NCBI GenBank assembly: GCA_023255625.1
Contig: JAHFLF010000001.1
Coordinates: forward strand, 185,766 to 249,765
Source of the DNA: Candidatus Harrisonbacteria bacterium
Lineage (GTDB): Bacteria > Patescibacteriota > Minisyncoccia > UBA6257 > 1-14-0-10-44-23
Reading direction: 5' to 3'
DNA: 64,000 nucleotides
The position numbers were made by a program, and so were the translations under genes. The notes beneath the pieces are model-generated. The model saw only the letters and a list, made by a program, of their open reading frames with translations. It was not told the origin of the DNA and ran no database searches. Positions 1-64,000 of the stretch are shown here, piece after piece. How positions within the stretch are numbered: the first letter of the stretch is position 1; each line of letters opens with the position of its first letter.

Positions 1-222
1 TTTTTGCTTTTGTGCCATTTGAAATAAGTTTTCTGGAGTCCTTCGTTCCACGCATCATAAGCTTTGAGATCGCGAAATCCTCGCGTGGGTATCGGGCAGC
101 CAAACTGCTCGAACCACCCCTTGAATGCTTTGATCCGTTCCTGAAACTTTTTATCCAGCAATATTTTTTGGACCTTGTAGTAGTTCGCGTCGTAAACAGG
201 ATCTACTTCCCCACGTGATGTC
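1..222 (-). CDS. Hypothetical protein, 5'-partial at window edge (N-terminal 74 aa visible: MTSRGEVDPVYDANYYKVQKILLDKKFQERIKAFKGWF...)
   Basis: Reverse-strand ATG at 220-222 opens a frame that runs off the window start without a stop. It is absent from the ORF track because it is truncated. It is preferred over the short + ORF 12..218. Confidence 0.3.
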
Positions 223-485
223 ATGGCTGTATTCTAGGCCTCCAGGTGAAGACGCGCAAGTTGTAGGTAATCTTTTTTGAAGGTATCATATACGCAACAA
301 CTTAATAGCAGTGTGACCTAACCTCTCCGAGCAATCGGGCAGCATGGTCTTAAGCCCTCAACAGTAAAAAGCTCCTAGTCAGAGCGCTGTTGAGGCCATA
401 TCGGGAAACTGGTATGGGTGCCGCAAGGCATCGCTGGCTGGGGGCTTTTTGTTCGTCAGCCAGCATAACGATTAAAAATATCATT

Positions 486-1205
486 ATGTTTGCACTCGTT
501 CTGATTTTGCTTTTCGTGGTGATCTGTTTGTTGGCAGCGGGCATTATGCGTCCCACCTCGCTGAACTGGGCGTTTAGGGGCAACAGTAGCCGAAAGAAGG
601 TGTTTTCTGTGTTCGGTCTGGGCGCAATAGTTCTGTTTATCATTTTGACCGTGATAACGCCGGGCAGTCAGGATAGCGCCGTCAGTGTCAGTTCGGCTCC
701 GGTTGCTTCGACACCTAGCAGCCCGGTTAGTCAGCCGGTCGCGCAAACTGATCAGCAGAAGCTGGAGGCCGTCGCGCGAGCTGCGTTGAGTGATAACGGC
801 GCCTTACAGGTTTCGTTCAAAGAGGCGGTTATTGAGAAGGACGACCCGATCCGGCCGAAGGGTTCAAGGTTTGTGACCGTTGATCTTAATACTGGTGATT
901 TTTTTAACAAGGACGAGTTCGTGCAAGATAGCAGCAAAGTTTCCTCTGCTATTTTCCAGAATGCCTTTCCGGTCAACGGCAGCTTCTATGATGTGCTGGT
1001 CCGCTATTTTGGTGCCACTAAAGATGCTTACGGCAACACCAAAGATGATCTCATCATGTCTTACACCATCGACCGGCCGACGGCCGCAAAAATCAACTGG
1101 CAAGGGTTTGATCGAGAGAGCCTGTGCTCGTTCCTAAAACAGGAAAGCTCCGCGCAAGGCGGCAATGCTTATGTTGGCTGCAACATGCTGGTGAATATTC
1201 AGTAA
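486..1205 (+). CDS. Hypothetical membrane-anchored protein (2 N-terminal TM helices, Ser/Pro/Val-rich linker, C-terminal soluble domain)
   Basis: ORF 390..1205. The internal Met at 486 (MFALVLILLFVVICLL...) starts the hydrophobic N-terminus. No recognisable family. Confidence 0.5.
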   Translation: MFALVLILLFVVICLLAAGIMRPTSLNWAFRGNSSRKKVFSVFGLGAIVLFIILTVITPGSQDSAVSVSSAPVASTPSSPVSQPVAQTDQQKLEAVARAALSDNGALQVSFKEAVIEKDDPIRPKGSRFVTVDLNTGDFFNKDEFVQDSSKVSSAIFQNAFPVNGSFYDVLVRYFGATKDAYGNTKDDLIMSYTIDRPTAAKINWQGFDRESLCSFLKQESSAQGGNAYVGCNMLVNIQ

Positions 1206-1247
1206 GCAGCTTGCGGTCTTTATAAGCTGAGTGGTAGTCTAGGTGGC

Positions 1248-1736
1248 ATGGATAACCCTATTAGGATAGAAACGCTTGAGAAGGTATTAGATCGTCAAAT
1301 TGCGTGGATTGAGTCCGCAAATACCCGCACCGCTACTGCGATCACTCTTGCAACTGCGATGCTTGGCGTTCTTGCAGCTCTTAGTCCGGCAAAGGGGCTA
1401 CCATGGACGTGGCTACAGTGTCTTTTTGTAGGTCTTTCAGTTTTGAGCCTACTCCTCTGCTTGCTGATGTGCGTACTCGCCGTGTTCCCGCGCACCAAGG
1501 GGCCGGAAGACTCAATGATTTTTTTCGGACCGATTGCTAGGCGTGATCGCAAAGACTTTATTGCGGCAGCTAAAACGCTTACTGCTGAGGAGTATTCGCT
1601 CGATCTTGCAGCACAGGTCCACATAAATGCTCAGATCGCAAAAACAAAGTTTCGTTGGGTGCATTGGGCGATGCGAGCCTTCTTTGTCAGTATTTTGCCG
1701 TGGGTAGTGGCGGTTTACTTCTTTTATCAGGGTTGA
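1248..1736 (+). CDS. Small 3-TM membrane protein; candidate membrane effector partner of the downstream cyclase (Pycsar-type TM effector-like)
   Basis: 162 aa. Hydrophobic segments ATAITLATAMLGVLAAL, LFVGLSVLSLLLCLLMCVLAVF and FFVSILPWVVAVYFF. Its TGA stop lies 5 nt before the cyclase ATG, on the same strand. SD-like taggtgg sits upstream. Confidence 0.6.
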   Translation: MDNPIRIETLEKVLDRQIAWIESANTRTATAITLATAMLGVLAALSPAKGLPWTWLQCLFVGLSVLSLLLCLLMCVLAVFPRTKGPEDSMIFFGPIARRDRKDFIAAAKTLTAEEYSLDLAAQVHINAQIAKTKFRWVHWAMRAFFVSILPWVVAVYFFYQG

Positions 1737-1741
1737 TTTTT

Positions 1742-2437
1742 ATGAGCTTAGCTGATGACCTACGCAAAGAAGTCAGGGATATCTTTCAGGCTCGGTGGTA
1801 TGAACGAGAGGGCAGAGATGTTCCAGATACGGAAAATATCACCCTCAGCAATGAGGCCGTAACTTTAGACGGCACCGTCCTATACGCCGATCTTGTTGCG
1901 TCAACTACGCTCGTCAATTCACGAAGTTCTAAGTTTGCGGCGGAGATTTACAAAGCTTTTTTATATTGCGCAGCGAAAGTCATCCGAGAGAGCGATGGTG
2001 AGATTACGGCCTACGATGGAGACCGTATTATGGCCGTGTTTATGGGCGGCTATAAAAATACCAATGCGGCAAAGGCAGCTCTCCGGATTAACTGGTGCAT
2101 GGATGAACTAGTTAACCCTTTGATGAGAGACCAGTATCCCGATAAGGCTACGGACTCGTATCGAGCAGTTGTCGGTATCGATACTGGCAAGCTGTTTGTC
2201 GCGAAGACAGGCATCCGCGGTTCGAATGACTTGGTTTGGGTCGGTCGCGCGGCAAACTATGCGGCAAAACTTTGCGATCGTCGTCTTGCCAATTACAACA
2301 CATGGATTACCGCTGACGTCTATAACAAATTGGACGGAGTCGCTAAGATGACTTCTGGCGAACACATGTGGCATACAGCTACATGGGAGGTAAGCGGGCA
2401 AACTATTTATGGCTCTACTTGGCGGTGGGCCGCATAA
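1742..2437 (+). CDS. Minimal stand-alone class III nucleotidyl (adenylyl/guanylyl/pyrimidine) cyclase domain protein, PycC-like
   Basis: Internal start MSLADDLRKEV at 1742 within ORF 1655..2437. Cyclase homology-domain motifs: TVLYADLVASTTL (metal Asp), YDGDRIMAVF (second Asp), GIDTGKLFVAKTG, DLVWVGRAANYAAKL (Asn/Arg transition-state residues). 232 aa with no regulatory domains. Confidence 0.7.
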   Translation: MSLADDLRKEVRDIFQARWYEREGRDVPDTENITLSNEAVTLDGTVLYADLVASTTLVNSRSSKFAAEIYKAFLYCAAKVIRESDGEITAYDGDRIMAVFMGGYKNTNAAKAALRINWCMDELVNPLMRDQYPDKATDSYRAVVGIDTGKLFVAKTGIRGSNDLVWVGRAANYAAKLCDRRLANYNTWITADVYNKLDGVAKMTSGEHMWHTATWEVSGQTIYGSTWRWAA

Positions 2438-2444
2438 TGCGGGT

Positions 2445-4439
2445 TCATTTCTTAGCCTCGCTGATGGCTTTCGTAGCTTTTTCTTTCGCCGTCTTCTGTG
2501 CCTCACTATCAATTTTTCTGTATTCGGGCAGTATCCAAACGAAGAGCGGTATCAAGCATTCGGCTACACCTAAGCTTAGTACGAAATATCCCAGGTTAGG
2601 ATTGTCGGCCATGATTGTTTTGATGCCGAAATATGTAAGCGCAGCTCCGATGATCAAAACAGCTAGACCTTTTGCAAATAACCACCATCGCCTTCTACGC
2701 TTCTCTTCGCAATAAATCTGATCGATTAACACCGTCATCACAGCTGCACTATAGCCAGCCTCTTTTTTAAGATCGCCGCCCATCTCCTCAACTCGTCCCT
2801 CAAGCCTCTTCATTTCATCGTCAGCAGTCATTTTTTTGCGCTGGAAAGTCCGCCGGATCTCCAGCTGAAGCTCACTGTCATTCTTTGATTTCCCTGCCAT
2901 TCTCAGGCGACGCATTTTTGCTGCGAATTGTTGGATATCTTCGGTACTCAGTTCTTTCGCCCTTTCGTCTAGATCTAAAAGTGCATCTAAGTCCTCGAGT
3001 GTATATACGCGATCGCTCGCGTGAAGGTCCTCTCTGATGATGGTGCCAAACAATGGAATAAAGTTTTCGGGCTTGTGACCTGGTCCACCAGATGAAATCG
3101 CCAGTATTTGAACAAGGGTATCGATGCCAATCCAGGCCGGAGGTTTCGCTCCAGCCCATCGGGCCGCGAGAGTTTGCATGGGCCCGTCGGAACTTATGAT
3201 CCAAGACTTTGTCCCTCTTCCGCGCAGACACTCCAACACACTATCTAAGGCGGCGTCGTGGATGGTCGAATGCTTTGATTTTTCGTAATGTCTTTGAGCT
3301 TTCCATTCAGCTGCAATTTCAGTCTGCTTTTTTGTGTTCTTTCGTCCAGCTTCAGCAGCAATAGCGACTTCTGGATCTTCCAGCCTTACTATTTTTTCAT
3401 CTCCGATTTTATCTGGAGCATATTGTATGGAGTCAAAAAACCTCGTGAAACTTTCTTTATCTACACAACCACGTGCGAGTGCCGTTTTCAGAAATGGATC
3501 TCTCGCGTCTTCAATGACATCTAGTGAATAGTTGCCAATAGCTCTTAGTGCTTCGCCCCTCTTCCTTGCCACGACTGACTCATATTCATCTTCGGTTTCT
3601 CTTGTAACGTAAAAAGCTGCCTCGATGTGTTTGATAGAAGCTGCAAGAGCAGAAAATGCAGATGCGAGCCGGCTCTTCTCTAGTGCTGCGACGAAAAGAA
3701 CATTCGTATCAAGTAAAAGGCTGGAGCTTTTGAACTCGCTTATTGAAAGAGGGTCTGGTCCCGTTGCTGCTGTAACGAGCCGAGCGGATAGCATCGCTTG
3801 AGCAAATGACCATATCTGTTGCTCGACAGCGATATCTTCATGGTCGCGCAAAAAACTGTTGAAGCCATCGATAAGGTGTGTCTGGTCTTTTTCTAAATGA
3901 TACTCGCCGATGGACGTTGTAATGATATTTTTTATCTGCTCTGCGTCCGGTAGTTTCGCGGCCTCGCGCTTTAGACGCTTGGCCCAAACCTCACCGAACT
4001 TGCCAAAAAATGCAGTTGCAGCATTTTTAAACCACGCTCTCAATGTCGCCCGATCTATCTTCGTACCAAAATGCTTATCGAGGACGTGATCAATCCGTCG
4101 TTCAGCATTACTCAGATCTATTTTTATTCGCTCCGACTCCTCGCTCTTTAGAAACCAGAACTTCCCTTGCTTGATGACGACGCCTTTGTCTTTCAAAAAC
4201 TCTAGCCCACCTTGCACGTCTTGGGGTATGAGATTTCTAACACCAACGATACGCGCGGCTTCCGCGCTGATTTCTGTAAGCCGAGCCTTCTTCTCTGGCT
4301 GAAGGAACAAGATCTTCGTAATGATCTCAGCAAACGCACGCGTTTTTAGTGACCGCGTACCGGCATCGTAGTACAAATGTGTGGGTACTAATAACTCACG
4401 TAGCGACTCAATTTCCAATGATTTTTGCGCGTCATTCAT
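2445..4439 (-). CDS. Large hypothetical protein: N-terminal winged-helix-like region, PIN-like nuclease domain, long charged coiled-coil, C-terminal 2-TM anchor
   Basis: 664 aa. SSLLLDTNVLFVAALEKS (PIN N-terminal Asp motif) and SWIISSDGPMQ (C-terminal PIN-like Asp). C-terminus WWLFAKGLAVLIIGAALTYFGIK...LSLGVAECLIPLFVWILP is hydrophobic. Convergent with the cyclase operon. Confidence 0.5.
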   Translation of the reverse strand: MNDAQKSLEIESLRELLVPTHLYYDAGTRSLKTRAFAEIITKILFLQPEKKARLTEISAEAARIVGVRNLIPQDVQGGLEFLKDKGVVIKQGKFWFLKSEESERIKIDLSNAERRIDHVLDKHFGTKIDRATLRAWFKNAATAFFGKFGEVWAKRLKREAAKLPDAEQIKNIITTSIGEYHLEKDQTHLIDGFNSFLRDHEDIAVEQQIWSFAQAMLSARLVTAATGPDPLSISEFKSSSLLLDTNVLFVAALEKSRLASAFSALAASIKHIEAAFYVTRETEDEYESVVARKRGEALRAIGNYSLDVIEDARDPFLKTALARGCVDKESFTRFFDSIQYAPDKIGDEKIVRLEDPEVAIAAEAGRKNTKKQTEIAAEWKAQRHYEKSKHSTIHDAALDSVLECLRGRGTKSWIISSDGPMQTLAARWAGAKPPAWIGIDTLVQILAISSGGPGHKPENFIPLFGTIIREDLHASDRVYTLEDLDALLDLDERAKELSTEDIQQFAAKMRRLRMAGKSKNDSELQLEIRRTFQRKKMTADDEMKRLEGRVEEMGGDLKKEAGYSAAVMTVLIDQIYCEEKRRRRWWLFAKGLAVLIIGAALTYFGIKTIMADNPNLGYFVLSLGVAECLIPLFVWILPEYRKIDSEAQKTAKEKATKAISEAKK

Positions 4440-4678
4440 AACTGTTTCAATAAACTAGCACTTTCCCCTAGTTTTGCATAGGATCTTTGATCGTCCGACA
4501 ATATAGCGAGCGACACTGGAGTGAAGATAGGCTCGGCTTGGTACCAAAACGCTACTTGAGCGCCGCCGCCTATTTACCCTAAAACAAAACTGGACGCCCG
4601 CTTTGGACGTCCAGTTCGTGATTTCCCTTATGAGTACTGCATTTCTGCCGTTCAACCGGCTGGGACTGAAGCGCTCGT

Positions 4679-5137
4679 TTAGCGCTTCGCCCACTGCGGA
4701 GCACGGCGGGCTTTCTTGAGTCCGTATTTCTTGCGTTCAACATGGCGCGGATCGCGGGTCATGTGGCCGTCGCGGCGCTGGGCTTTGCGAAGTTCCGGAT
4801 CATGCGCAACCAGCGCGCGGGCAATACCATTTCTGACTGCATCTGCCTGGCCCATCATGCCACCGCCATACACATGCGCTGAAACTCCAACCGCATCCTG
4901 CATCTGTGCTGTGATGAGCGGCGCCATAACCGTTGCCTGCTGGCGAAGAGTTGGGAAATACTTTTTAAAATCCTTGCCGTTGACCGTGATACCTGAATGC
5001 TTTGGAAAAATACGCACCTGGGCTGAAGCCGTTTTACGGCCGCCGATGCCCTGCTTATAGCGACCAGTAAATCCGCCGTGCTTAGCCGGTGCTGCGTGCT
5101 CTGCCTTTACTTCTGATTTTGTTTGTTTTGTAACCAT
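4679..5137 (-). CDS. rpsI: 30S ribosomal protein S9
   Basis: C-terminus ...HVERKKYGLKKARRAPQWAKR and a conserved S9 core (GRKTASAQVRI, GGGMMGQADAVRNGIARAL). Confidence 0.9.
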   Translation of the reverse strand: MVTKQTKSEVKAEHAAPAKHGGFTGRYKQGIGGRKTASAQVRIFPKHSGITVNGKDFKKYFPTLRQQATVMAPLITAQMQDAVGVSAHVYGGGMMGQADAVRNGIARALVAHDPELRKAQRRDGHMTRDPRHVERKKYGLKKARRAPQWAKR

Positions 5138-5146
5138 GGTATTCGT

Positions 5147-5246
5147 TAATTTTCAATTTCTAATTTTCAATTTTCAAACAATGATTTAATTTCTAAATTG
5201 ATACATTGGAAATTGTTTAGAAATTAGAAATTGAGAATTGAAAATT
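5147..5246. repeat. AT-rich palindromic intergenic element (family R2), copy 1
   Basis: aattttcaatttctaattttcaattttcaaacaatg...cattggaaattgtttagaaattagaaattgagaattgaaaatt. The two arms are reverse complements. Near-identical copies at 23912-23998 and 62656-62764. Confidence 0.7.
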
Positions 5247-5607
5247 ACCTCTCTATCTTAAGTCTATTCATCCTCACCTGCCGCAGTTTATTCTTCGGCA
5301 GCATGTTAAACACGGCATACTCAACAATGCGCTCCGGGGTGCGCTTACGCATCTCCTCTACCGGCTTTTCGCGCAAGTGGCCCTGGTAACTGGTGTGATG
5401 ATAATACATCTTATCTGTCTCTTTTTTACCGGAAAACTTTACCTTTGCCGCATTCTTCACAATCACGCGATTGCCGCCAGCAAGGCGCGGCTCATACGCG
5501 GCCGAGGTCTTGCCCTGCAGAATGGCAGAAATCTTCGTGGCTAAGCGGCCAACGATTTGGCCCTCTGCATCAATCACAAATTCTTTTATCTTTTCTTTTG
5601 TTTCCAT
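5245..5607 (-). CDS. rplM: 50S ribosomal protein L13
   Basis: VIDAEGQIVGRLATKISAILQGK...MYYHHTSYQG... is the L13 core. Start at the second Met (METKEK) is preferred; the ORF extends to 5634. Confidence 0.9.
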   Translation of the reverse strand: METKEKIKEFVIDAEGQIVGRLATKISAILQGKTSAAYEPRLAGGNRVIVKNAAKVKFSGKKETDKMYYHHTSYQGHLREKPVEEMRKRTPERIVEYAVFNMLPKNKLRQVRMNRLKIER

Positions 5608-5655
5608 ATTTCTATTCGCGATATTACTCTTCAATTCGCGTTATTAGCGATTACT

Positions 5656-5997
5656 CTATACGAATTCAATCGTCGCCATCTTAGTTCCATCGCGCATCCG
5701 CTGAACAGCATGCTTACTAATCCGCAGATAACCGCCGGTGCGATCCTTATACTTCGGTGCAATCTCATAAAAAAGTTTTTCAGCCGCCCCCTTCGGCAGA
5801 TTTGCCAGAAGCATACGCAGCTTGGCAACCTGGCCCGTTTTTGCATAACTAATATAGCGTTCAACCAAAGGCCGAATGTCTTTTGCCCGCGCCTCGGTTG
5901 TAACCATCTGCCCGTACATAATCAAACTGGTCGCAAGTTGTTTGCGAAAAGCTCGACGGCGTCCGGTGGTTCTGGCAAATTTTCTTTGGGAAACCAT
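5656..5997 (-). CDS. rplQ: 50S ribosomal protein L17
   Basis: RKFARTTGRRRAFRKQLATSLIMYGQMVTTEARAKDIRPLVERYIS... has L17 family features. Position after rpoA matches the alpha operon. Confidence 0.9.
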   Translation of the reverse strand: MVSQRKFARTTGRRRAFRKQLATSLIMYGQMVTTEARAKDIRPLVERYISYAKTGQVAKLRMLLANLPKGAAEKLFYEIAPKYKDRTGGYLRISKHAVQRMRDGTKMATIEFV

Positions 5998-6001
5998 AAA
6001 T

Positions 6002-6070
6002 TCAGTTAGTCAGTTAGTTGGTTAGTCAGTTAGTTGGCGGGATGATTTTCGGTTTTAGCTGACTAACTTT
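6002..6070. repeat. GTTAGTTRG micro-repeat hairpin (family R1), copy between rplQ and rpoA
   Basis: ttcagttagtcagttagttggttagtcagttagttggcgg...ttttagctgactaactttttt. Inverted arms gttagtcag / ctgactaac. Confidence 0.6.
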
Positions 6071-6071
6071 T

Positions 6072-6896
6072 TTACTCTTTCTTTTTGCTTTTCTTCTTCG
6101 GCTTTTTCTCAACCTCCGCTTCACTCTCACCTACGGCTGGAGCGGACTCGATTGCGGCTGCGCCACCAAGCTGATCAAAGGCCTTTGTAAAGTGTTCGGC
6201 AAGAATTGCCAGCGCCTGACGCAAAGCCATAGACGGAGACATGCCGCCGTCGGTCTCAATCACCAAACGGGCGCGGTTAAAGTCTGTCTGATCACCCACG
6301 CGCATATTCTCGGTGGTCATCGTAACCTTAGTCACCGGAGAAAATAAAGCATCAATCTGTATAACGCCGACGGCCACTGATCCGCCCTGCTTGACCGTTT
6401 CAACCGGAACATAACCAAAACCCTTTTCGATGGTCAGCTCGATTTCAAGCTCAACGCCTTTTTTGGTAATCGTCGCAATTTTTTGTTCTTTATTCACAAC
6501 AGAAACCCGGCCGCTCTCACTGATATCAGCCGCCGTAACCTCTCCCTCACCCTTTGCTTTAAGAGTTAGCGTTTCTGGCTCAGTGAAACCGGAATCACCC
6601 GGAAACTGGAAGCGCACATTCTTTAGATTCAACATAATCTCGACTACATCCTCCATAACTCCTTCGATAGTCGAAAACTCGTGCAAAACTCCCTTGATCT
6701 TCATCTGTGTTATAGCGGCTCCGGGCAAGGAAGAAAGCAGCACGCGACGCAGCGCATTGCCTATGGTCAAACCATAACCGCGATATAAACCGTCAATATC
6801 AAAAACCCCAACTTTCTCGTTTTCCGAAACCGTCACCACCTTCAAATTTTCTGCTAATGAAATTTTATCCATGAGTATATAATTACTATTTGACAA
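6072..6896 (-). CDS. rpoA: DNA-directed RNA polymerase alpha subunit
   Basis: GYGLTIGNALRRVLLSSLPGAAITQMKIKGVLHEFSTIEGV... is the alpha N-terminal-domain signature. Start may be the internal Met at 6872. Lys-rich C-terminal tail; short overall (274 aa). Confidence 0.9.
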   Translation of the reverse strand: MSNSNYILMDKISLAENLKVVTVSENEKVGVFDIDGLYRGYGLTIGNALRRVLLSSLPGAAITQMKIKGVLHEFSTIEGVMEDVVEIMLNLKNVRFQFPGDSGFTEPETLTLKAKGEGEVTAADISESGRVSVVNKEQKIATITKKGVELEIELTIEKGFGYVPVETVKQGGSVAVGVIQIDALFSPVTKVTMTTENMRVGDQTDFNRARLVIETDGGMSPSMALRQALAILAEHFTKAFDQLGGAAAIESAPAVGESEAEVEKKPKKKSKKKE

Positions 6897-7509
6897 TCTT
6901 TGAATAATAATCTACTACCAAGGAAATGTCAAAACCGGCATCAAGATCCTTCGGTAACATTTTCACTGTACCCTGCAAAGTTTGCGGATTAATCGTCAGC
7001 CAATTCGGCTGCTGAAGTTTAGCAAACCGCTCGGCAACATCCTTGAAAATCTGGAGATCTTTTGACTGCGGCCGGATCGTAACCGTGTCCCCTACTTTTA
7101 TGAGCATGGAGGGGGCAGATCCGCGGCGGCCATTCACGAAGATATGACCATGGCCAACTGCTTGGCGGGCGACGGAACGAGAAGGAGCAAAACCCATCCG
7201 GAAAACAACATTGTCCAGACGCCGCTCGAGCAAAGAAAGCATTTCCTGACCAGTCGGCAGCTTACTCTTATTGGCCTTGGCAAAGGTATTGCGCAGCTGT
7301 TTCTCGCGCAGACCATAGGTATATTTTATCTTCTGCTTCTCGGTCAGCTGCTTGCCAAATTCTGAACCGGCGCGGCGGCGTGAAGCCCCGTGCTGACCTG
7401 GTCGATTTGGCCGGCGGGTAATTGCAGATTTACCGGTCGCGCTACGGAACGGCTTTAAAAACAGGGGCATTCCGAGACGGCGTTCTTTTCTGGCTCTGGT
7501 ATCAAACAT
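6886..7509 (-). CDS. rpsD: 30S ribosomal protein S4
   Basis: RPGQHGASRRR...KQKIKYTYGLREKQLRNTF...LERRLDNVVFRMGFAPSRSVARQAVGHGHIFVNGRR. Confidence 0.9.
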   Translation of the reverse strand: MFDTRARKERRLGMPLFLKPFRSATGKSAITRRPNRPGQHGASRRRAGSEFGKQLTEKQKIKYTYGLREKQLRNTFAKANKSKLPTGQEMLSLLERRLDNVVFRMGFAPSRSVARQAVGHGHIFVNGRRGSAPSMLIKVGDTVTIRPQSKDLQIFKDVAERFAKLQQPNWLTINPQTLQGTVKMLPKDLDAGFDISLVVDYYSKIVK

Positions 7510-7512
7510 GGA

Positions 7513-7612
7513 ATTAGTTACAAGTTTTAAAGTTTATCAAGTTGTAAAGTTGGGGAATGCGTCATCTTGTTTTCCTTGATGAACTTGAAAAACTTGATGA
7601 ACTTTATGAACT
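7513..7612. repeat. Intercistronic repeat family R3 (AAGTTTATCAAGTT / TTGATGAACTTGAAAAACTTGATGAACTT), copy 1
   Basis: agttacaagttttaaagtttatcaagttgtaaagttgg...ttgatgaacttgaaaaacttgatgaacttt. Arms are partly reverse-complementary. Copies at 8069-8170 and 20666-20768. Confidence 0.65.
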
Positions 7613-7613
7613 C

Positions 7614-8066
7614 TTAAATTCTCCGGACTTTCCTCGGTTTAGGACCGTTATGCGGAATCGGAGTTACATCGTGGATAGATAATACATCAAACCCCTGATT
7701 CACAAAGGAGCGGACGCTGGAATCCCGACCGCCGCCGATGCCATTTAAGAAGATGCTAACTTTTTGCAGTCCGGCCTTGCGCAGCTTTTCAGTCAAAGCC
7801 GAGACAACCTTACTGGCAGCGAACGGAGTTGCTTTTTTTGGCCCGCGAAAACCCAGACTGCCGGCGGTGCTCCAGGCCACCAAATTTCCCTTCTCATCAG
7901 TAACTGAAATAATTGTGTTGTTGTAGCTGGCCTTAACATAGACATTACCCCGATCAAATTTCTTGGTAACGGATTTTGCCGAGGTTGCCGCAACAGCACC
8001 CTCGATGGCGCTGGCCTGCCCTATTGCCTCTGCGTCAGTTTGTGTGCCGACTTTTTTCTTACCCAT
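7614..8066 (-). CDS. rpsK: 30S ribosomal protein S11
   Basis: NVYVKASYNNTIISVTDEKGN...GFRGPKKATPFAA...GGGRDSSVRSFVNQGFDVLSIHDVTPIPHNGPKPRKVRRI. Confidence 0.9.
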   Translation of the reverse strand: MGKKKVGTQTDAEAIGQASAIEGAVAATSAKSVTKKFDRGNVYVKASYNNTIISVTDEKGNLVAWSTAGSLGFRGPKKATPFAASKVVSALTEKLRKAGLQKVSIFLNGIGGGRDSSVRSFVNQGFDVLSIHDVTPIPHNGPKPRKVRRI

Positions 8067-8068
8067 GG

Positions 8069-8170
8069 GTTTAGTTACAAGTTCTTCAAGTTTATCAAGT
8101 TATAAAGTTGGAACGATTTCATCCGGTTTTTCATTTGCTTGATGAACTTGAAAAACTTGATGAACTTTTT
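8069..8170. repeat. Intercistronic repeat family R3, copy 2
   Basis: gtttagttacaagttcttcaagtttatcaagttataaagttgg...cttgatgaacttgaaaaacttgatgaactttttac. Confidence 0.65.
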
Positions 8171-8171
8171 A

Positions 8172-8555
8172 CTACTTCAGGTCTACCTTTCGTTTACCGC
8201 TACCAGCCGTTTTACGAGTATTGCCCCGCACCGTACGCGAGTTGGTTTTGGTGCGCTGACCGTGAACCGGCAAACGGCGAGCGTGACGGCTGCCTCGGTA
8301 CGAGCCCATTTCTTTGAGCATAGCTATATTTTGTCGAACCACACTGCGCAGCTCTCCTTCAATCTTGAATTTCTTTTCAATATAATCCTTGATTTGGTTA
8401 ACTTCAGATGCATCTAAATCTTTGGCCTTCTTGCCAACCGGGATGCCAACCTGCTTGATAATCTCAATTGCCCGAGCCGGCCCAACGCCGTAAATATAGC
8501 GAAGAGCAACTTCGATTCGTTTATTGTCTGGAATTGTGATACCGGCGATACGCAT
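8172..8555 (-). CDS. rpsM: 30S ribosomal protein S13
   Basis: MRIAGITIPDNKRIEVALRYIYGVGPARAIEI...GSYRGSRHARRLPVHGQRTKTNSRT. Confidence 0.9.
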   Translation of the reverse strand: MRIAGITIPDNKRIEVALRYIYGVGPARAIEIIKQVGIPVGKKAKDLDASEVNQIKDYIEKKFKIEGELRSVVRQNIAMLKEMGSYRGSRHARRLPVHGQRTKTNSRTVRGNTRKTAGSGKRKVDLK

Positions 8556-8557
8556 GA

Positions 8558-8652
8558 TCAGTTGGTTAGTTACTTAGTTAGTTGGTTAGTTAGCAGATTC
8601 GGGGTTCTTGGTTTTTACAAACTAACTAGCTAACCAAGTAACCAATTAACTT
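8558..8652. repeat. GTTAGTTRG micro-repeat hairpin (family R1)
   Basis: cagttggttagttacttagttagttggttagttagc ... aaactaactagctaaccaagtaaccaattaac. Imperfect inverted arms. Confidence 0.6.
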
Positions 8653-8659
8653 ACCCGCC

Positions 8660-8773
8660 CTATCCTTGTCGTTGCTTATGCTTAGGAATACTGCAAATAA
8701 CAAAAATTCGTCCCTGCCGGCGGACGGTCTTACACTTCTGACAAACTTTTTTTACGGATGAACGAACCTTCAT
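8660..8773 (-). CDS. rpmJ: 50S ribosomal protein L36
   Basis: Hand-translated minus-strand ORF not in the ORF track (too short): [37 protein letters not shown]. Canonical L36 with C-x2-C...C-x4-H zinc ribbon, at the expected site between infA and rpsM. Confidence 0.8.
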
Positions 8774-8880
8774 GATGATTTAACTGGTTACTTAGTTAGC
8801 TGGTTAGTTTGTTAGTTAGCGGGTTCAGGTTTTTGGTTTTTACTAACTAACCAACTCACTAACTAACCAAGTAACTCCTA
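8771..8880. repeat. GTTAGTTRG micro-repeat hairpin (family R1)
   Basis: ggttacttagttagctggttagtttgttagttagcgggttcaggtttttggtttttactaactaaccaactcactaactaaccaagtaac. Long imperfect inverted repeat. Confidence 0.6.
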
Positions 8881-9096
8881 GAGCCGTCTCGTAATCCTGC
8901 CGCGCTCTTTATCGTATGGCGTAAATTCAATGAGCACCCGGTCCCCAAGGGTGATTTTGATGTGGTACATCTTCATCTTCCCCGAGAGATGGCCTAAGGC
9001 CAATGTGTTATCCGGTAATTTGACGCGAAACATGGCGCTCGGAAGGGCCTCTTGAACGATTCCCTCAACCGCGCGGACTGCTTTAGTATCTACCAT
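8878..9096 (-). CDS. infA: Translation initiation factor IF-1
   Basis: MVDTKAVRAVEGIVQEALPSAMFRVKLPDNTLALGHLSGKMKMYHIKITLGDRVLIEFTPYDKERGRITRRL has the S1-like IF-1 signature. Internal Met start at 9096 preferred over the ORF start at 9156. Confidence 0.85.
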   Translation of the reverse strand: MVDTKAVRAVEGIVQEALPSAMFRVKLPDNTLALGHLSGKMKMYHIKITLGDRVLIEFTPYDKERGRITRRL

Positions 9097-9238
9097 TGAT
9101 TGGGAAAGTATACTCGATGAGGAAAAATATGTCAACCAATCAGTAATCGCTAACACGCGAATACAGACAAATACACGAATAGAATCTTGGGTTCATTTGC
9201 GTATTAGTCTTGATTGGCATGTTCGCGATTACTGTTGA

Positions 9239-10948
9239 TTACTGAATTATCACGGCAATCTTATCTAAATCAGACGGCACGGTATGCACATAAAATGGCT
9301 TGAGCGTAACTTTGCCGCCGCTAATTCCTTCAATCGCAAACACGAGCGCATTGAGTTGTGTATCCGGTTGACCGGCCAGTTTCTGGGCGATGTCGACAGC
9401 AGAAACAATCCGCGACAGCGAGACATCGTACTTAATAGGAACTGACATTCGGCCGGAGCCAAGAGCAATCGTCTTTGGATTTAGGGTACCGTAAACTAGA
9501 GTATCGCTGTCTACCTTAAAATCTTTACCAATCGCGTTTTTTAAGCGCTGCGTCAGTAGTAGTCGTAAATCACTTTCTCGGAAAGCCAGAATGCTTAACT
9601 GTGCTTCAGTAACCACGCCGACAGTTCCGTCGCTAGCCGAGACCGATTCAACGACCTGCTTGAGTACCGTTACCTTGGTCGCGCCCGGCAAAACCTTAAA
9701 CTCCGCAGGCACGCTACCGGCTATTTTCTGCTGCAACTGCTCGGTAACAGTTTTTATCCCCTGTTCTTTCGCGGCAACAACATCTTTTTCAGTCGGCACA
9801 CTCGTCTCGCCAACAAACCCGCCGCTGGCGCCTTCTTTGAGCTCGCCGTAAAAACCATCATATTTGGGCGTTTTCAAAAATCCAGGAATCGTCAATTTGG
9901 CCGTCTGGCCCAAATTAGCTTCGGCGCCGGGTTTATCTGCAACTACGGGGACCGAAATTGTCGATGGTATAATCTTGCCATTTTCAATTTTTGCACCAGG
10001 AATAATTAACGGACTGGCAGTTCTAAAGATAATTCCCGCTGGAGTTACAAAACGAGTATTAGCAACAATGCTTTGCGGCTGCGAACTGTAACCGTTGTAA
10101 ACGGTTAAATTAGCCGTCGCCTTGATACTGACATATTTTTTACCGGTAGCCGGTACGCGTTTTGTAAAGCTATCTCGCACAACAAAAATCTGTCCCGGCG
10201 CACGGCTGCCAGATTCATCAATGCTCGTCAGGGCCTTATCAATGCCGATTGAACCATCGAAGCTCCAATTTTTTTTCTCGGTTACCACCGTTATCTCTGC
10301 GTGCGGTAAAACAGCGGCGGCCACATACGAGACGATTGCCAGTCCGACAATTATCGCGCCGGAAATTAAAAATAAAATTTTACGGCGGGAGCGCCGGTTT
10401 GGGCGGATTGGTTCACCTTGTGTCCGGCGCATAACATCGCTTTTAGTAGCTCTGGCCGGCGCGGCTTGAATGAAACTCACATCCGGCTCTGCACTATCCC
10501 CATCAGGAGTCAGCTCGTTCTCCGGTTCTGAATCACGCGAAACTCTCCGAGAAGCAGCCGGCTCTGCCCGACTCCGAGTCGCGCGACGCGGCCGCTCTTC
10601 ATTTTCTGGAACAACTTGGACGCGTACTGAACGACTCCGGCCGGCCCTCGGCTTCGCTGATTTTGTGCCAGTTGCCCCATCATCCCCAACCACCGCCTGC
10701 TCTATGATACCCAGGCCGGATCTGGCGGCGCGCTCGCGAATGCCAAGATCGGTAGTTTCAATAATGACCTCGCGTTTGAGAAGAGAGGCCTCGCGTTTAA
10801 GTAATTTAAAATTATTCAGCAGCTGGCCAAAAATTGCGCCGGGAGCAATCTCAAAAATAACCTGCTCGGACTCGGCGTCAATTAATTGCTCAACAACGAA
10901 GGCGACATCGTCGCTGCGTTTTACAGAAATATGAATTGGTTCAGCCAT
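9239..10948 (-). CDS. Hypothetical protein with Arg/Ser-rich disordered region, single TM anchor and large beta-rich extracytoplasmic domain
   Basis: 569 aa. RAGRSRSVRVQVVPENEERPRRATRSRAEP... is low complexity. ILFLISGAIIVGLAIVSYVAAAVL is a TM segment. No family recognised. Confidence 0.5.
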   Translation of the reverse strand: MAEPIHISVKRSDDVAFVVEQLIDAESEQVIFEIAPGAIFGQLLNNFKLLKREASLLKREVIIETTDLGIRERAARSGLGIIEQAVVGDDGATGTKSAKPRAGRSRSVRVQVVPENEERPRRATRSRAEPAASRRVSRDSEPENELTPDGDSAEPDVSFIQAAPARATKSDVMRRTQGEPIRPNRRSRRKILFLISGAIIVGLAIVSYVAAAVLPHAEITVVTEKKNWSFDGSIGIDKALTSIDESGSRAPGQIFVVRDSFTKRVPATGKKYVSIKATANLTVYNGYSSQPQSIVANTRFVTPAGIIFRTASPLIIPGAKIENGKIIPSTISVPVVADKPGAEANLGQTAKLTIPGFLKTPKYDGFYGELKEGASGGFVGETSVPTEKDVVAAKEQGIKTVTEQLQQKIAGSVPAEFKVLPGATKVTVLKQVVESVSASDGTVGVVTEAQLSILAFRESDLRLLLTQRLKNAIGKDFKVDSDTLVYGTLNPKTIALGSGRMSVPIKYDVSLSRIVSAVDIAQKLAGQPDTQLNALVFAIEGISGGKVTLKPFYVHTVPSDLDKIAVIIQ

Positions 10949-10969
10949 GTTAAAATTTTCGGCCCGGTC

Positions 10970-12112
10970 TTAGGAATGGACTACATCGTGCTGTGCGGCA
11001 ATCCAGCGAGCCCTTTGTCTGGCAGTTTTGCCAACCAATGACTCGTGTGAACCGGCGCAAACACGACGAACTAGAGCCAGCGCCGTATCGTATGACGGAA
11101 TCAAACCGCCGCGCGGCACGCTCCGATTATATTGTACCACAAGCCCGCGGGAGCCAGCCGGATTTTCGTCTGTCAGAATCGTATAATTTCCGGAAACGCC
11201 CAGCCGCTTCAATAATCGATCGTGATTAAGCAGCGCCGGCAGGGCGGTTACGCTATGCACGAAGACCGGCAAACCGCGCCGATTGCGATGCGCCTCTATT
11301 GTATGCATAAGCACAGAAAATTCTGCTTCAAGCGCCCGCTCTATCTGATTCGCAACTGCATCTGAACATTGCCCGGCGGCATACCGATCAATCAGCGCCG
11401 ATGCGACAGTAACCGGTAAACCAAAAGGTGCGACGACCCCGGCGAACATCCCACCGCTCCCCCACTGCACAGTATCGCGATAAGTGACGGCTCCGCCTAC
11501 GAGAGAATAGACTATAGTTTGCCGCTCACCGATCTCTAGAAACAACGCCTCGTCTTTGACTAAAGCCGCGGCGTATCCGGCCCAAAAACCGGTTCGCTCC
11601 GTCACAGACATTATTTTATCTGCAGAAAGCAGATTTAAAATTTCCTGCCACGGCTCGCTGCGAATAAAGGTTGCCCGCAAAAGACAATCAACAACATGGG
11701 AACGAAAACCAACCGGACTAATAACTCGGTGTCCATCTAGTTTAAGCTGCGCGACATCTATATCTGCTAGCCGGAGCTGCAATTCATTTACGCCGAGTAA
11801 TTTTGCGGCTAAACTGCGATCGCGCTGAAAAAGTTTCCAAACTCCGTGCCGCACTATATTTTCCAGTTCAGAAACTGTAATTTCCGCATTCCAGTCCGGC
11901 CTTGTCAGCGCAACACTCTGCTGGATAAGCACCGCATCCTTTGTATCAAATACAAGAATATATTGAGCATCTTCCAGAATGGTCTTGGCGGATAAAAATT
12001 GCTCAAGATCTCTGGCAAACCCACCGCCGGTTTCTGCGCTGCGTGTCATTTGGTTTTGTTTATCAACGGAGATAATTCCGTCAGCGCGGACGCTGATAAT
12101 CACATAGCGCAT
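10970..12112 (-). CDS. Hypothetical protein (possibly actin-like ATPase fold, PilM/FtsA-like); function unknown
   Basis: ORF 10970..12208. Internal Met (MRYVIISVRADGIISVDKQ) at 12112 preferred. Fold assignment is weak. Confidence 0.4.
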   Translation of the reverse strand: MRYVIISVRADGIISVDKQNQMTRSAETGGGFARDLEQFLSAKTILEDAQYILVFDTKDAVLIQQSVALTRPDWNAEITVSELENIVRHGVWKLFQRDRSLAAKLLGVNELQLRLADIDVAQLKLDGHRVISPVGFRSHVVDCLLRATFIRSEPWQEILNLLSADKIMSVTERTGFWAGYAAALVKDEALFLEIGERQTIVYSLVGGAVTYRDTVQWGSGGMFAGVVAPFGLPVTVASALIDRYAAGQCSDAVANQIERALEAEFSVLMHTIEAHRNRRGLPVFVHSVTALPALLNHDRLLKRLGVSGNYTILTDENPAGSRGLVVQYNRSVPRGGLIPSYDTALALVRRVCAGSHESLVGKTARQRARWIAAQHDVVHS

Positions 12113-12193
12113 GAAATTTGCATAAAACTCAAATACGACGAATCGCTGGCTCGAACCGGCGCTTGGCGCTTGTTTTTCGCAGGTTTCTTTCAT

Positions 12194-14227
12194 ATGATTA
12201 GTGTACATCAGTTCTTAATTAACAACGCCAAAATTCTCATGCTTGTAAAAATATCCAGAATTTTCATCTATGCCGCGCTCGTCACGCCTATCTTTTTAAA
12301 TCGCTCCCTTTTTTTCCCGTTCATTTCCGGAAAACAAATATTTTTCCGAGTTTGCGTTGAAGCGGCGCTTGGTTTTTTTCTTTTACATCTGGCTGTCATA
12401 CTTTTTAACCGCAACTCAACCCGCATCAAAACAACGCTGGCCGGACTCAAGCATCATCTGAGCCACCCGATTATAATTTGTCTGGCCATCTTTGCGTTCG
12501 GTTTTGTTATCTCTACCCTCTTCAGTCAAAGTCCGACTGCAGCGTTTTGGTCAAACTACGAACGCGGAGACGGCGCCTTCCAAATTCTCCATTATGTCCT
12601 CTTCGCCATCTTAATAAAAATCCTTTTCACCGAGGAGCGGTTGCTGGCACGGTTAATAATCACAAATATCGTAGTGAGTATTCCGGTTTGTTTTTATGCG
12701 CTAGCTCAAATGCTGGCTGATCCAAGTAACACCACTATCCTTTCCGCAGGCAGCCGAGTTTCCGGAACGCTTGGCAACCCCTCTTATTTGGCTGGCTATT
12801 TAATTTTTAACATATGTTTCATGGTCTACTTTCTGCTTCGCAGCAAAGATACTTTGGTACAAATAGGCCTTGGCTTATTAACCGCGTTGCAAATCTTTCT
12901 GATTATTAAAGCGCAGACGATTGGAGCGGCGCTGGGTATTTTTATCGGACTCGTAGTTTTTGCTATCCATCTAGCATTAACCACCAAAGATAAACGGATT
13001 AAGAAAATCGGCCTGTATGTTGGCGGCGCAGCCGTGGCCTTTACTCTAATTTTCTTTGCGACCAGGAGCGCTCCTTTCTGGCAGAAAGTCCCACTATTTG
13101 AACGCATTACAAATATCAGCCAGGCCTATGAGAATTTAAAACCGCGGCTCTGGGCCTGGAATAGTGCGGTATCCGGTTTTAAAGAAAAACCAATTATAGG
13201 ATGGGGTCTGGAAAACTTCCCTTATGCTTTTGATAAATATTACGATGCCCGTCATTTCGGCCGTGAATCATTCTTTGATCGCACGCACAATTTATTCCTG
13301 GAGTATCTGATTGGCGGCGGACTGCTCTCCTTTATACCTTGGCTGTTAGTCTTTTTCTTCTATTACCGAGGGTTGCGTAAACGGCCGACTTCAATTTGGA
13401 AAAGTATTCTCGTTGCCATGCCGGCTATTTATCTAGTGCAGGGATTCGTTTTATTTGATGTCTTGAGTATCTATCTTCCGCTTTTCCTGCTGCTCATTTT
13501 TGTCGTGAGCACAAATGATCCGCAAAAACACGAACCCCAAATTACCGGCAGAGAAAACCTAAAATTTTCGGGCTTGAATTATCTATCGACAGGACTTATC
13601 TCCATAGCAATTCTGACACTGATATATACCACAAGCTATCTGCCGCTACGCCGCAACCAGCTAATTATAACGGCGCTCGGCGGGGCGGCAGGTTTAATGA
13701 ACGAGGTCTCGAACCGAAATGACGGCAAGCTCACCAAAACCCCAGCAGAGGTTATCGAACTTTTCCATAACGCGATTGACTACCGTTCTCCGGTCGGCAG
13801 GAGTGAGGCGATTGAAATGTATCAAAAATTCGTCCTGGATCTGCTTACTGCCGTAAGCCAAATTCCGGATATAACCAAAAATGAAAACGCGAAGCGCGAC
13901 ACGGAAATGATTTTGGCCGATGTTAACGATTATGTTGATCAAAATGAAAATCTAACTCCCGGCGTTAAAACCCTTTTCATTAATGCCGGCTTGAATATCA
14001 AAATGGGCGTGCTCTTCAAAATGCCGAAAAACATAGAACGCGGCCGAAAAATTAGCGAGGAAAAATTAGCGATAGCACCGAATCGAATAGAGCTAATTAA
14101 TCTGCTTATACAGCTCGCCCAAGATACAAATGATAAAGTACTGCTGTCGAAATGGGCGCCGATTGCCGTATCGCTACGACCGGATTTGTACAAGATTACA
14201 CCGGCAACTACGACCAGTATTCGCTAG
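12194..14227 (+). CDS. O-antigen ligase/polymerase-like (Wzy_C-type) polytopic membrane protein with C-terminal soluble domain
   Basis: Start MISVHQFLINN at 12194 within ORF 11999..14227. About 10-12 hydrophobic helices, then a roughly 230-aa hydrophilic tail. Typical architecture of O-antigen ligase family proteins. Confidence 0.5.
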   Translation: MISVHQFLINNAKILMLVKISRIFIYAALVTPIFLNRSLFFPFISGKQIFFRVCVEAALGFFLLHLAVILFNRNSTRIKTTLAGLKHHLSHPIIICLAIFAFGFVISTLFSQSPTAAFWSNYERGDGAFQILHYVLFAILIKILFTEERLLARLIITNIVVSIPVCFYALAQMLADPSNTTILSAGSRVSGTLGNPSYLAGYLIFNICFMVYFLLRSKDTLVQIGLGLLTALQIFLIIKAQTIGAALGIFIGLVVFAIHLALTTKDKRIKKIGLYVGGAAVAFTLIFFATRSAPFWQKVPLFERITNISQAYENLKPRLWAWNSAVSGFKEKPIIGWGLENFPYAFDKYYDARHFGRESFFDRTHNLFLEYLIGGGLLSFIPWLLVFFFYYRGLRKRPTSIWKSILVAMPAIYLVQGFVLFDVLSIYLPLFLLLIFVVSTNDPQKHEPQITGRENLKFSGLNYLSTGLISIAILTLIYTTSYLPLRRNQLIITALGGAAGLMNEVSNRNDGKLTKTPAEVIELFHNAIDYRSPVGRSEAIEMYQKFVLDLLTAVSQIPDITKNENAKRDTEMILADVNDYVDQNENLTPGVKTLFINAGLNIKMGVLFKMPKNIERGRKISEEKLAIAPNRIELINLLIQLAQDTNDKVLLSKWAPIAVSLRPDLYKITPATTTSIR

Positions 14228-15006
14228 AGAATCCATCTGGTTAGTGAGCCGAGTAGGACGACAGATATAACCAAAATAAAAAATGAGTAACGCAGGAAAC
14301 GGCTGCGCAATGTCCCAAACAAGTATTGTTCGGTGATAGCCGTCGAAATAACCGTCAGTAAGGCAAGCGCTGCCGCCGTATAACCGATTGAAATTGGCAA
14401 AAGTCGCAGCACCCAGGCGATCTCGACAAACTGAATAGCAGTAATCCCGGCGGCAAATCTGATCAAGCGCAGGTCTTTTTGTCCGTGCGTAGTAAAATAC
14501 TCATGCGTAAGACCGTATAAAAAAAATGCGCCGATAATCGTCGCTCGGATCGGGTGCAAACCCGATTGTCCGGTGATAAATAATAAACTTGTTCCCCAAA
14601 CTAGTCCGGCGTGCAAAACCTGATACAACCGAAAATTACTTTTGAAAATCTTAGCCGCAACGCAGATATATAAATAGCAGAGAACGGTAAAAATAATCGC
14701 AAATAAATGCTCCGGCAAAACATGGTAAGGCGCCCATTGCGGAGTTATTAGTGTAAACCGCGAGGGCATAAGCAGCGCCAAACCGCAAAGCGTCACCCAG
14801 CCAATCAGCCCGGTAAATTTTCGCTGCACCGGTGTCACATAAATTATAAATGCCCAAACCAAAAAAATCAGTATTGAAAAACTTGAATACTCTGCTCGTT
14901 GCACATTCAGAATCAATAAACCAAAAACAACCGCCTTCAGCCCGGCGCGTACAGAGGGTTGGTTCAAAAAATTTCGTAATGTTTCCAAATATGACTTGGT
15001 TAGCAT
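14224..15006 (-). CDS. Hypothetical integral membrane protein (about 8 TM)
   Basis: 260 aa, hydrophobic throughout. No family recognised. Confidence 0.5.
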   Translation of the reverse strand: MLTKSYLETLRNFLNQPSVRAGLKAVVFGLLILNVQRAEYSSFSILIFLVWAFIIYVTPVQRKFTGLIGWVTLCGLALLMPSRFTLITPQWAPYHVLPEHLFAIIFTVLCYLYICVAAKIFKSNFRLYQVLHAGLVWGTSLLFITGQSGLHPIRATIIGAFFLYGLTHEYFTTHGQKDLRLIRFAAGITAIQFVEIAWVLRLLPISIGYTAAALALLTVISTAITEQYLFGTLRSRFLRYSFFILVISVVLLGSLTRWIL

Positions 15007-15078
15007 AAGAATTTAGAGCTTGTTAGCAAACAAGCTCTATTCTGCCACAGCATTCGAATGCTGCCAATGCGAAACGAG

Positions 15079-15146
15079 AAAAAGGTGGCTGTGTAATTTT
15101 TCGGCAAACGGGGTTCTATTGCCGAAAAATTACACAGCCACCTTTT
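15079..15146 (-). terminator. Intrinsic terminator (27-bp perfect stem hairpin with flanking T/A runs) downstream of clpB; potentially bidirectional
   Basis: aaaaggtggctgtgtaatttttcggcaa-acggggttctat-tgccgaaaaattacacagccacctttt. U-run follows on the minus strand (ttttctcgtttcg). Confidence 0.75.
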
Positions 15147-15172
15147 ATTCTTCTAAAAAATAGTTCGCGATA

Positions 15173-17887
15173 CTACGCGACTGAAATCACCGGGCGCTCA
15201 TTAGTAAACCCAATTTTCACTTTATCTCCATCTTTAATCTGGCCGCGGATTATTTTGTCTGCCATTGCGTCTAAAATCGTCTTTTGAATCAGCCGGGCAA
15301 TCGGCCGTGCGCCAAAATCCGGATCAAATCCGTGCTCAACGATGTACGCCCGGGCGCTGGCATCAATCGTTACAATGATATTGCGCTTGGCGAGCTTCTC
15401 CCGAATCTCGCCGAGCTGAATATCCACAATCCGCTCAATATCCTCACGGCGCAAACCGTTAAAGATGATAATCTCATCAATTCGATTTAGAAACTCCGGC
15501 TTAAAGTTTCCTTTGAGGGATTCCTTCACGCGATCCTTAAAACTATCCTCCTGCCGGTCTATCTCTTTCTTTGTGTTATTGCCGAAACCAAGAGTAGCCA
15601 TCTCTTTGAAATAATGGCTCCCGACATTGCTGGTCAGAATGATAATCGTGTTTTTGAAATTAACGGTTTTGCCGTGCGCGTCGGTCAGCCGCCCGTTATC
15701 CAAAATTTGCAGCAAAATATTAAACACCTCTGGGTGCGCTTTTTCAATCTCGTCAAAAAGAATCAAGCTGTACGGCCGATGCCGAATAGTTTCGGTCAGT
15801 TGCCCGCCCTCCTCAAACCCAACATAGCCGGGCGGAGAGCCGATCAGACGGCTGACGGCATGCTTTTCCATGTACTCGCTCATGTCCACGCGGACAATCG
15901 CCTTCTCGTCATTAAACATCAGCTGGGCTAGCGATCGAGCCAGTTCGGTCTTGCCAACTCCAGTTGGCCCTAGAAACATAAATGAACCGAGCGGCCGATC
16001 CTCGTGAGAAAGTCCGGCACGAGCCCGGCGCAGAGCACCGGCGACAGAGCCAACCGCCTGATCCTGGCCAATCACGCGCTGGTGCAGCACCTCCTCGAGC
16101 TTGAGCATTTTGTCGGTCTCGGTTTCCAGCATTTTGGTAATGGGAATGCCGGTCCAACGAGCCACAACTGCGGCAATATCCTCTTCATCAACAACCTCTT
16201 TGACAAAGGTCTCGCCGCTGGCTCGTTTCTTTTTCTTGGCCTCGCCGTCCTCGCTAAAATGCTTGCCTTCAAATGCTTTATACTCTTTCTCGGCCTGCGG
16301 CAATTCGCCATATAAAATCTGCGCGACTCTTTCCAGGTTGCCCTCGCGCTCTACCTTTTCAGCTTCTTTTTTCAGTTGATCAATCCGTTTTCGCAGATTG
16401 TGAAAATTTTCCAAAGTCATCGTCTCGCCATGCCAGGCGGCAGAGAGCTCATCATTTTTCTTTTTAAGTTCTGTTAGCTTATCTTCAATTTCTTTGAGTC
16501 GTTTTTCGCTATCGGAAATCACGCTCGCTGTCTTACTACGCCGACTGGTGGATGCGGCAGTTTTTTTAACCGGCACAACTTCGTTTTGCAATGCCTTTTT
16601 TTCAATTTCCAAACGAGTAATTTCGCGGCGGATCTTTTCGATCGCCGCCGGGGTGCTTTCAGTCTCCATTTTCAGCGCCGCCGCCGCCTCATCAATCAAA
16701 TCCACCGCCTTATCCGGCAAAAAACGATCAGTGATATAACGCGTGGAAAGATTAACCGCGGCGACAATCGCCCGGTCGCTAATCCGCAGCCCGTGATGAA
16801 TCTCGTATTTTTCTTTGAGCCCACGCAAAATTGAAATCGAATCTTCAATCGATGGCTCCTCCACCATAATCGGGGCAAAGCGCCTCTCTAGCGCCGGATC
16901 TTTTTCAATATGCCGCTGATACTCACGGGTGGTCGTGGCTCCGATCGCGTGCAGCTCGCCGCGAGCCAGAGCCGGCTTAAGCAAATTCGAGGCATCGATA
17001 GCACCTTCCGCCGCGCCGGCCCCGACGATCATGTGAATCTCATCGATAAATAAAATAATCCGACCAGAGGAATTTTGCAGCTCTTTTATAAAGGCCTTGA
17101 GCCGATCTTCAAATTCGCCGCGGAATTTAGTCCCGGCAATCAAACTACCCAAGTCCAGCGCCACCACCTCTTTCCCTTTGAGTGTCTCGGGAACTTCTCC
17201 GGAAATTATTTTTTGTGCGAGTCCCTCAACAATCGCCGTTTTCCCAACGCCCGGCTCACCGATTAAAACCGGATTATTTTTTGTCCGGCGAGAAAGCACC
17301 TGGATCACGCGGCGCAGCTCCTCTTCGCGACCGATAACCGGATCAAGCTTGCCCTCGCGCGCCTTATTAGTCAGATTCACCGCATATTTTTCCAAAACCT
17401 GAAATTTGCTCTCTGGAGTTTCATCAGTAACTCTGGTGCTGCCTCGCAGCTGCGCTAAAATTTTTACCAGCGCTTCGCGGCGGGCTCCAGCCCGCTCTAA
17501 AATTGCCCTAGCCGTCGAATCAACCTCGAGCATGGCCAGTAAAAGGTGCTCGCAGGAAATAAAATCATCCTTTTGTCCGGCGGCAATCTTAGCCGCTCTT
17601 TCTAATAGAGCCATCAGTTCCTGGGAAAGATATAACTGGCCGACACCGCCGCCAAAAATTTTCGGCATCTCCTGAAGCATCTTGCGCGCCTCTTCATCAA
17701 TAGGAGCCACCTGAACGCCGCTCTTCTCTAACATCGGCACAACTAAAGATTGCTGGTCATTAATTAAAGATGAAAGCAAATGCACGGCCTTAAACTCGCC
17801 ATGGTTATAGCTCGCGGCTAACTCCTGCGCGTTCTGAAGCGCCTCCTGGGCCTTGACTGTGAAACGGTTGAAATTTTTGTTGTTCAT
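15173..17887 (-). CDS. clpB: ATP-dependent chaperone ClpB (two AAA+ modules plus long coiled-coil M domain)
   Basis: 904 aa. Two Walker A motifs ([30 protein letters not shown]), Clp N-domain repeats, and a long coiled-coil between the NBDs. Confidence 0.9.
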
Positions 17888-17980
17888 AGAGTAATCGCTA
17901 ATATTCTAATAGCTAATAACGCTAATAAAAACTAAAGCGAATTCGCATTATTCGATATTCGCATATTAGCGAACACTCGG

Positions 17981-18008
17981 ATTATAGCAGATAAAATTGC
18001 TAATTCAA
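17981..18008 (-). promoter_or_regulatory. Sigma70-type promoter for clpB (TTGAAT-16-TATAAT on minus strand)
   Basis: Minus-strand reading: TTGAATtagcaattttatctgcTATAAT. A ~90-nt 5'UTR follows, containing GCTAAT/ATTAGC and ATTCGCAT dyads. Confidence 0.45.
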
Positions 18009-18023
18009 GCTACAAAAATTTGA

Positions 18024-19232
18024 CTACTTCCTCTCCGTAAGCGTTACGGGAATTTCCATCTCCTTCTCACCCCGTAAAATCTTTAAAGTGACAGTATCGC
18101 CAACACTGGCGCGTTGGATCAACGAGATAAGCGAATGGTCTTTATCAATCTCCACGCCATTGATAGCGGTAATTACATCTTCTGCTTGTATGCCGGCATT
18201 CGCCGCCGCTGAACCTGCGGCCACGGCTGGCCCATCCTCACCGCCGCGCACAAGCGCTCCCTCATTAACCTTGATACCGTCGCGCTTGGCAATCTCCTCG
18301 TTCAATAAAATGTAACGAACGCCTAAAAATGGTGCTGCGATCTTGCCGGTTTTCTTTACAGAATTAATATCGCGCTTAGCATTATTGATCGGTAGAGCAA
18401 ATCCAATACTATTTGCGCCGGAAACAACCGCCGTATTGATACCAATCACCTCGCCCTTCAAATTAATCAACGGGCCACCAGAGTTGCCCGGATTAATTGC
18501 CGCATCGGTTTGAATAACCCCTTCCAGCGTCTCCGTGTCAGAGCCGCGCGTCGAGGCAGTTATCGTCCTGGCCAGCCCCGAAACGATGCCGACTGAAACT
18601 GTATTGCGGAATTCGCCGAGCGAATTACCGATGGCAATCGCCGTCTGGCCTAGCCGGATCCCGTCTGAATCAGCCAGCGCCAACACCGGAAAATTTTTCC
18701 CTTCAATTTTTATTACTGCCAAATCCTGTACCGGATCACGCGCCAAAACCTTGGCGGTATATTTCTTGCCGTCATTAGTAAAAACTGTATAACTGGCCTC
18801 AATATCGGCGACGACATGTTTATTTGTAAGAATCAGTCCGTCTGCAGAAACTATGAAACCACTGCCGCCGCCAATATCCTGCATCCGCGTCCCTTTTTGG
18901 CAGGGCTGGCTGAATTGCATTCCGCCACCAAAAAAATCCTGGAATTCCGGCGGTAAATTACCGAACGGATTTGTCGGGCAATTTTCCAGAATCGGCACAT
19001 TTTTACTCACAGTAATCGAAACAATGGCCGGTGAAACCCGATCAACCGCATCGATAATCGCAGTTTCGTATCCTACGGCTGACTGATACTTAGCCGGCCC
19101 ACTTTGAATTGTGGCTGGAGTGGAGGTGGCGTTGTTACTCAAATTTCCTGGCAGAAAAGCGGCGATAGCAAATATAATAATGATCACAGCCCCGCCACTA
19201 ATATATAGAAGATATTTTTTAGGTATATTCAT
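18024..19232 (-). CDS. htrA: HtrA/DegP-family trypsin-like serine protease with C-terminal PDZ domain
   Basis: N-terminal TM, GSGFIVSADGLILTNKHVV, GNSGGPLINLKGEVIGINTAV catalytic-triad motifs, PDZ-like C-terminus. Confidence 0.85.
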   Translation of the reverse strand: MNIPKKYLLYISGGAVIIIIFAIAAFLPGNLSNNATSTPATIQSGPAKYQSAVGYETAIIDAVDRVSPAIVSITVSKNVPILENCPTNPFGNLPPEFQDFFGGGMQFSQPCQKGTRMQDIGGGSGFIVSADGLILTNKHVVADIEASYTVFTNDGKKYTAKVLARDPVQDLAVIKIEGKNFPVLALADSDGIRLGQTAIAIGNSLGEFRNTVSVGIVSGLARTITASTRGSDTETLEGVIQTDAAINPGNSGGPLINLKGEVIGINTAVVSGANSIGFALPINNAKRDINSVKKTGKIAAPFLGVRYILLNEEIAKRDGIKVNEGALVRGGEDGPAVAAGSAAANAGIQAEDVITAINGVEIDKDHSLISLIQRASVGDTVTLKILRGEKEMEIPVTLTERK

Positions 19233-19246
19233 AATGAAAAATCTCG

Positions 19247-19318
19247 GCGGCGGGCATTTTGGTTTTTGCAGCCATCCCGTAGGGTGGGCCCGGCTGCAAA
19301 AACCAAAATGCCCGCCGC
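19247..19318. repeat. Long perfect hairpin, family R4 copy A (27-bp stem, conserved 18-nt loop)
   Basis: gcggcgggcattttggtttttgcagcc-atcccgtagggtgggccc-ggctgcaaaaaccaaaatgcccgccgc. Directly 3' of the cysteine desulfurase gene. Confidence 0.8.
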
Positions 19319-19324
19319 ATCGTA

Positions 19325-20611
19325 CTATTGTTTTATAGATGATAACACGGTTAAGACCCGATCAATCTCTGCATCCGTTGTTAGCCGCCCCAAACTAAAA
19401 CGAATACTATTTTTAGCCCGGGTGCGGTCAAAGCCCATCGCAAGTAAAACATGCGAGGGGTCAATGGACCGGGCGGAACAGGCCGAGCCGGAAGAAACGG
19501 CTATACCTGCCAGGTCGAGCGCTACAAGCAGCTGCTCCCCTGACCGCCGAGGAATAAAAATATTAAGATTATTTGGAAGTCGACCTTGTGCGCCTCCGTT
19601 AAGTACTACACCGGGGAAAATAATTTTATTTCCTTTAAAAAGCTTGTCGCGTAATTTGGCGATTCTTTGAAATTCTTTTGAGCGCAGTGCCGATGCAATT
19701 TCCACGGCCTTAGCAAATCCGACAATCGCCGAGACATTCTCTGTACCGCTGCGAAGGCCGAATTCCTGACCACCGCCAGTCAGGATAGTGAGTAGTGAGT
19801 AGTGAGTAGTGAGTAGCTTTGAGGCAGGGACGCGACGGGCATACAAACATCCAATACCTTTTGGGCCATAAATTTTATGCGCAGAAAGCGTCATCAAATC
19901 AACTCCGAGCGCATCAACATTGCAGTCTAAATACTGAAAGGCCTGAACCGCATCAACATGAAGGAGAGGATAGTTACTTGGTTGCTTAGTTAGTTGGTTG
20001 GTTGGTTGAGAGGCGCGAAAATCGTTAACGATTTTCGCGATTTCTGCGATTGGCTGGACCGTCCCAACTTCATTGTTAGCGTACATAACTGAAACTAGTA
20101 CAGTCCGCTCGTTCAGCGCAGCTTTGAGTTTTTTTAGATCAACAATGCCTTCCCTTGAAACTGGAATAAGCACTACATCCACTCCGTCTTTTTCTAAATC
20201 ACGCGCCGTCTCTAGCACCGACTCATGTTCAATCGCGGAAATAATTAGGCGAGGTATGAATTTTCCATTCTTCATTCTTAATTGGTCATTCATCATTTGC
20301 TTTACGCTCCCGCGTAAAGCAAGATTATTCGCCTCTGTCGCACTCCCCGTAAAAATAATCTCGCTGTAGTGCGCACCGATAGCGCCGGCAATCGTCTGCC
20401 TTGGCTTAAATACCGCCGCACTCGCTGCTTGCCCAAATGAATGCAAAGACCCCGGATTTCCAAAGCTGGTTGCTTGGTTAGTTGGTTGCTTGGTTAGTTG
20501 GTTGGGAAACGATGCGCCAAACCACGGCAGCATGGCTTCAAGCACGCGCGGGTCAAGCGGAGTGGTGGACGCGTAATCAAGATAAATTCTTTTTTGCTTC
20601 ATAAAGCTCAT
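19325..20611 (-). CDS. Cysteine desulfurase (IscS/NifS family, PLP-dependent) carrying three in-frame repeat-derived insertions
   Basis: SAHKIYGPKGIG (PLP Lys), HVDAVQA, GGGQEFGLRSGT, SSGSACS. Extra segments PNQLTKQPTNQATS, SQPTNQLTKQPSNYP and LLTTHYSLLTIL are encoded by GGTTAGTTGG / AGTGAGT micro-repeats. Confidence 0.85.
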   Translation of the reverse strand: MSFMKQKRIYLDYASTTPLDPRVLEAMLPWFGASFPNQLTKQPTNQATSFGNPGSLHSFGQAASAAVFKPRQTIAGAIGAHYSEIIFTGSATEANNLALRGSVKQMMNDQLRMKNGKFIPRLIISAIEHESVLETARDLEKDGVDVVLIPVSREGIVDLKKLKAALNERTVLVSVMYANNEVGTVQPIAEIAKIVNDFRASQPTNQLTKQPSNYPLLHVDAVQAFQYLDCNVDALGVDLMTLSAHKIYGPKGIGCLYARRVPASKLLTTHYSLLTILTGGGQEFGLRSGTENVSAIVGFAKAVEIASALRSKEFQRIAKLRDKLFKGNKIIFPGVVLNGGAQGRLPNNLNIFIPRRSGEQLLVALDLAGIAVSSGSACSARSIDPSHVLLAMGFDRTRAKNSIRFSLGRLTTDAEIDRVLTVLSSIKQ

Positions 20612-20665
20612 AGTACGGCTAAAATCCTATTTGCAAAATACACTAAGTTGCATCATACTGCAACT

Positions 20666-20768
20666 ATTAAGTTTTTAAAGTTCATCAAGCAGAAAGTTAT
20701 CAAGCAAGAAATTTCCGCCCCTTCATTCCCACTTGAAAAACTTGATGAACTTTAAAACTTGATGAACT
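20666..20768. repeat. Repeat family R3, copy 3 (upstream of fur)
   Basis: aagtttttaaagttcatcaagcagaaagttatcaagcaag...cttgaaaaacttgatgaactttaaaacttgatgaactcc. Confidence 0.6.
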
Positions 20769-20772
20769 CCCC

Positions 20773-21198
20773 ATGAACCTAGCCACCACCATCCACATGC
20801 TCCAGGGCCGCGGATTCCGGATGACTACTGTCCGCCGATTTTTGCTGCAAACATTTAAAGATACAAAAGCTCCCCTTTCGGCTAACGACCTCATAGGAAT
20901 TCTCAAAAAAGCTCATCTGGAGTGTAACCGCACAACGGTCTACCGTGAGCTTACTTTTTTAGTTGAGCAGACACTCCTACGCGCGGTTGACTTTGGCGAC
21001 GGCGCAAAACGCTACGAGCTCGCCGGTGGCGAGCATCACCATCACTTTATTTGCAGTAACTGCAAAGCCGTCTCTGATGTCAACTTGAAAAATGATCTTG
21101 AGCAACAGGAGCGAATTTTAGAAAAAATTCTGGGCGCAACGATTGAAAGCCACTCTCTGGAATTTTTCGGGATTTGCAAAAACTGTGGGACGAAATAA
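20773..21198 (+). CDS. fur: Fur-family metal-responsive transcriptional regulator
   Basis: 141 aa. wHTH region RTTVYRELTFLVEQ. Metal-site residues GGEHHHHFICSNCKAV and CKNCG are characteristic of Fur/Zur/PerR. Confidence 0.8.
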   Translation: MNLATTIHMLQGRGFRMTTVRRFLLQTFKDTKAPLSANDLIGILKKAHLECNRTTVYRELTFLVEQTLLRAVDFGDGAKRYELAGGEHHHHFICSNCKAVSDVNLKNDLEQQERILEKILGATIESHSLEFFGICKNCGTK

Positions 21199-21202
21199 AG
21201 CC

Positions 21203-22345
21203 ATGAAGATACTCATTGTTGGCGGCGGGATTGGCGGGCTTGCACTTGCTGCATTTTTAGAAACATACAAGATTGAGTACGACCTCATTGAAAAAGCGCC
21301 GAACTGGCAGCAGCAGGGATTTTCAATTGGCCTGTGGAACAACGGCCGCATTATGCTAAAAAAATTGGGTCTTGCGCAGGAGTTTGACCGCCAGGCGACG
21401 CGTATAAAGCACTACATTATCGCAAACGGCGCAGGAAAATTACTCCGCCAGTATGATCTAGACTCTTTCTACAATCGCTACGGTACCAGCTACTCTCACA
21501 TTGATCGGCAAAGTCTGCACGAATTACTACTAGGTAAGATTGATGCTGCGCGTCTTGGCTTGAGCACAACAATTAAAGAGCTTACGCAAACACCTGATCG
21601 GGTGAGCGTAACTCTAAGCAATGGGAAAACCAAAGTATATGACCTTGTTGTTGGTTGCGATGGAGCAAAATCAGTGCTGCGCAGCTTTATCTCTCCCGGC
21701 ACGAAAACACTCTGCTACGAGGAGTGGCGGGCTTGGTACGGTTGGATAAGCAACACTCTGAAAACAAAGGCGACAGTATCAGAGTATATTGAACCTAGCC
21801 AATTTGCGGCGGTCTTTGATGACGGCGCTAAAACATTGCTGGTACTTATGGCGCCGGCCAGTCACGGAGTATGGGACGATACGGCTGGCCGGATTGCCCG
21901 ACTCAAAACCATTTTCAAAAATGAAGCCGCCATCATCCCGCAGGCATTTGAGAATCTCCACGATGAACAGATTATGCCGTTTGACCTATGCAGCGTAGAA
22001 ACAAAACGCTGGTTTGCCGGGCGCATAGCACTACTTGGCGATGCCGCACACGCCCTACCACCTCATGCTGGCCTCGGTGGAGGAATGGCGATGGAGGATG
22101 CGTATGTGCTTGCCGGAGAGCTGTCGCGGATAGATAAAGATTACTCGCTCCAGGCGGCGCTCGCCCGTTATGAATCTGTGCGCAAACCGCGAGTTGCTCT
22201 TGCCCGTACGCTTACAAACCGCATGCGTGGCTGGGCGATGATAAAATCCCCGCTTCTACGGAAAATTCTTAATAGCTGCATAGCGGTTGTACCGGAACGC
22301 TTTTTTATACAACCGTACCAGAAATTACTAGACCAGGAAATTTAG
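21203..22345 (+). CDS. FAD-dependent monooxygenase (UbiH/salicylate hydroxylase-like)
   Basis: MKILIVGGGIGGLALAAFL (GxGxxG Rossmann), DGAKSVLR, GRIALLGDAAHALPPHAGLGGGMAMEDAYVLA (FAD-binding fingerprint 2). Start at 21203 inside ORF 21143..22345. Confidence 0.8.
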   Translation: MKILIVGGGIGGLALAAFLETYKIEYDLIEKAPNWQQQGFSIGLWNNGRIMLKKLGLAQEFDRQATRIKHYIIANGAGKLLRQYDLDSFYNRYGTSYSHIDRQSLHELLLGKIDAARLGLSTTIKELTQTPDRVSVTLSNGKTKVYDLVVGCDGAKSVLRSFISPGTKTLCYEEWRAWYGWISNTLKTKATVSEYIEPSQFAAVFDDGAKTLLVLMAPASHGVWDDTAGRIARLKTIFKNEAAIIPQAFENLHDEQIMPFDLCSVETKRWFAGRIALLGDAAHALPPHAGLGGGMAMEDAYVLAGELSRIDKDYSLQAALARYESVRKPRVALARTLTNRMRGWAMIKSPLLRKILNSCIAVVPERFFIQPYQKLLDQEI

Positions 22346-22373
22346 AGCTTACCGGCAAACCCGCTCCGGCCGC

Positions 22374-22462
22374 GATCAAGGTTAATTTTTGAAAGGTCGC
22401 GAAGACTCGCCGCATGGAGTAGCTTCAGCTACTTTGAGGACGAGTCGACAATGACCTTTCAA
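22374..22462. terminator. Complex nested hairpin between convergent genes (terminator-like)
   Basis: ggttaatttttgaaaggtc ... gacctttcaaaaattaacc outer stem, with nested gactcg/cgagtc and agtagc/gctact stems. Confidence 0.5.
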
Positions 22463-22615
22463 AAATTAACCAGATCCCAAAGGGTTGCGGTTAGTTTCGC
22501 CGTCTGCGTTGTTGCGAGCAGTATGCCGAAGCTCAAGCTTCTGTCATACCGCTCGCGCCTAGCAGCCAGACGAAACTAGCAAGCAACGCGGCTCGGATGG
22601 GGTTTGCCGGTAAGC

Positions 22616-23197
22616 TCAGGAAAGGTGGGCATACTTGGCTGCTTTTCGTGGCAGCCAGTGTTTGCGATGCAGCACAACAATGAGCACCGCGATAAGCGCG
22701 GCAAATACGGTAATGGCCATAACAGGAATCGTCAGGAAACCGAAAAGGTTAATATACTTCGTGGCGCAGGAAACCAGAGAGATAAGAGTTGTGCACGGAA
22801 TAAGATCCGGCGCACTCCCGTTCTCAAGCAAAATCTGATACCCGCTGACTAAAAATCCGGCAACTGACATTGCGAGTGCTGTATATAAAAGACTCTTGTG
22901 CGGTTTATACAGATACCAGCCAAAAAGAATAATCTCCGGGTACATAAGAGCGCGCTCAATCCAACATAGAAAACAAGCTGGAAACTGCGCAACCTCTGAA
23001 AAAAATAAACTGCCGACGATTGAGCCACCCACAATGGTAAGAGCTACCAGCACGCCGTGCCGGCCCAACCGTTCATGGAGCCACTCGCGTAAATCAGCAC
23101 TGGAAATCGTTGCGATAATAAAAAACACCAGCAGAAGCTGCATGAGAGCGGTCATCGCACCAACAAAATATATAACGCCAATAACAAAAGAACTCAT
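22616..23197 (-). CDS. Disulfide bond formation protein B-like (DsbB/BdbC family) membrane protein
   Basis: Four TM helices. FPACFLCWIERALMYP matches the BdbC/DsbB first-loop CxxC region; a second Cys pair sits in the later loop. Start at internal Met (23197); the ORF extends to 23245. Confidence 0.55.
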   Translation of the reverse strand: MSSFVIGVIYFVGAMTALMQLLLVFFIIATISSADLREWLHERLGRHGVLVALTIVGGSIVGSLFFSEVAQFPACFLCWIERALMYPEIILFGWYLYKPHKSLLYTALAMSVAGFLVSGYQILLENGSAPDLIPCTTLISLVSCATKYINLFGFLTIPVMAITVFAALIAVLIVVLHRKHWLPRKAAKYAHLS

Positions 23198-23255
23198 GCA
23201 GGTATTGTACCGCGAGCCAGTTAATCTGCAAACTCTTGTTTGCATGATCTTTTAC

Positions 23256-23330
23256 GCCGCGCCTGAAATTGCATTTTACAGCCATTCGCTTGCGATGAGC
23301 CCGGCTGTAAAATGCAATTTCGGGCGCGGC
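23256..23330. repeat. Long hairpin, family R4 copy B (28-bp stem, conserved 19-nt loop)
   Basis: cgccgcgcctgaaattgcattttacagcc-attcgcttgcgatgagccc-ggctgtaaaatgcaatttcgggcgcggc. Confidence 0.8.
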
Positions 23331-23372
23331 CTCCCTCTTGCCTCTTGCGAACGAGGCGAGTAATCTTGGGGC

Positions 23373-23903
23373 ATGGCACCGAAAAAAATCACACAATCTA
23401 CTCTTCCCCAACCATTTCTCTTTAAAAACGGCCGCGGCGAACAACTGCACACCGATCAGGTAGTCCGCGAAATTGCCCGCTTTATGCTCCTACAACCACA
23501 GCGAGCATATAAGATCACTATTGGTTCAGACTCTGAACAGCTCGCCGACAAGCGTGCGGACTTTGTGACGGCCATCGTCGTGCACCGCGTTGGTAACGGC
23601 GGTATGTATTTTTGGCGACGTATTGTAGACAGCACAAAATTCCATACGCTGCGCGACAGAATTCTCCAAGAGGTGTTGCTTTCGCTGGAAATTTCGCAAC
23701 TCTTCATTGAAGAGGCAAAAATTGGCGGGCTTCCCCACTTTGATTTTGAAATCCACATTGATATTGGCGAACATGGCGCCACAAAAGTGATGATTCAGGA
23801 GCTCGTCGGCATGATCCGTGCAAATAATTTCACCGCAAAAACCAAACCCGACAGCTACGCCGCCAGTAAGGTGGCGGATAGGCATGGACTGAAGAATGAT
23901 TGA
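23373..23903 (+). CDS. YkuK/DUF458-family RNase H-like fold protein
   Basis: KITIGSDSEQ, ADFVTAIVVHRVGNGGMYFW, and C-terminal KPDSYAASKVADRHG match the YkuK-family pattern as recalled. No database check possible. Confidence 0.5.
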   Translation: MAPKKITQSTLPQPFLFKNGRGEQLHTDQVVREIARFMLLQPQRAYKITIGSDSEQLADKRADFVTAIVVHRVGNGGMYFWRRIVDSTKFHTLRDRILQEVLLSLEISQLFIEEAKIGGLPHFDFEIHIDIGEHGATKVMIQELVGMIRANNFTAKTKPDSYAASKVADRHGLKND

Positions 23904-23911
23904 GTACAGTC

Positions 23912-23998
23912 AAATTTTCAATTTCTAATTTTCAAACAATGATTTAATTTCAGAATTTCTAAATTGGAAATTGTTTAGAAATTGAAAATTGAAAATTA
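23912..23998. repeat. AT-rich palindromic element family R2, copy 2
   Basis: aattttcaatttctaattttcaaacaatgatttaatttcagaatttctaaattggaaattgtttagaaattgaaaattgaaaatt. Over 85 percent identical to copy 1. Confidence 0.7.
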
Positions 23999-24591
23999 AT
24001 GAACCAATGGACACTATTGTCCTCGACATCGAAACCAAAGACATGTACGGTGGGGCATCGGGAAAAATAATTTCCGACCTCTCGCCGTCTTTTGTTGGAA
24101 TTTATTCATATTCTGGAAATAAATATTCTGGCTATTTTGAAAGTGATTTCCCTGACCTAAAAAAACTGTTGAGCGAACCGGCACTCTTAGTCGGCTTTTC
24201 TTCAAATCGGTTTGACCTGCCGATTTTAAGCCGCGTACTGAATCTTGTTTTTGATAAGCATCCGAAAGTAGACCTTTGCGAAGAACTGGAAATACGCACC
24301 GGCCGGCGGGTTGGTCTGAATACGCTCGCCCTCATCAATCTGGGCAAAGGCAAAACCGGCGCCGGGCTGGATGCTCCACAACTTTTCGCCGAAGGAAAAC
24401 TTGAAGAGCTCAAAAGCTACTGTCTGAATGATGTGCAACTCACAAAAGAACTATATGACTTAATTCGTACAAAAAAAGAATTAAAAATCCCAAAGCAAGA
24501 AAGTGTCTTTTCAAATCAGCTCGGACTTTTTGAAAAAGATAAGCTAGAAAAAGTAAAAATAGATTTGGGGCCATTACTAACTTTCATATAA
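23989..24591 (+). CDS. DEDD-family 3'-5' exonuclease (DnaQ/RNase T/RNase D-like)
   Basis: TIVLDIETKD (Exo I DxE), FSSNRFDLPIL (Exo II), YCLNDVQLTKELY (Exo III Y-x3-D). Confidence 0.6.
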   Translation: MKINEPMDTIVLDIETKDMYGGASGKIISDLSPSFVGIYSYSGNKYSGYFESDFPDLKKLLSEPALLVGFSSNRFDLPILSRVLNLVFDKHPKVDLCEELEIRTGRRVGLNTLALINLGKGKTGAGLDAPQLFAEGKLEELKSYCLNDVQLTKELYDLIRTKKELKIPKQESVFSNQLGLFEKDKLEKVKIDLGPLLTFI

Positions 24592-24600
24592 TGAACCCTG

Positions 24601-24674
24601 CGCGGTGGCAATATGTTTTTGCCAGCCATTCGCTTGCGATGGGCCCGGCTGGAAAAAACATATTGCCACCGCGC
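24601..24674. repeat. Long hairpin, family R4 copy C
   Basis: cgcggtggcaatatgtttttgccagcc-attcgcttgcgatgggccc-ggctggaaaaaacatattgccaccgcg. Confidence 0.8.
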
Positions 24675-24726
24675 CCCCATTCGTACTCCTGCCTACCGGC
24701 AGGCAGGTTCGTAAAAAATTCGTAAT

Positions 24727-24804
24727 TCACGAGCCATCAGTTTGCATTTTGAAGCCATCCCGAAGGGTGAGCCCGGCTTCAAAATGCAAACTGATGGCTC
24801 GTGA
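24727..24804. repeat. Long hairpin, family R4 copy D (30-bp perfect stem)
   Basis: tcacgagccatcagtttgcattttgaagcc-atcccgaagggtgagccc-ggcttcaaaatgcaaactgatggctcgtga. Confidence 0.8.
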
Positions 24805-24884
24805 TTAAATCCGGGTATAAAAAAGCGGGGCCTCGACATGCGTCTTGGCCCCCATTCCCGGATTGTGCGCCGGGGCGCTGCGAG

Positions 24885-25058
24885 GAGCTAGTCCTCGCTC
24901 TCCCACCGCAGATGCGCGATTGCACTGCGCGGAGACCAGACGAGCAGGACCAGCCAGCCAAGGAACCCCATGAGCCAGTTATCGCCAGGCGTCATGTTGT
25001 ATCCGCCCGCTTGCTTCGCCGATCCCTCTGTCTCCACTCTCTTCTTGAACCACAACAT
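24885..25058 (-). CDS. Small hydrophobic protein (57 aa, one TM helix) in GC-rich island
   Basis: MLWFKKRVETEGSAKQAGGYNMTPGDNWLMGFLGWLVLLVWSPRSAIAHLRWESED. SD GGAGGAG 5 nt upstream, -35 TTGACA / -10 TACTAT promoter at 25136-25165. Intrinsic terminator at 24815-24850 (ggggcc...ggcccc + T-run). Confidence 0.35.
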
Positions 25059-25270
25059 GGTCTCCTCCACCCACCGCCACAAAACGGGCGGCAGAATTGA
25101 CCGTTCCCTCCCAGCGCACGCCGGGAAGACCAAAAATAGTATGTTCCTTTTTATTCGCTTGTCAAGCATCTAAAAAAATGGTCTTGGCTCTTTACTGCAC
25201 AATCCAAAAAAGTAGTATACTGATTTTGTCATGGGCTTAGACCTTTGTCCGAAGAACGGGAGGTGCGGGA

Positions 25271-25471
25271 ATGTTGAGGATGCAGAATGAATACTGCAGG
25301 AATTGTCTTTCAACCCAGCGGTTCCTGGACCTCGGCGCGAGTCTCGTGTGCGAGCGCTGCACGGCGCGCCTGTACAGAGTCGCGGATCGCCCAGCGCCGC
25401 ATCCAGAAGGCCAGATCGCCGCCGTGAGGGCGGTGCCGGAGAGCTTGCTTCGCGAACGCGAAGCTGGCTGA
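25271..25471 (+). CDS. Small Zn-ribbon-like protein (66 aa, CxxC-x17-CxxC) in GC-rich island
   Basis: MLRMQNEYCRNCLSTQRFLDLGASLVCERCTARLY... SD GGGAGGTG upstream. Terminator gcgagtccggc...gccggactcgc + T-run at 25470-25515. Divergent from the small TM gene. Confidence 0.4.
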   Translation: MLRMQNEYCRNCLSTQRFLDLGASLVCERCTARLYRVADRPAPHPEGQIAAVRAVPESLLREREAG

Positions 25472-25526
25472 CGAGCAGCGAGTCCGGCCTCCCGTGGGAA
25501 GCCGGACTCGCACTATTTTTATCTTT

Positions 25527-26342
25527 TTATACTTTTGCTAAAAGTTTTTTTATAACTTGTTTCGCCTCTTTCGGCCCGGGGACTTGAATGTAATCCACGC
25601 CGGTTTTGACAACGGCGTAATCATTACCGCCCGGCACAATCTGATCACCAATAAAAATCATATCTTTGATTGGGATATGTAAATGTTTTTGAATCTGTAA
25701 AATTCCGTACCCTTTATCAATCCCCTTCCGGACAACATCCACCGTACTGTACCCGCCGGCTTTTGCCTCAAGCTCCGGCAATTTCTTTTGCATCGCCGCG
25801 GCAATTTTTTCCCGCCAACCGGTTTTGCGAAATGCGAGCTTGATAGCGACTCCCCTCTTCGCGCCAAGTTGCTCCACGATATCCTGACCGACCGCCGTAA
25901 AAGCTATCTGCGTGCCGCGATCCTGGATCAATTCGCCATACACTTTTTTCGGATGCTGGTACCCTAACTCCTTAAAAACATCGTTAAATGTTTTAATAAT
26001 TTTCCGGCGAGTTTTAAGCGGCAACATATGCGCATATACACGCCGCCAGCCGCCCTGGCTGGCCGAGCCGGGCCCCTTACGATACTCATACATGCTGGTC
26101 GCGGTTGTTGGGAACAGCCATAGATTACGCATCAATGCAGGCGATAGATGTAAATGTTCTAAAAACTGATCCTGAAACTGCTCGTACCGGCCGCCGCTGA
26201 TCACAGCGATTTTTTTCTGGCCGAGGAGTTGCGTAAAAAGCCGCGCCATCTCTTTATCCGGCGATGCCTTGCTTTCCGTGAGCGTCCCGTCTAAATCAAA
26301 CACAATCAGTTTTTTGTTAAAAGTCAGTTTGTTCTCTGCCAT
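25527..26342 (-). CDS. HAD-superfamily hydrolase (Cof/IIB-like sugar phosphatase)
   Basis: LIVFDLDGTL (motif I DxD), VISGGR, FIGDQIVPGGNDYA (motif IV). Confidence 0.75.
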   Translation of the reverse strand: MAENKLTFNKKLIVFDLDGTLTESKASPDKEMARLFTQLLGQKKIAVISGGRYEQFQDQFLEHLHLSPALMRNLWLFPTTATSMYEYRKGPGSASQGGWRRVYAHMLPLKTRRKIIKTFNDVFKELGYQHPKKVYGELIQDRGTQIAFTAVGQDIVEQLGAKRGVAIKLAFRKTGWREKIAAAMQKKLPELEAKAGGYSTVDVVRKGIDKGYGILQIQKHLHIPIKDMIFIGDQIVPGGNDYAVVKTGVDYIQVPGPKEAKQVIKKLLAKV

Positions 26343-26389
26343 AGTGAAATGATATACTAAATCACACTAGTTAAACAACTACGCCCAGT

Positions 26390-28630
26390 ATGGCCAAATC
26401 TAAAAAAGACAAAAAGTCCAAGGGAAAGGATTTTGAAATTCCGAATCCGCTGGCCAGCGTCAGCGAGGCAACCAAAAAAAGCGTTGCTGGCATTCTGCTT
26501 GTCGGTGTCTCCATTATTCTTTTTCTGGCCGCCTTTAATTCGGCCGGCCCGGCCGGCACAGCGACCTTTAACCTACTCCACCGCTTTGTGGGTGTCGGCT
26601 ACTACCTTATCCCCATCATCGCCCTAACCGTCGGAATCCTCTTCTTAGTCAGCCATGAGAAAAAGTTTTTTGGTATTGTCTTTGCCGGCATGGCCGGATT
26701 TGTCCTTTCCTGCCTCGGGCTGATCGATGTACTCTTCCCGGCCGAAAAAGGATTGCCCGACTCGGCGGGCTGGCTTGGCCATCTTGTTGGGCTTCTGGAA
26801 ATCCCCTTTGGCTACGCCGCCTCAATCATTTTACTCATCACGCTGGTAGTTGTTTGCCTGATGATCACCCTGAATGCTTCAGTTAATTTGAAAAAATTGA
26901 AAAAACCGTGGAAGACAGAGATCGAAGAAGAGGAAAAAATTGAAGAGGAGGAGCTAATTATTACCGGTGCAGATGAGCAGCCAAAAAAACGCAAGCTCTT
27001 CGGCGGGCAAGACGATGAAGACGAGGAGAAAGATTTAAAAAAACCGATTAAGCCAGTTGCCGTACCTGCGGATGTTGAAGTGAAAGTTGCGGAGCAGCCG
27101 CTAATTAGTCTTGGCCGCGGCAAACTAAAAGAACACGCTAACTATATCGCTCCCCCGCTGGCCCTCCTTGCGGCAACGGTTGATAAACCAATGCCTGGCG
27201 ACTTAAAAGCCAACGCGAATATTATTAAACGCACACTGGAAAGTTTCGGCGTACCGGTGGAAATGGGCGAGGTCAACATCGGCCCAAAATTTACTCGCTA
27301 CACTTTGAAGCCGGCCGAGGGTGTTAAGCTCACCCGTATCACGGCGCTTCAACAAGATCTCGCGCTTGCTCTGGCCGCACCGAGCTTACGGCTTGAGGCA
27401 CCAATTCCCGGCAAGTCCTTAGTTGGCATTGAAATCCCAAACCGCACGGTCGCCACGGTTCATCTTGGCTCAATGCTGACCTATCCGGATTTTACGAGTG
27501 GCGGCCCACTTGTTTTTCCGATCGGCCGCGATGTTACCGGCGACGCGCTCTTTGGCAACATTGAAAAACTGCCGCACATCCTTATTGCCGGAACAACCGG
27601 CAGCGGTAAATCAATTTTCATCCACTCGGTTATCATTCCGCTGCTCTATAAAAATTCGCCGGAGCAACTTAAATTAATTTTGATTGACCCGAAACGGGTC
27701 GAGCTTTCAATTTATGAGGGCATCCCGCACCTCATCGCACCGGTCATTGTCGAGGCCAAAAAATCAATCGCCGTCTTCCGCTGGGCTGTTTCAGAAATGG
27801 ACAGGCGTTATGAAATTTTTATGAAAGCCGGCGTGCGCGACATCCGCAGTTACAACAAATCCAATAAAAATGACGCGCTACCATTTGTTGTTATCGTGAT
27901 TGACGAAATGGCCGACTTGATGAGCACCTTTGGCAAAGAAATTGAGGCCTACATTGTGCGCATTGCGCAGATGGCGCGCGCCACAGGTATTCATCTTGTT
28001 CTGGCCACCCAGCGGCCTTCAGTCAATGTTGTGACCGGACTGATTAAGGCGAACATCCAGGCCCGCGTCGCACTACAAGTCGCCAGCCAGATTGACTCGC
28101 GTACGATTATTGACACCGCCGGCGCCGAACGCCTGCTCGGTAAGGGCGATTTACTTTTTGTCTCAAATGATTTCAGCAAACCAAAAAGAATTCAAGCCCC
28201 ATTTGTCAGCGAAGAGGAGATCCGCGAGGTAGTGGCCTTCATTAAAGAACACAACGAAGTACTCACGCCCAGTGAGCCGACCGAAGAAAGCAAGGCGATC
28301 CAAAATTCTATGACTGAAACAAGCGGTCCCTCCTTCGCTAAAGCTTCGGAGGGCAAGGATATTTTTGATGACTATGGCGGCACAAACAGCGACAATGCAG
28401 AAGATGAACTGCTGACGCAGGCAATTCAAACGGTTAAAGAGGCGAAAAAGGCCTCGGCCTCCCTGCTCCAACGCCGACTTGGTGTTGGCTACGCTCGTGC
28501 CGCACGGCTCTTAGACATCATGGAATCAAAAGGACTTATCGGCCCGGGCGATGGCGCCAAACCCCGCGAGGTATTTATTGTTGACGAGGCAACTGACGGC
28601 GGCGTGCCACCGGAATTGCCAGTTGGATAA
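26390..28630 (+). CDS. ftsK: DNA translocase FtsK/SpoIIIE
   Basis: N-terminal TM helices, linker, Walker A GTTGSGKS, Walker B VVIVIDEMADLM, LVLATQRPS, C-terminal gamma wHTH domain (LLQRRLGVGYARAARLLDIMESKGLIGP). Confidence 0.9.
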   Translation: MAKSKKDKKSKGKDFEIPNPLASVSEATKKSVAGILLVGVSIILFLAAFNSAGPAGTATFNLLHRFVGVGYYLIPIIALTVGILFLVSHEKKFFGIVFAGMAGFVLSCLGLIDVLFPAEKGLPDSAGWLGHLVGLLEIPFGYAASIILLITLVVVCLMITLNASVNLKKLKKPWKTEIEEEEKIEEEELIITGADEQPKKRKLFGGQDDEDEEKDLKKPIKPVAVPADVEVKVAEQPLISLGRGKLKEHANYIAPPLALLAATVDKPMPGDLKANANIIKRTLESFGVPVEMGEVNIGPKFTRYTLKPAEGVKLTRITALQQDLALALAAPSLRLEAPIPGKSLVGIEIPNRTVATVHLGSMLTYPDFTSGGPLVFPIGRDVTGDALFGNIEKLPHILIAGTTGSGKSIFIHSVIIPLLYKNSPEQLKLILIDPKRVELSIYEGIPHLIAPVIVEAKKSIAVFRWAVSEMDRRYEIFMKAGVRDIRSYNKSNKNDALPFVVIVIDEMADLMSTFGKEIEAYIVRIAQMARATGIHLVLATQRPSVNVVTGLIKANIQARVALQVASQIDSRTIIDTAGAERLLGKGDLLFVSNDFSKPKRIQAPFVSEEEIREVVAFIKEHNEVLTPSEPTEESKAIQNSMTETSGPSFAKASEGKDIFDDYGGTNSDNAEDELLTQAIQTVKEAKKASASLLQRRLGVGYARAARLLDIMESKGLIGPGDGAKPREVFIVDEATDGGVPPELPVG

Positions 28631-28793
28631 AAAACACTCAAAGTTGTATAGTAGAAATGTAGGTCCCCTGCACGGAAAAATACCGAGGATCCGTAAAGGG
28701 CATGGCAACTCAAACCGGTGAAAGGAGTCGACCGACCAAAGAGCCGTGAGTTCGTTCTGACCTTGTTCTGACCAGTCCACACACGGAGGTTCG

Positions 28794-29018
28794 ATGCCCA
28801 TCGACGACGATCGTGATCGCGCTACCTGCCTAGTGCTCCTTGCCTATCGCGTGCTGCTTGCGTGTAGGAAAAAGGGGTACAGAGGTCCGCTACTCATGAC
28901 GGAATCGATGGACCGCGCCTGGTACTACCACCTGGGAGCGAAGCGGGCTCTCTTCGGAGAGTTCGAGTCAGCGGTGATGGAGGAAGTCTTCCAAGCACTG
29001 CATCTTCGCTACAAGTAG
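28794..29018 (+). CDS. Hypothetical small protein (74 aa) in GC-rich segment
   Basis: SD acggagg 6 nt upstream. Possible TTGGAT-18-TATAGT promoter at 28625-28653 gives a ~134-nt GC-rich leader. No similarity recognised. Confidence 0.3.
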   Translation: MPIDDDRDRATCLVLLAYRVLLACRKKGYRGPLLMTESMDRAWYYHLGAKRALFGEFESAVMEEVFQALHLRYK

Positions 29019-29164
29019 TATATCCGGGCGCACCGGCCCTGTGCGATATCGTGGAGCGCCACAACCGCCGATGGCAATCAGGCGCCAACCGCATAGCTGG
29101 TACTGGTCCACATTCCAGCCGGCGAACCCCTTGCGGGATTCGCCGGCACCAAACTCTACTTTAA

Positions 29165-29458
29165 ATGACAAAACGCAATTGGAATAACGATAAGACAAAT
29201 GAACTGGTCGGCGCGCTTCTCTCGTTAAAAAACGCGACCGACATGAAAAGTTTTTTACGCGATCTACTCACCGAGGATGAAATTATTGAATTTGGAAAAC
29301 GCTGGGAGGCGGCCCGCATGCTGGCTGCCGGCGTTCCCTACTCTGAAATAAGCAAAGCCGTTGGCCTCTCGTCCCGCACCGTGGCACGGGTGGCGCAGTG
29401 GTTTCACGCCGGCAAAGGCGGCTACAAACTCGCCATCGGCTCACTCAAAAGAAAATAA
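29165..29458 (+). CDS. TrpR-like YerC/YecD-family DNA-binding protein
   Basis: LLTEDEIIEFGKRWEAARMLAAGVPYSEISKAVGLSSRTVARVAQWFHAGKGGYK matches the YerC/YecD (TrpR-related) family pattern. Confidence 0.7.
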   Translation: MTKRNWNNDKTNELVGALLSLKNATDMKSFLRDLLTEDEIIEFGKRWEAARMLAAGVPYSEISKAVGLSSRTVARVAQWFHAGKGGYKLAIGSLKRK

Positions 29459-29496
29459 TCTCCTGCTTTACAATTCAGTTAAATTGTTAAGTACCC

Positions 29497-29528
29497 TTGA
29501 CGCTAGCACTTTACTATAGTAAAGTGCT
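29497..29528 (+). promoter_or_regulatory. Promoter-like -35 TTGACG overlapped by a perfect 24-bp palindrome AGCACTTTACTATAGTAAAGTGCT (CIRCE-like operator)
   Basis: Self-complementary 29505-29528. Half-sites TAGCACT / AGTGCTA with 9-nt spacer resemble CIRCE TTAGCACTC-N9-GAGTGCTAA. Confidence 0.5.
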
Positions 29529-29649
29529 ATTTATGACTGTTTTCACAACACAACTGCATCATCTGCATACCGATACCCTCCCCGGGAGTGGTTTGTGTTG
29601 ATTGAGTAGTTACGCTTACAAATAGCGCACACGAATAGAATCAACCCAA

Positions 29650-29700
29650 TCCCCTCCTGAAAACTCCGGCGCGTCGCCGGAAAACTGGGAGGGGTTTTGA
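29650..29700 (+). terminator. Leader-embedded intrinsic terminator/attenuator 25 nt upstream of the 29719 CDS
   Basis: cccctcc-tgaaaactccggcgcgtcgccggaaaactg-ggagggg-ttttgattt. An upstream ccctcccc (29572-29579) could form an alternative antiterminator. Confidence 0.5.
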
Positions 29701-29718
29701 TTTGGGAAAGGCAAGGCA

Positions 29719-30426
29719 ATGACTAAGGAACTTGTCCGAGTGAAGCTGCTCATCTTCGCCATCGCACCGAACGAAAAGGAGCGACGGACCGCTGCCGCAA
29801 GTCACACGGCCGAAGGGTATATGCGTGATGGCCCACAGATGCTCGGGATCTGTCTGGCAACCTTCGACCAACTGCCTCAGCTGCTCGCGGCCGTCCGGAA
29901 GACTGAAGAGTTCAGGCGCGATGCCGCGGGTCGGGCGGAAAGCGAGGCTGGCAGGATGTTCGCTGCTGCACTGCGCAACGAATCGGATCGGGAAGAGTTC
30001 TATGCTCACACCGTCGCCATCGGCATCATGATGAGTATCGCCGCAGCTTGTCAGGATGCGGGCATGCTCTTCACGCCGGAATTCCCGCGCTACAACCTCC
30101 GCGCTGCCTCAGATACCTACATTAAGACATCCATGAAGGTGGTCCCAGGGATCACGATCTGCATCGGCCCGCATTTCCAGAAGGAGCATCCCTACCTGGT
30201 CATGATCTACGACAAGCCGGGGCTGCTCTGGTGCGGCGAGGCGGCCAAGCTCCCGGAGATCAACTTCGAGACCAGCGCGTGCACACCCGACCCAACGGAT
30301 GTCGCGTGGACGGAGTCCTACTACACCATGTTCTGCTACCACACCGGCATGAAGACCAAATGGCGTAAGAAGGACTCGCCATTCACCAGTGTCGGTGGTC
30401 ACGGCGGATCCTACGGCGGGCACTAG
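29719..30426 (+). CDS. Hypothetical protein (235 aa), GC-rich island gene 1
   Basis: High-GC codon usage. Gly/His-rich C-terminus SVGGHGGSYGGH. No family recognised. Confidence 0.45.
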   Translation: MTKELVRVKLLIFAIAPNEKERRTAAASHTAEGYMRDGPQMLGICLATFDQLPQLLAAVRKTEEFRRDAAGRAESEAGRMFAAALRNESDREEFYAHTVAIGIMMSIAAACQDAGMLFTPEFPRYNLRAASDTYIKTSMKVVPGITICIGPHFQKEHPYLVMIYDKPGLLWCGEAAKLPEINFETSACTPDPTDVAWTESYYTMFCYHTGMKTKWRKKDSPFTSVGGHGGSYGGH

Positions 30427-30462
30427 GCAACATCAACCCATAACTGAACGAAGGAGAATCAG

Positions 30463-31710
30463 ATGAACAAGGCGCTTCTCGTCGTCTACCCGGGCGGGCT
30501 CGCTGGCGGCGGTACGCTCCAGCAGATCCGCGCCAGCTACACCGACCTCGCCGCTCTGGCGGCGAGTCTCGGCATGAGGTTCGAGACGGCCTGGGATCCG
30601 CGCTCGAATCTGCCTGCGCCTACATTTCCGCTGGTCCTGGGCAGTGCCGGCTACTACGCCCGGCATCAGGAGCTCAAGCAGTGGGCAGGCGAGGTGCGCA
30701 CACGGCTGCACGAACAAGGCGTGAGCGAGCTGACGGTGTATGGCTTCGGGTACACCAGCTTCATCCCCTACGCCTTCGAAGGATACGACGATGTTCGGGT
30801 GATCTGGGGAGACTGCTCCCCGCCTGACACCGATGTTCTCGGCGGCGATCTCTCGTCGCGCTTCTACGGCAAGGCCTACGAACGGACGCGCGGCCTCTGC
30901 TACGGCTGGCATGAGGGAGGGCCACTCACGCGCCGGCCACTGATGTATTCGTACTCCATGACCGCGCAACCGTTTGGCAAGGAGTATGTCGGGTCTCTGC
31001 TGGCGCAGCGTCTCACAACTCCCGAACCGCTCGGTGGCGAGGGGGCGATCAGGATTGTGCTCTCGGCTTCAGACATCTGGTCGCCGAATGCAATCGGTGT
31101 CTGGATGACCGAGCAGCAGCACCGTGACACCGTTCTCCGGACGGCGCTTCTCATGGACGCCATTCGAACCTGCGCGCAGCAACTCGGGCGCAAGGTTGTC
31201 CTCTACGCGCACCCGACTCTTCGCAAGGTCAATGTTCCGACGCGCAGCTTCTATCCCAACCAGAGCGGACTGGAGGGATTTGCGGAGGCCGGAGGCATCA
31301 CCCTGGTGGACACGCACACGAGCGCGTGGACACCGGAGCAGTATCGGGCGCTCTTGCGAAGCGCCAACCTGGTCGTAACTCGCGCGTCGCATTCGGTAAC
31401 CTCTGCCGAATGTGCAGCGATGGGAATCCCCCAGGCACTCTGCCCCATGCCGTCAATGGGGTACATGAACGAAGGAGAGTTCACCTCTGACATTCGGGAC
31501 CGCGGGCTGGCCATGGTCCTCGATCCTCTGTCGCGGGGGCTGTGGCGACAGATCGCCACGGCGCTGACCGACGACAATCTGCGGCGCGACACCACCCGCC
31601 GCGCCTGCGAAGAGTTCGACAGGATCAATGACCGCCAGAACTTCTTCAAGAATCTAGCAACCCTCATCGAAGTTTCCTGGAGAAATTCAGATGACTACGA
31701 AGTAGCATAG
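30463..31710 (+). CDS. GT-B fold glycosyltransferase-like protein (GT1/GT28-like), GC-rich island gene 2
   Basis: N-terminal ALLVVYPGGLAGGGTLQQI (Gly-rich loop after beta1). C-terminal SANLVVTRASHSVTSAECAAMGIPQALCPMP resembles the GT1/MurG donor-binding motif. SD gaaggag upstream. Confidence 0.5.
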   Translation: MNKALLVVYPGGLAGGGTLQQIRASYTDLAALAASLGMRFETAWDPRSNLPAPTFPLVLGSAGYYARHQELKQWAGEVRTRLHEQGVSELTVYGFGYTSFIPYAFEGYDDVRVIWGDCSPPDTDVLGGDLSSRFYGKAYERTRGLCYGWHEGGPLTRRPLMYSYSMTAQPFGKEYVGSLLAQRLTTPEPLGGEGAIRIVLSASDIWSPNAIGVWMTEQQHRDTVLRTALLMDAIRTCAQQLGRKVVLYAHPTLRKVNVPTRSFYPNQSGLEGFAEAGGITLVDTHTSAWTPEQYRALLRSANLVVTRASHSVTSAECAAMGIPQALCPMPSMGYMNEGEFTSDIRDRGLAMVLDPLSRGLWRQIATALTDDNLRRDTTRRACEEFDRINDRQNFFKNLATLIEVSWRNSDDYEVA

Positions 31711-31718
31711 CAACCTGA

Positions 31719-31747
31719 CCCGGGCGGCGCTTGCAAGCGCCGCCCGG
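31719..31747 (+). terminator. GC hairpin between GT and GH84 genes (ccgggcggcgc-ttgcaa-gcgccgcccgg)
   Basis: 11-bp perfect GC stem with no clear U-run. May be a processing site or weak terminator. Confidence 0.35.
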
Positions 31748-31769
31748 ACAGACACCATACTTATATACT

Positions 31770-33314
31770 ATGCAGAAAAAATTATTCGGAATCGTTGAAG
31801 GATTCTTTTCAAGCCCGCTGCCGCTCTGGTCAAATTCAGAGCGTATTTCGATTATTCAACTTCTCGCAGAACAACCTTCTTTGATTAACGCATATCTTTA
31901 TTGCCCTAAAAATGATGTCTACGTAACTTCGGAATGGGCAACTCTATATACTCAAAAAAATATTAAGCCCATTATAAAAGCAGCACGATTATGCTCACGC
32001 ACTAATATCAATTTCTACTACGGCCTCAACCCAACTCTTACAGATTTCTCAGAAAGATCATCAAAAAATACGGCACGAAAGATTATTAAAAAATTAGAAC
32101 AACTTAGAACATTAGGCATAGACTCGTTTTGTCTCCTATTTGATGACATACCCTTTGCCTATAATATTCTTGCTGACGAAAAATCAATACGGGACGCACA
32201 AGCAGGCGCGGCACAAGCCATCATTGCCAATGTAGTGTACGATTGGCTCGGTAATAAACCGGGGGCACTACTGGTCTGCTCATCAGAATATTTTTTTACA
32301 CGCAAAACAAAATTTCTTGAGGCATTTGACAGCACTCTTAAAAAAGATATTCCTGTGCTCTGGACGGGGTCAGGCGTGTATGAAAAAAATCTCGGAAGCA
32401 GTACTGTTGTCGCGGCTCAAAATTCTATTGCCGCAGAGAGGCCCCTCATATGGTGGAACAATTATCCGGTTAATGATTGCGAACACATTCCTGGAACATT
32501 CCACTTCGGTGCTTTTAACGGCCCACCCATAAAAGCCTTCCAAAAACTAGATGGCATTTTTGTTAATCCCATGCGAGAAGCCATGCTGAATATAGGAGTG
32601 CTCGCGACATTCAAACAATACCTGGAAAATCCTAGACAATATAATCGCGATAGAGCACTTAGGGTGGTATGTACAGAAAAATTTGGTAAAGCGGGCAGGG
32701 CTCTCTACCGGCTTGGATCTTCATTCGCAGATAAAAATACGGTTGATGCTGAACCAAGAGAATATGCTAAAAAAATCCTCGCTGTAAAAACTAATGAGCA
32801 GCTACGGATTGTATATGCATCTATCAACGCGGACCAAAAACTTATTGAGGCATATAAAAAGAACGACGCTGACTCTGCGTGGGGATCATTTTGCTTGTAC
32901 ATAGCAATGCTTTTAAAGCCGCGCATCAAAGCAGCTATGCAAGTAGCTCAAACTAACAAGGCGGGCTTTGAGAAAATAACAGAGCCGTTACTTAGATTTC
33001 CTGTTGTAACCGAAAAACGCTACCTTACTAAAATCTATAAAACAATCATGGATAGGCAGAGGATGATCTCTGCCTGGCAAAACTTCGGGAATGTAGCATT
33101 ATTAAATGCCATTTCAAACCTCGGTATCCTCTATGGGAAATATAACGGGAAAAATCGTCTCTCTATCAGCAGTTCCGATGAAGCAATGTTGCGAAAAAAT
33201 ATCAAAATTACTATCAGGAAACAAAAGGAACTTCTAGTTAAGTATTGTTTAGTCGCCGATAAAATTAAAAAAATAAAAACACTAATAAGATGGTGGAATA
33301 TGAATGGTTATTGA
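31770..33314 (+). CDS. Glycoside hydrolase family 84 protein (O-GlcNAcase / beta-N-acetylglucosaminidase NagJ-like)
   Basis: LFGIVEGFFSSPLPLW, YLYCPKNDVY, FYYGLNPTLT, FCLLFDDIP (catalytic Asp-Asp), LLVCSSEYFF, RPLIWWNNYPVNDC, DGIFVNPMREA are the GH84 catalytic-domain motifs, in order. ATG at 31770 preferred over the TTG at 31731. Confidence 0.7.
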   Translation: MQKKLFGIVEGFFSSPLPLWSNSERISIIQLLAEQPSLINAYLYCPKNDVYVTSEWATLYTQKNIKPIIKAARLCSRTNINFYYGLNPTLTDFSERSSKNTARKIIKKLEQLRTLGIDSFCLLFDDIPFAYNILADEKSIRDAQAGAAQAIIANVVYDWLGNKPGALLVCSSEYFFTRKTKFLEAFDSTLKKDIPVLWTGSGVYEKNLGSSTVVAAQNSIAAERPLIWWNNYPVNDCEHIPGTFHFGAFNGPPIKAFQKLDGIFVNPMREAMLNIGVLATFKQYLENPRQYNRDRALRVVCTEKFGKAGRALYRLGSSFADKNTVDAEPREYAKKILAVKTNEQLRIVYASINADQKLIEAYKKNDADSAWGSFCLYIAMLLKPRIKAAMQVAQTNKAGFEKITEPLLRFPVVTEKRYLTKIYKTIMDRQRMISAWQNFGNVALLNAISNLGILYGKYNGKNRLSISSSDEAMLRKNIKITIRKQKELLVKYCLVADKIKKIKTLIRWWNMNGY

Positions 33315-33317
33315 AAT

Positions 33318-34061
33318 TTAATCTTTCTTCTCTCCCTCCCTATTTTTCGCAATCTTATTCAGCAACTTATCCAAATCCCCATCCAGCACCGTCTCAATTT
33401 CATGCACTTTTGCATTAAATCGGTGGTCGGTAATCCGGTCATCTGGAAAATTGTAGGTACGGATTTTTTCTGACCGGTCGCCGGTGCCTACTACATCACT
33501 GCGACTGCCCGAAAACTGGCTAAGCTCTTTTTCGCGCTGCATAGCAAACAACTTAGCGCGCAGTACCGACATCGCCGTCTCGCGATTAGCGTGCTGGCTA
33601 CGCTCGGCGCGGCTGCTTACCACAATGCCGGTTGGCTTGTGTGTTACGCGCACGGCCGTTTCAACTTTGTTCACATTCTGGCCGCCCGGCCCGCCGGCCC
33701 GGCTAAAAGTTACTAAAATATCACTGTCATTGATGACAACCTCTTTTGGCTCAACCTCCGGAAGTATGGCAACGGTTGCAGTTGAGGTGTGTACTCTCCC
33801 CTGTCTCTCGGTAGCCGGAACACGCTGCACGCGGTGCGTACCGCTTTCTAACTTAAGCGCATCATACGCGCCTGTTCCGGTAATCCGCGCGGCAAAAAAC
33901 TTATACCCGCCATTACCCATGTCGTTTGAATCAAGCAATTGAAAAGCCCAGCCCTTATTCTGACTGTAGCGCTGATACATGCGCGCTAAATTACCGGCAA
34001 ACAGCCCGGCCTCGTCGCCGCCGACACCTGCTCGAATTTCTAAAATAACTTTGTTGGTCAT
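33318..34061 (-). CDS. prfA: Peptide chain release factor 1 homolog lacking the N-terminal domain 1
   Basis: 247 aa. [40 protein letters not shown] (PxT = PAT, RF1-type), [26 protein letters not shown] (GGQ). Starts where RF1 domain 2 begins; upstream 174 bp is non-coding. Confidence 0.75.
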
Positions 34062-34194
34062 ACCCTTTTAAAGTGGAGGCACTGGGTTTGACCCTAGACG
34101 GCCCTCTCGCAGGCCGAGGAGGCCGAGAGGAGTCGCTGCGCGAGCCGCGCGCAGATAGACGGGGCCGGTCTGGGGCAAAACCAGTGCCGAAACA

Positions 34195-34215
34195 TTGTGC
34201 TATAATACAATAAAG
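34195..34215. promoter_or_regulatory. Overlapping divergent promoters (extended -10 TGcTATAAT for + strand receiver gene; TTGCCT-17-TATTAT on minus strand for prfA-like gene)
   Basis: cattgtgctataatacaataaagcatgctgttaggcaacaaacATG. Minus-strand reading gives ttgcctaacagcatgctttattgtattat. Confidence 0.4.
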
Positions 34216-34235
34216 CATGCTGTTAGGCAACAAAC

Positions 34236-34634
34236 ATGAAAAATTTACTGCCACTTATATTGGTCGCTGACGAGGAAAAAGAATTCCGCGATCTGATCGT
34301 CGATGTACTACACACCAAAGGATTTCAAACTGCAACCGCAAGCAACGGCGAAGATGCCGTCGCCGCGGCCCGCAAATATCATCCGGCGCTTATTCTAATG
34401 GATGTGGATATGCCGAAAAAAAACGGGATTGAGGCCACGCTAGAACTACAGCAGGATCCGCACACTAAGAATATCAAAATCATGTATCTTTCTAATCTCG
34501 GCGACGCTTCCTGGGCGGCGGCGACCGAAACAAATCGAAAATTGGCAAAACAAATAGGGGCCGTTGATTATTTTAAAAAAGGCGGCAATTTAGATACGCT
34601 GATTGATCGCATCAGATTCCACTTGGCCTCCTGA
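34236..34634 (+). CDS. Stand-alone response regulator receiver domain protein (CheY-like)
   Basis: LILVADEE...LILMDVDMPKKNG...KIMYLSNLG... Conserved acidic pocket and phospho-acceptor Asp (ILMDVD). Confidence 0.75.
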   Translation: MKNLLPLILVADEEKEFRDLIVDVLHTKGFQTATASNGEDAVAAARKYHPALILMDVDMPKKNGIEATLELQQDPHTKNIKIMYLSNLGDASWAAATETNRKLAKQIGAVDYFKKGGNLDTLIDRIRFHLAS

Positions 34635-34654
34635 TATAAGATACCAATATACAA

Positions 34655-35071
34655 ATGGTACTAATGCAACGAATGAATACTAATCAGACAACTCAAAAAT
34701 CTGAACTTCTGTATCCTCAACTTTCATTTACTATTGTCGGTGTACTTTTTGACGCCCATAATGAGCTCGGGCCCTATGCCAGAGAAAAACAATACGGCGA
34801 TAGCATCGAGGCAAAATTTAAGTTTGCAAAAATACCCTATCGACGAGAATGCGCTATTGGAACATCCACAAATATAGCTGATTTTATTATCAATGATTTA
34901 ATATTGATTGAACTAAAAAGTAAGCGACTCCTGTTGCGAGAAGATTATGAACAAACACAGCGCTACTTGCAGGCAGGAAATTTACGCCTTGGCTTACTGG
35001 TGAATTTCCGGAATAAGTATTTGAAACCTGTTCGCGTTGTTAAAATAGATAGCCCTCATCGTAACTATTAG
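34655..35071 (+). CDS. GxxExxY-family protein (PD-(D/E)xK nuclease-like fold)
   Basis: ELGPYAREKQYGDSIEAKFKFAKIPYRRE...ADFIINDLILIELKSKRLL...YLQAGNLRLGLLVNFRNKYLKPVRVV matches the family pattern along its length. Confidence 0.65.
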   Translation: MVLMQRMNTNQTTQKSELLYPQLSFTIVGVLFDAHNELGPYAREKQYGDSIEAKFKFAKIPYRRECAIGTSTNIADFIINDLILIELKSKRLLLREDYEQTQRYLQAGNLRLGLLVNFRNKYLKPVRVVKIDSPHRNY

Positions 35072-35118
35072 TAATTATTGGTATCATTCGTTTAATTAGT
35101 AAATTAGTATCTTCCATC

Positions 35119-35520
35119 ATGCGTCAACAACCCCTCGTACTCCTAGCCGACGATAATGCTGATTTTAAAGAGATTATCTCTGCTAAACTTGTGCAGCAGG
35201 GTTTTGAAATTGCCGAGGCAAATGACGGAGAGGAGGCAATCGCGAAAGCAAAAGCTCTGAAACCGGATCTGATCGTCATGGACATTGATATGCCCCATGT
35301 AAACGGCACCGAGGCCGTGCTGGAAATTAAGGGCAATGCAGATACTAAAGATATTCCGATTATTTTTTTCTCAAGTTTGGAACACCCCTGGCCCGGCAAT
35401 GTTTCGGCCGACAAAACAGAGTTTGCCAAAGACCTTGGCGCGGTAACCTTCCTGAAAAAAAGTGAAGACTTGAATGTGATCGTGGAGACGATCAAGAAGT
35501 TGGCTAAACCCATTGGCTAA
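35119..35520 (+). CDS. Stand-alone response regulator receiver domain protein (paralog of 34236..34634)
   Basis: LVLLADDNADF...LIVMDIDMPHVNG...IIFFSSLE. Same architecture and length as the upstream receiver. Confidence 0.75.
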   Translation: MRQQPLVLLADDNADFKEIISAKLVQQGFEIAEANDGEEAIAKAKALKPDLIVMDIDMPHVNGTEAVLEIKGNADTKDIPIIFFSSLEHPWPGNVSADKTEFAKDLGAVTFLKKSEDLNVIVETIKKLAKPIG

Positions 35521-35702
35521 ACAACCGGGCCGAAGAAGTGTACGCCGGCTCCAAAAAGCAGGATGGCCAAAAGCCCGAGCATAATCGCGGAGAAATACTC
35601 TTCGTTTTCGTTCATGGCGGCAAAACCAACCCCGCCAATGATGAGTGACGCGGCAATACAAATGATGCCAAATATTTTGGAGACTACTCCAAGGATAACC
35701 AT
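35517..35702 (-). CDS. Small 2-TM membrane protein (61 aa)
   Basis: MVILGVVSKIFGIICIAASLIIGGVGFAAMNENEEYFSAIMLGLLAILLFGAGVHFFGPVV. Plausible but unsupported beyond hydrophobicity. Confidence 0.3.
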   Translation of the reverse strand: MVILGVVSKIFGIICIAASLIIGGVGFAAMNENEEYFSAIMLGLLAILLFGAGVHFFGPVV

Positions 35703-35756
35703 TTAGGTGCTATATCTAACTAATTTTAGTATAGCATTTTCCGGGCAGGATTAGCA

Positions 35757-36164
35757 TTATCGCGACTTTGGCCATGGATTTTCGGGAAGAGCGAAAACGA
35801 ATTCGCTTATCTCAAAAGCTGCAAGCTCATCTCCGACTTTAGTATTCCACTCTTTCCTAATCATATTAATAATTTCCTCGGGAGTTCCCGCGACATCTTT
35901 CATGATTGACTCTCCAATCTTAACTGTTCCTTTTTCATGCCAGCGCCCGACTCTCAACTTACTACTCTTGAGCAGAGGGAGAAGATATTCAAGAACCTTC
36001 TCGGGAGCTAGGGAATTTTTTGCTCTCATCTCCTCTATATTTTTATAATCAGTACTTTGGTCTATAAATTCTCCCAAAAAATCGTTCAATGTTAACCACT
36101 CCTTGGCTTCATGCAATTTATAGTGCGCATGTTTCTGAAATTTTGGAGTTAGCTCTTCAAACAT
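35757..36164 (-). CDS. Hypothetical protein (135 aa)
   Basis: ORF immediately downstream of the 1082-aa surface protein on the same strand. No family recognised. Confidence 0.45.
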   Translation of the reverse strand: MFEELTPKFQKHAHYKLHEAKEWLTLNDFLGEFIDQSTDYKNIEEMRAKNSLAPEKVLEYLLPLLKSSKLRVGRWHEKGTVKIGESIMKDVAGTPEEIINMIRKEWNTKVGDELAAFEISEFVFALPENPWPKSR

Positions 36165-36166
36165 AT

Positions 36167-39100
36167 TTACTGTAATTTGCCGAACTTAATTTCCATCCCA
36201 TCAAATAGCTTATTAGCTCCACTCTTGGCGACAACATCAATCGTCGCCTCAATAGATTTGAACGGCGCTTGGGCTACGGAAGAAGAAAAGCTACGCAAAT
36301 TTATATTAGTAAGACCATCGAGAGATTGTCGGACAATTAATCCTTCTTTCGAAGTCGGTAATTCTCTCCATCCGTTAGTCATCTTATTAAACCATGAAAG
36401 CCCTGTAGTGTAGTCACCCTCGATGACCTTGACCAAGTCTTTGCTGGCCAGTGGATTTGCAAGCGATTTTGCCGCTTTTACCGCAGATGTAACATCGGTA
36501 ATTTTTGCAACGGTCTTGGCAATTTCTGCGGCCTTTGCGGCAGCCGCCGCTGCCTGCTTTTCAATCGCTTTAAAATCCACCACAATTTTAGCGAACTGCT
36601 CATCTGCAGTCTTAATTACGGAATTGGCAGCATCCTTAACAATTGTTGAAGAAATAACTGCGGTATCCCAAGCCATCCAGGCGTTTATAGCCGTTGTGAC
36701 AGATGCCAAAGCCCACCGAAAATTATCAGCTCTTTCACCATTATTATCTTGGCCAATGAGCGTAATACTCAATTCATTTACAACGCCCACCGGAATGTCT
36801 ACTAGGAAGCCAATAATCGGAGTTCCCGGAGAAATAGAATTAGGGCTAATCGCCAATTGCTGCTGACTTATTTTCTTCTGAATATCAGCGATTTGCTGAA
36901 TAGCTGCTGCCTGCTCTTGACTTCCGCCGACAAGGCCTGCGTTGATCATTTGGACCGCAGCATCAGCCGTGCTCGCCCTACCAGATTTACTGATGAGTAC
37001 AAAAACATCAATAATTTTTTTCTCAAGAGTGGCTATCTGGCGTAGGTAAAGAAAAGTTTTCTCGAGAGATGATGGTGAGTTAATTTCCGAGAACAAAAGT
37101 TTAAGGTTGAATAGAGTGCCAGAGGCATCTTCTAAGAATTTTACGGTATCTTGGTTACTAACCAATTGGAGAATTGCTGTTTGCTGAAGCAACGCAGTGG
37201 CTATTGCTTGAGAATCGCGACCGATAGATTGCTTAAAGGTAGATTCCAGATCCACAAGCACCGGAAGGAGATATTTAGAATACTTGCTTCGTGCCTGCAA
37301 CCCCTCAACGCGAAGGGCAATGGCGGCCTGATTGATTAAAGCGATCTGCTCTGCAGTAATGGCGCGTTGTCCGTCTCGAACCATCATTAACAGATTGTCA
37401 GTTTGAACTTTCATCCGATCGATATCGCGAGGTAAGTTGGAAATCAAACTAGCCCTGATTCTATCCTGTGACCAACCAACTACTCCCGTTGACATTGATT
37501 TCAAAACAGGCGTAGCGGCAAGAATGAGTCGAACAAGGTATCTGTCGACCGCTTCTGAGACGAATGAGGTAGACGGAGTGCTCGTGCCAACAGCGCCGAT
37601 AGGGCCGGCAATTGTAGAGTGCGAATTATCTGTCGGCTCAAGCGGCGGTAGGAATAATAACGGAGAGGTGGTGGTTGAAGAAGCCGTCGGTGTTACCGGA
37701 GCAGTAACCGGTTTTGTGCTGGTTGCGACAACCGGAGCCGGTGCTGCAGTTGGCTGTGTAGTTGTCGGTGCAGCCGTAGTCGGGGTAGTAGATGTGGCAG
37801 CTGGTGCTGGGTCTGGGTTCGGAGCTGGCGCAACCGGATAACGAACATACTGGCTGTCATCGTAAAGTCCGGGCGTAGTCGCCCCCGATGGGGCATAACC
37901 AAGCGCCCTCTCAAGATCAGTAAATGAAACTACCGAGAAAAGTTCGCTCGCCGCGAAAACAATCGTTTGCGGAGCACCTGCTACTCCGCCCTGCGAAGCG
38001 GAAATAATACCGCCAACATAGCTCGGCGCCAGGAAATGATACTGGATTTGCGAAGACCGGCGATACTCCTCAGGAGTAGCGTCGCGAAAGCCGTGAGCTA
38101 GAGCTTCGTCGGTTGACCACGCGAGCCGAAGAATTCCATGGCCCGAATTCCAGGGAGAATTCATGTTGCCATTCACCGGCCCCCGCACCATCCCGTTGCA
38201 GGCAAGTTCCGCGAGCGGCGTAAACCGCTCGTCCCAACCCTGCGGATACACACCAGTGGCCCCGCCGTTCATCATCGGCTTGACTGCGCCACTTTTAAGC
38301 GATTGATAGATCGAGTCAAGTTTTCCGAATGTTAAACCATACTTGAAAGTCTGCTCCGGCGCAGGCGGTGAAATCGGAGTAATTGCTGCTTGGTCAAGCA
38401 TCTGCCGTACTTGTTCGTATGTTATAGATTCACCAAGATTATTTCCCAGGAGAGAAAGACATTCTGGTGCGAGTCCCGCAGTAGGAATACCTGGCCCGGA
38501 CTGAATAAAATTAAAGCTTTGCCCAGCCACAGTCGCGCCCGCACTACGACTTTCCAACGCAGTATGTTGAGGGAACACATAGGTCACTGTGCCACTGCCG
38601 CGCAGCCCATTCAGATACGGAGTACCAGTCCAGCTCGAATTAATGTTATGTGGCCACGGGCCAGGTTGGGCCGTACCAAACGTATTCCAAAAATTAGTAG
38701 CGGACCACTCGCACCCCGGTGACGTTGTCACGGTGATTTTTCTGCTGCCGCCGGACGGCCCAACCTGCAAGTCATCAGCCGACACATCATATGTACAAGG
38801 CATAACATTGACGGTGATCGACTTGGTCACCTTGTCGCCCACTGCGCTGGTAGCCGTAATCGTATAGGTTGTTGTACCGCTTGGTTTTGCATCATACCCG
38901 CCGCTCTCACCCACATTGCCAATCCCTTGATTAAGCGAGGTCACTTGCGCATTTGTCGTGGTCCACGAAAGCGTTGCGACTTCGCCTGGCCTGACCGTAG
39001 TTGGACTTACGGAAAGATCTGCACGAAGCACGCCGTCTGACTGAATCACCTTGATCTCTCGGTTGGCAATCGTCAGAATTGCAGTTCGTGAATACGAATT

Positions 39101-39415
39101 ATAATTTGCCTGTATATCAAAGCCGATCGTAGCACTACCCTTTCGCCCAAAGCCAATATTAAGCCACTGGGTGTTATACAACACCGTACCTTGAGTATCA
39201 ATCGACCAGTAGCAGTCTGGCTGCGTTGATACCGTAATCCAGTATGTCCCCATCTTCGGACCAACATTGATCGTGCTGGGACCGGAGACATCGTAACTGC
39301 ACGAAACAGCTGATGCCACCGGAATATTTAGCGCCAAGGGAGAAAACAAAAAGTTCAGAACAAAGAGGATGAAAAAGATATTTTTTAGATTTCGACTTTG
39401 GAGTGTATATTTCAT
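36167..39415 (-). CDS. Large secreted/cell-surface protein (signal peptide, repeated Cys-bracketed Ig/BACON-like beta domains, Pro/Thr-rich linker, C-terminal alpha-helical region)
   Basis: 1082 aa. N-terminal FFILFVLNFLFSPLALNIPVASA. Repeated C-x-Y-D-V-S...C-x-W-S modules. PAPNPDPAPAATSTTPTTAAPTTTQPTAAPAP linker. Confidence 0.6.
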   Translation of the reverse strand: MKYTLQSRNLKNIFFILFVLNFLFSPLALNIPVASAVSCSYDVSGPSTINVGPKMGTYWITVSTQPDCYWSIDTQGTVLYNTQWLNIGFGRKGSATIGFDIQANYNSYSRTAILTIANREIKVIQSDGVLRADLSVSPTTVRPGEVATLSWTTTNAQVTSLNQGIGNVGESGGYDAKPSGTTTYTITATSAVGDKVTKSITVNVMPCTYDVSADDLQVGPSGGSRKITVTTSPGCEWSATNFWNTFGTAQPGPWPHNINSSWTGTPYLNGLRGSGTVTYVFPQHTALESRSAGATVAGQSFNFIQSGPGIPTAGLAPECLSLLGNNLGESITYEQVRQMLDQAAITPISPPAPEQTFKYGLTFGKLDSIYQSLKSGAVKPMMNGGATGVYPQGWDERFTPLAELACNGMVRGPVNGNMNSPWNSGHGILRLAWSTDEALAHGFRDATPEEYRRSSQIQYHFLAPSYVGGIISASQGGVAGAPQTIVFAASELFSVVSFTDLERALGYAPSGATTPGLYDDSQYVRYPVAPAPNPDPAPAATSTTPTTAAPTTTQPTAAPAPVVATSTKPVTAPVTPTASSTTTSPLLFLPPLEPTDNSHSTIAGPIGAVGTSTPSTSFVSEAVDRYLVRLILAATPVLKSMSTGVVGWSQDRIRASLISNLPRDIDRMKVQTDNLLMMVRDGQRAITAEQIALINQAAIALRVEGLQARSKYSKYLLPVLVDLESTFKQSIGRDSQAIATALLQQTAILQLVSNQDTVKFLEDASGTLFNLKLLFSEINSPSSLEKTFLYLRQIATLEKKIIDVFVLISKSGRASTADAAVQMINAGLVGGSQEQAAAIQQIADIQKKISQQQLAISPNSISPGTPIIGFLVDIPVGVVNELSITLIGQDNNGERADNFRWALASVTTAINAWMAWDTAVISSTIVKDAANSVIKTADEQFAKIVVDFKAIEKQAAAAAAKAAEIAKTVAKITDVTSAVKAAKSLANPLASKDLVKVIEGDYTTGLSWFNKMTNGWRELPTSKEGLIVRQSLDGLTNINLRSFSSSVAQAPFKSIEATIDVVAKSGANKLFDGMEIKFGKLQ

Positions 39416-39469
39416 AGTATTGATTAATATTTGTTTACGAGCTACGGGTACAAATCTATCGATCGTTGT

Positions 39470-39715
39470 CTATGGGGGTGGCGACTCGCCGAACACCTTA
39501 ATGATTTCGACCTCATGATTGTTGCCCGCTGCGTGATAAGAAACATGCTCCCCTTCCCCCCGACCAGAAAGCGCCTGGCCTAAGGGCGAGCCGAATGAAA
39601 TAACACCGCGCTCGGGCGCGGTGTTATGTAAACTGATCAAAAACGTTTTAGTGGATCCATCTTGGAACCGAACAGTGGCAATCGAATTAAGTCCGATTTT
39701 TTCAGAGCTAACCAT
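39470..39715 (-). CDS. GreA/GreB C-terminal (FKBP-like) domain-only protein
   Basis: ATVRFQDGSTKTFLI...PERGVISFGSPLGQALSGRGEGEHVSY...EVEIIKV aligns with the GreA C-domain (ISVNSPIARGLIGK...EFEVIKV). The N-terminal coiled-coil domain is absent. Confidence 0.55.
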   Translation of the reverse strand: MVSSEKIGLNSIATVRFQDGSTKTFLISLHNTAPERGVISFGSPLGQALSGRGEGEHVSYHAAGNNHEVEIIKVFGESPPP

Positions 39716-39748
39716 ATGCCATCAATCGTAATCTATACCCTGGATGTT

Positions 39749-39823
39749 GTCAATAATTGACAACAATATCCTGTGGATAACCCTTTTGTTTTCGCTTGAC
39801 AACCTTATATTTGTCAATTATTA
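39749..39823 (+). promoter_or_regulatory. Sigma70 consensus promoter TTGACA-17-TATTAT with flanking palindromic operators (TTGTCAATAATTGACAA and TTGTCAATTATTATCAACAA) upstream of the TrmB-like regulator
   Basis: -35 at 39795-39800, -10 at 39818-39823. Perfect 17-nt palindrome at 39749-39765. Second related site overlaps the -10. Confidence 0.55.
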
Positions 39824-39831
39824 TCAACAAT

Positions 39832-40332
39832 ATGGAAAGACTAAAAAACCTGCTGAAAAAATCCGGCTTCTCGGAAAAAGAGATTGAGGTCTATCTTGCT
39901 TTAATCGAAAAAGGAACCTCGGTGGCCAGCGATATTGCCCAGCAGGCCGATATTAATCGCAGCACGACTTATGTTATCCTCGATTCCCTGCTAAAGCGGG
40001 GCCTAGTTACTGAAACCGAGCGCCGAGGGGTCAAACTTTTTAGCAGCAACGAGCCGGAAAAGCTGATGAAGTATTTTGAACAGGCCTCGCGCCGGTATGC
40101 TGAATTTGCTGAAGAAGCACGAACTCTAATCCCGGCAATCACCGCAAAAATGCAATCGCGGGCTCAACAGGAGAATATTGCAACTCACCCGGAAAATGTC
40201 TACGAACATGCGCTTGACTCGCTCGAAACTATTCGCGCACAGGTCCAGCAAACTGGCACTACGGACAAAATAAAAAATCCAAACCATAACCGGAATAAAT
40301 TACACCCAGAGGTGGCTAAAGGATCAATTTAA
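39832..40332 (+). CDS. TrmB-family HTH transcriptional regulator
   Basis: MERLKNLLKKSGFSEKEIEVYLALIEKGTSVASDIAQQADINRSTTYVILDSLLKRGLV is the TrmB N-terminal wHTH pattern. Start at 39832 within ORF 39796..40332. Confidence 0.6.
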   Translation: MERLKNLLKKSGFSEKEIEVYLALIEKGTSVASDIAQQADINRSTTYVILDSLLKRGLVTETERRGVKLFSSNEPEKLMKYFEQASRRYAEFAEEARTLIPAITAKMQSRAQQENIATHPENVYEHALDSLETIRAQVQQTGTTDKIKNPNHNRNKLHPEVAKGSI

Positions 40333-40333
40333 A

Positions 40334-41959
40334 ATGACGCTTACGATTACTGCGCTAAGTTTTCTCCTACTCTCTTCAGGACTGGCCTGCTGCGGCTGGC
40401 GATTTCTCGCTGCGCTTCGGCAAGCCAAAAACTCAACCGGACTGCACACTATCGGCCGGCTATTATCTGCATTATTCTTCCTATCGGCAACCTACAATGG
40501 CATCATCGGTCTTGGTTCTCTCTTCTTTTCAAAAAGCCCTAACGGGCTTTTTATTATTGCCATACTCGCACACCTTTTACTGACCGCTCTCGCTCTAGTT
40601 AGTGTCTTTACGGTTTATTACATCTTCTGGCCGAAAGATTCAGCGCGACTACTGCTCGGCACACTTGGAATGACTGGCAGCGCCGGTACATTATTTTATC
40701 TGACCGCGAAGCTCCGACCGTTTGTAACAACTGAACATAGCATAAACTGGAATCTGTCTCCGGGTCTTGCTCTTCTCACCTTCTGCCTGCTGACAATCAG
40801 TCTCTTGGCAACTTTATACATTTTTGCGCAGCTTTTCCGGAAAACAAATTCGCGCAGTTTAAAAACACTTTCTCTAATCTTTTCTGCACTCTCCTGCGCC
40901 AGCGTGTTATATGCAATTATCAAGCTGGCGACCTCTTTAGAAAATAATTTATTCTTCGGCCCGCTGATTGATTGGGCTCCCTGGCTGCTTGGGGCAAGTT
41001 TCCTAGTCTTAGTTGTGAGACGCCCCGCCATGCGCGCCACCATGATCATTTTCTTAGTCTTCCTTGGCTGGTGGGCAAGTTTCTATTTTGGATCAAATGA
41101 TCCGACCGTGAATAATGCAAACATTTACATATCAGCATGGTTCAATGTTTATACTCTGCTCGCACTCTGGGGCGTCTGGTGCGGATTTAAAATTGCAAAA
41201 AAACAAGGAGGATTTAGAAATGACTTTGGCAAAAGCATTGGGCTCTTTACGCTGGGGTTACTCTGCCAAGTTTTTGGACAAGTCACTTTCGGGCTTTACA
41301 ACAATGTCCTGAATGTCGCCCTCCCTTATCCATCACTGGCCGATCTTGCTTACATAGCCAGTCCAATCATCTATCTTTTGGCGCTCGTCCAATTCGGCCG
41401 CGCAGCGGGAATAAATTGGAATCTAAAATTAATGCGCGGCAAAATCTCGGCGACCGGCTTCTTTATCGGCCTGCTTAGCGTGTATTGGGCAGTACTGTTA
41501 TGGCAGGGCTATGCTTTTGACTTACAGCAACCGATTAAAATTATTCTGGACTTAGCGTATCCGCTGCTCGAAACACTTTTCCTGGCGGTGGGAATACTTG
41601 TGTATAGATCATACAGAAAAACTAAAATTAGCAGCCCGCTAACCAAAATTCGTTTTGTTCTAATCCTGGCGGCGCTGGGCATGCAATACTTGGCCGACGC
41701 ATTCTTCAGTTTTCTGGTGCAATCAAATAAATGGTCGGGAAACTCTTTCGGTGATCTGCCTTATTTTCTGGCGTATTTCCTGATGACGGTGGCCATTATT
41801 CACCTTGGCGACAACAAAAAACCTGTGCCGGCACAAGTTTCTCAAACAGAGGAGTTATCTCCTGGTTTCTATGTAAATCCAGGGAGAGCAACCGGATTTA
41901 ATCCGTTTTCCAATATCCTAGATTTTTTAAAATCTGTCCGAATAACTGAAAAAGCATGA
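40334..41959 (+). CDS. Hypothetical polytopic membrane protein (541 aa)
   Basis: About 14 hydrophobic helices. The N-terminus is paralogous to the downstream 242-aa protein. Confidence 0.55.
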   Translation: MTLTITALSFLLLSSGLACCGWRFLAALRQAKNSTGLHTIGRLLSALFFLSATYNGIIGLGSLFFSKSPNGLFIIAILAHLLLTALALVSVFTVYYIFWPKDSARLLLGTLGMTGSAGTLFYLTAKLRPFVTTEHSINWNLSPGLALLTFCLLTISLLATLYIFAQLFRKTNSRSLKTLSLIFSALSCASVLYAIIKLATSLENNLFFGPLIDWAPWLLGASFLVLVVRRPAMRATMIIFLVFLGWWASFYFGSNDPTVNNANIYISAWFNVYTLLALWGVWCGFKIAKKQGGFRNDFGKSIGLFTLGLLCQVFGQVTFGLYNNVLNVALPYPSLADLAYIASPIIYLLALVQFGRAAGINWNLKLMRGKISATGFFIGLLSVYWAVLLWQGYAFDLQQPIKIILDLAYPLLETLFLAVGILVYRSYRKTKISSPLTKIRFVLILAALGMQYLADAFFSFLVQSNKWSGNSFGDLPYFLAYFLMTVAIIHLGDNKKPVPAQVSQTEELSPGFYVNPGRATGFNPFSNILDFLKSVRITEKA

Positions 41960-42684
41960 TCCTCACCACTACCTCCACCGCCTTTCTGACACTCTCGGCT
42001 GGTTTGGCTTTTTGCGGCTGGCGTTTTCTGCGATGCTACCGGCAAACCGTAAAAAGCGCTAAAGGTAAAAAAATCGGCTCGCTGCTCGGCTACCTGTTTA
42101 TCGGTGCTGCTTTGCAAAATGCAATCATGGGCTTTGGCCTGCTTATTTTTGCGGAAAACTCGGCAGCGATGGCTCTGGTTCTGTTGCTTTGCAACATTGA
42201 GCTAACCCTCGTCGCCTTACTTGGCGTCTATGCCGCATATTATATATTTTCTCCGAAGGCATCTCCGTATCCGCTCATGACCGTCTCTGGGATAGTCGGC
42301 ATAATTGCATTTGTCGCGGCGATGGTTAATCCCCCAAACCCGTTTCTGACCCCTGCAAACGGCATTGATCTGAACATGAGCTTCCCTCTGGCGCTAGCAA
42401 CTTTTTATCTATTACTAATCAGCATCGGCGCAAACGGCTATATTTTTTCGCGACTTTATCTGACTGTAGCTGAACGAAAAACAAAACGGCTGGCCGGAAT
42501 ACTGGCGATTTTAGCGATAGCCGGAATCATCAATGTATTTATTCGGCTTGTGCTACTATCTGACTATTCGGCGGTCGGCCGAACGCAATCGCTAGACAGC
42601 GGGATAGCGCTCGTTGGTATCGGGTTTATTTTTGCGCTGGTCATCGCGCCAAAAATCCGCGACTGGTTTCCCAAAAAAATCTAA
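41956..42684 (+). CDS. Hypothetical membrane protein, paralog of the N-terminal part of 40334..41959
   Basis: MILTTTSTAFLTLSAGLAFCGWRFLRCYRQ vs MTLTITALSFLLLSSGLACCGWRFLAALRQ. Overlaps the upstream stop by 4 nt. Confidence 0.5.
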   Translation: MILTTTSTAFLTLSAGLAFCGWRFLRCYRQTVKSAKGKKIGSLLGYLFIGAALQNAIMGFGLLIFAENSAAMALVLLLCNIELTLVALLGVYAAYYIFSPKASPYPLMTVSGIVGIIAFVAAMVNPPNPFLTPANGIDLNMSFPLALATFYLLLISIGANGYIFSRLYLTVAERKTKRLAGILAILAIAGIINVFIRLVLLSDYSAVGRTQSLDSGIALVGIGFIFALVIAPKIRDWFPKKI

Positions 42685-42691
42685 AACCCAT

Positions 42692-42874
42692 CTAGAAAAT
42701 CTCCCTGTATTCGGTGCATTTATTACCGTCTTTATCTGTGTATTCCATCAGTTCGTAATCGCCAAACTCGCTGCGTTTACCCAAATGCCGCCAGTTGCGG
42801 CGCCGGAAAATTAAATGCATAAGTCCGCGCCGAAAATTCTTGACTGTTTTTGACAATTTTGAGGATAAATTCAT
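42692..42874 (-). CDS. Small hypothetical protein (60 aa) immediately downstream of a terminator-ended structured RNA
   Basis: MNLSSKLSKTVKNFRRGLMHLIFRRRNWRHLGKRSEFGDYELMEYTDKDGNKCTEYREIF. ATG lies 8 nt after the terminator U-run; the longer ORF (to 42916) is rejected. Confidence 0.3.
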   Translation of the reverse strand: MNLSSKLSKTVKNFRRGLMHLIFRRRNWRHLGKRSEFGDYELMEYTDKDGNKCTEYREIF

Positions 42875-42884
42875 AGAACAAAAA

Positions 42885-43095
42885 ATACTCCGCGGGGAGT
42901 ATTGGTAAAACGACAATTATCTCCCCTTTCGGGACCGAATTAGCACTTACTGCGGTTTTGCCGCAGAGTTGCTGGTGGTTAAGGGCCGGTTGCCCATGCC
43001 CAGTCGTGAGTTTCGCTCTACGCCGGGACCTGCCACGCTCTTGATAACTTATTTAGTTGTGTTTTCATTATATAATATATCGGTAAAAACGCAAT
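42885..43095 (-). ncRNA. Candidate structured non-coding RNA or riboswitch-type leader (about 185 nt; own promoter and intrinsic terminator)
   Basis: Minus-strand TTGCGT-16-TATAAT promoter (43067-43094), GC-rich core (rc of 42935-43060, contains cccGAAAggg GNRA hairpin and cugcggCAAAAccgcag), terminator tactccCCGCggagta + UUUUUU at 42885-42905. No match to RNase P/SRP/tmRNA motifs. Confidence 0.35.
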
Positions 43096-43147
43096 ACTCG
43101 CATGTACGCTATCTTTATGTTGACAAAACAATGTTATCATAATTAAT

Positions 43148-43753
43148 ATGTTTGCTATCTCGCTGGGCATCCTGTCCGGACTTTTACAAATTTACGGATA
43201 CATATTCTATGCTCGCAAGACAATTCTCGGCCACATTAAACCAAATACCGCCAGCTGGGGATTATGGGCTTTCGGCGCAGTCCTTGAGTCCGGCTCCTAC
43301 ATCTTCGCCACGGGCGACTGGGCAAAAAATATCCTGCCGGCCGCCTGCGCTTTATCGGCGATCGCCTTTTTCTTTCTGGCGCTCTATAAGGGCCATTTCC
43401 GAAAGCTAGATTCATTCGAGTACTTAATTATCACCCTCGATCTTATAGCAATTTTAATCTGGTGGTACACTGAATCTGCGCTCTACGCCAACATTTATAT
43501 AGTTCTGACTGCGGTTATTTCCTTTATTCCGATTTTCCGACATGCCTGGAAGAACCCCGAGCAAGAAGATGCTGGCCCGTGGTTTATCTGGACCTGGGCC
43601 TATGCCCTGCTGACGGTAATAGTTATTTTAAACTTTACCATCTGGCAAGAATTGATTTTCCCGGTAACTTATATTTTCCTTTCGCTAACCCTAGCAATCT
43701 TATCTTTAGATAGCAGAATCCCGAAAACATTTTCATTCAGACGACTTCAATAA
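43148..43753 (+). CDS. Hypothetical integral membrane protein (6 TM)
   Basis: 201 aa, hydrophobic. No family recognised. Confidence 0.5.
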   Translation: MFAISLGILSGLLQIYGYIFYARKTILGHIKPNTASWGLWAFGAVLESGSYIFATGDWAKNILPAACALSAIAFFFLALYKGHFRKLDSFEYLIITLDLIAILIWWYTESALYANIYIVLTAVISFIPIFRHAWKNPEQEDAGPWFIWTWAYALLTVIVILNFTIWQELIFPVTYIFLSLTLAILSLDSRIPKTFSFRRLQ

Positions 43754-43757
43754 TTTT

Positions 43758-44261
43758 ATGAAAAAACCTGTTCTATCAAATGGTTACAAGAAAATACTCC
43801 CACAAAAAAGCCGCATCGAAGGTACCGGCATTCATGCAACAAAATCTTTTAAAAGAGGCGAAACGATTTTTATATTCAACGGGGATCCTATCCACTGGGT
43901 TGTGAAGGATCAAAAAACATCTTTGGCAGGCCCCAATTGGGTCGGCTTTAAAAAAGATACCTGGATCGTAGTCAAAGCTCCGGGTATTTATCTAAATCAC
44001 TCCTGTAAACCAAATGCGGGCATCCAAGGAGCAAAAAAAATTGTCGCCCTTCGCCGAATCAAGGCCGGCGAAGAAGTTACGATTGATTACTCTATTACTG
44101 AAGAAGATCCGCTCTGGTATATGAATTGCCTGTGTGGCGAACCGGACTGCCGCAAAAAAATCCGATCTATACAAAGTCTCCCAATTGCCGCCTTCAAACG
44201 CTATCTCCCGTTCGTGCCTACATATTTTAAAAAGGTTTATTTGAAGTATACTGAAAGATAA
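43758..44261 (+). CDS. SET-domain protein (putative protein-lysine methyltransferase)
   Basis: GIYLNHSCKPNAGIQGAKKIVALRRIKAGEEVTIDY (SET motifs NHSC and ELxxDY-like) and CLCGEPDCRKKI (post-SET Cys cluster). Confidence 0.7.
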   Translation: MKKPVLSNGYKKILPQKSRIEGTGIHATKSFKRGETIFIFNGDPIHWVVKDQKTSLAGPNWVGFKKDTWIVVKAPGIYLNHSCKPNAGIQGAKKIVALRRIKAGEEVTIDYSITEEDPLWYMNCLCGEPDCRKKIRSIQSLPIAAFKRYLPFVPTYFKKVYLKYTER

Positions 44262-44436
44262 TGATTACTAAATCCTCAAAATTATTCTTTTTAGCACTCT
44301 TAATCCTCGTCTTATTTTCTGTAGCGCTTACTTTTTATAAAAAAGTTGTTCTCCACGATTTTAATTATCTTACTCCAGAAGAAGTAAAGCCTTCTACAGA
44401 ATCCCTGATATTCAACAACGAATAAAATTAATTTTT

Positions 44437-46113
44437 ATGGAAACGATTCAAGCGCTGATCGCCGCCTGCCAGTGGGATACCTCCCAATTTTTCATAATTT
44501 CCAAAAATGTTTTCGATCCTTTTATTTACTACTCTCACCTTTTACCGCTTGGCTTATCCATAATTTTAGGCGGATTCGTTTTTATAAAAAATCCGAAGTT
44601 GATGACATCCAAAATTCTTTTTTTTATAACAGTAATTTTTTCTATTTGGGTATTTTGCGATTTGGTTACCTGGGCAACAGAAAAACCGCCCATAACAATG
44701 TTTTCTTGGTCAATTTTAGTCATAATTGAACCGCTGATTTATGCTGCATGTCTTTATTTTGTCCAAATTTTTATAAACGGGAAAGACACGGAACTTTGGA
44801 ATAAAATACTGATTGGCATTCTACTGCTGCCAACTTTCCTTCTGGCCCCAACCGGCTTATCTTTGCCAGCATATGACCTGACAAATTGCGATCGCAGCGC
44901 CATCGAAGGACCGCTTGCGCAGTATGGTTATATTATTGAAATTCTCTTCACGCTCTGGATAGTAGTCATCGCCATGGAAGCATTCAAAAAGACAAAGGAT
45001 CGGGAGTCGCGTCAAAAAATCGTACTCGTAACAACCGGTATACTTTTGTTTCTGCTTACATTCTCTTGGGGTAATATTGTCGGCGCTCTTAGCTCATCCA
45101 CTGATTGGCGCCTCCCCCAATGGGGTTTATTCGGTATGCCACTTTTTATAACTCTTTTGGGATATTTAATCGTCAAATTCAAAACTTTCAATATTAAGGT
45201 TTTGGCTACTGAAGCTCTGATCTGGTCTCTTTGGATTATGATCGGCTCAATCCTGCTCATTGCAAAAACTACTCCAACAAAAATTGTTACCGGCGTTACC
45301 GAAATCCTGGCTATTATCTTCGGTATCATGCTGATCCGCAGCGTCCGCCGCGAAGTTAAACAGCGCGAACAGCTGGAGGTGCTGACCCAGGAACTGGAAA
45401 AGAAAAATATTAAGCTCAAAGAACTTGACGAGCAGAAGAGTCAGTTTCTATCCTTCGCCAGCCACGACTTAAAATCACCGATGAATATTATCAAGCAGTT
45501 TTCTGCCCTGATAATTGATAAAACTTATGCCGCGCCGGAAAAAATCATGGAGACGGTTGTAAAAATAAGAAATAATGCCGAACGAGGCATCCGATTGGTT
45601 GATGACTTTTTGGATATTCGTAAGATCGAGGAGGGCAAAATGGAATATAATTTCGAGAAGAAAAACTTGGTCGTGGTTGTTCGCGAACTAGTTGAAGAGT
45701 TCCGCGTGCTGGCAATGGAGCAAAAGAAAATCGATGTCAGTTTTACCAGCAATCAGCAGAAAATTCCGGCGATGCTTGATGTGAATCGGTTTAATCAGGT
45801 CATTCAAAACCTCCTTTCCAATTCCCTGAAATATACTGAAGCCGGCACTATTCAGGTTGATATTGTCGAGGAACAAAATTCTGCATTAATTACTGTAAAA
45901 GATACCGGCATTGGAATTAGCAGCGAGGTTCTGCCAACTCTTTTTGAACAATTCCGCCGGGCCCCGGGAGTCGCGAAAAAAATCCAAGGCGTTGGTTTGG
46001 GACTATATATTTCCAAACAGATTGTACTTGGTCATGGCGGAGAAATTTGGGTTAGTTCCGAGGGGGCCGGGCATGGATCTACATTTTCCGTCAGAATTAA
46101 AAAAGCGGCCTGA
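44437..46113 (+). CDS. Membrane-bound sensor histidine kinase (multi-TM sensor, HisKA, HATPase_c)
   Basis: About 8 TM helices, coiled-coil, H-box LSFASHDLKSPMN, N/G-boxes LLSNSLKYT, DTGIGIS, GVGLGLYISKQIV. Confidence 0.8.
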   Translation: METIQALIAACQWDTSQFFIISKNVFDPFIYYSHLLPLGLSIILGGFVFIKNPKLMTSKILFFITVIFSIWVFCDLVTWATEKPPITMFSWSILVIIEPLIYAACLYFVQIFINGKDTELWNKILIGILLLPTFLLAPTGLSLPAYDLTNCDRSAIEGPLAQYGYIIEILFTLWIVVIAMEAFKKTKDRESRQKIVLVTTGILLFLLTFSWGNIVGALSSSTDWRLPQWGLFGMPLFITLLGYLIVKFKTFNIKVLATEALIWSLWIMIGSILLIAKTTPTKIVTGVTEILAIIFGIMLIRSVRREVKQREQLEVLTQELEKKNIKLKELDEQKSQFLSFASHDLKSPMNIIKQFSALIIDKTYAAPEKIMETVVKIRNNAERGIRLVDDFLDIRKIEEGKMEYNFEKKNLVVVVRELVEEFRVLAMEQKKIDVSFTSNQQKIPAMLDVNRFNQVIQNLLSNSLKYTEAGTIQVDIVEEQNSALITVKDTGIGISSEVLPTLFEQFRRAPGVAKKIQGVGLGLYISKQIVLGHGGEIWVSSEGAGHGSTFSVRIKKAA

Positions 46114-46124
46114 ATCAGCACCCG

Positions 46125-46215
46125 TCGACTTCGGTATGACGCGGCGCTGCAGCTCATAGGGAGCACTAAAAGGTATCCGTGCTCATCTTGAGCGGCAGTG
46201 CCGCGTCATGCAAGC
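46125..46215 (+). terminator. Large nested inverted repeat between kinase and receiver genes (terminator/processing structure)
   Basis: atgacgcggcgctgcagctcat...(gagcac/gtgctc inner hairpin)...atcttgagcggcagtgccgcgtcat. Followed by extended -10 TGcTATAAT at ~46228-46240. Confidence 0.45.
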
Positions 46216-46261
46216 GCTTTCTTAAATAGCCGGTTGTGCTATAATCTGCGGAAACAAGGAT

Positions 46262-46645
46262 ATGCCAACTGATGAAAAGAAAAAAATCCTGCTTGCCGAG
46301 GATGATGAATTTCTCTCCACCTTGCTTAAAACCCGACTTGAACGCGAGGGCTTTGTAATCACGATCGTCAGAAGCGGCGATGAGGTCATCCCCACTCTGA
46401 AACTAGTGAAGCCGGATCTGATGTTGCTAGACATTATTTTGCCCGGAAAAAGCGGCCACGAAATTTTGGATAATCTGATCAAGGCAGAGACAAAAATTCC
46501 GCCCTTCATGGTTCTTTCCAATCTTGGCCAGGAAGAAGATATAAAAAGGGCGACACAATTCGGGGCTATTGAATATTTTGTAAAATCCCATACAGCGCTC
46601 GATGACCTGGTAAAGAAAATTGCGGAGTTTTTGAAAAAATCCTAA
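46262..46645 (+). CDS. Stand-alone response regulator receiver domain protein
   Basis: KILLAEDDEFL...LMLLDIILPGKSG...FMVLSNLG. Third receiver-only protein in the window. Confidence 0.75.
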   Translation: MPTDEKKKILLAEDDEFLSTLLKTRLEREGFVITIVRSGDEVIPTLKLVKPDLMLLDIILPGKSGHEILDNLIKAETKIPPFMVLSNLGQEEDIKRATQFGAIEYFVKSHTALDDLVKKIAEFLKKS

Positions 46646-46812
46646 ATTGGGCTTGGATATAAGTTATCCACAAGCTGGGCAATCTACAGCGATTGGTATT
46701 TAGGGTATTATTATGTCAGTTGAAATGCGGTACTTATCTTGTTCGCTATTTAAAAAGCGCAAGAAGTTTCGTAATTATTAAAAATAGGTCTTAATTAAAA
46801 ACATTTATTTAT

Positions 46813-47418
46813 ATGCAGACGCAGAATAAAAAAGGGTTCACTTTGATCGAGTTGCTCATCGTGATCGGAATTCTCGCAGTTTTGGCCACTGTAACAGTCT
46901 TAGTCTTAAACCCGGCTGAACTCTTCCGGCAGGCCCGCGACAGTCAGCGACTCTCGGATTTGGGATCGCTGAAAGGTGCTCTGGCTCTTTATTTGACAAC
47001 TGCCAGCACTCCTGACCTTTCTGGAGGTACTTTCAGCTGTGCCACAAATTTTGGCGCGGACAAAGCTGCTCTTGCCTCAACCGCTTTTGCAGGTGGTGCG
47101 GCTTCAGCATATACACTCAAGACCAGCGCAGCTACAACCTCGATTACTGGCACCGGCTGGGTTCCGGTTGACTTCAATGGTATGAATGGCGGCTCTCCAT
47201 TATCTGTTTTGCCGCGCGATCCGAATGTTGGTGATGCAACCACCTACTACGCTTATGCCTGCAGCGAAATATCTGGGGCGACCAACTTGACATTTGAACT
47301 GAATGCCAAAATGGAGTCCACTCGTTACACAACCGCTCCTGACGATGTAATTACCACTGACGGTGGCAACCAGGCGGCTCGCTACGAAACCGGCACTTAT
47401 CCGGCTTTGGCCCTTTAA
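46813..47418 (+). CDS. Type IV pilin (prepilin-type N-terminal cleavage/methylation domain)
   Basis: MQTQNKKGFTLIELLIVIGILAVLATVTVLVL has the class III signal with G-F-T-L-I-E. 201 aa. Tandem paralog follows. Confidence 0.8.
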   Translation: MQTQNKKGFTLIELLIVIGILAVLATVTVLVLNPAELFRQARDSQRLSDLGSLKGALALYLTTASTPDLSGGTFSCATNFGADKAALASTAFAGGAASAYTLKTSAATTSITGTGWVPVDFNGMNGGSPLSVLPRDPNVGDATTYYAYACSEISGATNLTFELNAKMESTRYTTAPDDVITTDGGNQAARYETGTYPALAL

Positions 47419-47459
47419 ATCTGCTGATTTCCCTAATTAACGGTTATATTATCTAAATT

Positions 47460-48065
47460 ATGCAGACGCAGAATAAAAAAGGGTTCACTTTGATCGAGTT
47501 GCTCATCGTGATCGGAATTCTCGCAGTTTTGGCCACTGTAACAGTCTTAGTCTTAAACCCGGCTGAACTCTTCCGGCAGGCCCGCGACAGTCAGCGACTC
47601 TCGGATTTGGGATCGCTGAAAAGCGCCTTGGCTCTTTATTTAACCACTGCCAGCACTCCTGACCTCTCTGGCGGAACTTTTAGCTGCGCCACAAATTTTG
47701 GCTCTGACAAGGCCGCTTCTGCCGCCACGGCATTTGCAGGAGGTGCGGCTTCAGCATATACACTCAAGACCAGCTCTGGCACTTCTACGATCACTGGAAC
47801 TGGCTGGGTACCAGTCAACTTCAGCGGAATGACTGTTGGATCCCCTTTGTCTGTCCTGCCAACCGATCCGAATGTCAGTGATGCAACCACCTACTACGCT
47901 TATGCCTGCAGCGAAATATCTGGAGCGACCAATTTTACATTCGAACTGAATGCCAAGATGGAGTCTACCCGTTACACAACCGCTCCGGACGATGTAATTA
48001 CGACTGACGGTGGTAACCAGGCGTTGCGCTACGAGACAGGTACTTATCCGGCCTTGGCTCTGTAA
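47460..48065 (+). CDS. Type IV pilin, tandem paralog (about 90 percent identical; first ~160 nt identical)
   Basis: Same N-terminal 55 aa. Divergence is concentrated in the C-terminal globular region. Confidence 0.8.
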   Translation: MQTQNKKGFTLIELLIVIGILAVLATVTVLVLNPAELFRQARDSQRLSDLGSLKSALALYLTTASTPDLSGGTFSCATNFGSDKAASAATAFAGGAASAYTLKTSSGTSTITGTGWVPVNFSGMTVGSPLSVLPTDPNVSDATTYYAYACSEISGATNFTFELNAKMESTRYTTAPDDVITTDGGNQALRYETGTYPALAL

Positions 48066-48073
48066 CATTTCGG

Positions 48074-48664
48074 ATGACGAAGTCCATTCTCGACATCGTC
48101 ACTCTGATACTGCTTTGTTCCCTAATGGGGGCGCACTACCTGCGTCCCCTTTTGGTTAAAAAACGCGCCGCATTAAATGCCGCCATCATTGGTTCGATTT
48201 TTCTTACTCTGTTTATTTTAATCGCAACTGACTACGGAAAAATATACTACAGCCCGCCGCCACTGCGTTATTTGCTACCCCCATATATTCCAGTCTCCTC
48301 ATATCTTTCCACTGTCTGGCTGCGAATTCTTGCGCCATACACATTTTCTTTAGTTCTTAGCTGCCTGGTTTATCTAATACTTACCCGAATAAAATTCTTT
48401 ACTGATCGGCTCTTTGAGCATGAAGCATTTTTTATCGCCACGGCAATCTTTTTAATGCGCCATCCTTACTGGATTGCTTATCTTCCGTCTCTGTTACTGT
48501 TAGGGGTCTTAGCTGGCTGCTACGGAACCATCCGGCATGGCAAAACATACCGTTTTTCCCTTTATCATCTCTGGCTGCCGAGCGCTATCTTGGCAGTACT
48601 GCTTTTTCCAATTTTGCAGACTATTCCTTTTTTTAATACGCTCGGCTTCCCGAATCTGTACTAG
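48074..48664 (+). CDS. Hypothetical membrane protein (6 TM) within the pilus locus; prepilin-peptidase-like role possible but not supported by motifs
   Basis: 196 aa, hydrophobic. Positioned between the pilins and pilB. Confidence 0.4.
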   Translation: MTKSILDIVTLILLCSLMGAHYLRPLLVKKRAALNAAIIGSIFLTLFILIATDYGKIYYSPPPLRYLLPPYIPVSSYLSTVWLRILAPYTFSLVLSCLVYLILTRIKFFTDRLFEHEAFFIATAIFLMRHPYWIAYLPSLLLLGVLAGCYGTIRHGKTYRFSLYHLWLPSAILAVLLFPILQTIPFFNTLGFPNLY

Positions 48665-48784
48665 GATAAAGGGATTAGAGGGATTAGCCGTGGTATACTT
48701 TCAAAAAGCCGTTCTTTAATCTATAGCGCTAGAAGCTTCTAGCAACTTCTAGCCGCTTCTATCACATCTAATCCCTCTATCCCC
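48664..48784. repeat. Repeat family R5 (CTAGAAGC/GCTTCTAGCAACTTCTA palindromic units), copy 1, with embedded extended -10 TGGTATACT
   Basis: gggattagagggattagc...gctagaagcttctagcaacttctagccgcttcta...ctaatccctctatcccc. Outer inverted repeat plus a 16-nt perfect palindrome gctagaagcttctagc. Confidence 0.6.
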
Positions 48785-50494
48785 ATGGTTGAACTCCCGC
48801 TAGAAAGACTGAAAAAAATACTCATCGAAGATGGCATCGTCACCGATGCGCGCTTTGAAGAATTAGTCGGAGACTCGATGCGAATCGGCCAGGGAGTTGC
48901 GTCGCTACTCATCAGTAAAAATATAATTACTGATGAGTACTACATGAACCTGCTTTCCAGGTTTTATGGCGTACCGATAGCCACGCTAGACCCGGGCAGC
49001 GCCAACGAAGAGTCATTAAGGATGCTCACTGAAGATTTTGCCAGAGAGAAAAAGGTGGCTATTTTCAAGAAAGAGCCAAATGGCTCGCTGGATGTAGCAA
49101 TGGAGGACCCGAGCGACCTGACCACTATTGAATATCTGCAGACTAAATTCCAGCAAAAAGTAATCCCCTTCCTGGTCTCCTCGGCCAGTCTGGCCAGAAT
49201 CTTTGCCTTTTACGGCAAAGAGCAGGTTGAAGGATTTCGAAAAATAATTCAAGACAATATCGGTGCCTCGCTGCAATTAACGGGCAAGAAAGCGGCCGAG
49301 GCGGCCGTTCAGGTGCCAATTATTGCGATTACCGACAATATCATCTCTTATGCTGTCTCTCTGCGCGCTTCAGACATTCACATTGAAGCCCTGGAAAGAG
49401 AAATTCTGATCCGATACCGCGTTGACGGAATTTTACACGAAATAATCCGTATCCAAAAAGAAATCCATCCGGCCATTGTTGCCCGTTTTAAAATTCTCGC
49501 GGGTATGAAACTAGACGAGCACACGAATCCGCAGGACGGAAGATTCCGCTACAAGATTGGCACAGAAAATGTCGACATCCGTGTTTCCATTCTCCCGACC
49601 TTATACGGCGAAAAGGTTGAGTTGCGTTTGCTGACCAGCGCCGGGCACATTCTTTCCTTCGAAGAACTGGGAATGTCGCCGGAGATCATTAAGTCGCTCA
49701 CTGATAATGTTACAAAAAGTTACGGAATCGTCCTTGTTACGGGGCCAACCGGATCCGGTAAAAGCACCACATTGTATTCAATCTTGAATCTAATCAATCG
49801 GCCGGAGGTAAATGTTATTACGGTTGAAGACCCTGTCGAATATGATATTAAATATGTTAATCAAACCCAGATCAACGAGCAGGCCGGCACCACCTTCGCC
49901 TCGGCGCTGCGGGCAATTTTGCGGCAAGACCCAAATGTCATCATGGTTGGTGAAATCCGAGACGAAGAAACCGCCGAGATCTCTGTGCATGCGGCTCTGA
50001 CCGGCCACATGGTTCTCTCTTCGCTACACACCAACGATGCGCCGACAGCAATCCCCCGCATGTTCGATATGCATGTCGCTCCATTTCTCCTTTCTGCTGT
50101 CTTAAACGCAGTCCTCGCCCAACGACTCGTACGCAGAATTTGCTATGACTGCTTGTATTCATACCCAACCCCGATTGAAATCAAAAGAGTGATTGAGGGA
50201 GAGATAAAAGATTTGGGACTAGCCCTTGATGTACAAGTCCCAAAAACTCTTTTTAAGGGCAAAGGATGCCCAAATTGCGGACACACCGGCTATCGTGGTC
50301 GAATGGGTATTTACGAACTCTTAAAAATTACCGAAGAATTACGAACTTATATTGTCGGCGACAACTTTACGCTAGAAAAACTTCGGCAACTGGCCCGTTC
50401 CGGCGGCATGCAAACCATGTTCGAAGATGGTCTGCTCAAAGCCGGGCAGGGTAAAACAACGATTGAGGAGGTGCTTCGCGTGATTCGTGAATAA
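48785..50494 (+). CDS. pilB: Type IV pilus assembly ATPase PilB (GspE family)
   Basis: N-terminal GSPII_E domain, Walker A VTGPTGSGKSTT, Asp box, Walker B IMVGEIRDEETA, His box LSSLHTND, tetracysteine CYDCL...CPNCG. Confidence 0.9.
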   Translation: MVELPLERLKKILIEDGIVTDARFEELVGDSMRIGQGVASLLISKNIITDEYYMNLLSRFYGVPIATLDPGSANEESLRMLTEDFAREKKVAIFKKEPNGSLDVAMEDPSDLTTIEYLQTKFQQKVIPFLVSSASLARIFAFYGKEQVEGFRKIIQDNIGASLQLTGKKAAEAAVQVPIIAITDNIISYAVSLRASDIHIEALEREILIRYRVDGILHEIIRIQKEIHPAIVARFKILAGMKLDEHTNPQDGRFRYKIGTENVDIRVSILPTLYGEKVELRLLTSAGHILSFEELGMSPEIIKSLTDNVTKSYGIVLVTGPTGSGKSTTLYSILNLINRPEVNVITVEDPVEYDIKYVNQTQINEQAGTTFASALRAILRQDPNVIMVGEIRDEETAEISVHAALTGHMVLSSLHTNDAPTAIPRMFDMHVAPFLLSAVLNAVLAQRLVRRICYDCLYSYPTPIEIKRVIEGEIKDLGLALDVQVPKTLFKGKGCPNCGHTGYRGRMGIYELLKITEELRTYIVGDNFTLEKLRQLARSGGMQTMFEDGLLKAGQGKTTIEEVLRVIRE

Positions 50495-50614
50495 TCGAGA
50501 GCTACGAATAACGAATCATTTCGCGAAAGTACGAATTGACTACTTGAATTATCTGATATACTTAGCAGTAGGTTTTGTTCGTACTTTCGTAAAACATTCG
50601 TAATTCGTAGATCT

Positions 50615-51826
50615 ATGCTATTCCACTACACTGCCACTACAGCCGATAACCACACTATCGAAGGCAACCAGGAGGCGCAAAGCACCGCCGAACTGCTCGC
50701 ACTTCTATCCAGCCGCAACCTGAAACCAATTACCGTCAAACAGGTAAAAGAGGCGGAGCGGCGCAGCAATCACAGTGGGCTTTTGCATACTGCTATCACG
50801 GTCAACGATAAAATCTTTTTGACAAAATACCTGTCGATCATGCTCAAGGTCGGCATTGATCTTTTCCAGGCGATCAATATTTTGATTAGCGATTTTAAAC
50901 AACCCGGACTGCGCGCGTTACTGACTGAAACCAGAGAGAGCTTGGAGGCCGGCCGACCTTTCTATAGCACCTTTGCAAATTATCCCCGGTACTTTTCAAA
51001 TGTCTTCGTAAACTTAGTTAAAGCCGGAGAGGCCTCCGGAAATTTGGACAATGTCTTTGACACGCTCTCATTAAACTTCGCCAAAGAAAAAGAACTCCGG
51101 GGTAAAATCCGGGCCGCGCTAGTTTATCCAATGATGCTTTTCGCTCTCTCTATCTTGATTCTTTTAGGACTTGTAACTTTCGCACTGCCTAAACTGGCCA
51201 ATGTGTTTACCGGTAGCGGTTTTAACCCTCCGGCATTTAGTCGAATTGTTTTCGGCGTCGGCGGATTTGTTAATTCTTATATCTGGGTGATTTTGGGCGG
51301 GGGTATCTTAATCGTCATCGGTCTCATCGTTGCCAGTCGCACATCCTCTGGACTAGCCATGCTGAATCGCATACTGCTCGCAACGCCAATCATCAAAAAT
51401 ATAAAATACAATTTGGCGATTCAAAGGTTTGCCAGCACTCTTTCTTCGCTTCTAAAAGCCGGCGTGCCGATTCTCGAGGCGCTGCGGATTACTGCGGATA
51501 CAGTCGGACATCCGGACTTGCAAGCAAGTTTAGAGCGGATTGCAAATCAGGGACTGGCGCACGGCTTAACGCTGGGCGATGCATTCCGTAGGGAAACCTC
51601 TTTTCCGGCCGTTGTTACCAACCTGGTTGCCATCTCTGAAAAAGCCGGCCACCTGGATGAAATTTTAGAAACTCTCTCTCGTTTCTATGAAAGCGAAATT
51701 GATTCTGCAATTAAAAACTCGATAACTTTTATCGAGCCAATCCTGCTGCTCATCATTGGTGTCGTAATTGGAACAATCGCCCTCGCCATCATCGTGCCAA
51801 TCTATCAGCTCGTCGGCAAGTTCTAA
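50615..51826 (+). CDS. pilC: Type IV pilus inner-membrane platform protein PilC (GspF family)
   Basis: Two GspF repeats (LSIMLKVGIDLFQAINIL... and LSSLLKAGVPILEALRITADTVG...), 3 TM segments. Confidence 0.85.
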   Translation: MLFHYTATTADNHTIEGNQEAQSTAELLALLSSRNLKPITVKQVKEAERRSNHSGLLHTAITVNDKIFLTKYLSIMLKVGIDLFQAINILISDFKQPGLRALLTETRESLEAGRPFYSTFANYPRYFSNVFVNLVKAGEASGNLDNVFDTLSLNFAKEKELRGKIRAALVYPMMLFALSILILLGLVTFALPKLANVFTGSGFNPPAFSRIVFGVGGFVNSYIWVILGGGILIVIGLIVASRTSSGLAMLNRILLATPIIKNIKYNLAIQRFASTLSSLLKAGVPILEALRITADTVGHPDLQASLERIANQGLAHGLTLGDAFRRETSFPAVVTNLVAISEKAGHLDEILETLSRFYESEIDSAIKNSITFIEPILLLIIGVVIGTIALAIIVPIYQLVGKF

Positions 51827-51840
51827 CCGTATTCGCCAAC

Positions 51841-52407
51841 ATGCGAGTTCAAACCGAGACACTAAAAAAACGACATTGTTTTTATTCGCGTATTTGCGTA
51901 AATTCGCATGTTCGCGATTACTGCCGAGGATTCAGTCTAATCGAGATGCTGATCGTCATCGGCATCATCGCAATAGTTGGAACCGGCGGTGCGCTATACC
52001 TGGGCAATAATGATCCGGGCATTCGGCTTGAGAGAACAACCAGCCGAGTTGTAACTTTTATTCGAAATGCCCAGCAAAAGGCAACAAATCAGGAAGAAAA
52101 TGTTCGCTGGGGCGTCTATGTTGATAACCTGGACTCAAGCCAGCCGACATTGTCCATTTTCAAAGTTGTTGAAGAACTTGCTGCTGATCCTGACCACGAC
52201 GGAATTGATGGACTCTCGATGGAGCGGATCATCCTCTCCGGCAACCTACAGCTGCTGACACCTGCGAGCGGAACATCTTCAGATATTCTTTTTGCAAAAG
52301 GAACTGGTCTGCCGGAAACCCCAAGAACAATTGTGATTGCAACTGCTGACAGCCAAATCCAAAAAACAATCAGTATTGACGGAAACGGCCGCATCGACAG
52401 CCAATAA
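51841..52407 (+). CDS. Prepilin-type N-terminal domain protein (minor pilin/pseudopilin-like); start uncertain
   Basis: GFSLIEMLIVIGIIAIVGTGGALYL is the class III signal core. The unusually long leader if ATG 51841 is used suggests an unrecognised downstream start. Confidence 0.55.
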   Translation: MRVQTETLKKRHCFYSRICVNSHVRDYCRGFSLIEMLIVIGIIAIVGTGGALYLGNNDPGIRLERTTSRVVTFIRNAQQKATNQEENVRWGVYVDNLDSSQPTLSIFKVVEELAADPDHDGIDGLSMERIILSGNLQLLTPASGTSSDILFAKGTGLPETPRTIVIATADSQIQKTISIDGNGRIDSQ

Positions 52408-52446
52408 TAACTCCCGACTTGCCAAGCTATAGGGTATACTTATGCC

Positions 52447-53958
52447 ATGGACCGCTTCTCTCATCGTGGTCAATCGCTTATTGAACTGGTCGTTGCCATC
52501 GGCATCGGCATTCTTTTAATTGTTGGCGCTATAGGCGCGCTCACTGTTTCATTACGGCTGGAGAGCCAGAGCTCTCACAGCCAGCCGGCTCTGGAACTCG
52601 CCGGTGAACTATCGCAGCGGCTGCACACTATCGCAAATAATGACTGGCATGCCCTGGATGGAATTGCAACCAGCAGCCAATCAGTAACCAATCAATATAA
52701 AATCTCGACCACCACCACTTTTTATGCGATTGCGCCCGGCTACACTAATGTAACCCTAAATGCGATCACCTATCGGCAATATTTCCTGCTAGAAGATGTA
52801 TTTCGAGATGCCAGCGATAGCTTGGTGAGCTCGGGCGGAATTTTCGATCCCTCAACTCGCAAAGTAACCCTCGTAGCAGAGTGGGACGAGTATGGCCAAA
52901 CGAGCGATGTCCGCTTTGTCTCGTATCTTACCAGAATTCGTAATCGCCTTTGGACGCAGACTAACTGGGCGGGCGGCCCTGGCTTAAACGGCCCCAGCCC
53001 CAACCCAGGCCCGAATTTCGCCAGCGAAACCAATATTAAATATGATTCTGCGGGTGAGATAACAATCAACGATTTAACTGCAAATCTGGCCGCCACTAGT
53101 GGCAACGGCATTGACCCTGTCTATCGCTATGCCCGCAATGATGTTATCGGTTGGCTAGACTTCGGCGCCTACAACAATGTAACTTTTGCGCCAAATTCCT
53201 CGGCAACATACTATGGCTCAAGTTCAGTTGGTTATATTGCCCTCGACTGCGCCACATCTCCCGGGGGCAACATTTGTGAAATCTCACCCTTTGGCGTTAA
53301 AGAAAATGGTAGTGGAATTCTTTCCGGATTTGGCTGGAATGATACAATCGGCTGGATCAGCTTCAATTGTGATCACACCGGAGATGTTATCAGCCAAAAC
53401 AACTGCGCGAGTCAGGGTGGCTTTGACTATAATGTCAGCATTGACCAGACAACCGGATTTTTCTATGGCTGGGCCTGGAACGATGCAGTGGGCTGGATCA
53501 GCTTCAATTGCGATCATAAGACCGACGGTACCTTACAACCGGAAAATCTGAACATTTGCTCGACTAGCCGTGGCGGAACCAATCAATCTGATTATGCCGT
53601 AAAAACCGGCGCCTCTACTGTTTCAACTGCCAATCTTGTCTCAACGATTTTAGATACAACTAGAGCGCCCGGTGTCTCAATAAATTCCTTGACTTGGAAT
53701 GGCACTCAACCGGTGGGTACAAATGTCCTATTCCAGATAGCCACCGGCAATGATGCGGGGAATATGCCAGGATTTGTCGGCCCGGATGGAACGGCCAATA
53801 CCTTTTACCGGCCAATCGCCCCCGGACTCCTAATGAAAATTAATAAAGCAAATCATCCGGACGCACAATATTTGCGCTACATGATCTTTCTTGAATCAGA
53901 CCCTTCGCAAACCAATGCGCCGACGGTTCAAGATATACAAATAAACTATACGCTCTGA
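52447..53958 (+). CDS. Large minor pilin-like protein (prepilin N-terminus plus about 450-aa beta-rich domain with GWISFNCDH repeats)
   Basis: GQSLIELVVAIGIGILLIVGAIGAL. Internal repeats IGWISFNCDHTGD / VGWISFNCDHKTD. Confidence 0.6.
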   Translation: MDRFSHRGQSLIELVVAIGIGILLIVGAIGALTVSLRLESQSSHSQPALELAGELSQRLHTIANNDWHALDGIATSSQSVTNQYKISTTTTFYAIAPGYTNVTLNAITYRQYFLLEDVFRDASDSLVSSGGIFDPSTRKVTLVAEWDEYGQTSDVRFVSYLTRIRNRLWTQTNWAGGPGLNGPSPNPGPNFASETNIKYDSAGEITINDLTANLAATSGNGIDPVYRYARNDVIGWLDFGAYNNVTFAPNSSATYYGSSSVGYIALDCATSPGGNICEISPFGVKENGSGILSGFGWNDTIGWISFNCDHTGDVISQNNCASQGGFDYNVSIDQTTGFFYGWAWNDAVGWISFNCDHKTDGTLQPENLNICSTSRGGTNQSDYAVKTGASTVSTANLVSTILDTTRAPGVSINSLTWNGTQPVGTNVLFQIATGNDAGNMPGFVGPDGTANTFYRPIAPGLLMKINKANHPDAQYLRYMIFLESDPSQTNAPTVQDIQINYTL

Positions 53959-54434
53959 TGAAAACTATAAACTGTAAACTGAAAACTACAAATTCTGTGC
54001 GCCGCAGGCGAACCACCGGCATTGCAGCACTGCCGGTCATGCTGCTGCTTGGTGGTATCATTATCGAAGCGGCCATCGCTGGGGCCTTTATCCTCTACTA
54101 TGTGAACAGCGGCGTCTACGGCACAAAATTAGCCACCCAATCTTCGATCTTGGCCCACGCAGCCGTGGACGATGCTATTTTCCGAATAATATTAAATCCA
54201 AATTGTGGCAACGATACCAGCTGCCTGGGCACCGGAACACCTTTTACATTTACTGCCGGCGGTGGCAATGCGCAGGTTACGATCGAAAAAGATACGCCGT
54301 CTAGCGGATTGACCCAAATTACCGCCACCGCAGAAACATTGGGCAAAGAGCACCGAGTTGTTGCAATCGTTACAACCAGCAGCACGGCGCCACTGGTAAC
54401 GATTCGTTCAATCATCGATCAACCAGAACAATGA
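53958..54434 (+). CDS. Hypothetical pilus-associated protein (N-terminal TM/pilin-like hydrophobic segment)
   Basis: TGIAALPVMLLLGGIIIEAAIAGAFILYYV. Located in the pilus operon; pilX-like role is inference only. Confidence 0.4.
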   Translation: MKTINCKLKTTNSVRRRRTTGIAALPVMLLLGGIIIEAAIAGAFILYYVNSGVYGTKLATQSSILAHAAVDDAIFRIILNPNCGNDTSCLGTGTPFTFTAGGGNAQVTIEKDTPSSGLTQITATAETLGKEHRVVAIVTTSSTAPLVTIRSIIDQPEQ

Positions 54435-55972
54435 GCACTCAACCTTCAAAATTGGTCAACTGGCTCTCAAGATTGCGCACCATCTTAACCGCGCCGACTC
54501 CCATCGGCGGGCTGGAAATTTCAACTACCTCGCTCAAATACCTGCTGCTGCGTAATAATTCAATCGTCCAGGCATCGCTCCGATTGCCGCCGGGTATCAT
54601 TGAGGCCGGAAAAATTAAAAATACGCTCCTTCTTGAGCAGGCCCTAAGAGATCTGCATGCGCAAATTTTACCTCTTTCAAAACCAATCAGCGTTGTCCTT
54701 TGCCTTCCCCAAAGTACGACATATACTCAAGCATTCACGGTTCCGATAATTGCCAGCGGCCAGATGGTAGAATCCGTCATGCTCAATTTGCAGATGATCT
54801 CTCCGACTAATATCGAGGATTCTTTTTATGATTATCAGGAGGTTCAGGAGCGCAGTGATACCGGACAATTTGAACTGCTCGGTGCTTTCGCGCAAAAATC
54901 GGTAGTCCAGGAATATGCAAACGCGCTGAAAAATGCCAACTTTATACCGGTTGTTGTCTGCTTCCCGGCGCTGGCAATCGCCCGACTGATTCGTCTCCGT
55001 TGGGGCGGCCTGGCCACGACCGAGGATTATCTGGTTTTGTATGTAAGCAGCGAAGGAGTTTTAACTTTGATTTTGAAAAATGGAAACCTTAGCTTTGACC
55101 GGTTCACCCCCTGGCACGAAATCACTAAAGAAGGTTCGGTGGAATCCCTGACATTTTCACAAATCAAAGAATTCATCGCTGAAGACATGCGTCGGGTTTT
55201 AAACTTTTATCTGGGCCGAACCGGCAAACAGCTCACAAATGCAATTTTAATTTCACCCGTCTTTAATTATGAACTGATTACCCTTCTGCAGGAGCGGCTC
55301 AATATTACCCTACACAACCTAGCAATCGCCGAGCTACCAAAACTCCAACCGAGTTGGTTCTCGGTGCTCGGATCAGCCACCCGAGGGTCAATGCCCAGAA
55401 GTAAAGACACGGAAATCAGTCTGACTCCGGAAAACTCGCAAACCGAATATCTGGAACAGCGTATCGTAGACTTTATCAAGCTCTGGCGCAATATTATTGC
55501 CAGCACTCTCGTTTTCGTATTAGCCGCTTTCACATTCACCAATATTATCTTTGATCGGCAACAAAATTATCTGGAGCGCCGGCTGCAAACCGAGTTCAAT
55601 ACTCCGGCTCTGACCGGCAATACCGCCGTTCAGGAAAAAATCCAAAATTTTAATCAGCAAGTCGATATCATCAGTCAAACGCAGCAGAGTGAAAATAACT
55701 TAACGCCGCTTCTGGAAATTATGCAGAAAACTGCCGGCAAAGATATTGTGATTAAAAAAATGTCTGTTGACCCCAACTTGAACTTCATCATAAACGGCAA
55801 TGCCAAGGCAGACGATCTGGCTTTTGCCTTTCTTAACCGCATACTCAATCTATCATTTGTACAATCCGCTGATCTACCGATCAAAAAAGTGGTCAGCGTA
55901 GGAGAAAACAGTGTTTTCTTTGATGATCTGCGCGGCGTATTTAAAGAAATGCCGACTGGAACTATCAAATAA
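54431..55972 (+). CDS. Type IV pilus assembly PilM-like (actin-fold) fused to PilN-like (TM plus periplasmic) module
   Basis: 513 aa. N-terminal ~330 aa resembles the PilM/FtsA fold, then a TM segment (IIASTLVFVLAAFTFTNII) and a ~170-aa C-terminal domain. Assigned by position after pilB/pilC and by architecture. Confidence 0.5.
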   Translation: MSTQPSKLVNWLSRLRTILTAPTPIGGLEISTTSLKYLLLRNNSIVQASLRLPPGIIEAGKIKNTLLLEQALRDLHAQILPLSKPISVVLCLPQSTTYTQAFTVPIIASGQMVESVMLNLQMISPTNIEDSFYDYQEVQERSDTGQFELLGAFAQKSVVQEYANALKNANFIPVVVCFPALAIARLIRLRWGGLATTEDYLVLYVSSEGVLTLILKNGNLSFDRFTPWHEITKEGSVESLTFSQIKEFIAEDMRRVLNFYLGRTGKQLTNAILISPVFNYELITLLQERLNITLHNLAIAELPKLQPSWFSVLGSATRGSMPRSKDTEISLTPENSQTEYLEQRIVDFIKLWRNIIASTLVFVLAAFTFTNIIFDRQQNYLERRLQTEFNTPALTGNTAVQEKIQNFNQQVDIISQTQQSENNLTPLLEIMQKTAGKDIVIKKMSVDPNLNFIINGNAKADDLAFAFLNRILNLSFVQSADLPIKKVVSVGENSVFFDDLRGVFKEMPTGTIK

Positions 55973-56480
55973 TTTGTATTTCTTTCCACGCCCGCTGCGC
56001 TACAGCAACAAACTGCTGTTCATCCTGCGCGTTCCACTGTTTGAGCACAAAATCTCCGGATTTCGCGCGAACCGCTTCATTGGGATTACGGATACCTACG
56101 CGTAAACGCAAAAAGCCCTCTGTGCCAAAATGGCTGACTAGACTCTCAATTCCTTTATGACCGGCGCTACCGCCGCCTTTAACTAATTTATACGAACCGA
56201 CCGGCAAATCACTATCATCATGCACTACAACTGCGTCGTCTAAAGATAAGTTGTGATACTTGAGCCAGCTCTTAGCCACTGCTCCGGACTCATTCATAAA
56301 TCCTACTGGCTCATACAACTGAATCTGCCCTGCCCCCTCCTCTGCAACCAGCCGGGCAATAACTGCGGACACAAAAACGCCGACATTGTGATATGTCTTT
56401 TTGTACTCTTCGCCCATATTTCCCAGCGCAATTAGTGCTTTAATCATTTTGCTTGTTTGTTCCATCATATTATAGTACAA
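55965..56480 (-). CDS. pth: Peptidyl-tRNA hydrolase
   Basis: ALIALGNMGEEYKKTYHNVGVFV...GHKGIESL. Pth signatures with catalytic His in HNVG. Confidence 0.85.
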   Translation of the reverse strand: MYYNMMEQTSKMIKALIALGNMGEEYKKTYHNVGVFVSAVIARLVAEEGAGQIQLYEPVGFMNESGAVAKSWLKYHNLSLDDAVVVHDDSDLPVGSYKLVKGGGSAGHKGIESLVSHFGTEGFLRLRVGIRNPNEAVRAKSGDFVLKQWNAQDEQQFVAVAQRAWKEIQII

Positions 56481-56496
56481 TCTTACGCATTAGCGT

Positions 56497-57060
56497 ATGC
56501 CAATGCCAGATTCAGTCAAGCGTTTTCTCCGCCATAGCTGGGATAATCTCCAGATTATAGTCATTGCGCTGGCTGCGGCCTTTTTTGTCCGTTATTTTAT
56601 CGCTCAACCCTTCCTGGTCTCTGGCGCGAGTATGGAACCGAGCTTCCATGACGGCAATTTCCTGATCGTAGATGAGCTGACTTATCGCCTTAAAGAGCCG
56701 GAGCGGGGTGATGTAATCGTCTTTAAATACCCGGGCAATGAGAAAGAATACTTTATTAAAAGAATTATCGGCATTCCTGGAGAGACAATTGTAACTAGCG
56801 GTGATGTTATCACTATTACTGCTCAAGATGGAACAATGACAACACTCGTCGAGCCATATATCAAGCCAGACCTGCGAATAGCCGAGAATAAATCTGTAAC
56901 ATTATCAGAGAAAGAATATTTTGTAATGGGCGACAACCGGGGCAACAGTTTCGACTCCCGCAGTTGGGGCCCGCTCAACCAAAAAGAGATTACTGGGCTA
57001 GTCCGTCTGCGCGTCTTCCCCTTTAATGAGTTCGGCATAACCCCTGATGTAACCTACTAA
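56497..57060 (+). CDS. lepB: Signal peptidase I
   Basis: VSGASMEPSF (catalytic Ser box), KRIIGIPGE (Lys box), VMGDNRGNSFDSRSWG (box E). Confidence 0.85.
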   Translation: MPMPDSVKRFLRHSWDNLQIIVIALAAAFFVRYFIAQPFLVSGASMEPSFHDGNFLIVDELTYRLKEPERGDVIVFKYPGNEKEYFIKRIIGIPGETIVTSGDVITITAQDGTMTTLVEPYIKPDLRIAENKSVTLSEKEYFVMGDNRGNSFDSRSWGPLNQKEITGLVRLRVFPFNEFGITPDVTY

Positions 57061-57067
57061 TCTTCAC

Positions 57068-58390
57068 ATGCAAACCAAACCAAAAAATAAGAAACCAGCC
57101 GGCGAAGCATCGACCACTTTTCAATCGGTCAAAGGCATGCACGATGTGCTGCCGGCGGAGTCCTGTGTTCAAGAAAAGATCTACCGTCTGGCCAGAGAAA
57201 TTCTTGAATTCTACAATTTTAACAGCATAGCCACCCCGCTGGTTGAATATCTTGGACTATATAATCGCACCACCGGCGAGGCCACCGATATTGTTGAAAA
57301 GCAAATGTTCACTCTAAAGACTAAGGGCGGCGAAACCCTGGCGCTACGCCCGGAATTCACGCCGGGGATTGGCCGTGCCTATATCCAGCACGGAATGAGC
57401 CACTACCCGCACCCGGTTAAACTTTTTACAATCGGGCCGCTTTTCCGCTATGAGCAACCCCAGGCCGGCCGTTTTCGCCAGTTTAACCAAATCGATGCTG
57501 AAATTTTCAGTACAGAAAATGATGCAATTTATGATGCACAGGGTATCTTGGCCTGCTACCGCATCTTGGATGAACTGAAAATAAAAAATCTGATCATTAA
57601 TATCAATACTATTGGTTGCATAACTTGCCGGCCAAATTACCGGAAAGCGCTCGTTAGTTACTATAAAAATAAAGAGAAGCAGCTTTGCACAGATTGCAAA
57701 CGCCGTTTGCCGGTAAATCCGCTGCGACTTTTGGATTGCAAGGAGCCGATTTGCCAACCCCTAAAAGAACAAGCCCCGAACACGCTCGACTATGTCTGCG
57801 CTACCTGTAAAAAACACTTTAAGGAAGTTTTAGAATATCTGGATAATTTAGCTCTCCCATATGCTCTCAATCCCTATCTGGTTCGGGGTCTAGATTATTA
57901 TTCCAAAACGGTTTTCGAAATAAATACTCAACCCGCAGAGGGAGAAGAAAAAATCGACTTTGCTCTTGGCGGCGGCGGCCGCTATGACTACCTTATTGAA
58001 GAACTCGGCGGCCGACCAACTTCGGCCTTTGGCTGGGCGCTTGGCGTTGAACGGATTATCGATGTCCTGCACACCCGGAATATCCTCCCCTCCTCCCGAC
58101 CGAAAGAAAAAGTATTCTTAATCCACATCGGCGACCTGGCTAAGAGAAAATCACTCTGCTTAATCGAAACCCTGCGCCACGCTCACATAAATGTAATTGA
58201 ATCTCTTGGTAAGGAATCGTTGGCAGCACAGTTGCGCGCGGCCGACAAAGCAGATGCGCCACTCGCCCTGATTTTTGGTCAAAAGGAGGCCTATGAAGAA
58301 TCGATAATTATTCGCGACATGAAAACTGGTGCGCAGGAGATGGTGCCACTGACTAAGCTGCCGGAAATGATTAAGAGGAAACTCAACTAG
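57068..58390 (+). CDS. hisS: Histidine--tRNA ligase
   Basis: Class II aaRS motifs: GMHDVLP, FTIGPLFRYEQPQAGRFRQFNQIDAEIF (motif 2), GGGRYDYL (motif 3). C-terminal anticodon-binding domain. Confidence 0.9.
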   Translation: MQTKPKNKKPAGEASTTFQSVKGMHDVLPAESCVQEKIYRLAREILEFYNFNSIATPLVEYLGLYNRTTGEATDIVEKQMFTLKTKGGETLALRPEFTPGIGRAYIQHGMSHYPHPVKLFTIGPLFRYEQPQAGRFRQFNQIDAEIFSTENDAIYDAQGILACYRILDELKIKNLIININTIGCITCRPNYRKALVSYYKNKEKQLCTDCKRRLPVNPLRLLDCKEPICQPLKEQAPNTLDYVCATCKKHFKEVLEYLDNLALPYALNPYLVRGLDYYSKTVFEINTQPAEGEEKIDFALGGGGRYDYLIEELGGRPTSAFGWALGVERIIDVLHTRNILPSSRPKEKVFLIHIGDLAKRKSLCLIETLRHAHINVIESLGKESLAAQLRAADKADAPLALIFGQKEAYEESIIIRDMKTGAQEMVPLTKLPEMIKRKLN

Positions 58391-58495
58391 ATGATACTAG
58401 AAGCTGCTAGATGCTACTAAAGATGCTGCTAGTAGAATAAAATTCTAATTCGTATCCCCTAGCAGCATCTAAAACTTCTAGCAACTTCTATGGAT
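58391..58495. repeat. Repeat family R5, copy 2 (nested palindromes gatgctgctag/ctagcagcatc, tagaataaaattcta)
   Basis: ctagatgatactagaagctgctagatgctactaaagatgctgctagtagaataaaattctaattcgtatcccctagcagcatctaaaacttctagcaacttcta. Shares the 15-mer cttctagcaacttcta with copy 1. Confidence 0.6.
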
Positions 58496-58906
58496 TGCCT
58501 CTTCTGCTCTATCATCGCCAAAAATATTCCTAGTAAGATCGTCTACGAAGACGATCAAACACTCGCCTTTTTAGATATCCAGCCACTCGCCGCCGGCCAC
58601 ACCGTGATTGTGCCAAAGCATCACGCAGACCGCATCGCTGCTCTACCAGAAGAATTCGCCGGCCCGCTCGGATTGACGGTCAGGCGAGTTTCTGATATCT
58701 TACATAAATCGCTGGCACCGGAGGGATTTACTATTGGTATCAATGATGGGGTTGGCGCTCACCAAGGAGTCGGCCACCTGCATATCCATGTTATCCCCCG
58801 CTGGCTCGCTGATCAAGGCGGCAATCTGCACAGCATCATCAAAAACCCGCCAACCATGTCTCTCGACGAAGTCGCAAAAAAACTAGCAGCTTCTAGCAGC
58901 ATCTAA
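58490..58906 (+). CDS. HIT-family (histidine triad) nucleotide hydrolase
   Basis: CLFCSII...AAGHTVIVPKHH...GVGHLHIHVIPR (HxHxHxx motif). Confidence 0.85.
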   Translation: MDCLFCSIIAKNIPSKIVYEDDQTLAFLDIQPLAAGHTVIVPKHHADRIAALPEEFAGPLGLTVRRVSDILHKSLAPEGFTIGINDGVGAHQGVGHLHIHVIPRWLADQGGNLHSIIKNPPTMSLDEVAKKLAASSSI

Positions 58907-58935
58907 TACCTCTAATTACTAATTCCTCTACCCCT
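58873..58935. repeat. Repeat family R5, copy 3
   Basis: aactagcagcttctagcagcatctaatacctctaattactaattcctctacccc. Overlaps the 3' end of the HIT gene. Confidence 0.5.
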
Positions 58936-59160
58936 ATGCTCTCTGTCCGAAAACGAGAAAGTGAATCCGCCACCTCGCTCATGTACCGTTTCAACAAACG
59001 GATGAAACAAAGCGGTGTGGTCAAGGAGGTGCGCAAGCGCCGCTTTACCGACCGTCCGGTGTCTAAACTCAAACGAAAGCAATCAGCAGTGCACCGCGAA
59101 GTTATGAAAAAAGATTTCCTGCATAAGAAAAAAATGGGTCTGACCAGTCCCCTGCGATAA
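58936..59160 (+). CDS. rpsU: 30S ribosomal protein S21
   Basis: 74 aa, highly basic. RKRESE...YRFNKRMKQSGVVKEVRKRRFTDRPVSKLKRKQSAVHRE. Pattern typical of S21. Confidence 0.7.
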   Translation: MLSVRKRESESATSLMYRFNKRMKQSGVVKEVRKRRFTDRPVSKLKRKQSAVHREVMKKDFLHKKKMGLTSPLR

Positions 59161-59269
59161 TACTATGATTACCAAATTTACAAACATCTGCAGCCGTCGT
59201 GCGGCCTCACAATTCGAGGTCGTCTTCGAGTGTTTGTAATACTGATTTACTAAATCTACGAACTTTCCA

Positions 59270-59302
59270 AAGCGGCCTCGAGTACAGGCCGCTTTGCGTT
59301 TA
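59270..59302 (+). terminator. Intrinsic terminator after rpsU (agcggcct-cgagtaca-ggccgct + ttgcgttt)
   Basis: 7-bp GC-rich stem followed by a T-rich run. Confidence 0.5.
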
Positions 59303-59364
59303 TCGGAGAAGCTAGCGTAGAAGAATAAAAAAACAAGGTTCGCCCTGCGGGGCAAGGAGGAGAG

Positions 59365-59823
59365 ATGTCGAAGCAAACACTGACTGTCGTAACCGAGCTC
59401 AAGCTCGGCAGAGTAACCAGGGCGCATGTGGCGTCCGTCGAGCAACTCCGCGCGAATCGCGAAGAGGCCTGCAGCTACTCTCGCCTGCTCATGCCGAGGC
59501 AGATCAGATGGTCGCTCGGGACAATCCAAATCGTCTGCGCTACCGCCGAAGAAGTTCAGGGTATCGGCGTTGGTGTCTGGGAGGCGGTCGCGGCGGCGAC
59601 ACTGCTCGATCAGAAGGAGGATCTCCTAGAAGTTTACTTCTGCCCGCCAAAGGCGGAGTGGGAGGAGATCACCTTCATGCCCCTGGATCAGTGCGACAAG
59701 CGTGCTGTCGTATCCTTGGTCACAATATATCGTCGAGAACCGCGCAGGAACCGACGATGCCTATATCTACGCCCCTCTGTACCACGACTGCGCAAGGAAC
59801 AACTCTTCGCGGTTCGTATCTGA
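59365..59823 (+). CDS. Hypothetical protein (152 aa) in GC-rich insertion between rpsU and argH
   Basis: Perfect SD aaggaggagag before the ATG. GC-rich codon usage. No family recognised. Confidence 0.45.
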   Translation: MSKQTLTVVTELKLGRVTRAHVASVEQLRANREEACSYSRLLMPRQIRWSLGTIQIVCATAEEVQGIGVGVWEAVAAATLLDQKEDLLEVYFCPPKAEWEEITFMPLDQCDKRAVVSLVTIYRREPRRNRRCLYLRPSVPRLRKEQLFAVRI

Positions 59824-59898
59824 CCGGGCAAGAACACGCACCATTGGAGTCGGCCGCTGAGGCGACCGACTCCAAGGAAAGATAAATTAATAACATCT

Positions 59899-61212
59899 AT
59901 GAAAAAACTCTGGCAGAAAAATTGGCAACTCAATAAAGCAGTAGAAATTTTTGAAACGCAAGACGACATCGCCCTTGATAGCTTTATTGCTCCTTTTGAT
60001 ATCTTAGCTTCAATTGCCCACGCAAAGATGCTTTCCAAAATCGGAATTATCACTCAAATAGAATATAAAAAACTGTGTGCTGGCTTAACAGAAATCCAGA
60101 CTCTTGTTGACACCGGAAAGTTTAAGCTAAAAATTGGCGATGAAGACATACATACAAAAATTGAAAACTTTTTAACGAAACGCTATGGCACGGCCGGCAA
60201 GAAAATTCATACCGGTAGGTCTAGAAATGATCAAGTGCTAACGGCATTACGACTGTTCATGATAGACGCCTTACTTGATATACATACACAAACCTTGGAT
60301 CTTGCCGCTGCATTTGTAAAAATTGCTAAAAAATACGAATTTGTGCCAATGCCCGGCTACACCCATATGCAAAGAGCGATGCCTTCATCTGTTGGTGTCT
60401 GGCTCGGCAGCTTCACAGAATCACTCCTCGATGACGCAAGCGCAATTAGCGCGGCTATTACCCTTATTAATCAATCCCCGCTCGGCTCTGCCGCGGGCTA
60501 CGGTGTGCCGCTTAAACTGAATAGAGAGATGACCGCAAGGTTGCTGGGCTTCGATCGAATACAAGCAAATGTGCTCTACTGCCAAAACTCAAGAGGCAAA
60601 CTCGAAGCGGTTGCGCTCGCAGCGCTCGTGAACATATTAAGCACCGTCAACCGGTTCGCAAACGACCTCCTACTCTTTACTACAAAAGAATTTGATTTTT
60701 TCTCGCTGAACGATAGTCTTTTTTCTGGCAGCAGCATCATGCCGCAAAAACGGAATCTTGATCTCGCGGAGCTTCTGCGTGCAAGTGTCAAAAAAGTTTT
60801 GGCAAATTACACGCTTGTCGCCAACCTCCCGCTTGATCTCATGTCAGGATATAATCGAGATTTGCAGGATTGCAAAAAACCAATCATCGAGAGCATGATC
60901 ACTACTAAGCAATCTCTTAAAATGATGCAACTGCTTATCCATTCTCTAAAACCTAATCAAAAGAAGCTCACAGGTGCATGTTCAAAAGAAATATTCGCAA
61001 CGCATGCAGCGCTCAAATTAGTTAAGCGCGGTTCATCGTTCAGAGATGCATATCGTATAGTCGCTGGCGGGATTGAAAACCTGGACAGTATCAATGTCGA
61101 AATGATTCTACGCGAGAGCACACACACGGGCGCAACAGGAAATCTGCAGCTTGGGAAACTTGCTCAGAAAATAAGGGAAAAACAAAAAATATTGCTACGC
61201 AATAACAAATAA
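59899..61212 (+). CDS. argH: Argininosuccinate lyase (fumarate-lyase superfamily)
   Basis: TGRSRNDQVLTALRL and GSSIMPQKRNLDLAEL (lyase signature, with Gln as in ArgH rather than the His of PurB). Confidence 0.8.
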   Translation: MKKLWQKNWQLNKAVEIFETQDDIALDSFIAPFDILASIAHAKMLSKIGIITQIEYKKLCAGLTEIQTLVDTGKFKLKIGDEDIHTKIENFLTKRYGTAGKKIHTGRSRNDQVLTALRLFMIDALLDIHTQTLDLAAAFVKIAKKYEFVPMPGYTHMQRAMPSSVGVWLGSFTESLLDDASAISAAITLINQSPLGSAAGYGVPLKLNREMTARLLGFDRIQANVLYCQNSRGKLEAVALAALVNILSTVNRFANDLLLFTTKEFDFFSLNDSLFSGSSIMPQKRNLDLAELLRASVKKVLANYTLVANLPLDLMSGYNRDLQDCKKPIIESMITTKQSLKMMQLLIHSLKPNQKKLTGACSKEIFATHAALKLVKRGSSFRDAYRIVAGGIENLDSINVEMILRESTHTGATGNLQLGKLAQKIREKQKILLRNNK

Positions 61213-61226
61213 CGTACAATATCATC

Positions 61227-61706
61227 ATGGAAACACCAAGCAAATTACCAGCCATCGTTAAGGTGAACTTGCAGCAAGCTAATGCTATCTTCCAAGAATA
61301 TACACACGAGCCGGTACTTAATTACGAGACGGCTGCAAAAGTTTCTGCGCGGCTCGGCATCACCGGAACCGAAAGTAAATGTCTTTTTGCGAAGACGAAA
61401 TCAAATCGCTATTTCATGCTTGTGACAACCCAAGAAACTCGGGCAGATTGGAAAGCACTCAAGCAGCTCACCGGCGAATCATTATCGATGTGTTCTGGCG
61501 ACGAGCTGCTGTCGGTAACGGGATATGTTCCCGGCTGTGCAGGACCCTTCGCTCTTCCTGCGAGCGTAATCGTTATTGCTGATTCAAAGATATTTACTCT
61601 AGAAAAGTATGTCTTTTCCGGCGGCATACCGGAAATAACGCTAGTCATTTCCGGGGCGGATCTCAAGAAAGCAATTGATATTATTCCGAGGCATCTTATT
61701 CTATAA
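61227..61706 (+). CDS. ybaK: YbaK/ProX-type aminoacyl-tRNA deacylase (Cys-tRNA(Pro) editing domain)
   Basis: TGTESKCLFAKTKSNRYFMLVTT...SGDELLSVTGYVPGCAGPFAL. YbaK family pattern with a conserved Lys. Confidence 0.7.
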   Translation: METPSKLPAIVKVNLQQANAIFQEYTHEPVLNYETAAKVSARLGITGTESKCLFAKTKSNRYFMLVTTQETRADWKALKQLTGESLSMCSGDELLSVTGYVPGCAGPFALPASVIVIADSKIFTLEKYVFSGGIPEITLVISGADLKKAIDIIPRHLIL

Positions 61707-61817
61707 GTAGACAGAGCATGCCTGAATTGGTATCATTCGCATTATTCAGTAATCACTAACACACTAATCAATACCGAATGCGCGAATGAATCTATTAGCA
61801 TATTAGCTTCAATTCGT

Positions 61818-62291
61818 ATGTTCGCGAATACTGTTATGACATTCAAAGAACAACTGATGACTGATATTAAGACCGCTATGAAGGCGGGAAATCATGAAGA
61901 ATTAACCACCTTACGCGGGCTTTCTTCGGTTATTAAAAATACAGAAATTGCCAAACAGATGAAACAGGGCGCATCGGCAACTATCACTGATGAGGAAATC
62001 ATGAATGTTCTTTTAACTGAAGCTAAAAAGAGAAAAGACGCCATCGCCGCTTTTATGACTGGCGGCCGACCGGAACTGGCCGAAGCAGAACAAAAAGAGT
62101 TGCTAGTTGTCGGCCGGTATCTGCCAAAGCAAATGTCAGCAGAGGAAACAGCAGCAGCAGTGGAGACAATTATTGCTGCTGCAGGTGCGAAAGACTTCCC
62201 GGGTGCGATGAAGGCAGTGATGGCCGAGCTCCGTGGCAAAGCAGATACCGGTGCGATCGCGGAGCAGATCAAAAAGAAATTCGGAAAATGA
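61818..62291 (+). CDS. GatB/YqeY-domain protein
   Basis: LMTDIKTAMKAGNHEELTTLRGLSSVIKN...ERRKDAIAAF...QLLVVGRYLPKQMSAEE. True start may be the Met at 61836. Confidence 0.7.
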   Translation: MFANTVMTFKEQLMTDIKTAMKAGNHEELTTLRGLSSVIKNTEIAKQMKQGASATITDEEIMNVLLTEAKKRKDAIAAFMTGGRPELAEAEQKELLVVGRYLPKQMSAEETAAAVETIIAAAGAKDFPGAMKAVMAELRGKADTGAIAEQIKKKFGK

Positions 62292-62665
62292 TCTCTGTTG
62301 CTGTTCTTGATGTGTCGGCTAAAAGGTACGAGAAAAAAATTACACATGCAGCCCACGAGCTTGTCATTCTTTTATCTATTACAAGAAAGCATGTTGATAT
62401 CCTGCTCGTTGGCGACAAGCAGATGCAAAAAAATGTTCTGGCCTTTCCGGCCGATCCTGGCTTCCCCCGCCCAGACCTAACTGAACCATCGCTTGGCGAG
62501 ATTCATCTAAACCCAACATATATTCAAGCGCATAATGAAGACTTATTACTCATGCTCACACATGGATTTCTACATCTGCTTGGCTACGATCACGAGAACA
62601 GCCGTGATAGAATAGTGATGGAGAAAAAGGAGCGAGAACTTCTCGCGAAACTGGCTAATTTCTAA
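62288..62665 (+). CDS. ybeY: rRNA maturation endoribonuclease YbeY
   Basis: LTHGFLHLLGYDHE is the H-x3-H-x5-H zinc motif. Confidence 0.8.
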   Translation: MISVAVLDVSAKRYEKKITHAAHELVILLSITRKHVDILLVGDKQMQKNVLAFPADPGFPRPDLTEPSLGEIHLNPTYIQAHNEDLLLMLTHGFLHLLGYDHENSRDRIVMEKKERELLAKLANF

Positions 62666-62764
62666 TTTAAAATTTCTAATTCCTAAACAATTTCTAATGT
62701 TTTAATTTTGAAATTTAAGCATTGAGATATTGTTTGAAAATTGAAAATTAGAAATTGAAAATTA
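62656..62764. repeat. AT-rich palindromic element family R2, copy 3 (diverged)
   Basis: aatttctaatttaaaatttctaattcctaaacaatttctaatg...cattgagatattgtttgaaaattgaaaattagaaattgaaaatt. Confidence 0.6.
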
Positions 62765-62776
62765 CTCTGCTACCCC

Positions 62777-64000
62777 ATGACCTATCGCATCGGCCTCGAC
62801 ATCGGCAGTCATACTATCCGGCTCGCGCTCGCGACTGTTGAGCGCGACGGCCTTGTTACACTAACGCATCTTTTACAAAGCCCTTCTGCTGGTATGCGCC
62901 GCGGCGTAGTTGATAACCCAACGCAGCTAACCCAAGCTCTTTCTGTACCAATTGGCACGATAAAAAATATCGCCCGCAGCTCACTTAAACATATCTCTCT
63001 GGCAGTAGCCAGTCCGGATTTCCGGGTTCAGCTAAGCCGTGGTGTAGTCGCTGTCTCGCGGGCAGATGACGAAATTCAGACTGATGACATGCAGCGAGCA
63101 CTACAATCGGCTCGTGCTATAACCACGCAACAAAATCGCATGATTATCGACTCGACAATCAAAGAATTTGTCGTCGATGGCATTAATAATATTATGGATC
63201 CAATCGGCATGCTCGGAAAACGATTGGAGGTTGTTTTAATGCTCATCGATGCATTTGCCCCAGCGCTAAAATCAATGCAGCGCACAGTAGAAACGCTCGG
63301 TGGCGGAGTCGAAAATCTGATCATCAGCCCACTCTCCGCCAGCCATGCCGTGCTTTCCCGCGATCAAAAAGAGCACGGCGTTCTTTTGGTTGATATTGGC
63401 TATGCCAAGACCGGCGTCGCTATTTATGAAGAGGGTCGGCTGGCGCATGTTGCAGTTCTACCGGTCGGTAGTGGCGCGGTCACAAACGACCTGGCAATTG
63501 GCCTGCGCATACCTATAGATATAGCCGAAACTATCAAACTTTCTTACGGATCGGCCCTCGCAAAAGAGGTCTCCTCGCGTGATGCTATTGAACTTGGCAA
63601 AATAGACCCGCGTGTTAAAGGTACGGTAACGCGCAAGTTCATTGCCGAGATTATCGAGGACAGACTTGCCGAAATCTTTGAACTCGTGAATAATGAGGTC
63701 AAACGGGCTCATAAACTAAGTCGAATCCCGGCAGGTATCTTGCTGACGGGCGGCGGGGCCAAAATGCCCGCTATAACTGAATTAGCCCGCCAGGAGCTCC
63801 GGTTGTCAGCCCAAGTGGGTATTCCATCTCTTTCCAGCATCACTAGCCCGAATACTGATCTGACTATCGCAGCAGAGGATCCGGCCTGCGCCACGGTTTT
63901 GGGGCTGCTCACATACCCAGGCCAAGAAGGAAAGCCGGAGCAGGGATCCAAATATATTTCCCTTGGTGGCTCAACTTTAAAAAGAGTGCTCAACTACTTC
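62777..64000 (+). CDS. ftsA: Cell division protein FtsA (3'-partial, runs off window)
   Basis: IGLDIGSHTIRLAL (phosphate-1), VLLVDIGYAKTGVAIY, ILLTGGGAKMPAITELA (adenosine motif). Not in the ORF track because there is no stop before the window end. Confidence 0.8.
   Translation, partial: MTYRIGLDIGSHTIRLALATVERDGLVTLTHLLQSPSAGMRRGVVDNPTQLTQALSVPIGTIKNIARSSLKHISLAVASPDFRVQLSRGVVAVSRADDEIQTDDMQRALQSARAITTQQNRMIIDSTIKEFVVDGINNIMDPIGMLGKRLEVVLMLIDAFAPALKSMQRTVETLGGGVENLIISPLSASHAVLSRDQKEHGVLLVDIGYAKTGVAIYEEGRLAHVAVLPVGSGAVTNDLAIGLRIPIDIAETIKLSYGSALAKEVSSRDAIELGKIDPRVKGTVTRKFIAEIIEDRLAEIFELVNNEVKRAHKLSRIPAGILLTGGGAKMPAITELARQELRLSAQVGIPSLSSITSPNTDLTIAAEDPACATVLGLLTYPGQEGKPEQGSKYISLGGSTLKRVLNYF

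What the first reader, a model, noticed from the sequence alone, without database searches (positions are those of the whole stretch)
1248..2437. Two-gene operon: small 3-TM protein plus minimal class III nucleotidyl cyclase (Pycsar-like candidate anti-phage signalling module)
Seen in sequence:
- A 232-aa protein (1742-2437) carries all hallmark cyclase-homology-domain motifs (metal-binding Asp in TVLYADLVASTTL and in YDGDRIMAVF; GIDTGK; VGRAANYAAKL) and nothing else.
- It sits 5 nt after the stop of a 162-aa protein with three hydrophobic helices, on the same strand.

Established knowledge:
- Pycsar systems pair a stand-alone class III cyclase (PycC) with a membrane or TIR effector.
- CBASS uses CD-NTases instead, so class III plus TM points to Pycsar.

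Unusual points (inference):
- The putative effector precedes the cyclase.
- At 162 aa it is too short to contain a canonical cNMP-binding domain. It could therefore be a divergent or novel effector type, or a non-defence signalling pair.

The locus lies in a 4.4 kb accessory stretch immediately next to the conserved ribosomal operon.
Basis: partly seen in the sequence, partly recalled or inferred. Interest (0 to 1): 0.8.

Follow-up and report, generated by a model that had tools for sequence, protein, structure and literature searches.

The report
Ordinary Pycsar anti-phage gene pair

Summary
A 162-aa protein with three hydrophobic helices (1248-1736, +) is followed 5 nt later by a 231-aa cyclase (1742-2437, +).

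Both proteins match known Pycsar families:
- The cyclase matches PADLOC's PycC model end to end (E 8e-93).
- It is 51% identical to the solved uridylate cyclase BcPycC (PDB 7r65). Both metal-binding aspartates and BcPycC's three UTP-selecting residues are conserved.
- The small protein passes Pfam's PycTM (PF18967) threshold and matches PADLOC PycTM/2TM effector models over its full length.

The two "unusual points" are not unusual:
- In all 80 related genome loci the effector gene sits directly upstream of the cyclase (57 PycTIR, 19-20 PycTM).
- PycTM relatives are typically 158-175 aa and lack a canonical cNMP-binding domain.

The "accessory stretch" claim holds. In close relatives rpsI is followed directly or variably by tsaD. 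In this genome the island extends past the window's left edge to two integrases.

The host is a Patescibacteria (CPR) bacterium.

Verdict: a new member of a known kind, of low interest.

Two side observations may deserve more attention:
- An unannotated 664-aa wHTH-PIN-membrane protein next door, whose relatives keep defence-island company.
- A LOOT RNA at 315-432, which consistently precedes genes for exported or membrane-anchored proteins.

The parts
1248..1736 (+). pycTM: 162-aa Pycsar membrane effector (PF18967 family)
   Evidence: Pfam PycTM 60.7 bits, above the gathering score of 27.2. PADLOC 2TM effector PDLC00711 E 8.4e-47 and PycTM PDLC02364 E 5.2e-36, both full length. Relatives all carry PF18967.
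1329..1391 (+). hydrophobic helix 1 (aa 28-48), the weakest of the three
   Evidence: Kyte-Doolittle 19-residue mean 1.72. It is the C-terminal part of AF2 helix 3-44.
1410..1487 (+). hydrophobic helix 2 (aa 55-80)
   Evidence: Kyte-Doolittle peak 2.87; AF2 helix 55-79.
1488..1664 (+). conserved, basic, predicted cytoplasmic segment (aa 81-139) with the family motifs FPRTKGP and DLxxQxHxNAxIAxxKxxW; inferred nucleotide-sensing module
   Evidence: Invariant or near-invariant positions P81, R82, T83, G85, P86, S89, D119, L120, Q123, H125, N127, A128, I130, A131, K134, W137. 10 Lys/Arg against 1 in the short loop on the opposite side. The ligand-binding role is inference only.
1665..1727 (+). hydrophobic helix 3 (aa 140-160)
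   Evidence: Kyte-Doolittle 1.82. It is the C-terminal part of AF2 helix 113-161.
1742..2437 (+). pycC: 231-aa stand-alone class III-type pyrimidine cyclase, clade B-like (predicted uridylate cyclase)
   Evidence: PADLOC PycC PDLC00766 E 7.7e-93, positions 1-230 of 232. PDB 7r65 (BcPycC) E 2.1e-61 over residues 2-230. 51% identity by BLASTP.
1883..1891 (+). codons for Y48-A49-D50: Y48 corresponds to BcPycC Y50 (UTP selection) and D50 to BcPycC D52 (metal-binding Asp 1)
   Evidence: Alignment to 7r65. Residue roles from PMC11224242. Y48 and D50 are invariant in 81 of 81 clade members.
2015..2026 (+). codons for D92-G93-D94-R95: D92 and R95 correspond to BcPycC D94 and R97 (UTP selection); D94 is metal-binding Asp 2
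   Evidence: Alignment to 7r65. All three are invariant in 81 of 81.
2430..2442 (+). short GC hairpin (CCGCATAATGCGG) overlapping the pycC stop codon, between the convergent genes; a possible weak terminator
   Evidence: Terminator-like match in a consensus scan. Low confidence: 11 such sites were found against 5.0 +/- 2.2 expected in the region.

Best explanation
[quoted passage not shown] PycC (1742-2437) is a stand-alone class III-type cyclase of the BcPycC-like clade B. On phage infection it would cyclise UTP to 3',5'-cUMP. The trigger is unknown for every Pycsar system. PycTM (1248-1736) would sense the nucleotide and then compromise the membrane, so the infected cell stops growing or dies before phage are released (abortive infection). 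PycTM is a three-helix membrane protein whose N-terminal helix and conserved basic loop (aa 81-139) are predicted to face the cytoplasm.

Shown here:
- family membership of both proteins;
- intact catalytic and UTP-selecting residues;
- tight operon architecture identical to 80 related loci;
- location in a variable, integrase-bearing island.

Inferred, not shown:
- the product (cUMP);
- the ligand-binding site in PycTM;
- membrane disruption;
- the anti-phage phenotype.

The neighbouring 664-aa and 263-aa genes are not part of the system.
For: Cyclase:
- PADLOC PycC models PDLC00766 (E 7.7e-93) and PDLC02367 (E 6.6e-90) match end to end.
- The best solved relative is 7r65 (E 2.1e-61, residues 2-230), at 51% identity.
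- 7r65 is BcPycC, a clade B cyclase (PMC11224242). B. cepacia PycC is used as the cUMP-producing enzyme in PMC9117128.
[quoted passage not shown] The metal-binding Asp pair D50/D94, N172 and K176 are also conserved. Y48, D50, D92, D94, R95 and N172 are invariant in 81 of 81 clade members and K176 in 80 of 81.
- The N-terminal helix reported as a PycC hallmark aligns as well (residues 2-20).

Effector:
- Pfam PycTM is above its gathering score. Several PADLOC PycTM and 2TM effector models match over the full length.
- All 21 relatives found carry PF18967; 20 of them are 158-175 aa.

Architecture:
- 5-nt gap, same strand.
- In 80 of 80 genome loci of the closest cyclase relatives, a same-strand ORF ends right at the cyclase start. 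It is PycTIR (CNBD+TIR) in 57, PycTM in 19-20, and a second cyclase in 2.
- A cUMP-making PycC paired with a cUMP-responsive PycTM has been shown to be toxic and to protect against phage T2 (Anabaena system; PMC11224242).

Accessory status:
- The pair is absent from the same position in the three closest relatives.
- Two Phage_integrase genes lie 2-5 kb beyond the window's left edge on another assembly of the same locus.
- The same gene arrangement recurs in independent assemblies.
Against: - There is no experimental evidence for this locus or this host.
- The Pfam Guanylate_cyc match is below threshold (12.8 against 21.9 bits). This is typical of the clade: nearly all homologues lack that precomputed annotation.
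- The cyclase is only 51-60% identical to anything else in the databases, so product specificity is extrapolated from conserved residues.
- No PycTM of this subfamily paired with a clade B cyclase has been tested, as far as I could establish.
- GC content does not mark the island as foreign.
- No sigma-70-like promoter was detected upstream, so the transcription unit is undefined. It may include the 263-aa gene 42 nt upstream.
Confidence: 0.9

Rival explanations
1. It is the same two-gene defence architecture, but the cyclase makes a different nucleotide. Candidates are cGMP, as in the recently described 'Pucsar' offshoot that also uses TIR and TM effectors, or cCMP.
For: A 2026 preprint abstract describes Pycsar-related cyclases that make 3',5'-cGMP and pair with TIR or TM effectors. 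The window cyclase is at most 60% identical to any other protein. Specificity has not been measured.
Against: All three residues reported to select UTP in BcPycC (Y50, D94, R97) are identical here and invariant across 81 clade members. The residues used by the cCMP-making clade E (F100, R142, Q144 in EaPycC) and by the cUMP-making clade D (F60, K104, F109) differ from these. BcPycC, the closest solved relative, makes cUMP. I could not read the Pucsar preprint, so its diagnostic residues remain untested.
Confidence: 0.1
2. It is a non-defence, housekeeping cyclic-nucleotide signalling pair: a membrane sensor or channel plus an adenylate/guanylate cyclase.
For: The class III cyclase fold is shared with housekeeping adenylate cyclases (weak PDB matches with E between 6e-5 and 0.1). 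JGI annotates homologues as 'class 3 adenylate cyclase'.
Against: The pair is missing from the syntenic position in the closest relatives and lies in an integrase-bearing variable hotspot. The best matches are all Pycsar-specific models, with E-values about 90 orders of magnitude better than the generic cyclase domain. Partners in related loci are PycTIR or PycTM, not sensory domains.
Confidence: 0.03
3. The system is larger than two genes. The convergent 664-aa PIN-like membrane protein and/or the upstream 263-aa protein are functional components, for example a second effector or a sensor.
For: Physical proximity: 7 nt separate the convergent stop codons, and the upstream gene is 42 nt away on the same strand. 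The four genes travel together in all assemblies of this genome. Relatives of the 664-aa protein occur next to defence genes.
Against: Neither protein has a homologue in any of the 80 related PycC loci. The 664-aa gene is on the opposite strand, and its relatives occur without Pycsar. No known Pycsar variant needs a third gene, judging from the literature read.
Confidence: 0.05
4. It is a decaying, non-functional remnant carried by a degraded mobile element.
For: The host is a reduced-genome organism. The island's left part contains integrases and many small ORFs of unknown function.
Against: Both ORFs are full length. Every invariant family position is retained, including the catalytic residues. 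Identical sequences were recovered from several independent assemblies.
Confidence: 0.04

Closest known systems
BcPycC-BcPycTIR Pycsar of Burkholderia cepacia LK29 (clade B; PDB 7r65)
   Same: The cyclase has the same length and fold family, is 51% identical, and shares the metal-binding and UTP-selecting residues. The predicted messenger is the same, cUMP. In the 57 related loci with a PycTIR partner, that gene also sits directly upstream of the cyclase.
   Different: The effector here is a 162-aa PycTM membrane protein, not a ~302-aa CNBD+TIR NADase. The predicted killing mechanism is therefore membrane damage rather than NAD+ depletion.
AnPycC-AnPycTM Pycsar of Anabaena sp. (clade D; PMC11224242)
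   Same: It follows the same logic: a cUMP-making cyclase plus a cUMP-responsive transmembrane effector. That system was shown to be toxic and to protect against phage T2 in E. coli.
   Different: AnPycC is a clade D enzyme with a C-terminal zinc ribbon and different nucleotide-selecting residues (F60, K104, F109). In the PDB search it matches the window cyclase only weakly: 8jsz 'uridylate cyclase', which I take to be AnPycC, at E 5.8e-4.
EcPycC-EcPycTM Pycsar of E. coli (clade E, cCMP)
   Same: A two-gene cyclase plus TM effector abortive-infection system.
   Different: Clade E cyclases make cCMP, and the solved clade E enzyme EaPycC selects CTP with F100, R142 and Q144. The window enzyme carries the clade B residues Y, D and R instead.
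Liu-DS6 'clade F' Pycsar (PMC13069673)
   Same: The gene order is PycTM first, then PycC. The paper calls this 'a typical Pycsar system'.
   Different: That cyclase belongs to a separate, newly named clade and sits in a five-gene operon with a type IV Thoeris system. The window cyclase is clade B-like and stands alone.
CBASS systems with transmembrane effectors
   Same: They use a nucleotide second messenger that activates a membrane-disrupting effector and causes abortive infection (established knowledge).
   Different: CBASS uses CD-NTase enzymes and cyclic oligonucleotides. Only PycC models matched the window cyclase in PADLOC; no CD-NTase model did. Several PADLOC models named 'Effector, 2TM' matched the small protein; I did not trace which system each of them comes from.

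Membership tests
Pycsar system | A cyclase belonging to the PycC clades of class III-type nucleotide cyclases | tested here: met
   PADLOC PDLC00766 E 7.7e-93 and PDLC02367 E 6.6e-90, full length. 51% identity to BcPycC, PDB 7r65.
Pycsar system | Intact catalytic residues: two metal-binding Asp, plus the Asn and basic residue of the GxxxNxAxK/R motif | tested here: met
   D50, D94, N172 and K176 align with BcPycC and with photoactivated adenylate cyclase. They are invariant in the 23-sequence alignment and invariant or nearly so in 81 clade members (K176 in 80 of 81).
Pycsar system | The N-terminal helix extension reported as a PycC hallmark | tested here: met
   Residues 2-20 (SLADDLRKEVRDIFQARW) align without gaps to BcPycC residues 2-19. 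The hallmark is described in PMC11224242. This was judged by sequence alignment only, not from a structural model of the cyclase.
Pycsar system | An adjacent effector gene with a TM or TIR domain in the same operon | tested here: met
   The PF18967 PycTM gene ends 5 nt upstream on the same strand. The arrangement is identical in 19 of 19 related PycTM loci.
Pycsar system | The cyclase produces a cyclic pyrimidine mononucleotide (cUMP or cCMP) | not testable with these tools
   Predicted to be cUMP from Y48, D92 and R95, which match BcPycC Y50, D94 and R97. Confirmation needs an enzyme assay with LC-MS.
Pycsar system | Confers phage resistance by abortive infection | not testable with these tools
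   Needs heterologous expression and phage challenge.
Pycsar system | Accessory, defence-island-like genomic location | tested here: met
   Absent from the rpsI-tsaD junction in three close relatives. Integrases lie nearby. The neighbouring PIN-like gene family also occurs beside R-M and Schlafen-like genes.
PycTM (Pfam PF18967) | Score at or above the Pfam gathering threshold | tested here: met
   60.7 bits against 27.2.
PycTM (Pfam PF18967) | Family-typical size and conserved motifs (FPRTKGP; DLxxQxHxNAxIAxxKxxW) | tested here: met
   Of the 21 relatives, 20 are 158-175 aa and one is 230 aa; all carry PF18967. The motifs are invariant or nearly so in the alignment, and the window protein has them.
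PycTM (Pfam PF18967) | Binds the cognate cNMP and disrupts the membrane | not testable with these tools
   No solved structure resembles the model. The binding site is inferred from conservation only.
Canonical CNBD-containing Pycsar effector (PycTIR type) | A cNMP_binding (PF00027) domain fused to the effector domain | tested here: not met
   No PF00027 hit at E<=1 in the 162-aa protein. By contrast, 55 of 61 non-PycTM partners in related loci have PF00027 plus TIR. The window effector is the PycTM type, not this type.
Housekeeping class III adenylate/guanylate cyclase (Pfam PF00211) | Guanylate_cyc domain at or above the gathering score | tested here: not met
   12.8 bits against 21.9. Matches to solved adenylate cyclases have E between 6e-5 and 0.1, against 2e-61 for BcPycC.
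CBASS | A CD-NTase signalling enzyme | tested here: not met
   Only PycC models match the cyclase in PADLOC; there is no CD-NTase match.

The most novel reading that the evidence does not exclude
The short PycTM would sense cUMP through an all-helical, juxtamembrane module. That module is built from its N-terminal amphipathic helix and the conserved FPRTKGP / DLxxQxHxNAxIAxxK segment. It would be a cyclic-nucleotide receptor fold with no solved relative and no relation to the canonical CNBD. This compact copy from a CPR episymbiont, with a confident model (pLDDT 91.7), would be a tractable example. If so, an abortive-infection suicide switch is being kept in a reduced genome (largest contig about 0.6 Mb).
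Probability: 0.4. Interest if true: 0.4.

Novelty: new member of a known kind. Interest (0 to 1): 0.18.

Why it matters
For the finding itself, very little. Standard defence-system annotators (PADLOC, and by design DefenseFinder) would call this locus a Pycsar system, and every feature flagged as odd is the family norm.

Its modest value is as a data point:
- A complete clade B-like Pycsar with a PycTM effector is carried as cargo at a variable hotspot beside the ribosomal protein operon of a Patescibacteria (CPR) bacterium.
- That lineage's phage-defence repertoire is little studied. No paper in the searched library that mentions Pycsar dealt with it in CPR bacteria.
- Two neighbouring features found in passing are less well understood and may repay follow-up more than the Pycsar pair: the unannotated wHTH-PIN-membrane protein family, and the LOOT RNA with its consistent position.

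Tried and rejected
- **P0004 fusion idea.** P0004 (396 aa, about 162+231) looked like a possible natural PycTM-PycC fusion. Its sequence is a degenerate tandem-cyclase ORF, not a fusion, so I dropped it.
- **Composition.** GC content and skew do not distinguish the island from its flanks.
- **Promoter and terminator scan.** No + strand promoter-like site lies upstream of the operon, and the number of promoter-like sites equals the chance expectation. It was uninformative, and CPR promoters may not fit the consensus. The AGGTGG just before the pycTM ATG is only 1 nt from it, so I make no Shine-Dalgarno claim.
- **Papers I could not read.** The original Pycsar paper (Tal et al. 2021) was not held under its DOI or under the PMC id I recalled for it. 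The Pucsar preprint was not held either. Clade definitions therefore come from PMC11224242, and the Pucsar rival could not be tested at residue level.
- **Extra system components.** No homologue of the 664-aa or 263-aa neighbour occurs in the 80 PycC loci.
- **Loose LOOT pattern.** A loose pattern scan of viral contigs gave 79 hits, but 78 fail the LOOT base-pairing test and are chance matches.
- **NCBIfam.** Nothing matched either Pycsar protein.
- **Organism names.** The cluster look-up gave none. The host was inferred from RpoA relatives instead.
Full report
**1. The observation**

- The small protein runs from ATG 1248 to a stop ending at 1736, giving 162 aa.
- The cyclase runs from ATG 1742 to a stop ending at 2437, giving 231 aa.
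- Both are on the + strand, 5 nt apart. All four quoted cyclase motifs are in the translation.
- A longer alternative ORF starts at TTG 1655 but is not the real start: M1 is invariant in 23 homologues that all begin MSLxDDL.

The small protein has three hydrophobic stretches: aa 28-48, about 55-80, and 140-160. An AlphaFold2 model built on 22 family members is confident (mean pLDDT 91.7). It shows three long helices (3-44, 55-79, 113-161) plus two short ones (93-98, 101-109). The hydrophobic stretches are the membrane-embedded parts of the long helices.

**2. What the two proteins are**

*The cyclase.*
- It matches PADLOC's Pycsar cyclase models end to end: PDLC00766 at E 7.7e-93 and PDLC02367 at E 6.6e-90.
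- The generic Pfam Guanylate_cyc domain scores only 12.8 bits, below its 21.9-bit threshold.
- Against all PDB sequences the best match is 7r65 (E 2.1e-61, residues 2-230 of 231), at 51% identity.
- PMC11224242 identifies 7r65 as BcPycC, the clade B pyrimidine cyclase of Burkholderia cepacia LK29. It names Y50, D94 and R97 as the UTP-recognition residues. PMC9117128 uses B. cepacia PycC as the enzyme that makes cUMP.
- In the alignment these residues correspond to Y48, D92 and R95 of the window protein. The two metal-binding aspartates are D50 and D94. All five are present.
- Across the window protein and 80 related genomic copies, Y48, D50, D92, D94, R95 and N172 are invariant in 81 of 81, and K176 in 80 of 81.
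- The clade E (cCMP) and clade D (cUMP) enzymes use different selector residues. The window enzyme therefore belongs with clade B, and I predict cUMP as its product. This prediction is an inference.

*The small protein.*
- It scores 60.7 bits on Pfam PF18967 'PycTM, Pycsar effector protein', against a gathering score of 27.2.
- It matches PADLOC effector models over its full length: PDLC00711 '2TM' at E 8.4e-47 and PycTM PDLC02364 at E 5.2e-36.
- It has no cNMP_binding domain.
- Its 21 relatives in a 5.8-billion-protein collection all carry PF18967. Twenty of them are 158-175 aa and one is 230 aa.
- The family alignment shows strongly conserved soluble motifs: FPRTKGP directly after helix 2, and DLxxQxHxNAxIAxxKxxW before helix 3. 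R16 and W20 in the N-terminal helix are conserved too.
- The aa 81-139 segment carries 10 Lys/Arg, against 1 in the short loop between helices 1 and 2. By the positive-inside rule (established knowledge), the N-terminus and this segment face the cytoplasm.
- I infer that together they form the nucleotide-sensing module. No solved structure resembles the model, so this stays untested. That gap applies to the whole family, not just this copy.

**3. Are the 'unusual points' unusual?**

No. I fetched 80 loci encoding the closest cyclase relatives from species-representative genomes.
- In all 80, a same-strand ORF ends within a few bases of the cyclase start.
- That ORF is a PycTM of this subfamily in 19 loci.
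- It is a PycTIR-type protein of about 302 aa in 57 loci (PADLOC PycTIR; 55 of them show Pfam cNMP_binding plus the CAP12/Pycsar TIR domain).
- It is a more distant PycTM in one locus and a second cyclase in two.
- No locus has the effector downstream.
- A 2026 paper describes 'a transmembrane protein (PycTM) and a cyclase (PycC)', in that order, as 'a typical Pycsar system' (PMC13069673).

Effector type is interspersed within the clade. The window cyclase is equally distant (54%) from TM-paired and TIR-paired cyclases. Its nearest neighbour is TIR-paired, and nearest-neighbour effector type agrees in 65 of 81 cases. This fits the known modular swapping of effectors.

**4. Surroundings**

*Host.* RpoA lacks the C-terminal domain (266 aa; only PF01000 and PF01193). 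Its nearest named relatives are Candidatus Harrisonbacteria and 'Patescibacteria group' bacteria at 56-67% identity, with unnamed relatives at 73-85%. The exact proteins sit on a 601,890-bp NCBI contig. The host is therefore a CPR/Patescibacteria bacterium.

*Accessory status.* In three relatives the order infA-rpsM-rpsK-rpsD-rpoA-rplQ-rplM-rpsI is conserved, but what follows rpsI varies.
- In one relative tsaD follows directly (L084).
- In another, three small ORFs come before tsaD (L083).
- In the third, six ORFs do (L085).
- In the window genome rpsI is followed by the 664-aa gene, pycC, pycTM and a 263-aa gene. Another assembly of the same locus continues with a 268-aa gene, a 128-aa gene, an integrase, a 125-aa gene and a second integrase.

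So the 'accessory stretch' is real. It is longer than 4.4 kb, and it runs off the left edge of the window. GC content does not mark it out.

*Neighbours.* Neither neighbouring gene has a homologue in any of the 80 PycC loci, so the system is just the two genes.

**5. Mechanism**

The best-supported model is the published Pycsar mechanism (PMC11224242).
- Infection activates PycC by an unknown trigger.
- The cyclic pyrimidine, here predicted to be cUMP, activates PycTM.
- PycTM impairs membrane integrity, and the infected cell dies or arrests before releasing phage.
- An Anabaena cUMP cyclase plus PycTM pair has been shown to be toxic and to protect against phage T2.

For this locus, family membership, catalytic integrity, operon structure and accessory location are shown. 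The product, ligand binding, membrane damage and phenotype are inferred.

**6. Rivals**

- *A different product.* A 'Pucsar' offshoot that makes cGMP and uses TIR or TM effectors is described in a 2026 preprint. I could read only its abstract. The identical UTP-selector residues argue against this reading, but it cannot be excluded without an assay.
- *Housekeeping signalling pair.* Contradicted by the variable location and by the Pycsar-specific matches.
- *Larger system.* Contradicted.
- *Decayed remnant.* Contradicted by full-length ORFs that retain every invariant family position.

**7. Noticed in passing**

*(a) The convergent 664-aa gene (2445-4439, - strand).*
- It belongs to an unannotated family: 491 cluster representatives at E<=1e-3, 201 of them at E<=1e-30, most about 660 aa.
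- Its invariant residues (D244-T245-N246 in 'LLDTNVL', E285, H394-D395, D483) resemble a PIN nuclease active site.
- Pfam PIN_3 matches only below threshold, in 11 of 36 members. No PADLOC model matches the window protein, and only scattered weak hits occur in a few family members.
- Its AlphaFold2 model (pLDDT 89.4) shows an N-terminal winged helix, an alpha/beta core, a single helix of about 90 residues and a further long C-terminal helix. A hydrophobic hairpin within those helices (about aa 575-640) is my reading of the sequence and two weak family matches, not a computed result.
- Foldseek finds only local matches, to wHTH regulators and to a chain of a Mycobacterium tuberculosis toxin-antitoxin complex (7vwo_A), which I read as the PIN-type toxin.
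- Of six relatives whose contexts I sampled, three sit beside defence genes: type I R-M with an AbiJ_NTD4 protein, a Schlafen/AlbA_2 ATPase, and a MazG-like gene with a SLFN-g3 helicase. One sits beside an integrase and a PemK toxin. Two are on short, uninformative contigs.
- It is a candidate stand-alone defence gene.

*(b) The LOOT RNA.*
- A full-length LOOT RNA (Rfam RF03000, 79.4 bits against a gathering score of 46.4) lies at 315-432 on the + strand.
- It is absent from the syntenic region of relatives.
- Ten further true copies were found: one in a temperate-phage-like viral contig and nine in metagenome contigs sharing a 23-nt block. Each lies immediately 5' of a same-strand ORF wherever downstream sequence exists.
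- Including the window copy, all seven readable downstream ORFs encode unrelated proteins with an N-terminal signal peptide or membrane anchor. None is near Pycsar genes.
- The similarity 'MGxARxRWLGAFC' at the start of two of these ORFs is encoded by the RNA itself. The 3' hairpin shows compensatory changes. The window's downstream gene therefore more likely starts at ATG 486 than at 414.

**8. Verdict**

It is a new member of a known kind, with no unusual architecture. Interest is low (0.18). The neighbouring PIN-like family and the LOOT context are the less-explained items.

Noticed in passing
window 2445-4439 (- strand): A 664-aa protein convergent with pycC, with 7 nt between the stop codons. 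It belongs to an unannotated family of 491 cluster representatives, most about 660 aa. The model shows an N-terminal winged helix, a PIN-like core and two very long C-terminal helices that appear to contain a hydrophobic hairpin. Invariant residues are D244-T245-N246, E285, H394-D395 and D483. It has no PADLOC family, and Pfam PIN_3 matches only below threshold. Relatives sit beside type I R-M with AbiJ_NTD4, a Schlafen/AlbA_2 ATPase, a MazG-like gene with a SLFN helicase, or an integrase with PemK. It is a candidate uncharacterised single-gene defence protein and is not a Pycsar component.
   Followed up: partly
window 315-432 (+ strand): A full-length LOOT RNA (Rfam RF03000, 79.4 bits), the only Rfam hit in the 64 kb window. 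Ten other true copies were found: L118 in a temperate-phage-like contig, and L175-L183. Each lies directly 5' of a same-strand ORF wherever sequence is available. Including the window copy, all 7 readable downstream ORFs encode unrelated proteins with an N-terminal signal peptide or TM anchor. This looks more like a 5' leader than a free-standing sRNA. The sample is biased, because the nine metagenome copies were found through a shared exact 23-mer.
   Followed up: partly
window 414-1205 (+ strand), more likely 486-1205: The ORF just upstream of pycTM (42-nt gap) encodes a protein with an N-terminal membrane anchor and a Ser/Pro-rich linker. It has only a weak phage-family match (phrog_8263, E 2e-5). 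Its annotated first 13 residues are encoded by the LOOT RNA's 3' hairpin, so the true start is probably ATG 486. It has no homologue in the 80 PycC loci.
   Followed up: partly
beyond the left edge of the window (Logan contig from SRR14366772; no DNA available): The same locus on another assembly continues leftward with 268-aa and 128-aa ORFs, a 386-aa Phage_integrase, a 125-aa ORF, a 313-aa Phage_integrase and then an aminotransferase. The Pycsar pair is therefore probably cargo of an integrated element at the rpsI-tsaD hotspot. The island's left boundary and att sites could not be examined.
   Followed up: partly
window 4679-8066 and relatives L083-L085: RpoA is only 266 aa and lacks the alpha C-terminal domain (no PF03118). 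rplM-rpsI directly follow rplQ, so they are joined to the rpoA cluster. Both features are shared with the closest relatives.
   Followed up: no
window 9239-12208 (- strand): Two large ORFs (569 and about 407-412 aa) next to infA have no Pfam family, yet they are conserved in synteny in all three relatives examined, at 553-563 aa and 403-409 aa. They are lineage-specific conserved unknowns beside the ribosomal cluster.
   Followed up: no
L034, L035, L063 (related PycC loci): A few loci of this clade carry two tandem PycC genes rather than effector plus cyclase. P0004 (396 aa) is a degenerate fusion of two cyclase copies. This suggests occasional tandem duplication and decay of the cyclase.
   Followed up: no

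What the first reader, a model, noticed from the sequence alone, without database searches (positions are those of the whole stretch)
2445..4439. Orphan 664-aa wHTH / PIN-like / coiled-coil / 2-TM protein convergent with the cyclase operon
Seen in sequence:
- SSLLLDTNVLFVAAL and a downstream WIISSDGP segment look like the N- and C-terminal acidic motifs of a PIN nuclease.
- They are embedded between an N-terminal region with winged-helix character and a long Lys/Glu/Arg-rich coiled-coil that ends in two TM helices.

Inference:
- A membrane-tethered PIN-type nuclease is not housekeeping.
- Its placement beside a candidate cyclic-nucleotide defence module suggests a defence islet with two independent systems (or a single-gene abortive-infection-like effector).
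Basis: partly seen in the sequence, partly recalled or inferred. Interest (0 to 1): 0.55.

Follow-up and report, generated by a model that had tools for sequence, protein, structure and literature searches.

The report
Membrane-anchored PIN nuclease, candidate defence gene
This gene encodes a large, uncharacterised protein that joins a DNA/RNA-binding-type winged helix, a PIN-type nuclease and a two-helix membrane anchor; it belongs to a sizeable unnamed family that sits mostly among anti-phage and mobile-element genes, so it is a good but untested candidate for a new single-gene bacterial immune system.

Summary

- **Catalytic residues:** The PIN acidic residues are almost invariant in 134 diverse full-length relatives (D244, E285, D395, D418).
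- **Membrane anchor:** A long charged helix leads into two hydrophobic helices. Their charge distribution indicates an N-in/C-in hairpin.
- **Family:** The protein is not an orphan. A profile search found 678 cluster representatives with the same ~660-aa architecture. No Pfam, NCBIfam, PADLOC or PHROG model captures them.
- **Context:** Neighbours vary. Thirteen of 16 loci carry defence or mobile-element genes, such as R-M systems, SIR2, HerA, TIR-TM, PDC-S41 and recombinases. No partner gene is conserved, and only this locus has Pycsar.

My best reading is a stand-alone, membrane-tethered PIN nuclease acting in defence. It is probably auto-inhibited until infection. The defence function and the substrate are inferred, not shown. 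"Coiled-coil" is not demonstrated. I rate it a new variant of a known kind, of moderate interest.

The parts
2445..4439 (-). Complete ORF, 664 aa, ATG start, stop codon at 2445-2447. It is a member of an unnamed ~660-aa family.
   Evidence: One search gives the ORF. Searches give the family: 15 close relatives, and 678 cluster representatives by profile search, almost all 640-700 aa and matched end to end.
4146..4352 (-). N-terminal winged helix-turn-helix, residues ~30-98. Predicted elements: H31-46, E51-53, H54-65, H72-84, and a wing at E88-91/E94-97.
3762..4145 (-). All-helical connector domain, residues 99-226. Its conserved positions are mostly aromatic or hydrophobic (F124, W136, F137, F145, L189, F196). 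No identifiable fold relative was found.
   Evidence: Nothing in the Pfam or PDB searches maps here.
3120..3728 (-). PIN-like nuclease domain, residues ~238-440. It has five predicted parallel strands (240-243, 275-278, 348-352, 412-416, 436-438). Catalytic candidates are D244 (nt 3708-3710), E285 (3585-3587), D395 (3255-3257) and D418 (3186-3188).
3276..3542 (-). Helical insertion of ~90 aa inside the PIN domain, residues ~300-388, lying between the E285 helix and the H394-D395 motif. Conserved positions are D314, F316, A320, R323, C325, F334, F335, P342 and K387.
   Evidence: Searches give the secondary structure, with high pLDDT. One search gives the conservation. The E-to-D spacing is 110 aa; by my recollection it is ~55 aa in VapC toxins.
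2880..3119 (-). Conserved post-PIN segment, residues 441-520. It includes a low-confidence loop (448-474) and the nearly invariant D483-L484 ('EDLDALLDL'). Its role is unknown; I speculate regulation or oligomerisation.
   Evidence: Searches give the pLDDT. Searches give the conservation.
2679..2876 (-). Charged helical stalk, residues 522-587, ending in EEKRRRRWW just before the membrane. The character is conserved but the sequence is not.
   Evidence: predicts a single helix over residues 522-610. One search finds 41% charged residues in 500-580. One search finds weak heptad periodicity (p=0.06). One search shows no position conserved at 65% or more after R530. One search finds only compositional PDB matches (VAMP2, E=0.003).
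2529..2678 (-). Membrane hairpin: TM1 at residues 588-606 (nt 2622-2678), a 12-aa loop, and TM2 at residues 619-637 (nt 2529-2585).
   Evidence: One search gives hydrophobicity scores of 1.83 and 2.28. One search shows two such segments in 122 of 134 relatives, with loops of 20 aa or less. K+R counts are 3.6 before TM1, 0.4 in the loop and 2.9 after TM2, which indicates N-in/C-in topology.
2448..2528 (-). Lys/Glu-rich cytoplasmic tail, residues 638-664.
   Evidence: the median tail length in the family is 27 aa.
4587..4617 (-). Intrinsic-terminator-like hairpin (13-bp stem followed by a T-run) just downstream of rpsI. It separates the ribosomal-protein operon from the 664-aa gene and leaves ~150 nt of upstream region for the gene's own promoter.
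1248..2437 (+). Context, not part of the system: the Pycsar pair. PycTM effector is at 1248-1736 and PycC cyclase at 1742-2437. They are convergent with the 664-aa gene, with a 7-nt gap between the stop codons.
   Evidence: One search gives PADLOC E=8e-47 (PycTM) and 1e-92 (PycC). One search gives Pfam PycTM at 2e-16. One search gives the gene calls.

Best explanation
The gene encodes a stand-alone, membrane-anchored PIN-family nuclease that acts as a single-gene conflict or defence module.

**Anatomy (shown by prediction and conservation).** The cytoplasmic N-terminal part has four pieces:
- a winged helix;
- a helical connector;
- a PIN domain with a ~90-aa helical insertion and an intact D-E-D-D catalytic set;
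- a conserved post-PIN segment.

A long charged helix then carries this assembly on a C-terminal two-helix hairpin inserted in the cytoplasmic membrane, with both ends inside.

**Mechanism (inferred).**
- The enzyme is held harmless in uninfected cells. This could come from membrane tethering, from in-cis auto-inhibition (the wHTH/connector playing the role a VapB antitoxin plays in trans), or from both.
- Infection, or entry of foreign nucleic acid at the membrane, releases or positions the PIN active site.
- The active site then cuts RNA. The nearest structural relatives are RNA-cleaving PINs (VapC, Rrp44, Nmd4/SMG6-type).
- The outcome is either a halt to phage gene expression or growth arrest of the infected cell.

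**Relation to neighbours.** The gene works independently of the adjacent Pycsar system. The two simply share a defence/mobile islet inserted downstream of the rpsI end of the ribosomal-protein cluster.

For: **Active site under selection.** D244, T245, H394 and D395 are 100% conserved. E285 is 99% and D418 is 91%, across 134 relatives at 21-68% identity.

**Anchor.** Two hydrophobic helices with a positive-inside charge distribution occur in 122 of 134 relatives. There is no sequence conservation beyond residue 530, which fits a plain anchor rather than a pore or receptor.

**Own transcription unit.** A strong terminator follows rpsI, and the gene is convergent with PycC.

**Stand-alone.** An all-vs-all BLASTP of every ORF of at least 40 aa within 6 kb, in 10 loci, finds no shared neighbour except DNA methyltransferases and serine recombinases.

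**Defence and mobile-element neighbourhood in 13 of 16 loci.**
- Pycsar plus integrases
- HerA plus serine recombinase
- Type I R-M plus PDC-S32 plus NYN
- Dam and Dcm methyltransferases plus an MzaB-like protein
- Type II R-M
- SIR2 plus recombinases
- Integrase plus PemK
- Dcm methyltransferase
- LexA-like protein plus SLFN_AlbA_2
- dCTP-deaminase-like protein plus TIR-TM
- PDC-S41
- Serine recombinase

**Precedents in the literature.**
- Single-protein PIN defence with a split PIN and no antitoxin: DS-3 (PMC13092281).
- Membrane tethering as the safety catch of a defence nuclease: SNIPE (PMC13190303).
Against: - No experiment exists. Nuclease activity, membrane insertion and phage protection are all inferred.
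- The neighbourhood association was judged by inspection of 16 loci, without a background control.
- One well-sampled locus (L017) shows only housekeeping-like genes.
- GC content does not mark the gene as foreign: 0.467 against 0.476 for the window.
- No family member was found in phage or plasmid collections or in IMG/VR. No PADLOC or PHROG model hits it.
- The trigger, the substrate (RNA or DNA) and the outcome (abortive or direct) are guesses.
Confidence: 0.5

Rival explanations
1. Entry-site nuclease (SNIPE-like direct immunity). The protein sits constitutively in the membrane. The wHTH/connector recognises incoming phage nucleic acid or the injection machinery. The PIN domain then cuts the invading genome as it crosses the membrane. 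Self and non-self are told apart by location, and the host cell survives.
For: - The logic is the same as SNIPE: anchor, nucleic-acid-binding domain and nuclease (PMC13190303).
- The anchor is a plain hairpin with no external domain, so the whole protein faces the inner leaflet, where genomes enter.
- The wHTH is moderately basic (net +5 over residues 30-100, counted by hand from the sequence, not by a tool) and resembles DNA- and dsRNA-binding winged helices.
Against: - The PIN structural neighbours are RNA endonucleases. No FEN-type or other DNA-cutting PIN-like enzyme ranks among the listed hits.
- There is no homology to the DUF4041 or GIY-YIG domains of SNIPE.
- The architecture is reversed, with the anchor at the C-terminus.
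Confidence: 0.18
2. Mobile-element maintenance or competition module. The protein is a fused toxin-antitoxin-like addiction gene, or an exclusion gene against plasmids and ICEs. It benefits the island that carries it rather than protecting against phages.
For: - Recombinases or integrases lie beside it in at least 5 loci.
- A PemK toxin is nearby in one locus.
- VapC-type PINs are classic TA toxins (established knowledge; Matelska et al. 2017, PMC5499597).
Against: - There is no separate antitoxin gene and no conserved small neighbour ORF.
- No member was found on plasmids in PLSDB.
- Many neighbours are bona fide anti-phage genes rather than transfer genes.
Confidence: 0.14
3. Effector or accessory subunit that depends on adjacent systems. 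Candidates are Pycsar here and HerA, dCTP deaminase or Schlafen-like helicase elsewhere. On this reading it is not autonomous.
For: - It lies directly beside Pycsar with a 7-nt gap between stop codons.
- It overlaps a DCD-like gene by 4 nt.
- It overlaps an SLFN_AlbA_2 gene.
- It is followed within 40-130 nt by a HerA-like ATPase.
Against: - Every locus has a different neighbour, and none recurs.
- Pycsar already has its own PycTM effector, and the 664-aa protein has no recognisable cyclic-nucleotide-binding domain.
- The gene is convergent to Pycsar, so it is not co-transcribed with it.
Confidence: 0.08
4. Housekeeping membrane-associated RNase, functionally akin to RNase Y or the YacL/COG4956 PIN-TRAM proteins. 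It would be involved in RNA turnover or processing at the membrane.
For: - In two loci the gene lies next to ribosomal or RNA-polymerase operons.
- One locus has only housekeeping neighbours.
Against: - The family is rare and patchy: 678 cluster representatives among 1.84 billion. No close relative was found in 185,579 species-representative genomes.
- Gene neighbourhoods are not conserved.
- A terminator separates it from the ribosomal operon.
- Defence and mobile-element genes dominate its surroundings.
Confidence: 0.06

Closest known systems
VapC-type PIN toxins (Pfam PIN_3 PF13470 / PIN PF01850; e.g. M. tuberculosis VapC26, PDB 5x3t)
   Same: - The D...T..E...D...D catalytic motif set, including 'LDTN' after strand 1 and 'hhhS/T-D' after strand 4.
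- Weak PIN_3 sequence matches in the N-terminal half.
   Different: - It is about five times larger.
- The PIN domain is interrupted by a ~90-aa helical insertion.
- It is fused to a wHTH, a helical connector, a stalk and a membrane hairpin.
- There is no adjacent antitoxin gene.
- It scores below every Pfam PIN gathering threshold.
DS-3 (PIN8, WP_022645725.1), the single-protein split-PIN anti-phage system from DefensePredictor (PMC13092281)
   Same: - One gene with no antitoxin.
- The PIN catalytic motifs are separated by a large helical insertion.
- Catalytic D and E residues are required for defence in DS-3, and the equivalent residues are invariant here.
- Auto-inhibition is the proposed control mechanism.
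   Different: - DS-3 is 340 aa and has no wHTH and no TM segment.
- Profile-sequence comparison shows no relationship beyond the 'DTN' motif (hhalign probability 4%).
- DS-3 comes from E. coli.
SNIPE, the membrane-bound GIY-YIG nuclease that cleaves phage DNA during injection (PMC13190303)
   Same: - Single protein.
- Membrane anchor, plus an elongated helical region, a nucleic-acid-binding module and a nuclease, all cytoplasmic.
- Tethering is a plausible safeguard against self-damage.
   Different: - Unrelated domains: DUF4041 plus GIY-YIG in SNIPE, wHTH plus PIN here.
- The anchor is N-terminal and mostly single-pass in SNIPE, and a C-terminal hairpin here.
- SNIPE cuts DNA, whereas the PIN relatives found here cut RNA.
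- This is an analogy only, not a test of membership.
COG4956 / YacL-type PIN-TRAM membrane proteins (e.g. TTHA0540, PDB 3ix7)
   Same: - A PIN domain tethered to the membrane by TM helices (PMC5499597).
   Different: - COG4956 proteins have four N-terminal TM helices and a TRAM domain.
- They lack a wHTH and lack the insertion.
- Matelska et al. list about 2,000 COG4956 sequences, almost all bacterial; that COG4956 is conserved rather than island-borne is my own recollection and was not checked here.
Pycsar (PycC + PycTM), the neighbouring system
   Same: - It shares the same islet.
- Both include a protein with two TM helices.
   Different: - The 664-aa protein matches no Pycsar model.
- It has no cyclase or cNMP-binding domain.
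- It is convergently transcribed.
- Its relatives are not next to Pycsar in any of 15 other loci.

Membership tests
PIN domain-like superfamily (Pfam clan CL0280) | Three-layer alpha/beta/alpha fold with a parallel five-stranded sheet | tested here: met
   [not shown]
PIN domain-like superfamily (Pfam clan CL0280) | Conserved acidic residues (three or four Asp/Glu) at the C-terminal ends of strands or N-termini of helices, forming the metal site | tested here: met
   D244 is 100% conserved, E285 99%, D395 100% and D418 91% in 134 relatives. Their positions relative to secondary-structure elements are canonical. Spatial clustering could not be measured because no coordinates were available.
PIN domain-like superfamily (Pfam clan CL0280) | Significant sequence match to a curated PIN family model | tested here: not met
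   The best match is PIN_3 at 19.2 bits, against a cut-off of 27 (E=0.0023). Fifteen of 61 relatives hit PIN_3 at E<0.01, the best at 3.8e-5. There is no NCBIfam hit. PDB sequence searches give nothing significant.
PIN domain-like superfamily (Pfam clan CL0280) | Metal-dependent nuclease activity | not testable with these tools
   This requires a biochemical assay.
VapBC type II toxin-antitoxin | Small (~130 aa) PIN toxin encoded directly downstream of a cognate antitoxin gene | tested here: not met
   The protein is a 664-aa multidomain protein. The upstream 239 nt hold a terminator and no conserved ORF. No conserved small neighbour ORF exists across 10 loci.
Pycsar | Component of a PycC cyclase operon: a cyclase, or an effector with a cNMP-sensing domain | tested here: not met
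   There is no PADLOC Pycsar hit for the 664-aa protein, while PycTM and PycC are both present next door. The gene is convergent to them. Pycsar is absent from the 15 other loci.
SNIPE | DUF4041 plus a GIY-YIG (T5orf172-type) nuclease with an N-terminal membrane anchor | tested here: not met
   There are no DUF4041 or GIY-YIG Pfam hits and no PADLOC hit. The anchor is C-terminal. Only the design principle is shared.
DS-3 / DS-5 PIN defence systems (DefensePredictor) | Sequence homology to WP_022645725.1 (DS-3) or WP_021513009.1 (DS-5, PIN_12) | tested here: not met
   hhalign of the family PIN-domain profile against each sequence gives probability 4.4% and 6.8%. A single-sequence template limits sensitivity.
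Anti-phage defence gene (generic) | Preferential location in defence islands or mobile elements | tested here: inconclusive
   Thirteen of 16 distinct loci have recognised defence or mobile-element genes within about 6-10 kb. There is no background control and the contigs are short.
Anti-phage defence gene (generic) | Protection against phage when expressed | not testable with these tools
   This requires plaque or efficiency-of-plating assays.

The most novel reading that the evidence does not exclude
The family is an independently evolved 'spatial' immune nuclease. In this reading, a PIN enzyme is parked on the inner face of the membrane by a C-terminal hairpin and uses its winged helix to capture nucleic acid as it enters the cell. 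It would destroy phage or plasmid genomes, or their first transcripts, at the point of entry and spare the host. That would be a second, structurally unrelated solution to the strategy just described for SNIPE. It would also operate in ultra-small (CPR-like) bacteria, about whose immunity little is known.
Probability: 0.15. Interest if true: 0.75.

Novelty: new variant of a known kind. Interest (0 to 1): 0.5.

Why it matters
If the family is a defence system, it adds a widespread (~680 sequence clusters), single-gene, easily testable immune module whose architecture is not in PADLOC (v2.0.0, 2023), Pfam, NCBIfam or PHROGs.

It would also link two recent ideas. One is PIN nucleases acting alone in defence. 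The other is membrane tethering as the way a dangerous nuclease is kept off host nucleic acids.

Clear catalytic and anchor mutants can be designed directly from the conserved residues listed here. The gene also gives a handle on immunity in small-genome, hard-to-culture bacteria, where this example sits beside a Pycsar system.

Tried and rejected
**Searches that found nothing**
- Word-indexed homologue searches with alignments (A2, then the PIN-domain alignment A3) returned nothing new.
- The search for related loci in species-representative genomes found no relative with A1.
- IMG/VR viral contigs gave no relatives.
- The metagenome scan gave only 8 loci, mostly already known.
- tblastn against PLSDB plasmids and GenBank phages gave no match.
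- PHROGs gave no family hit.
- Sequence-only PDB searches with the single protein, the full profile and the domain profile gave only compositional coiled-coil/TM matches, plus a non-significant match to AF0591 PIN.
- The afdb50 library was not available.

**Ideas rejected**
- Homology to DS-3 or DS-5: rejected.
- Compositional foreignness: rejected, since GC is 0.467 against 0.476 for the window.
- A conserved partner or antitoxin: rejected.
- Membership of Pycsar: rejected.

**Inconclusive or uninformative**
- Heptad periodicity of the stalk is not significant (p=0.06), so 'coiled-coil' is left as 'long charged helix'.
- The aggregated PADLOC scan of 128 neighbour ORFs listed only methyltransferase models in its top rows, so it gave no usable enrichment figure.
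Full report
**1. Observation**

The ORF at 2445-4439 on the minus strand exists. It is 664 aa and starts with ATG.

The gene is convergent with the cyclase gene. PycC ends at 2437 and the ORF's stop codon begins at 2445. PADLOC identifies the two upstream plus-strand genes as a complete Pycsar pair: the PycTM effector at 1248-1736 (E=8e-47) and the PycC cyclase at 1742-2437 (E=1e-92).

On the other side lies the end of a ribosomal-protein/RNA-polymerase cluster (rpsI, rplM, rplQ, rpoA, rpsD, rpsK, rpsM, infA). A 13-bp-stem terminator followed by a T-run lies directly after rpsI, at 4617-4587. The 664-aa gene is therefore its own transcription unit.

**2. The protein is not an orphan, but it is unnamed**

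Curated libraries give almost nothing:
- Pfam gives a sub-threshold PIN_3 match at residues 241-312 (19.2 bits against a cut-off of 27).
- PADLOC, NCBIfam and PHROGs give nothing.
- The PDB gives nothing by sequence.

The word-indexed search found 15 relatives, nearly all ~660 aa (one is a 499-aa fragment), at 42-68% identity. A profile built from them and run over 1.84 billion cluster representatives found 678 proteins at E of 1e-3 or better, and 235 at 1e-30 or better. Almost all are 640-700 aa and match end to end.

In an alignment of 134 full-length members that share only 21-68% identity with the query, conservation is as follows:
- D244, T245, H394 and D395 are invariant.
- N246, E285, Y286, K387, D418, D483 and L484 are conserved at 90% or more.

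The spacing and local context are the classic PIN signature: 'LDTN' after a strand, 'T..EY', 'HDA-helix', and 'hhh-S/T-D' after a strand. The difference is that about 110 residues, rather than ~55, separate the Glu from the third acidic residue.

**3. Structure**

The full-length AlphaFold model is of moderate quality (pLDDT 75.8) but is confident over residues 240-440. A second model covered residues 228-500 and was built with 35 diverse sequences. It reached pLDDT 87.1 and pTM 0.84.

- Rrp44 and DIS3L PIN domains;
- Nmd4, SMG5, EST1A/SMG6, Utp24/Fcf1 and HARP.

When 61 relatives were scanned one by one against Pfam, 15 hit PIN_3 and two each hit PIN_12, PIN_8 and PIN. A few hit winged-helix models (TBPIP, MCM4_WHD, MCM_C, HTH_45).

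Their placement relative to the predicted strands and helices is canonical.

**4. Stalk and anchor**

Residues 522-610 are predicted as one continuous helix. Of residues 500-580, 41% are charged. Heptad periodicity is only marginal (p=0.06 against shuffles), so 'coiled-coil' is plausible but not shown.

Two hydrophobic 19-mers follow, at residues 588-606 (Kyte-Doolittle 1.83) and 619-637 (2.28). With a slightly relaxed threshold, 122 of 134 relatives have exactly two such C-terminal segments, separated by loops of 20 residues or fewer. On average there are 3.6 Lys/Arg in the 12 residues before the first segment, 0.4 in the loop and 2.9 after the second. By the positive-inside rule this is an N-in/C-in hairpin with no external domain.

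No position after R530 is conserved at 65% or more. This suits a plain anchor rather than a pore or a ligand-binding sensor.

**5. Genomic context**

I examined 16 distinct family loci:
- **This locus:** Pycsar. On a longer contig carrying the identical gene, two tyrosine-recombinase genes lie a few kb beyond.
- **P0008:** a serine recombinase/HTH_36/DUF5659 element upstream and a HerA-type ATPase directly downstream.
- **P0007:** a type I R-M system, a PDC-S32/AbiJ-like protein, and NYN.
- **P0004:** Dam- and Dcm-type methyltransferases and an MzaB-like ATPase.
- **P0011:** a type II methyltransferase plus restriction enzyme.
- **P0013:** a Dam-type methyltransferase.
- **P0016:** SIR2, a Dcm methyltransferase and two serine recombinases.
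- **P0065:** an integrase and a PemK toxin.
- **P0045:** a Dcm methyltransferase.
- **P0025:** a LexA-like repressor and an overlapping SLFN_AlbA_2 gene, again just after a ribosomal/RNAP operon.
- **P0087:** an overlapping dCTP-deaminase-like gene and a convergent TIR-TM gene.
- **L027:** a PDC-S41/Schlafen-helicase gene directly upstream.
- **L023 (68% identical):** a convergent serine recombinase.

Three loci were uninformative or housekeeping-like.

An all-against-all BLASTP of every ORF of at least 40 aa within 6 kb, in ten loci, found no shared neighbour other than methyltransferases and recombinases. The family is therefore a stand-alone gene that travels with defence and mobile DNA. 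Pycsar is a neighbour in only one of the 16 loci.

Two limits apply. This association was judged by inspection without a background control. GC content does not set the gene apart (0.467 against 0.476).

**6. Mechanism**

*Shown, at the level of prediction and conservation:* a cytoplasmic wHTH-connector-PIN assembly with an intact, strongly selected catalytic set, tethered by a charged helix to a membrane hairpin.

*Inferred:*
- The enzyme is a nuclease. It most likely acts on RNA, because all close structural relatives are RNA endonucleases.
- Its activity is restrained by tethering and/or by in-cis occlusion.
- Infection releases it.

Two recent experimental precedents make this reading reasonable:
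- DS-3 is a single-protein anti-phage system. Its PIN domain is split by a large insertion, it has no antitoxin, and it needs its catalytic Asp and Glu (PMC13092281).
- SNIPE is a membrane-anchored nuclease. Removing its anchor makes it toxic, and it cuts phage DNA during injection (PMC13190303).

Neither is homologous to this family. hhalign gives probabilities of 4-7% for DS-3 and DS-5, and SNIPE's DUF4041 and GIY-YIG domains are absent.

The rival readings are set out with their tests in the structured fields:
- a SNIPE-like entry-site nuclease;
- a mobile-element addiction or exclusion module;
- a partner-dependent effector;
- a housekeeping membrane RNase like the COG4956 PIN-TRAM proteins (PMC5499597).

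**7. Comparison, novelty and verdict**

The catalytic domain belongs to the PIN-like superfamily by predicted fold and by motifs, but it fails every curated sequence threshold. It is not a VapBC toxin, not a Pycsar component, and not a member of SNIPE, DS-3 or DS-5.

Three ideas are already known: PIN nucleases in defence, membrane-tethered defence nucleases, and membrane-anchored PINs. What is new is this combination: wHTH, helical connector, PIN with a ~90-aa insertion, conserved post-PIN segment, stalk and C-terminal hairpin. It forms a coherent, fairly large and entirely unannotated family that is enriched, by inspection, in defence islands.

I rate it a new variant of a known kind, with moderate interest (0.5). 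My confidence is:
- about 0.85 that it is a membrane-anchored PIN-fold nuclease;
- about 0.55-0.6 that its role is defence or inter-element conflict;
- about 0.3 for the specific triggered-RNase mechanism.

The overall figure of 0.5 given for the best explanation covers the first two claims together.

**8. Dead ends**

These are listed under 'tried and rejected'. They include two unproductive alignment-based homologue searches, empty scans of reference genomes, viral contigs, plasmids and phages, and the unavailable AFDB library.

Noticed in passing
window 315-432 (+): A LOOT RNA (Rfam RF03000) matches at 79.4 bits against a gathering score of 46.4. It is the only Rfam hit in the 64-kb window. 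It lies just upstream of, and overlaps, the annotated start of the 271-aa membrane-protein ORF that precedes the Pycsar genes.
   Followed up: partly
window 1248-2437 (+): A complete Pycsar system is present, with the 2-TM effector (PycTM) encoded before the cyclase (PycC) and a 5-nt gap between them. In my recollection this is the reverse of the usual cyclase-then-effector order. A small hairpin plus T-run (2430-2442) straddles the PycC stop and the 3' end of the convergent 664-aa gene.
   Followed up: partly
window 390-1205 (+): This 271-aa ORF has an N-terminal TM region and a C-terminal domain. It has no Pfam or PADLOC family. It does match phage protein family phrog_8263 (unknown function, E=2e-5). 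It lies on the same strand as, and directly upstream of, Pycsar.
   Followed up: no
11-kb Logan contig from SRR14366772 carrying the identical 664-aa gene (no locus id, DNA not held): Beyond the Pycsar genes and the 263-aa membrane protein lie two Phage_integrase genes (386 and 313 aa) and several unannotated ORFs, followed by an aminotransferase gene. This suggests that the whole stretch downstream of rpsI is an integrated mobile or defence island.
   Followed up: no
L018 9078-13878 and L019: In a distant family member (P0025) the gene lies in an apparent operon: LexA-like repressor, 108-aa ORF, family gene, SLFN_AlbA_2 gene (overlapping by 20 nt), then 61-aa and 231-aa ORFs. The operon is inserted right after rpoB-rpoC-rpsL-rpsG, which echoes the ribosomal-operon-adjacent position in the window.
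   Followed up: no
L020 119-4223; L021; L022: A 273-aa dCTP-deaminase-like gene (Pfam DCD) overlaps the start of the family gene by 4 nt. A TIR-TM protein (PADLOC PDLC03016, E=1e-9) is convergent downstream. The arrangement is identical on three independent contigs.
   Followed up: partly
L003 / L004 (P0008): The NCBI record labels this relative as coming from a 'Candidatus Pacearchaeota archaeon'. The contig, however, carries a bacterial-style hrcA-grpE-dnaK-dnaJ cluster and sigma-70 genes. The bin may be misassigned, or the island may have crossed domains.
   Followed up: no
window 1-64000: ARAGORN finds no tRNA or tmRNA gene anywhere in the 64-kb window.
   Followed up: no

Follow-up and report, generated by a model that had tools for sequence, protein, structure and literature searches.

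What kind of sequences are the short palindromic repeats that lie between so many genes in this part of the genome of a Candidatus Harrisonbacteria bacterium, and how can several of them sit inside a ribosomal protein operon? The stretch analysed here (the window) comprises 64,000 nucleotides. The host, an uncultured member of the Parcubacteria, is a Paceibacteria-type CPR bacterium with a genome of roughly 0.6 Mb, and there is no Shine-Dalgarno signal upstream of the genes in the window. A first-pass annotation had called the density of structured repeats unusual for a streamlined genome, which is a fair description, and a published census already puts the CPR phyla at the top in the density of perfect inverted repeats (PMC13155455). 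We consider it reasonably likely that the elements in the window are members of a broad class of small foldback insertion elements, resembling MITEs and REPs, that colonise Paceibacteria-type CPR genomes. Such a class has apparently not been described before. Several families of hairpin repeats, each of about 100 bases, occupy the short intergenic gaps, and their turnover between related genomes suggests junk-like, self-propagating DNA.

In an einverted-type scan (match +3, mismatch -4, gap -7, loop ≤70, score ≥42) the window contains 24 inverted repeats, compared to zero to two in each of ten dinucleotide shuffles of the whole window. The repeats reported earlier are thus borne out, and all positions cited for them carry the sequences described. 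Intergenic DNA accounts for only 11.5% of the window but contains 22 of the 24 inverted repeats. The AT-rich elements of the families R1, R2, R3, R5, and R6 (n = 18, Table 1) occupy stop-to-start gaps; together they cover 2.7% of the whole window and 23% of the intergenic part. Folded as RNA, 15 of 16 elements are far more stable than their shuffled counterparts (z about -3 to -8). With at most two mismatches, the motif GTTAGTTRGTTAG is matched 36 times (1.7 expected) and the motif CTTCTAGCAACTTCT five times (0.13 expected). In their anatomy the elements are long imperfect inverted repeats of about 70-125 bp with a GC content of 0.16-0.42, whose arms consist of degenerate short tandem repeats around a loop of 10-50 nt. 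The arm unit most often has 7 nt, in the window also 4/8 and 9 nt, and this micro-tandem structure was confirmed by TRF.

Table 1. Repeat elements and in-frame arrays of the window (IR, score of the inverted-repeat scan; z, folding).
Element and site	Position	Strand	Evidence
R2, TTTTCAA/TTGAAAA heptad arms, rplM-to-rpsI gap	5138..5244	-	IR 63, z -2.95
R6 half element, left arm only, rplQ-to-rplM gap	5612..5655	-	nhmmer: model positions 1-44 only
R1, 5' arm truncated, rpoA-to-rplQ gap	5998..6071	-	z -4.16
R3, 9-nt units GTTCATCAA / TTGATGAAC, rpsK-to-rpsD gap	7510..7613	-	IR 46, z -3.64, R3 alignment
R3, rpsM-to-rpsK gap	8067..8171	-	IR 66, z -6.98
R1, GTTA/TAAC 4/8-nt units, rpmJ-to-rpsM gap	8556..8659	-	IR 55, z -3.87
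R1, infA-to-rpmJ gap	8774..8877	-	IR 64, z -6.48
R6, directly past stop of 569-aa gene	9134..9240	-	IR 70, z -7.95, nhmmer 47.6 bits
R6, whole predicted clpB 5' UTR	17889..17978	-	IR 58, z -4.35, nhmmer 49.1 bits (+ strand)
Perfect heptad array, CTACTCA x4.4, in frame in cysteine desulfurase gene	19786..19816	-	encodes KLLTTHYSLL; TRF
R1-arm array (second), SQPTNQLTKQPSN, in frame in cysteine desulfurase gene	19974..20008	-	16-residue gap in IscS
Degenerate heptad array, in frame in cysteine desulfurase gene	20266..20297	-	encodes NDQLRMKNGKF; TRF
R1-arm array, 16-nt unit x2.4, in frame in cysteine desulfurase gene	20467..20505	-	encodes PNQLTKQPTNQ
R3, divergent gap, adjoins fur-family gene start	20666..20772	+	IR 55, z -5.61, R3 alignment
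R2, inverted vs other two R2 copies	23913..23997	+	IR 57, z -4.5
R5-type composite hairpin before pilB	48665..48784	+	IR 44, z -5.8, motif matches
ACGAAT/ATTCGT hairpin, loose R6 relative, pilB-to-pilC gap	50495..50614	+	IR 69, z -5.89
R6, after pilC	51829..51922	+	IR 45, z -4.81, nhmmer 27.7 bits
R5, hisS-to-HIT gap	58391..58489	+	IR 55, z -6.51, motif matches
R5 half element, C-rich arm only	58873..58935	+	sequence; motif match 58890-58904
R6, eroded	61748..61833	+	nhmmer 39 bits, z -0.93
R2, ybeY-to-ftsA gap	62666..62776	+	IR 65, z -3.75, R2 alignment

Alignments support R1, R2, and R3, with three to four copies each and conserved loops included, and profile comparison supports R6, while R5 is the weakest family and shares only 10-16-mers. 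An extra R1 copy was found 7.7 kb outside the window, and the truncated R1 copy can still be aligned to the others over its 3' arm and loop. The outermost R2 copies are separated by 57 kb and show about 85% identity over a range that includes the loop, and the loop of the inverted copy is the reverse complement of the other R2 loops. The R5-type hairpin before pilB combines an outer stem of GGGATTAG with inner units of CTTCTAGC. R6 elements are 86-125 nt long with conserved ends of about 25 nt, and among about 1 Mb of sequence from related loci no match to the R6 profile exceeds 125 nt. Two of the sites formerly listed under R6 need a qualification: the hairpin between pilB and pilC is an ACGAAT-type relative and no clean member, which the R6 profile did not recover (nhmmer), and the site in the rplQ-to-rplM gap is only a half element. 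At least five unrelated families are present in the 64 kb of the window, and another locus (L136) has four families in 3 kb.

Many elements provide the stop codon of the preceding gene or overlap it, and they finish a few bases short of the next ATG. For example, the R2 palindrome at 5138..5244 takes in the TAA stop of rplM, and the R5 half element spans the stop of the HIT gene and the rpsU leader. With start codons reassessed, the eroded R6 copy finishes 2 nt before the probable true YqeY start at 61836, and the gene after the inverted R2 copy probably starts at 24007. Elements are also found ahead of promoters and in gaps between convergent genes, and single arms occur in frame within coding sequence. 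The R6 copy behind the 569-aa gene is located upstream of a promoter-like site of infA (TTGACA-17-TATACT at 9135-9107). The R6 copy before clpB, where TTGAAT-16-TATAAT is found at 18008-17981, has the opposite orientation to most R6 copies. The repeats are therefore not confined to intergenic DNA: the cysteine desulfurase gene contains R1-arm and heptad arrays within its reading frame, and the R6 copy after pilC overlaps the start of a pilin gene. By translation, the only in-frame ATG of this pilin gene sits in the left arm of the element, which would encode the pilin leader. At each of the four arrays in the cysteine desulfurase gene, two of the R1-arm and two of the heptad type, the alignment with solved IscS has a gap. 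The R1-arm array at 20467..20505 is an insertion with respect to this structure (15-residue gap), and the other one is identical to an R1 3' arm at 18 of 19 positions.

The comparison covered 145 related loci, and junction lengths were tabulated across 80 GTDB loci. The lengths of the 958 ribosomal-operon junctions fall into two groups, one mode lying at 0-20 nt and the other at about 70-130 nt; most relatives have 1-30 nt at these junctions. An inverted repeat is present in 131 of the 188 long gaps compared to 10 of 188 after shuffling, and these hairpins are of the same style as those in the window, with arms of degenerate tandem units of 7 nt (also 4, 8, and 9 nt). They cover 87% of the gap, beginning a median 4 nt past the stop and finishing a median 8 nt before the ATG. 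The unpaired flanks around the hairpin (median 14 nt) are of the same order as the native gaps (median 8 nt). At filled junctions the usage of the upstream stop codon changes from 88% TAA to 64% TAA, 28% TAG, and 8% TGA (p = 8.5e-8). Which junctions are filled varies even at 93-94% S11 identity, and in the nearest relatives (L006, L007, and L008) different junctions are filled by unrelated families. The rpsM-to-rpsK junction, which carries R3 in the window, has 5, 11, and 12 nt in L006, L007, and L167, respectively, and of the two junctions with complete R1 copies the rpmJ-to-rpsM junction has 17 nt in L006 and the infA-to-rpmJ junction 4 nt in L007. L040 and L122 share 90% identity in rpsK DNA and are collinear on both sides of the rpsM-rpsK gap, which has 125 nt in L040 and 1 nt (TAA-A-ATG) in L122. 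The collections searched contain no relative closer than about 90%, and because of this distance the insertion boundaries cannot be fixed.

The load of elements is strongly overdispersed among 106 genomes, 42 of which have none (14 expected) and 15 of which have five or more (1.8 expected). This clumping represents genome-level bursts. Families are common to deeply diverged genomes, where they are found at non-orthologous junctions, and the R6 termini are about 90% conserved across genomes whose S11 proteins are 52-80% identical and whose synonymous sites are saturated. For 60% of the long spacers no relative was detectable within the sample. The first-pass annotation had offered either RNA-level roles, such as operator mimicry, or an active propagation mechanism. 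Junction polymorphism, element load, and the families shared across genomes support propagation, and as far as sequence comparison can tell the data point to repeat propagation rather than to conserved gene regulators. An operator mimic is not supported because it would need conserved positions, which are absent here. A ribosomal-protein leader or operator is likewise disfavoured by the lack of any Rfam match (none at the gathering threshold, nor at E ≤0.5 except spurious miRNA-precursor matches), the near absence of covariation in R6, and the poorer folding of the sense strand.

Among known systems, the bacterial MITEs (Correia/CREE, ERIC, RUP; PMC3184786) share many features with the elements: a size of about 100-150 bp without an ORF, inverted repeats at the termini, long hairpins, and several intergenic, co-transcribed families whose positions vary between related strains. 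R6 and R1-R3 are likewise small multi-copy sequences with terminal inverted repeats and without an ORF, and the L040/L122 pair provides the presence/absence polymorphism. In contrast to MITEs, the elements have arms of short tandem units, many unrelated families per genome, and a stop-to-start placement in ribosomal operons, in a genome of roughly 0.6 Mb. They also lack a target-site duplication, as direct repeats of 2-5 nt at the ends of 106 hairpins are no commoner than in permuted flanks. A cognate IS or transposase was not found in the window: its about 60 ORFs gave no match to Y1_Tnp and include no gene for a transposase, a RAYT, or a reverse transcriptase and none that is IS-like, which makes the suggested check for RAYT/IS200 negative for the window, and no full-length IS with R6 ends was present within about 1 Mb of related loci. 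The many unrelated families per genome strain any model of one transposase per terminus. REP/BIME sequences (REPIN), mobilised by the Y1-type RAYT (PMC3333891), are similar in being extragenic palindromes within operons without target duplication, with consistent orientation and a clumped distribution among genomes, but they are GC-rich, 20-40 nt long, and start with a conserved GTAG-type tetranucleotide. The elements differ from them in being AT-rich and about 100 nt long, with repeat-built arms and with ends such as AGTAATCGC and TAATTTTCAA that lack GTAG/GTGG.

Cyanobacterial STRRs are heptameric intergenic simple-sequence repeats. Heptameric repeats are also known from Xanthomonas (GGGAATC) and Nostoc (GGGGAYT) (PMC4692102). 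Common to these and the elements are 7-nt head-to-tail units in the gaps between genes, also inside operons, a fast turnover in length and sequence, and occasional inverted pairs, with R1 (4/8) and R3 (9) of the window deviating in unit length. The arrays described here, however, are short, degenerate, and systematically arranged as inverted pairs around a loop, and it is the complete unit, conserved ends included, that is copied within a family. Rickettsia palindromic elements are hairpin repeats that invade compact genomes and are found in frame in conserved protein genes. The in-frame insertions in the cysteine desulfurase gene resemble these in the mode of insertion but consist of single arms instead of whole palindromes, in CPR hosts. 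Eukaryotic Foldback transposons are of kilobase scale, generate target duplications, and in some cases encode transposases. Their inverted arms of tandem subrepeats around a short central loop are alike in architecture only. Lineage-specific bursts in very compact genomes have been described for mitochondrial repetitive hairpin-forming elements (PMC2800124). Integron attC sites were rejected, as by inspection the ends have no GTTRRRY / RYYYAAC cores and the neighbouring genes have core housekeeping functions.

If the elements are foldback insertions, they would spread by a copy-and-insert process, locally within an operon and also across distant loci and genomes, with a machinery that does not duplicate the target and is probably directed by strand or structure. 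At the RNA level they would be passengers. Folding would return the upstream stop and the downstream start to within about 10-15 nt and would leave the G-poor bases ahead of the start unpaired, and termination-reinitiation could thus still work in a host without Shine-Dalgarno sequences. We infer that the elements may be tolerated inside ribosomal protein operons because the fold keeps stop and start adjacent. The transcribed hairpins might still affect RNA processing or stability, and possible secondary effects are stabilisation of the mRNA by 5' hairpins, RNase III processing, and temperature-dependent opening.

Rather unlikely is a genesis in situ, in which polymerase slippage builds the 7-nt arrays wherever they are tolerated, template switching at quasi-palindromes copies one arm onto its partner and perfects it, and ectopic templated repair or transformation/recombination spreads the similarity. 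It would account for the dominant 7-nt period (lag-7 autocorrelation 0.376 versus 0.282, period 7 in 42 of 156 spacers), for the missing target duplication and transposase, and for the many families per genome; an over-representation of heptamers in some bacteria has been blamed on slippage (PMC4692102). In L040 and L137 one arm is a perfect array and the opposite arm degenerate, which together with the perfect array inside the cysteine desulfurase gene implies that slippage in situ contributes. Hairpins of the R4 type, a separate finding, have perfectly complementary yet unrelated arms with a conserved apex between them, as also expected from this process. However, genesis in situ alone fails to explain how dispersed copies, at different loci and in genomes with saturated synonymous sites, come to have loops and about 25-nt termini in common, and it leaves the nested insertion in L150, the clean gain of 124 nt in a 1-nt gap, and the discrete 70-130-nt size class unexplained.

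Less likely still are RNA devices selected by the host, with copying being incidental, which would act in the translational coupling of adjacent cistrons, with stop and start placed at the base of the stem, as RNase III sites, exonuclease barriers, 5' stabilisers, or thermometers. The precise stop-to-start geometry with about eight unpaired bases before the ATG would suit such devices, and without a Shine-Dalgarno signal reinitiation is plausible. Some ribosomal operons, which still need to be expressed, have all eight junctions filled, the entire predicted 5' UTRs of clpB and fur are R6 and R3, respectively, and R6 copies are aligned with transcription at about 10:1, a ratio coming from only five to six independent genomes. 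Against this stand the unconserved positions, the 42 genomes without elements, and the copies before a promoter, between convergent genes, and within coding sequence. R6 is conserved as sequence with a consensus fold of only -3.5 kcal/mol, and cross-genome relatives occur in both orientations (71 versus 40 pairs). The mRNA strand is less stable than its complement, the antisense strand folding better in 75 versus 47 spacers (p = 0.002), and there is thus no evidence of selection for an mRNA hairpin. That the elements are ordinary intrinsic terminators or attenuators, or stem from an assembly artefact, is very improbable, for although the hairpins sit downstream of stop codons and the GC-rich R4-type hairpins may well be terminators, R1-R3, R5, and R6 have no T tract and lie between co-transcribed ribosomal genes, a canonical terminator follows rpsI at 4617-4587, the element regions are 100% identical in three independent assemblies (two from ENA and one from Logan), and elements of the same style recur in over 100 MAGs that come from many different studies.

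Long imperfect hairpins fill gaps of about 75-140 nt in the window, reaching from the stop codon to the start codon; the reading of the sequence, a repeat tool, and the folding of every gap agree on this. The hairpin arms are micro-tandem repeats, whose arrays were confirmed by TRF. At a minimum score of 42, the scan revealed 24 inverted repeats, compared to 0-2 in ten dinucleotide shuffles, and 22 of the 24 are intergenic, with intergenic DNA making up 11.5% of the window (coding fraction 88%, G+C about 47%). Folding z-scores against shuffled sequence are between -3 and -8 for 15 of 16 elements, and the element motifs are many-fold more frequent than expected by chance. The density of structured repeats noticed in the first-pass annotation is therefore real. 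In total, 18 elements account for 2.7% of the window. Copies of the families R1, R2, and R3 have not only their arms but also their loops in common, which indicates that they were copied from one another and are more than look-alikes. In R2, identity is about 85% between copies that lie 57 kb apart, and one of the copies has the inverted orientation. Among the families, R5 is weak. A separate class is formed by five GC-rich perfect hairpins (R4) and two further hairpins. The R4 arms of 27-30 bp are perfectly complementary and unrelated in sequence between hairpins, while the apex is conserved and oriented (GCC-AT-[4-bp mini-hairpin, TCGC-TT-GCGA or CCCG-nAG-GGGT]-TG(A/G)GCCC-GGC) and reads identically on the plus strand regardless of gene direction. 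One hairpin of the window and one of locus L004 contain the common core CATAGGGAGCA(C/G)TAAAAGGTATCC(G/C)TGCTCATCTTGA; their outer stems are unrelated yet complementary, the same pattern of conserved apex and variable stem as in R4.

Besides type IV pilus genes and many unannotatable ORFs, the window contains the alpha ribosomal-protein operon. It is matched at 100% identity by contigs from one Logan assembly and two ENA metagenome assemblies. Uncultured Patescibacteria of the Parcubacteria/Paceibacteria group are its nearest species representatives, with S11 identities of 94, 93, and 87%. The comparison with relatives drew on loci around rpsK, 80 each from GTDB species genomes and JGI metagenomes, and the nine operon genes could be placed in 145 non-redundant loci. 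The lengths of the 958 junctions, the stop-to-start gaps between neighbouring operon genes, have a bimodal distribution, whose main peak is at 0-20 nt and whose second peak is at 70-130 nt. Inverted repeats with a score of 30 or more are found in 131 of the 188 gaps of 70-150 nt, but only in 10 of 188 shuffled ones. The hairpin covers a median of 87% of such a gap, starting 4 nt past the stop codon and ending 8 nt before the ATG, and has arms of about 29 nt and loops of about 21 nt; 22% of the hairpins take in bases of the stop codon. A median of 14 nt stays unpaired in the filled gaps, similar in magnitude to native gaps with their median of 8 nt. In the arms, a 7-nt period is strong (0.376 vs 0.282) and an 8-nt period minor. 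Elements are present at seven of the eight operon junctions in the window, at two in L006, and at one or two in L007, and all of these are unrelated in sequence. Elements are clumped in certain genomes: long junctions are missing altogether from 42 of the 106 genomes (14 expected), 15 genomes have at least five (1.8 expected), and in L136 and L137 all eight junctions are filled by four or more families. The loci L040 and L122 have 90% identical rpsK DNA and collinear flanks; the rpsM-rpsK gap is TAA-A-ATG in one and a 125-nt element in the other. In L150, a second hairpin is nested within an arm of the first. Closer relatives for an empty-site comparison were not found by a metagenome scan (best matches 70-86%), by exact-protein look-ups of rpmJ and infA, or in the 90% clusters, which have one or two members; L167, the sole variant contig, is too divergent for defining element ends.

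Clustering of the long spacers resulted in families that are shared by as many as five genomes, at differing junctions. The clearest cross-genome family is R6, with elements of 86-125 nt and the consensus AGTAATCGC(G/T)AA(C/T)AATGCGAAT ... ATTCGCATTATT(A/C)GCGAA(T/C)ACTC. Genomes with R6 have S11 proteins of only 52-80% identity, and identity at their four-fold sites is no better than random. R6 is conserved at the sequence level, with nearly all of its 18 predicted pairs invariant and a consensus fold energy of -3.5 kcal/mol. Operon copies within a genome mostly have the same orientation (34 pairs vs 2), and across genomes both orientations occur (71 vs 40). A phage origin was rejected, as exact R6 or R2 ends were not found in viral contigs. 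Elements of family A, built from AT-rich 'ATGCAAA' heptads, carry an off-centre GC mini-hairpin, whose stem varies compensatorily between genomes (ATCCGC/GCGGAT, TTCGCC/GGCGAA, ATTCC/GGAAT), as would, judged from sequence, the recognition hairpin of a protein. A further element, of 110-145 nt, has a stem in which the first two start-codon bases are paired. This element is mostly found before rpmJ and may, instead of a mobile repeat, be a truly conserved leader.

Features of the window and of related loci (window positions unless a locus is named)
Feature	Position	Strand	Remarks
Alpha ribosomal-protein operon		minus	infA, rpmJ, rpsM, rpsK, rpsD, rpoA, rplQ, rplM, rpsI
R6	window; L029, L047, L056, L074, L161		four copies and a half copy in the window
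R6, weaker	L151, L013; L121		partial or weak matches; end-motif matches (L121)
Element loosely like R6	50495-50614
Extra R1 copy	L004 15620-15709		about 7.7 kb past window end; between ftsZ stop and convergent pfkB
Family A	L040, L123, L150, L029, L057, L084
AATCCCGTTAGA...TCTAACGGG-AT-G element	infA-rpmJ gaps of L006, L013, L014, L022, L030; L014 rplQ-rplM and rplM-rpsI; L066 rpsD-rpoA
R4-type GC-rich hairpins	19247-19318, 23256-23330, 24600-24674, 24723-24807 (and 15080-15146)
Hairpins with common core	46136-46209; L004 19337-19408
Pilin gene, ATG and leader part	51841-51930		only in-frame ATG within left arm of R6 element
YqeY start	61818-61838		likelier 61836 (MTFKEQL...)
DEDD-type exonuclease start	23989-24009		likelier 24007 (MDTIVLDIET)
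Promoter-like site	6932-6904	minus	strong, TTGACA-17-TATTAT (11/12); within rpsD 3' end just before rpoA; marks sole operon junction without element
LOOT RNA (RF03000)	315-432	plus	full-length, 79.4 bits (gathering score 46.4)
SAM riboswitch, below threshold	42914-43050	minus	34.5 bits (gathering 44.4), E = 5.6e-4; in 463-nt gene-less gap
Release factor 2, two frames	33318-34254	minus	PCRF/RF-1 ORF starts at profile position 100
GC-rich inverted repeat	34078-34188		N-terminal part of release factor 2
GxxExxY / PD-(D/E)XK nuclease-family gene	34655-35071	plus	small; TIGR04256, 59.9 bits; between two response-regulator genes
Large, highly structured gene-less gaps	28631-29718, 59161-59898, 25101-25526		1088, 738, and 426 nt
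Region of raised G+C	28-32 kb		G+C 0.54-0.59

Insertion and propagation are supported by the presence or absence of elements at orthologous junctions, the dispersed copies with common loops and ends, the nested and in-frame insertions, the genome-level bursts, and the termini conserved in sequence despite saturated neutral sites. Propagating foldback elements are therefore our preferred and a reasonably probable explanation, and of the two interpretations offered in the first-pass annotation, active repeat propagation stands. Target-site duplications of 2-5 nt did not exceed chance, with the L040/L122 pair being compatible with or without a TA or TAA duplication, and a transposase was not found among the ORFs within the window. 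The unrelated families per genome are too numerous for a simple model of one transposase per end. Hairpin-primed copying, template-switch copying, or a single hairpin-recognising nuclease would be candidates for propagation without a transposase. It is conceivable, though rather doubtful, that Paceibacteria have a new structure- or strand-directed palindrome propagation without family-specific transposase, which is aimed at the TAA...ATG junctions of operons, and that the hairpins were co-opted as a 'bridge' for reinitiation across 100 nt without Shine-Dalgarno sites. Judged from the geometry, folding could restore the proximity of stop and start and so permit reinitiation without Shine-Dalgarno pairing. 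A purely in-situ genesis of the hairpins is unlikely. It draws on the perfect one-arm arrays and the arrays inside a gene, which show slippage at work; alongside propagation, these same arrays show that slippage reshapes elements after, or independently of, insertion. The second arm may be added or perfected by template switching.

That the elements are primarily functional RNA devices is less probable still. The sense transcript folds less stably than the antisense (mean +1.7 kcal/mol; 75 vs 47 spacers, p = 0.002), which argues against selection for an mRNA hairpin. Translational operator mimics, one of the RNA-level roles suggested in the first-pass annotation, are not supported: the filled junctions are not conserved in position, and no relevant Rfam family matched the elements at gathering or permissive thresholds. 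The lower sense stability fits an A-rich, G-poor leader composition. The positions -1 to -12 before the start codons of the window are G-poor (6-25% G). That G-U pairs are selected for in the mRNA sense was rejected, the trend being opposite (190 in sense vs 275 in antisense), as was a rule of G-rich 5' and C-rich 3' arms (48 vs 50, no bias). The elements do not have T tracts, and a canonical terminator is present after rpsI. Judged from strong promoter-like sites, R6 precedes the promoter at infA and forms the whole predicted 5' UTR of clpB. A CIRCE or CtsR operator before clpB was dismissed, since the arrangement does not fit by eye and R6 is found in ribosomal operons too. The extra R1 copy between the convergent ftsZ and pfkB genes shows that elements are not confined to sites before start codons.

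The elements also affect coding sequence. The upstream stop codon is TAA at 88% of the short junctions, compared to TAA at 64%, TAG at 28%, and TGA at 8% of the long ones (p = 8.5e-8), and in several families the terminal TAA or TAG of the element itself is the stop of the upstream gene. A design of the repeat units for stops in three frames was rejected: all frames are stopped in the first 45 nt in 0.30 of the spacers vs 0.25 after shuffling, and the stop density of 0.074 vs 0.073 gives no sign of it either. In the cysteine desulfurase gene of the window, two R1-arm arrays lie in frame. They match an R1 arm at 18/19 positions and both encode QPTNQLTKQP, the only open frame; the gene also contains two heptad arrays. 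When the protein is aligned with solved structures of IscS, all four arrays fall on gaps. The unusually long leader of the pilin, 30 residues before G|FSLIEM, would by its sequence be encoded by the hairpin. Two annotated starts, those of YqeY and the exonuclease, have probably been mis-set owing to elements, with the true starts just after the element.

The elements belong to the MITE/REP kind, as an apparently undescribed form. MITE properties for this comparison were taken from PMC3184786 and those of REPs from PMC3333891. What sets the elements apart is that their arms are built from repeats, that they are placed from stop to start in core operons of a minimal genome, and that target duplications are missing, as is an evident mobiliser, which was sought in the window. 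The literature searched did not contain a description of such elements in CPR bacteria. CPR bacteria are regarded as extreme cases of genome streamlining. In such a streamlined genome, hairpin repeats of fast turnover occupy 23% of the intergenic DNA of the window, and in some relatives up to all eight alpha operon junctions. In a 2026 census, Ca. Campbellbacteria and Kaiserbacteria exceeded all other phyla in the density of perfect inverted repeats, which was also high in Uhrbacteria; the census left the repeats uncharacterised (PMC13155455). The elements provide a concrete sequence basis for this top rank of CPR phyla. Slippage has been named as the origin of the heptameric intergenic repeats, some of them inverted, that are known from Xanthomonas and Nostoc (PMC4692102), and sponge mitochondria invaded by hairpin elements are an analogue (PMC2800124). 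The elements could serve as a marker in strain typing and flag errors of assembly or annotation. They raise the questions of what mobilises many unrelated palindromes where mobile-element genes are almost absent, and how ribosomes initiate directly after 30-bp stems without Shine-Dalgarno pairing.

Upstream of the window genes no Shine-Dalgarno consensus stands out, and three genes only have a similar motif. LOOT RNA is the sole Rfam family above threshold in the window. The two frames of release factor 2 are consistent with the usual programmed +1 frameshift. Genes of the GxxExxY family often occur in several copies and are possibly selfish. Within the region of raised G+C lies a gene that is among the few having a Shine-Dalgarno-like site, and together these two features suggest foreign DNA.
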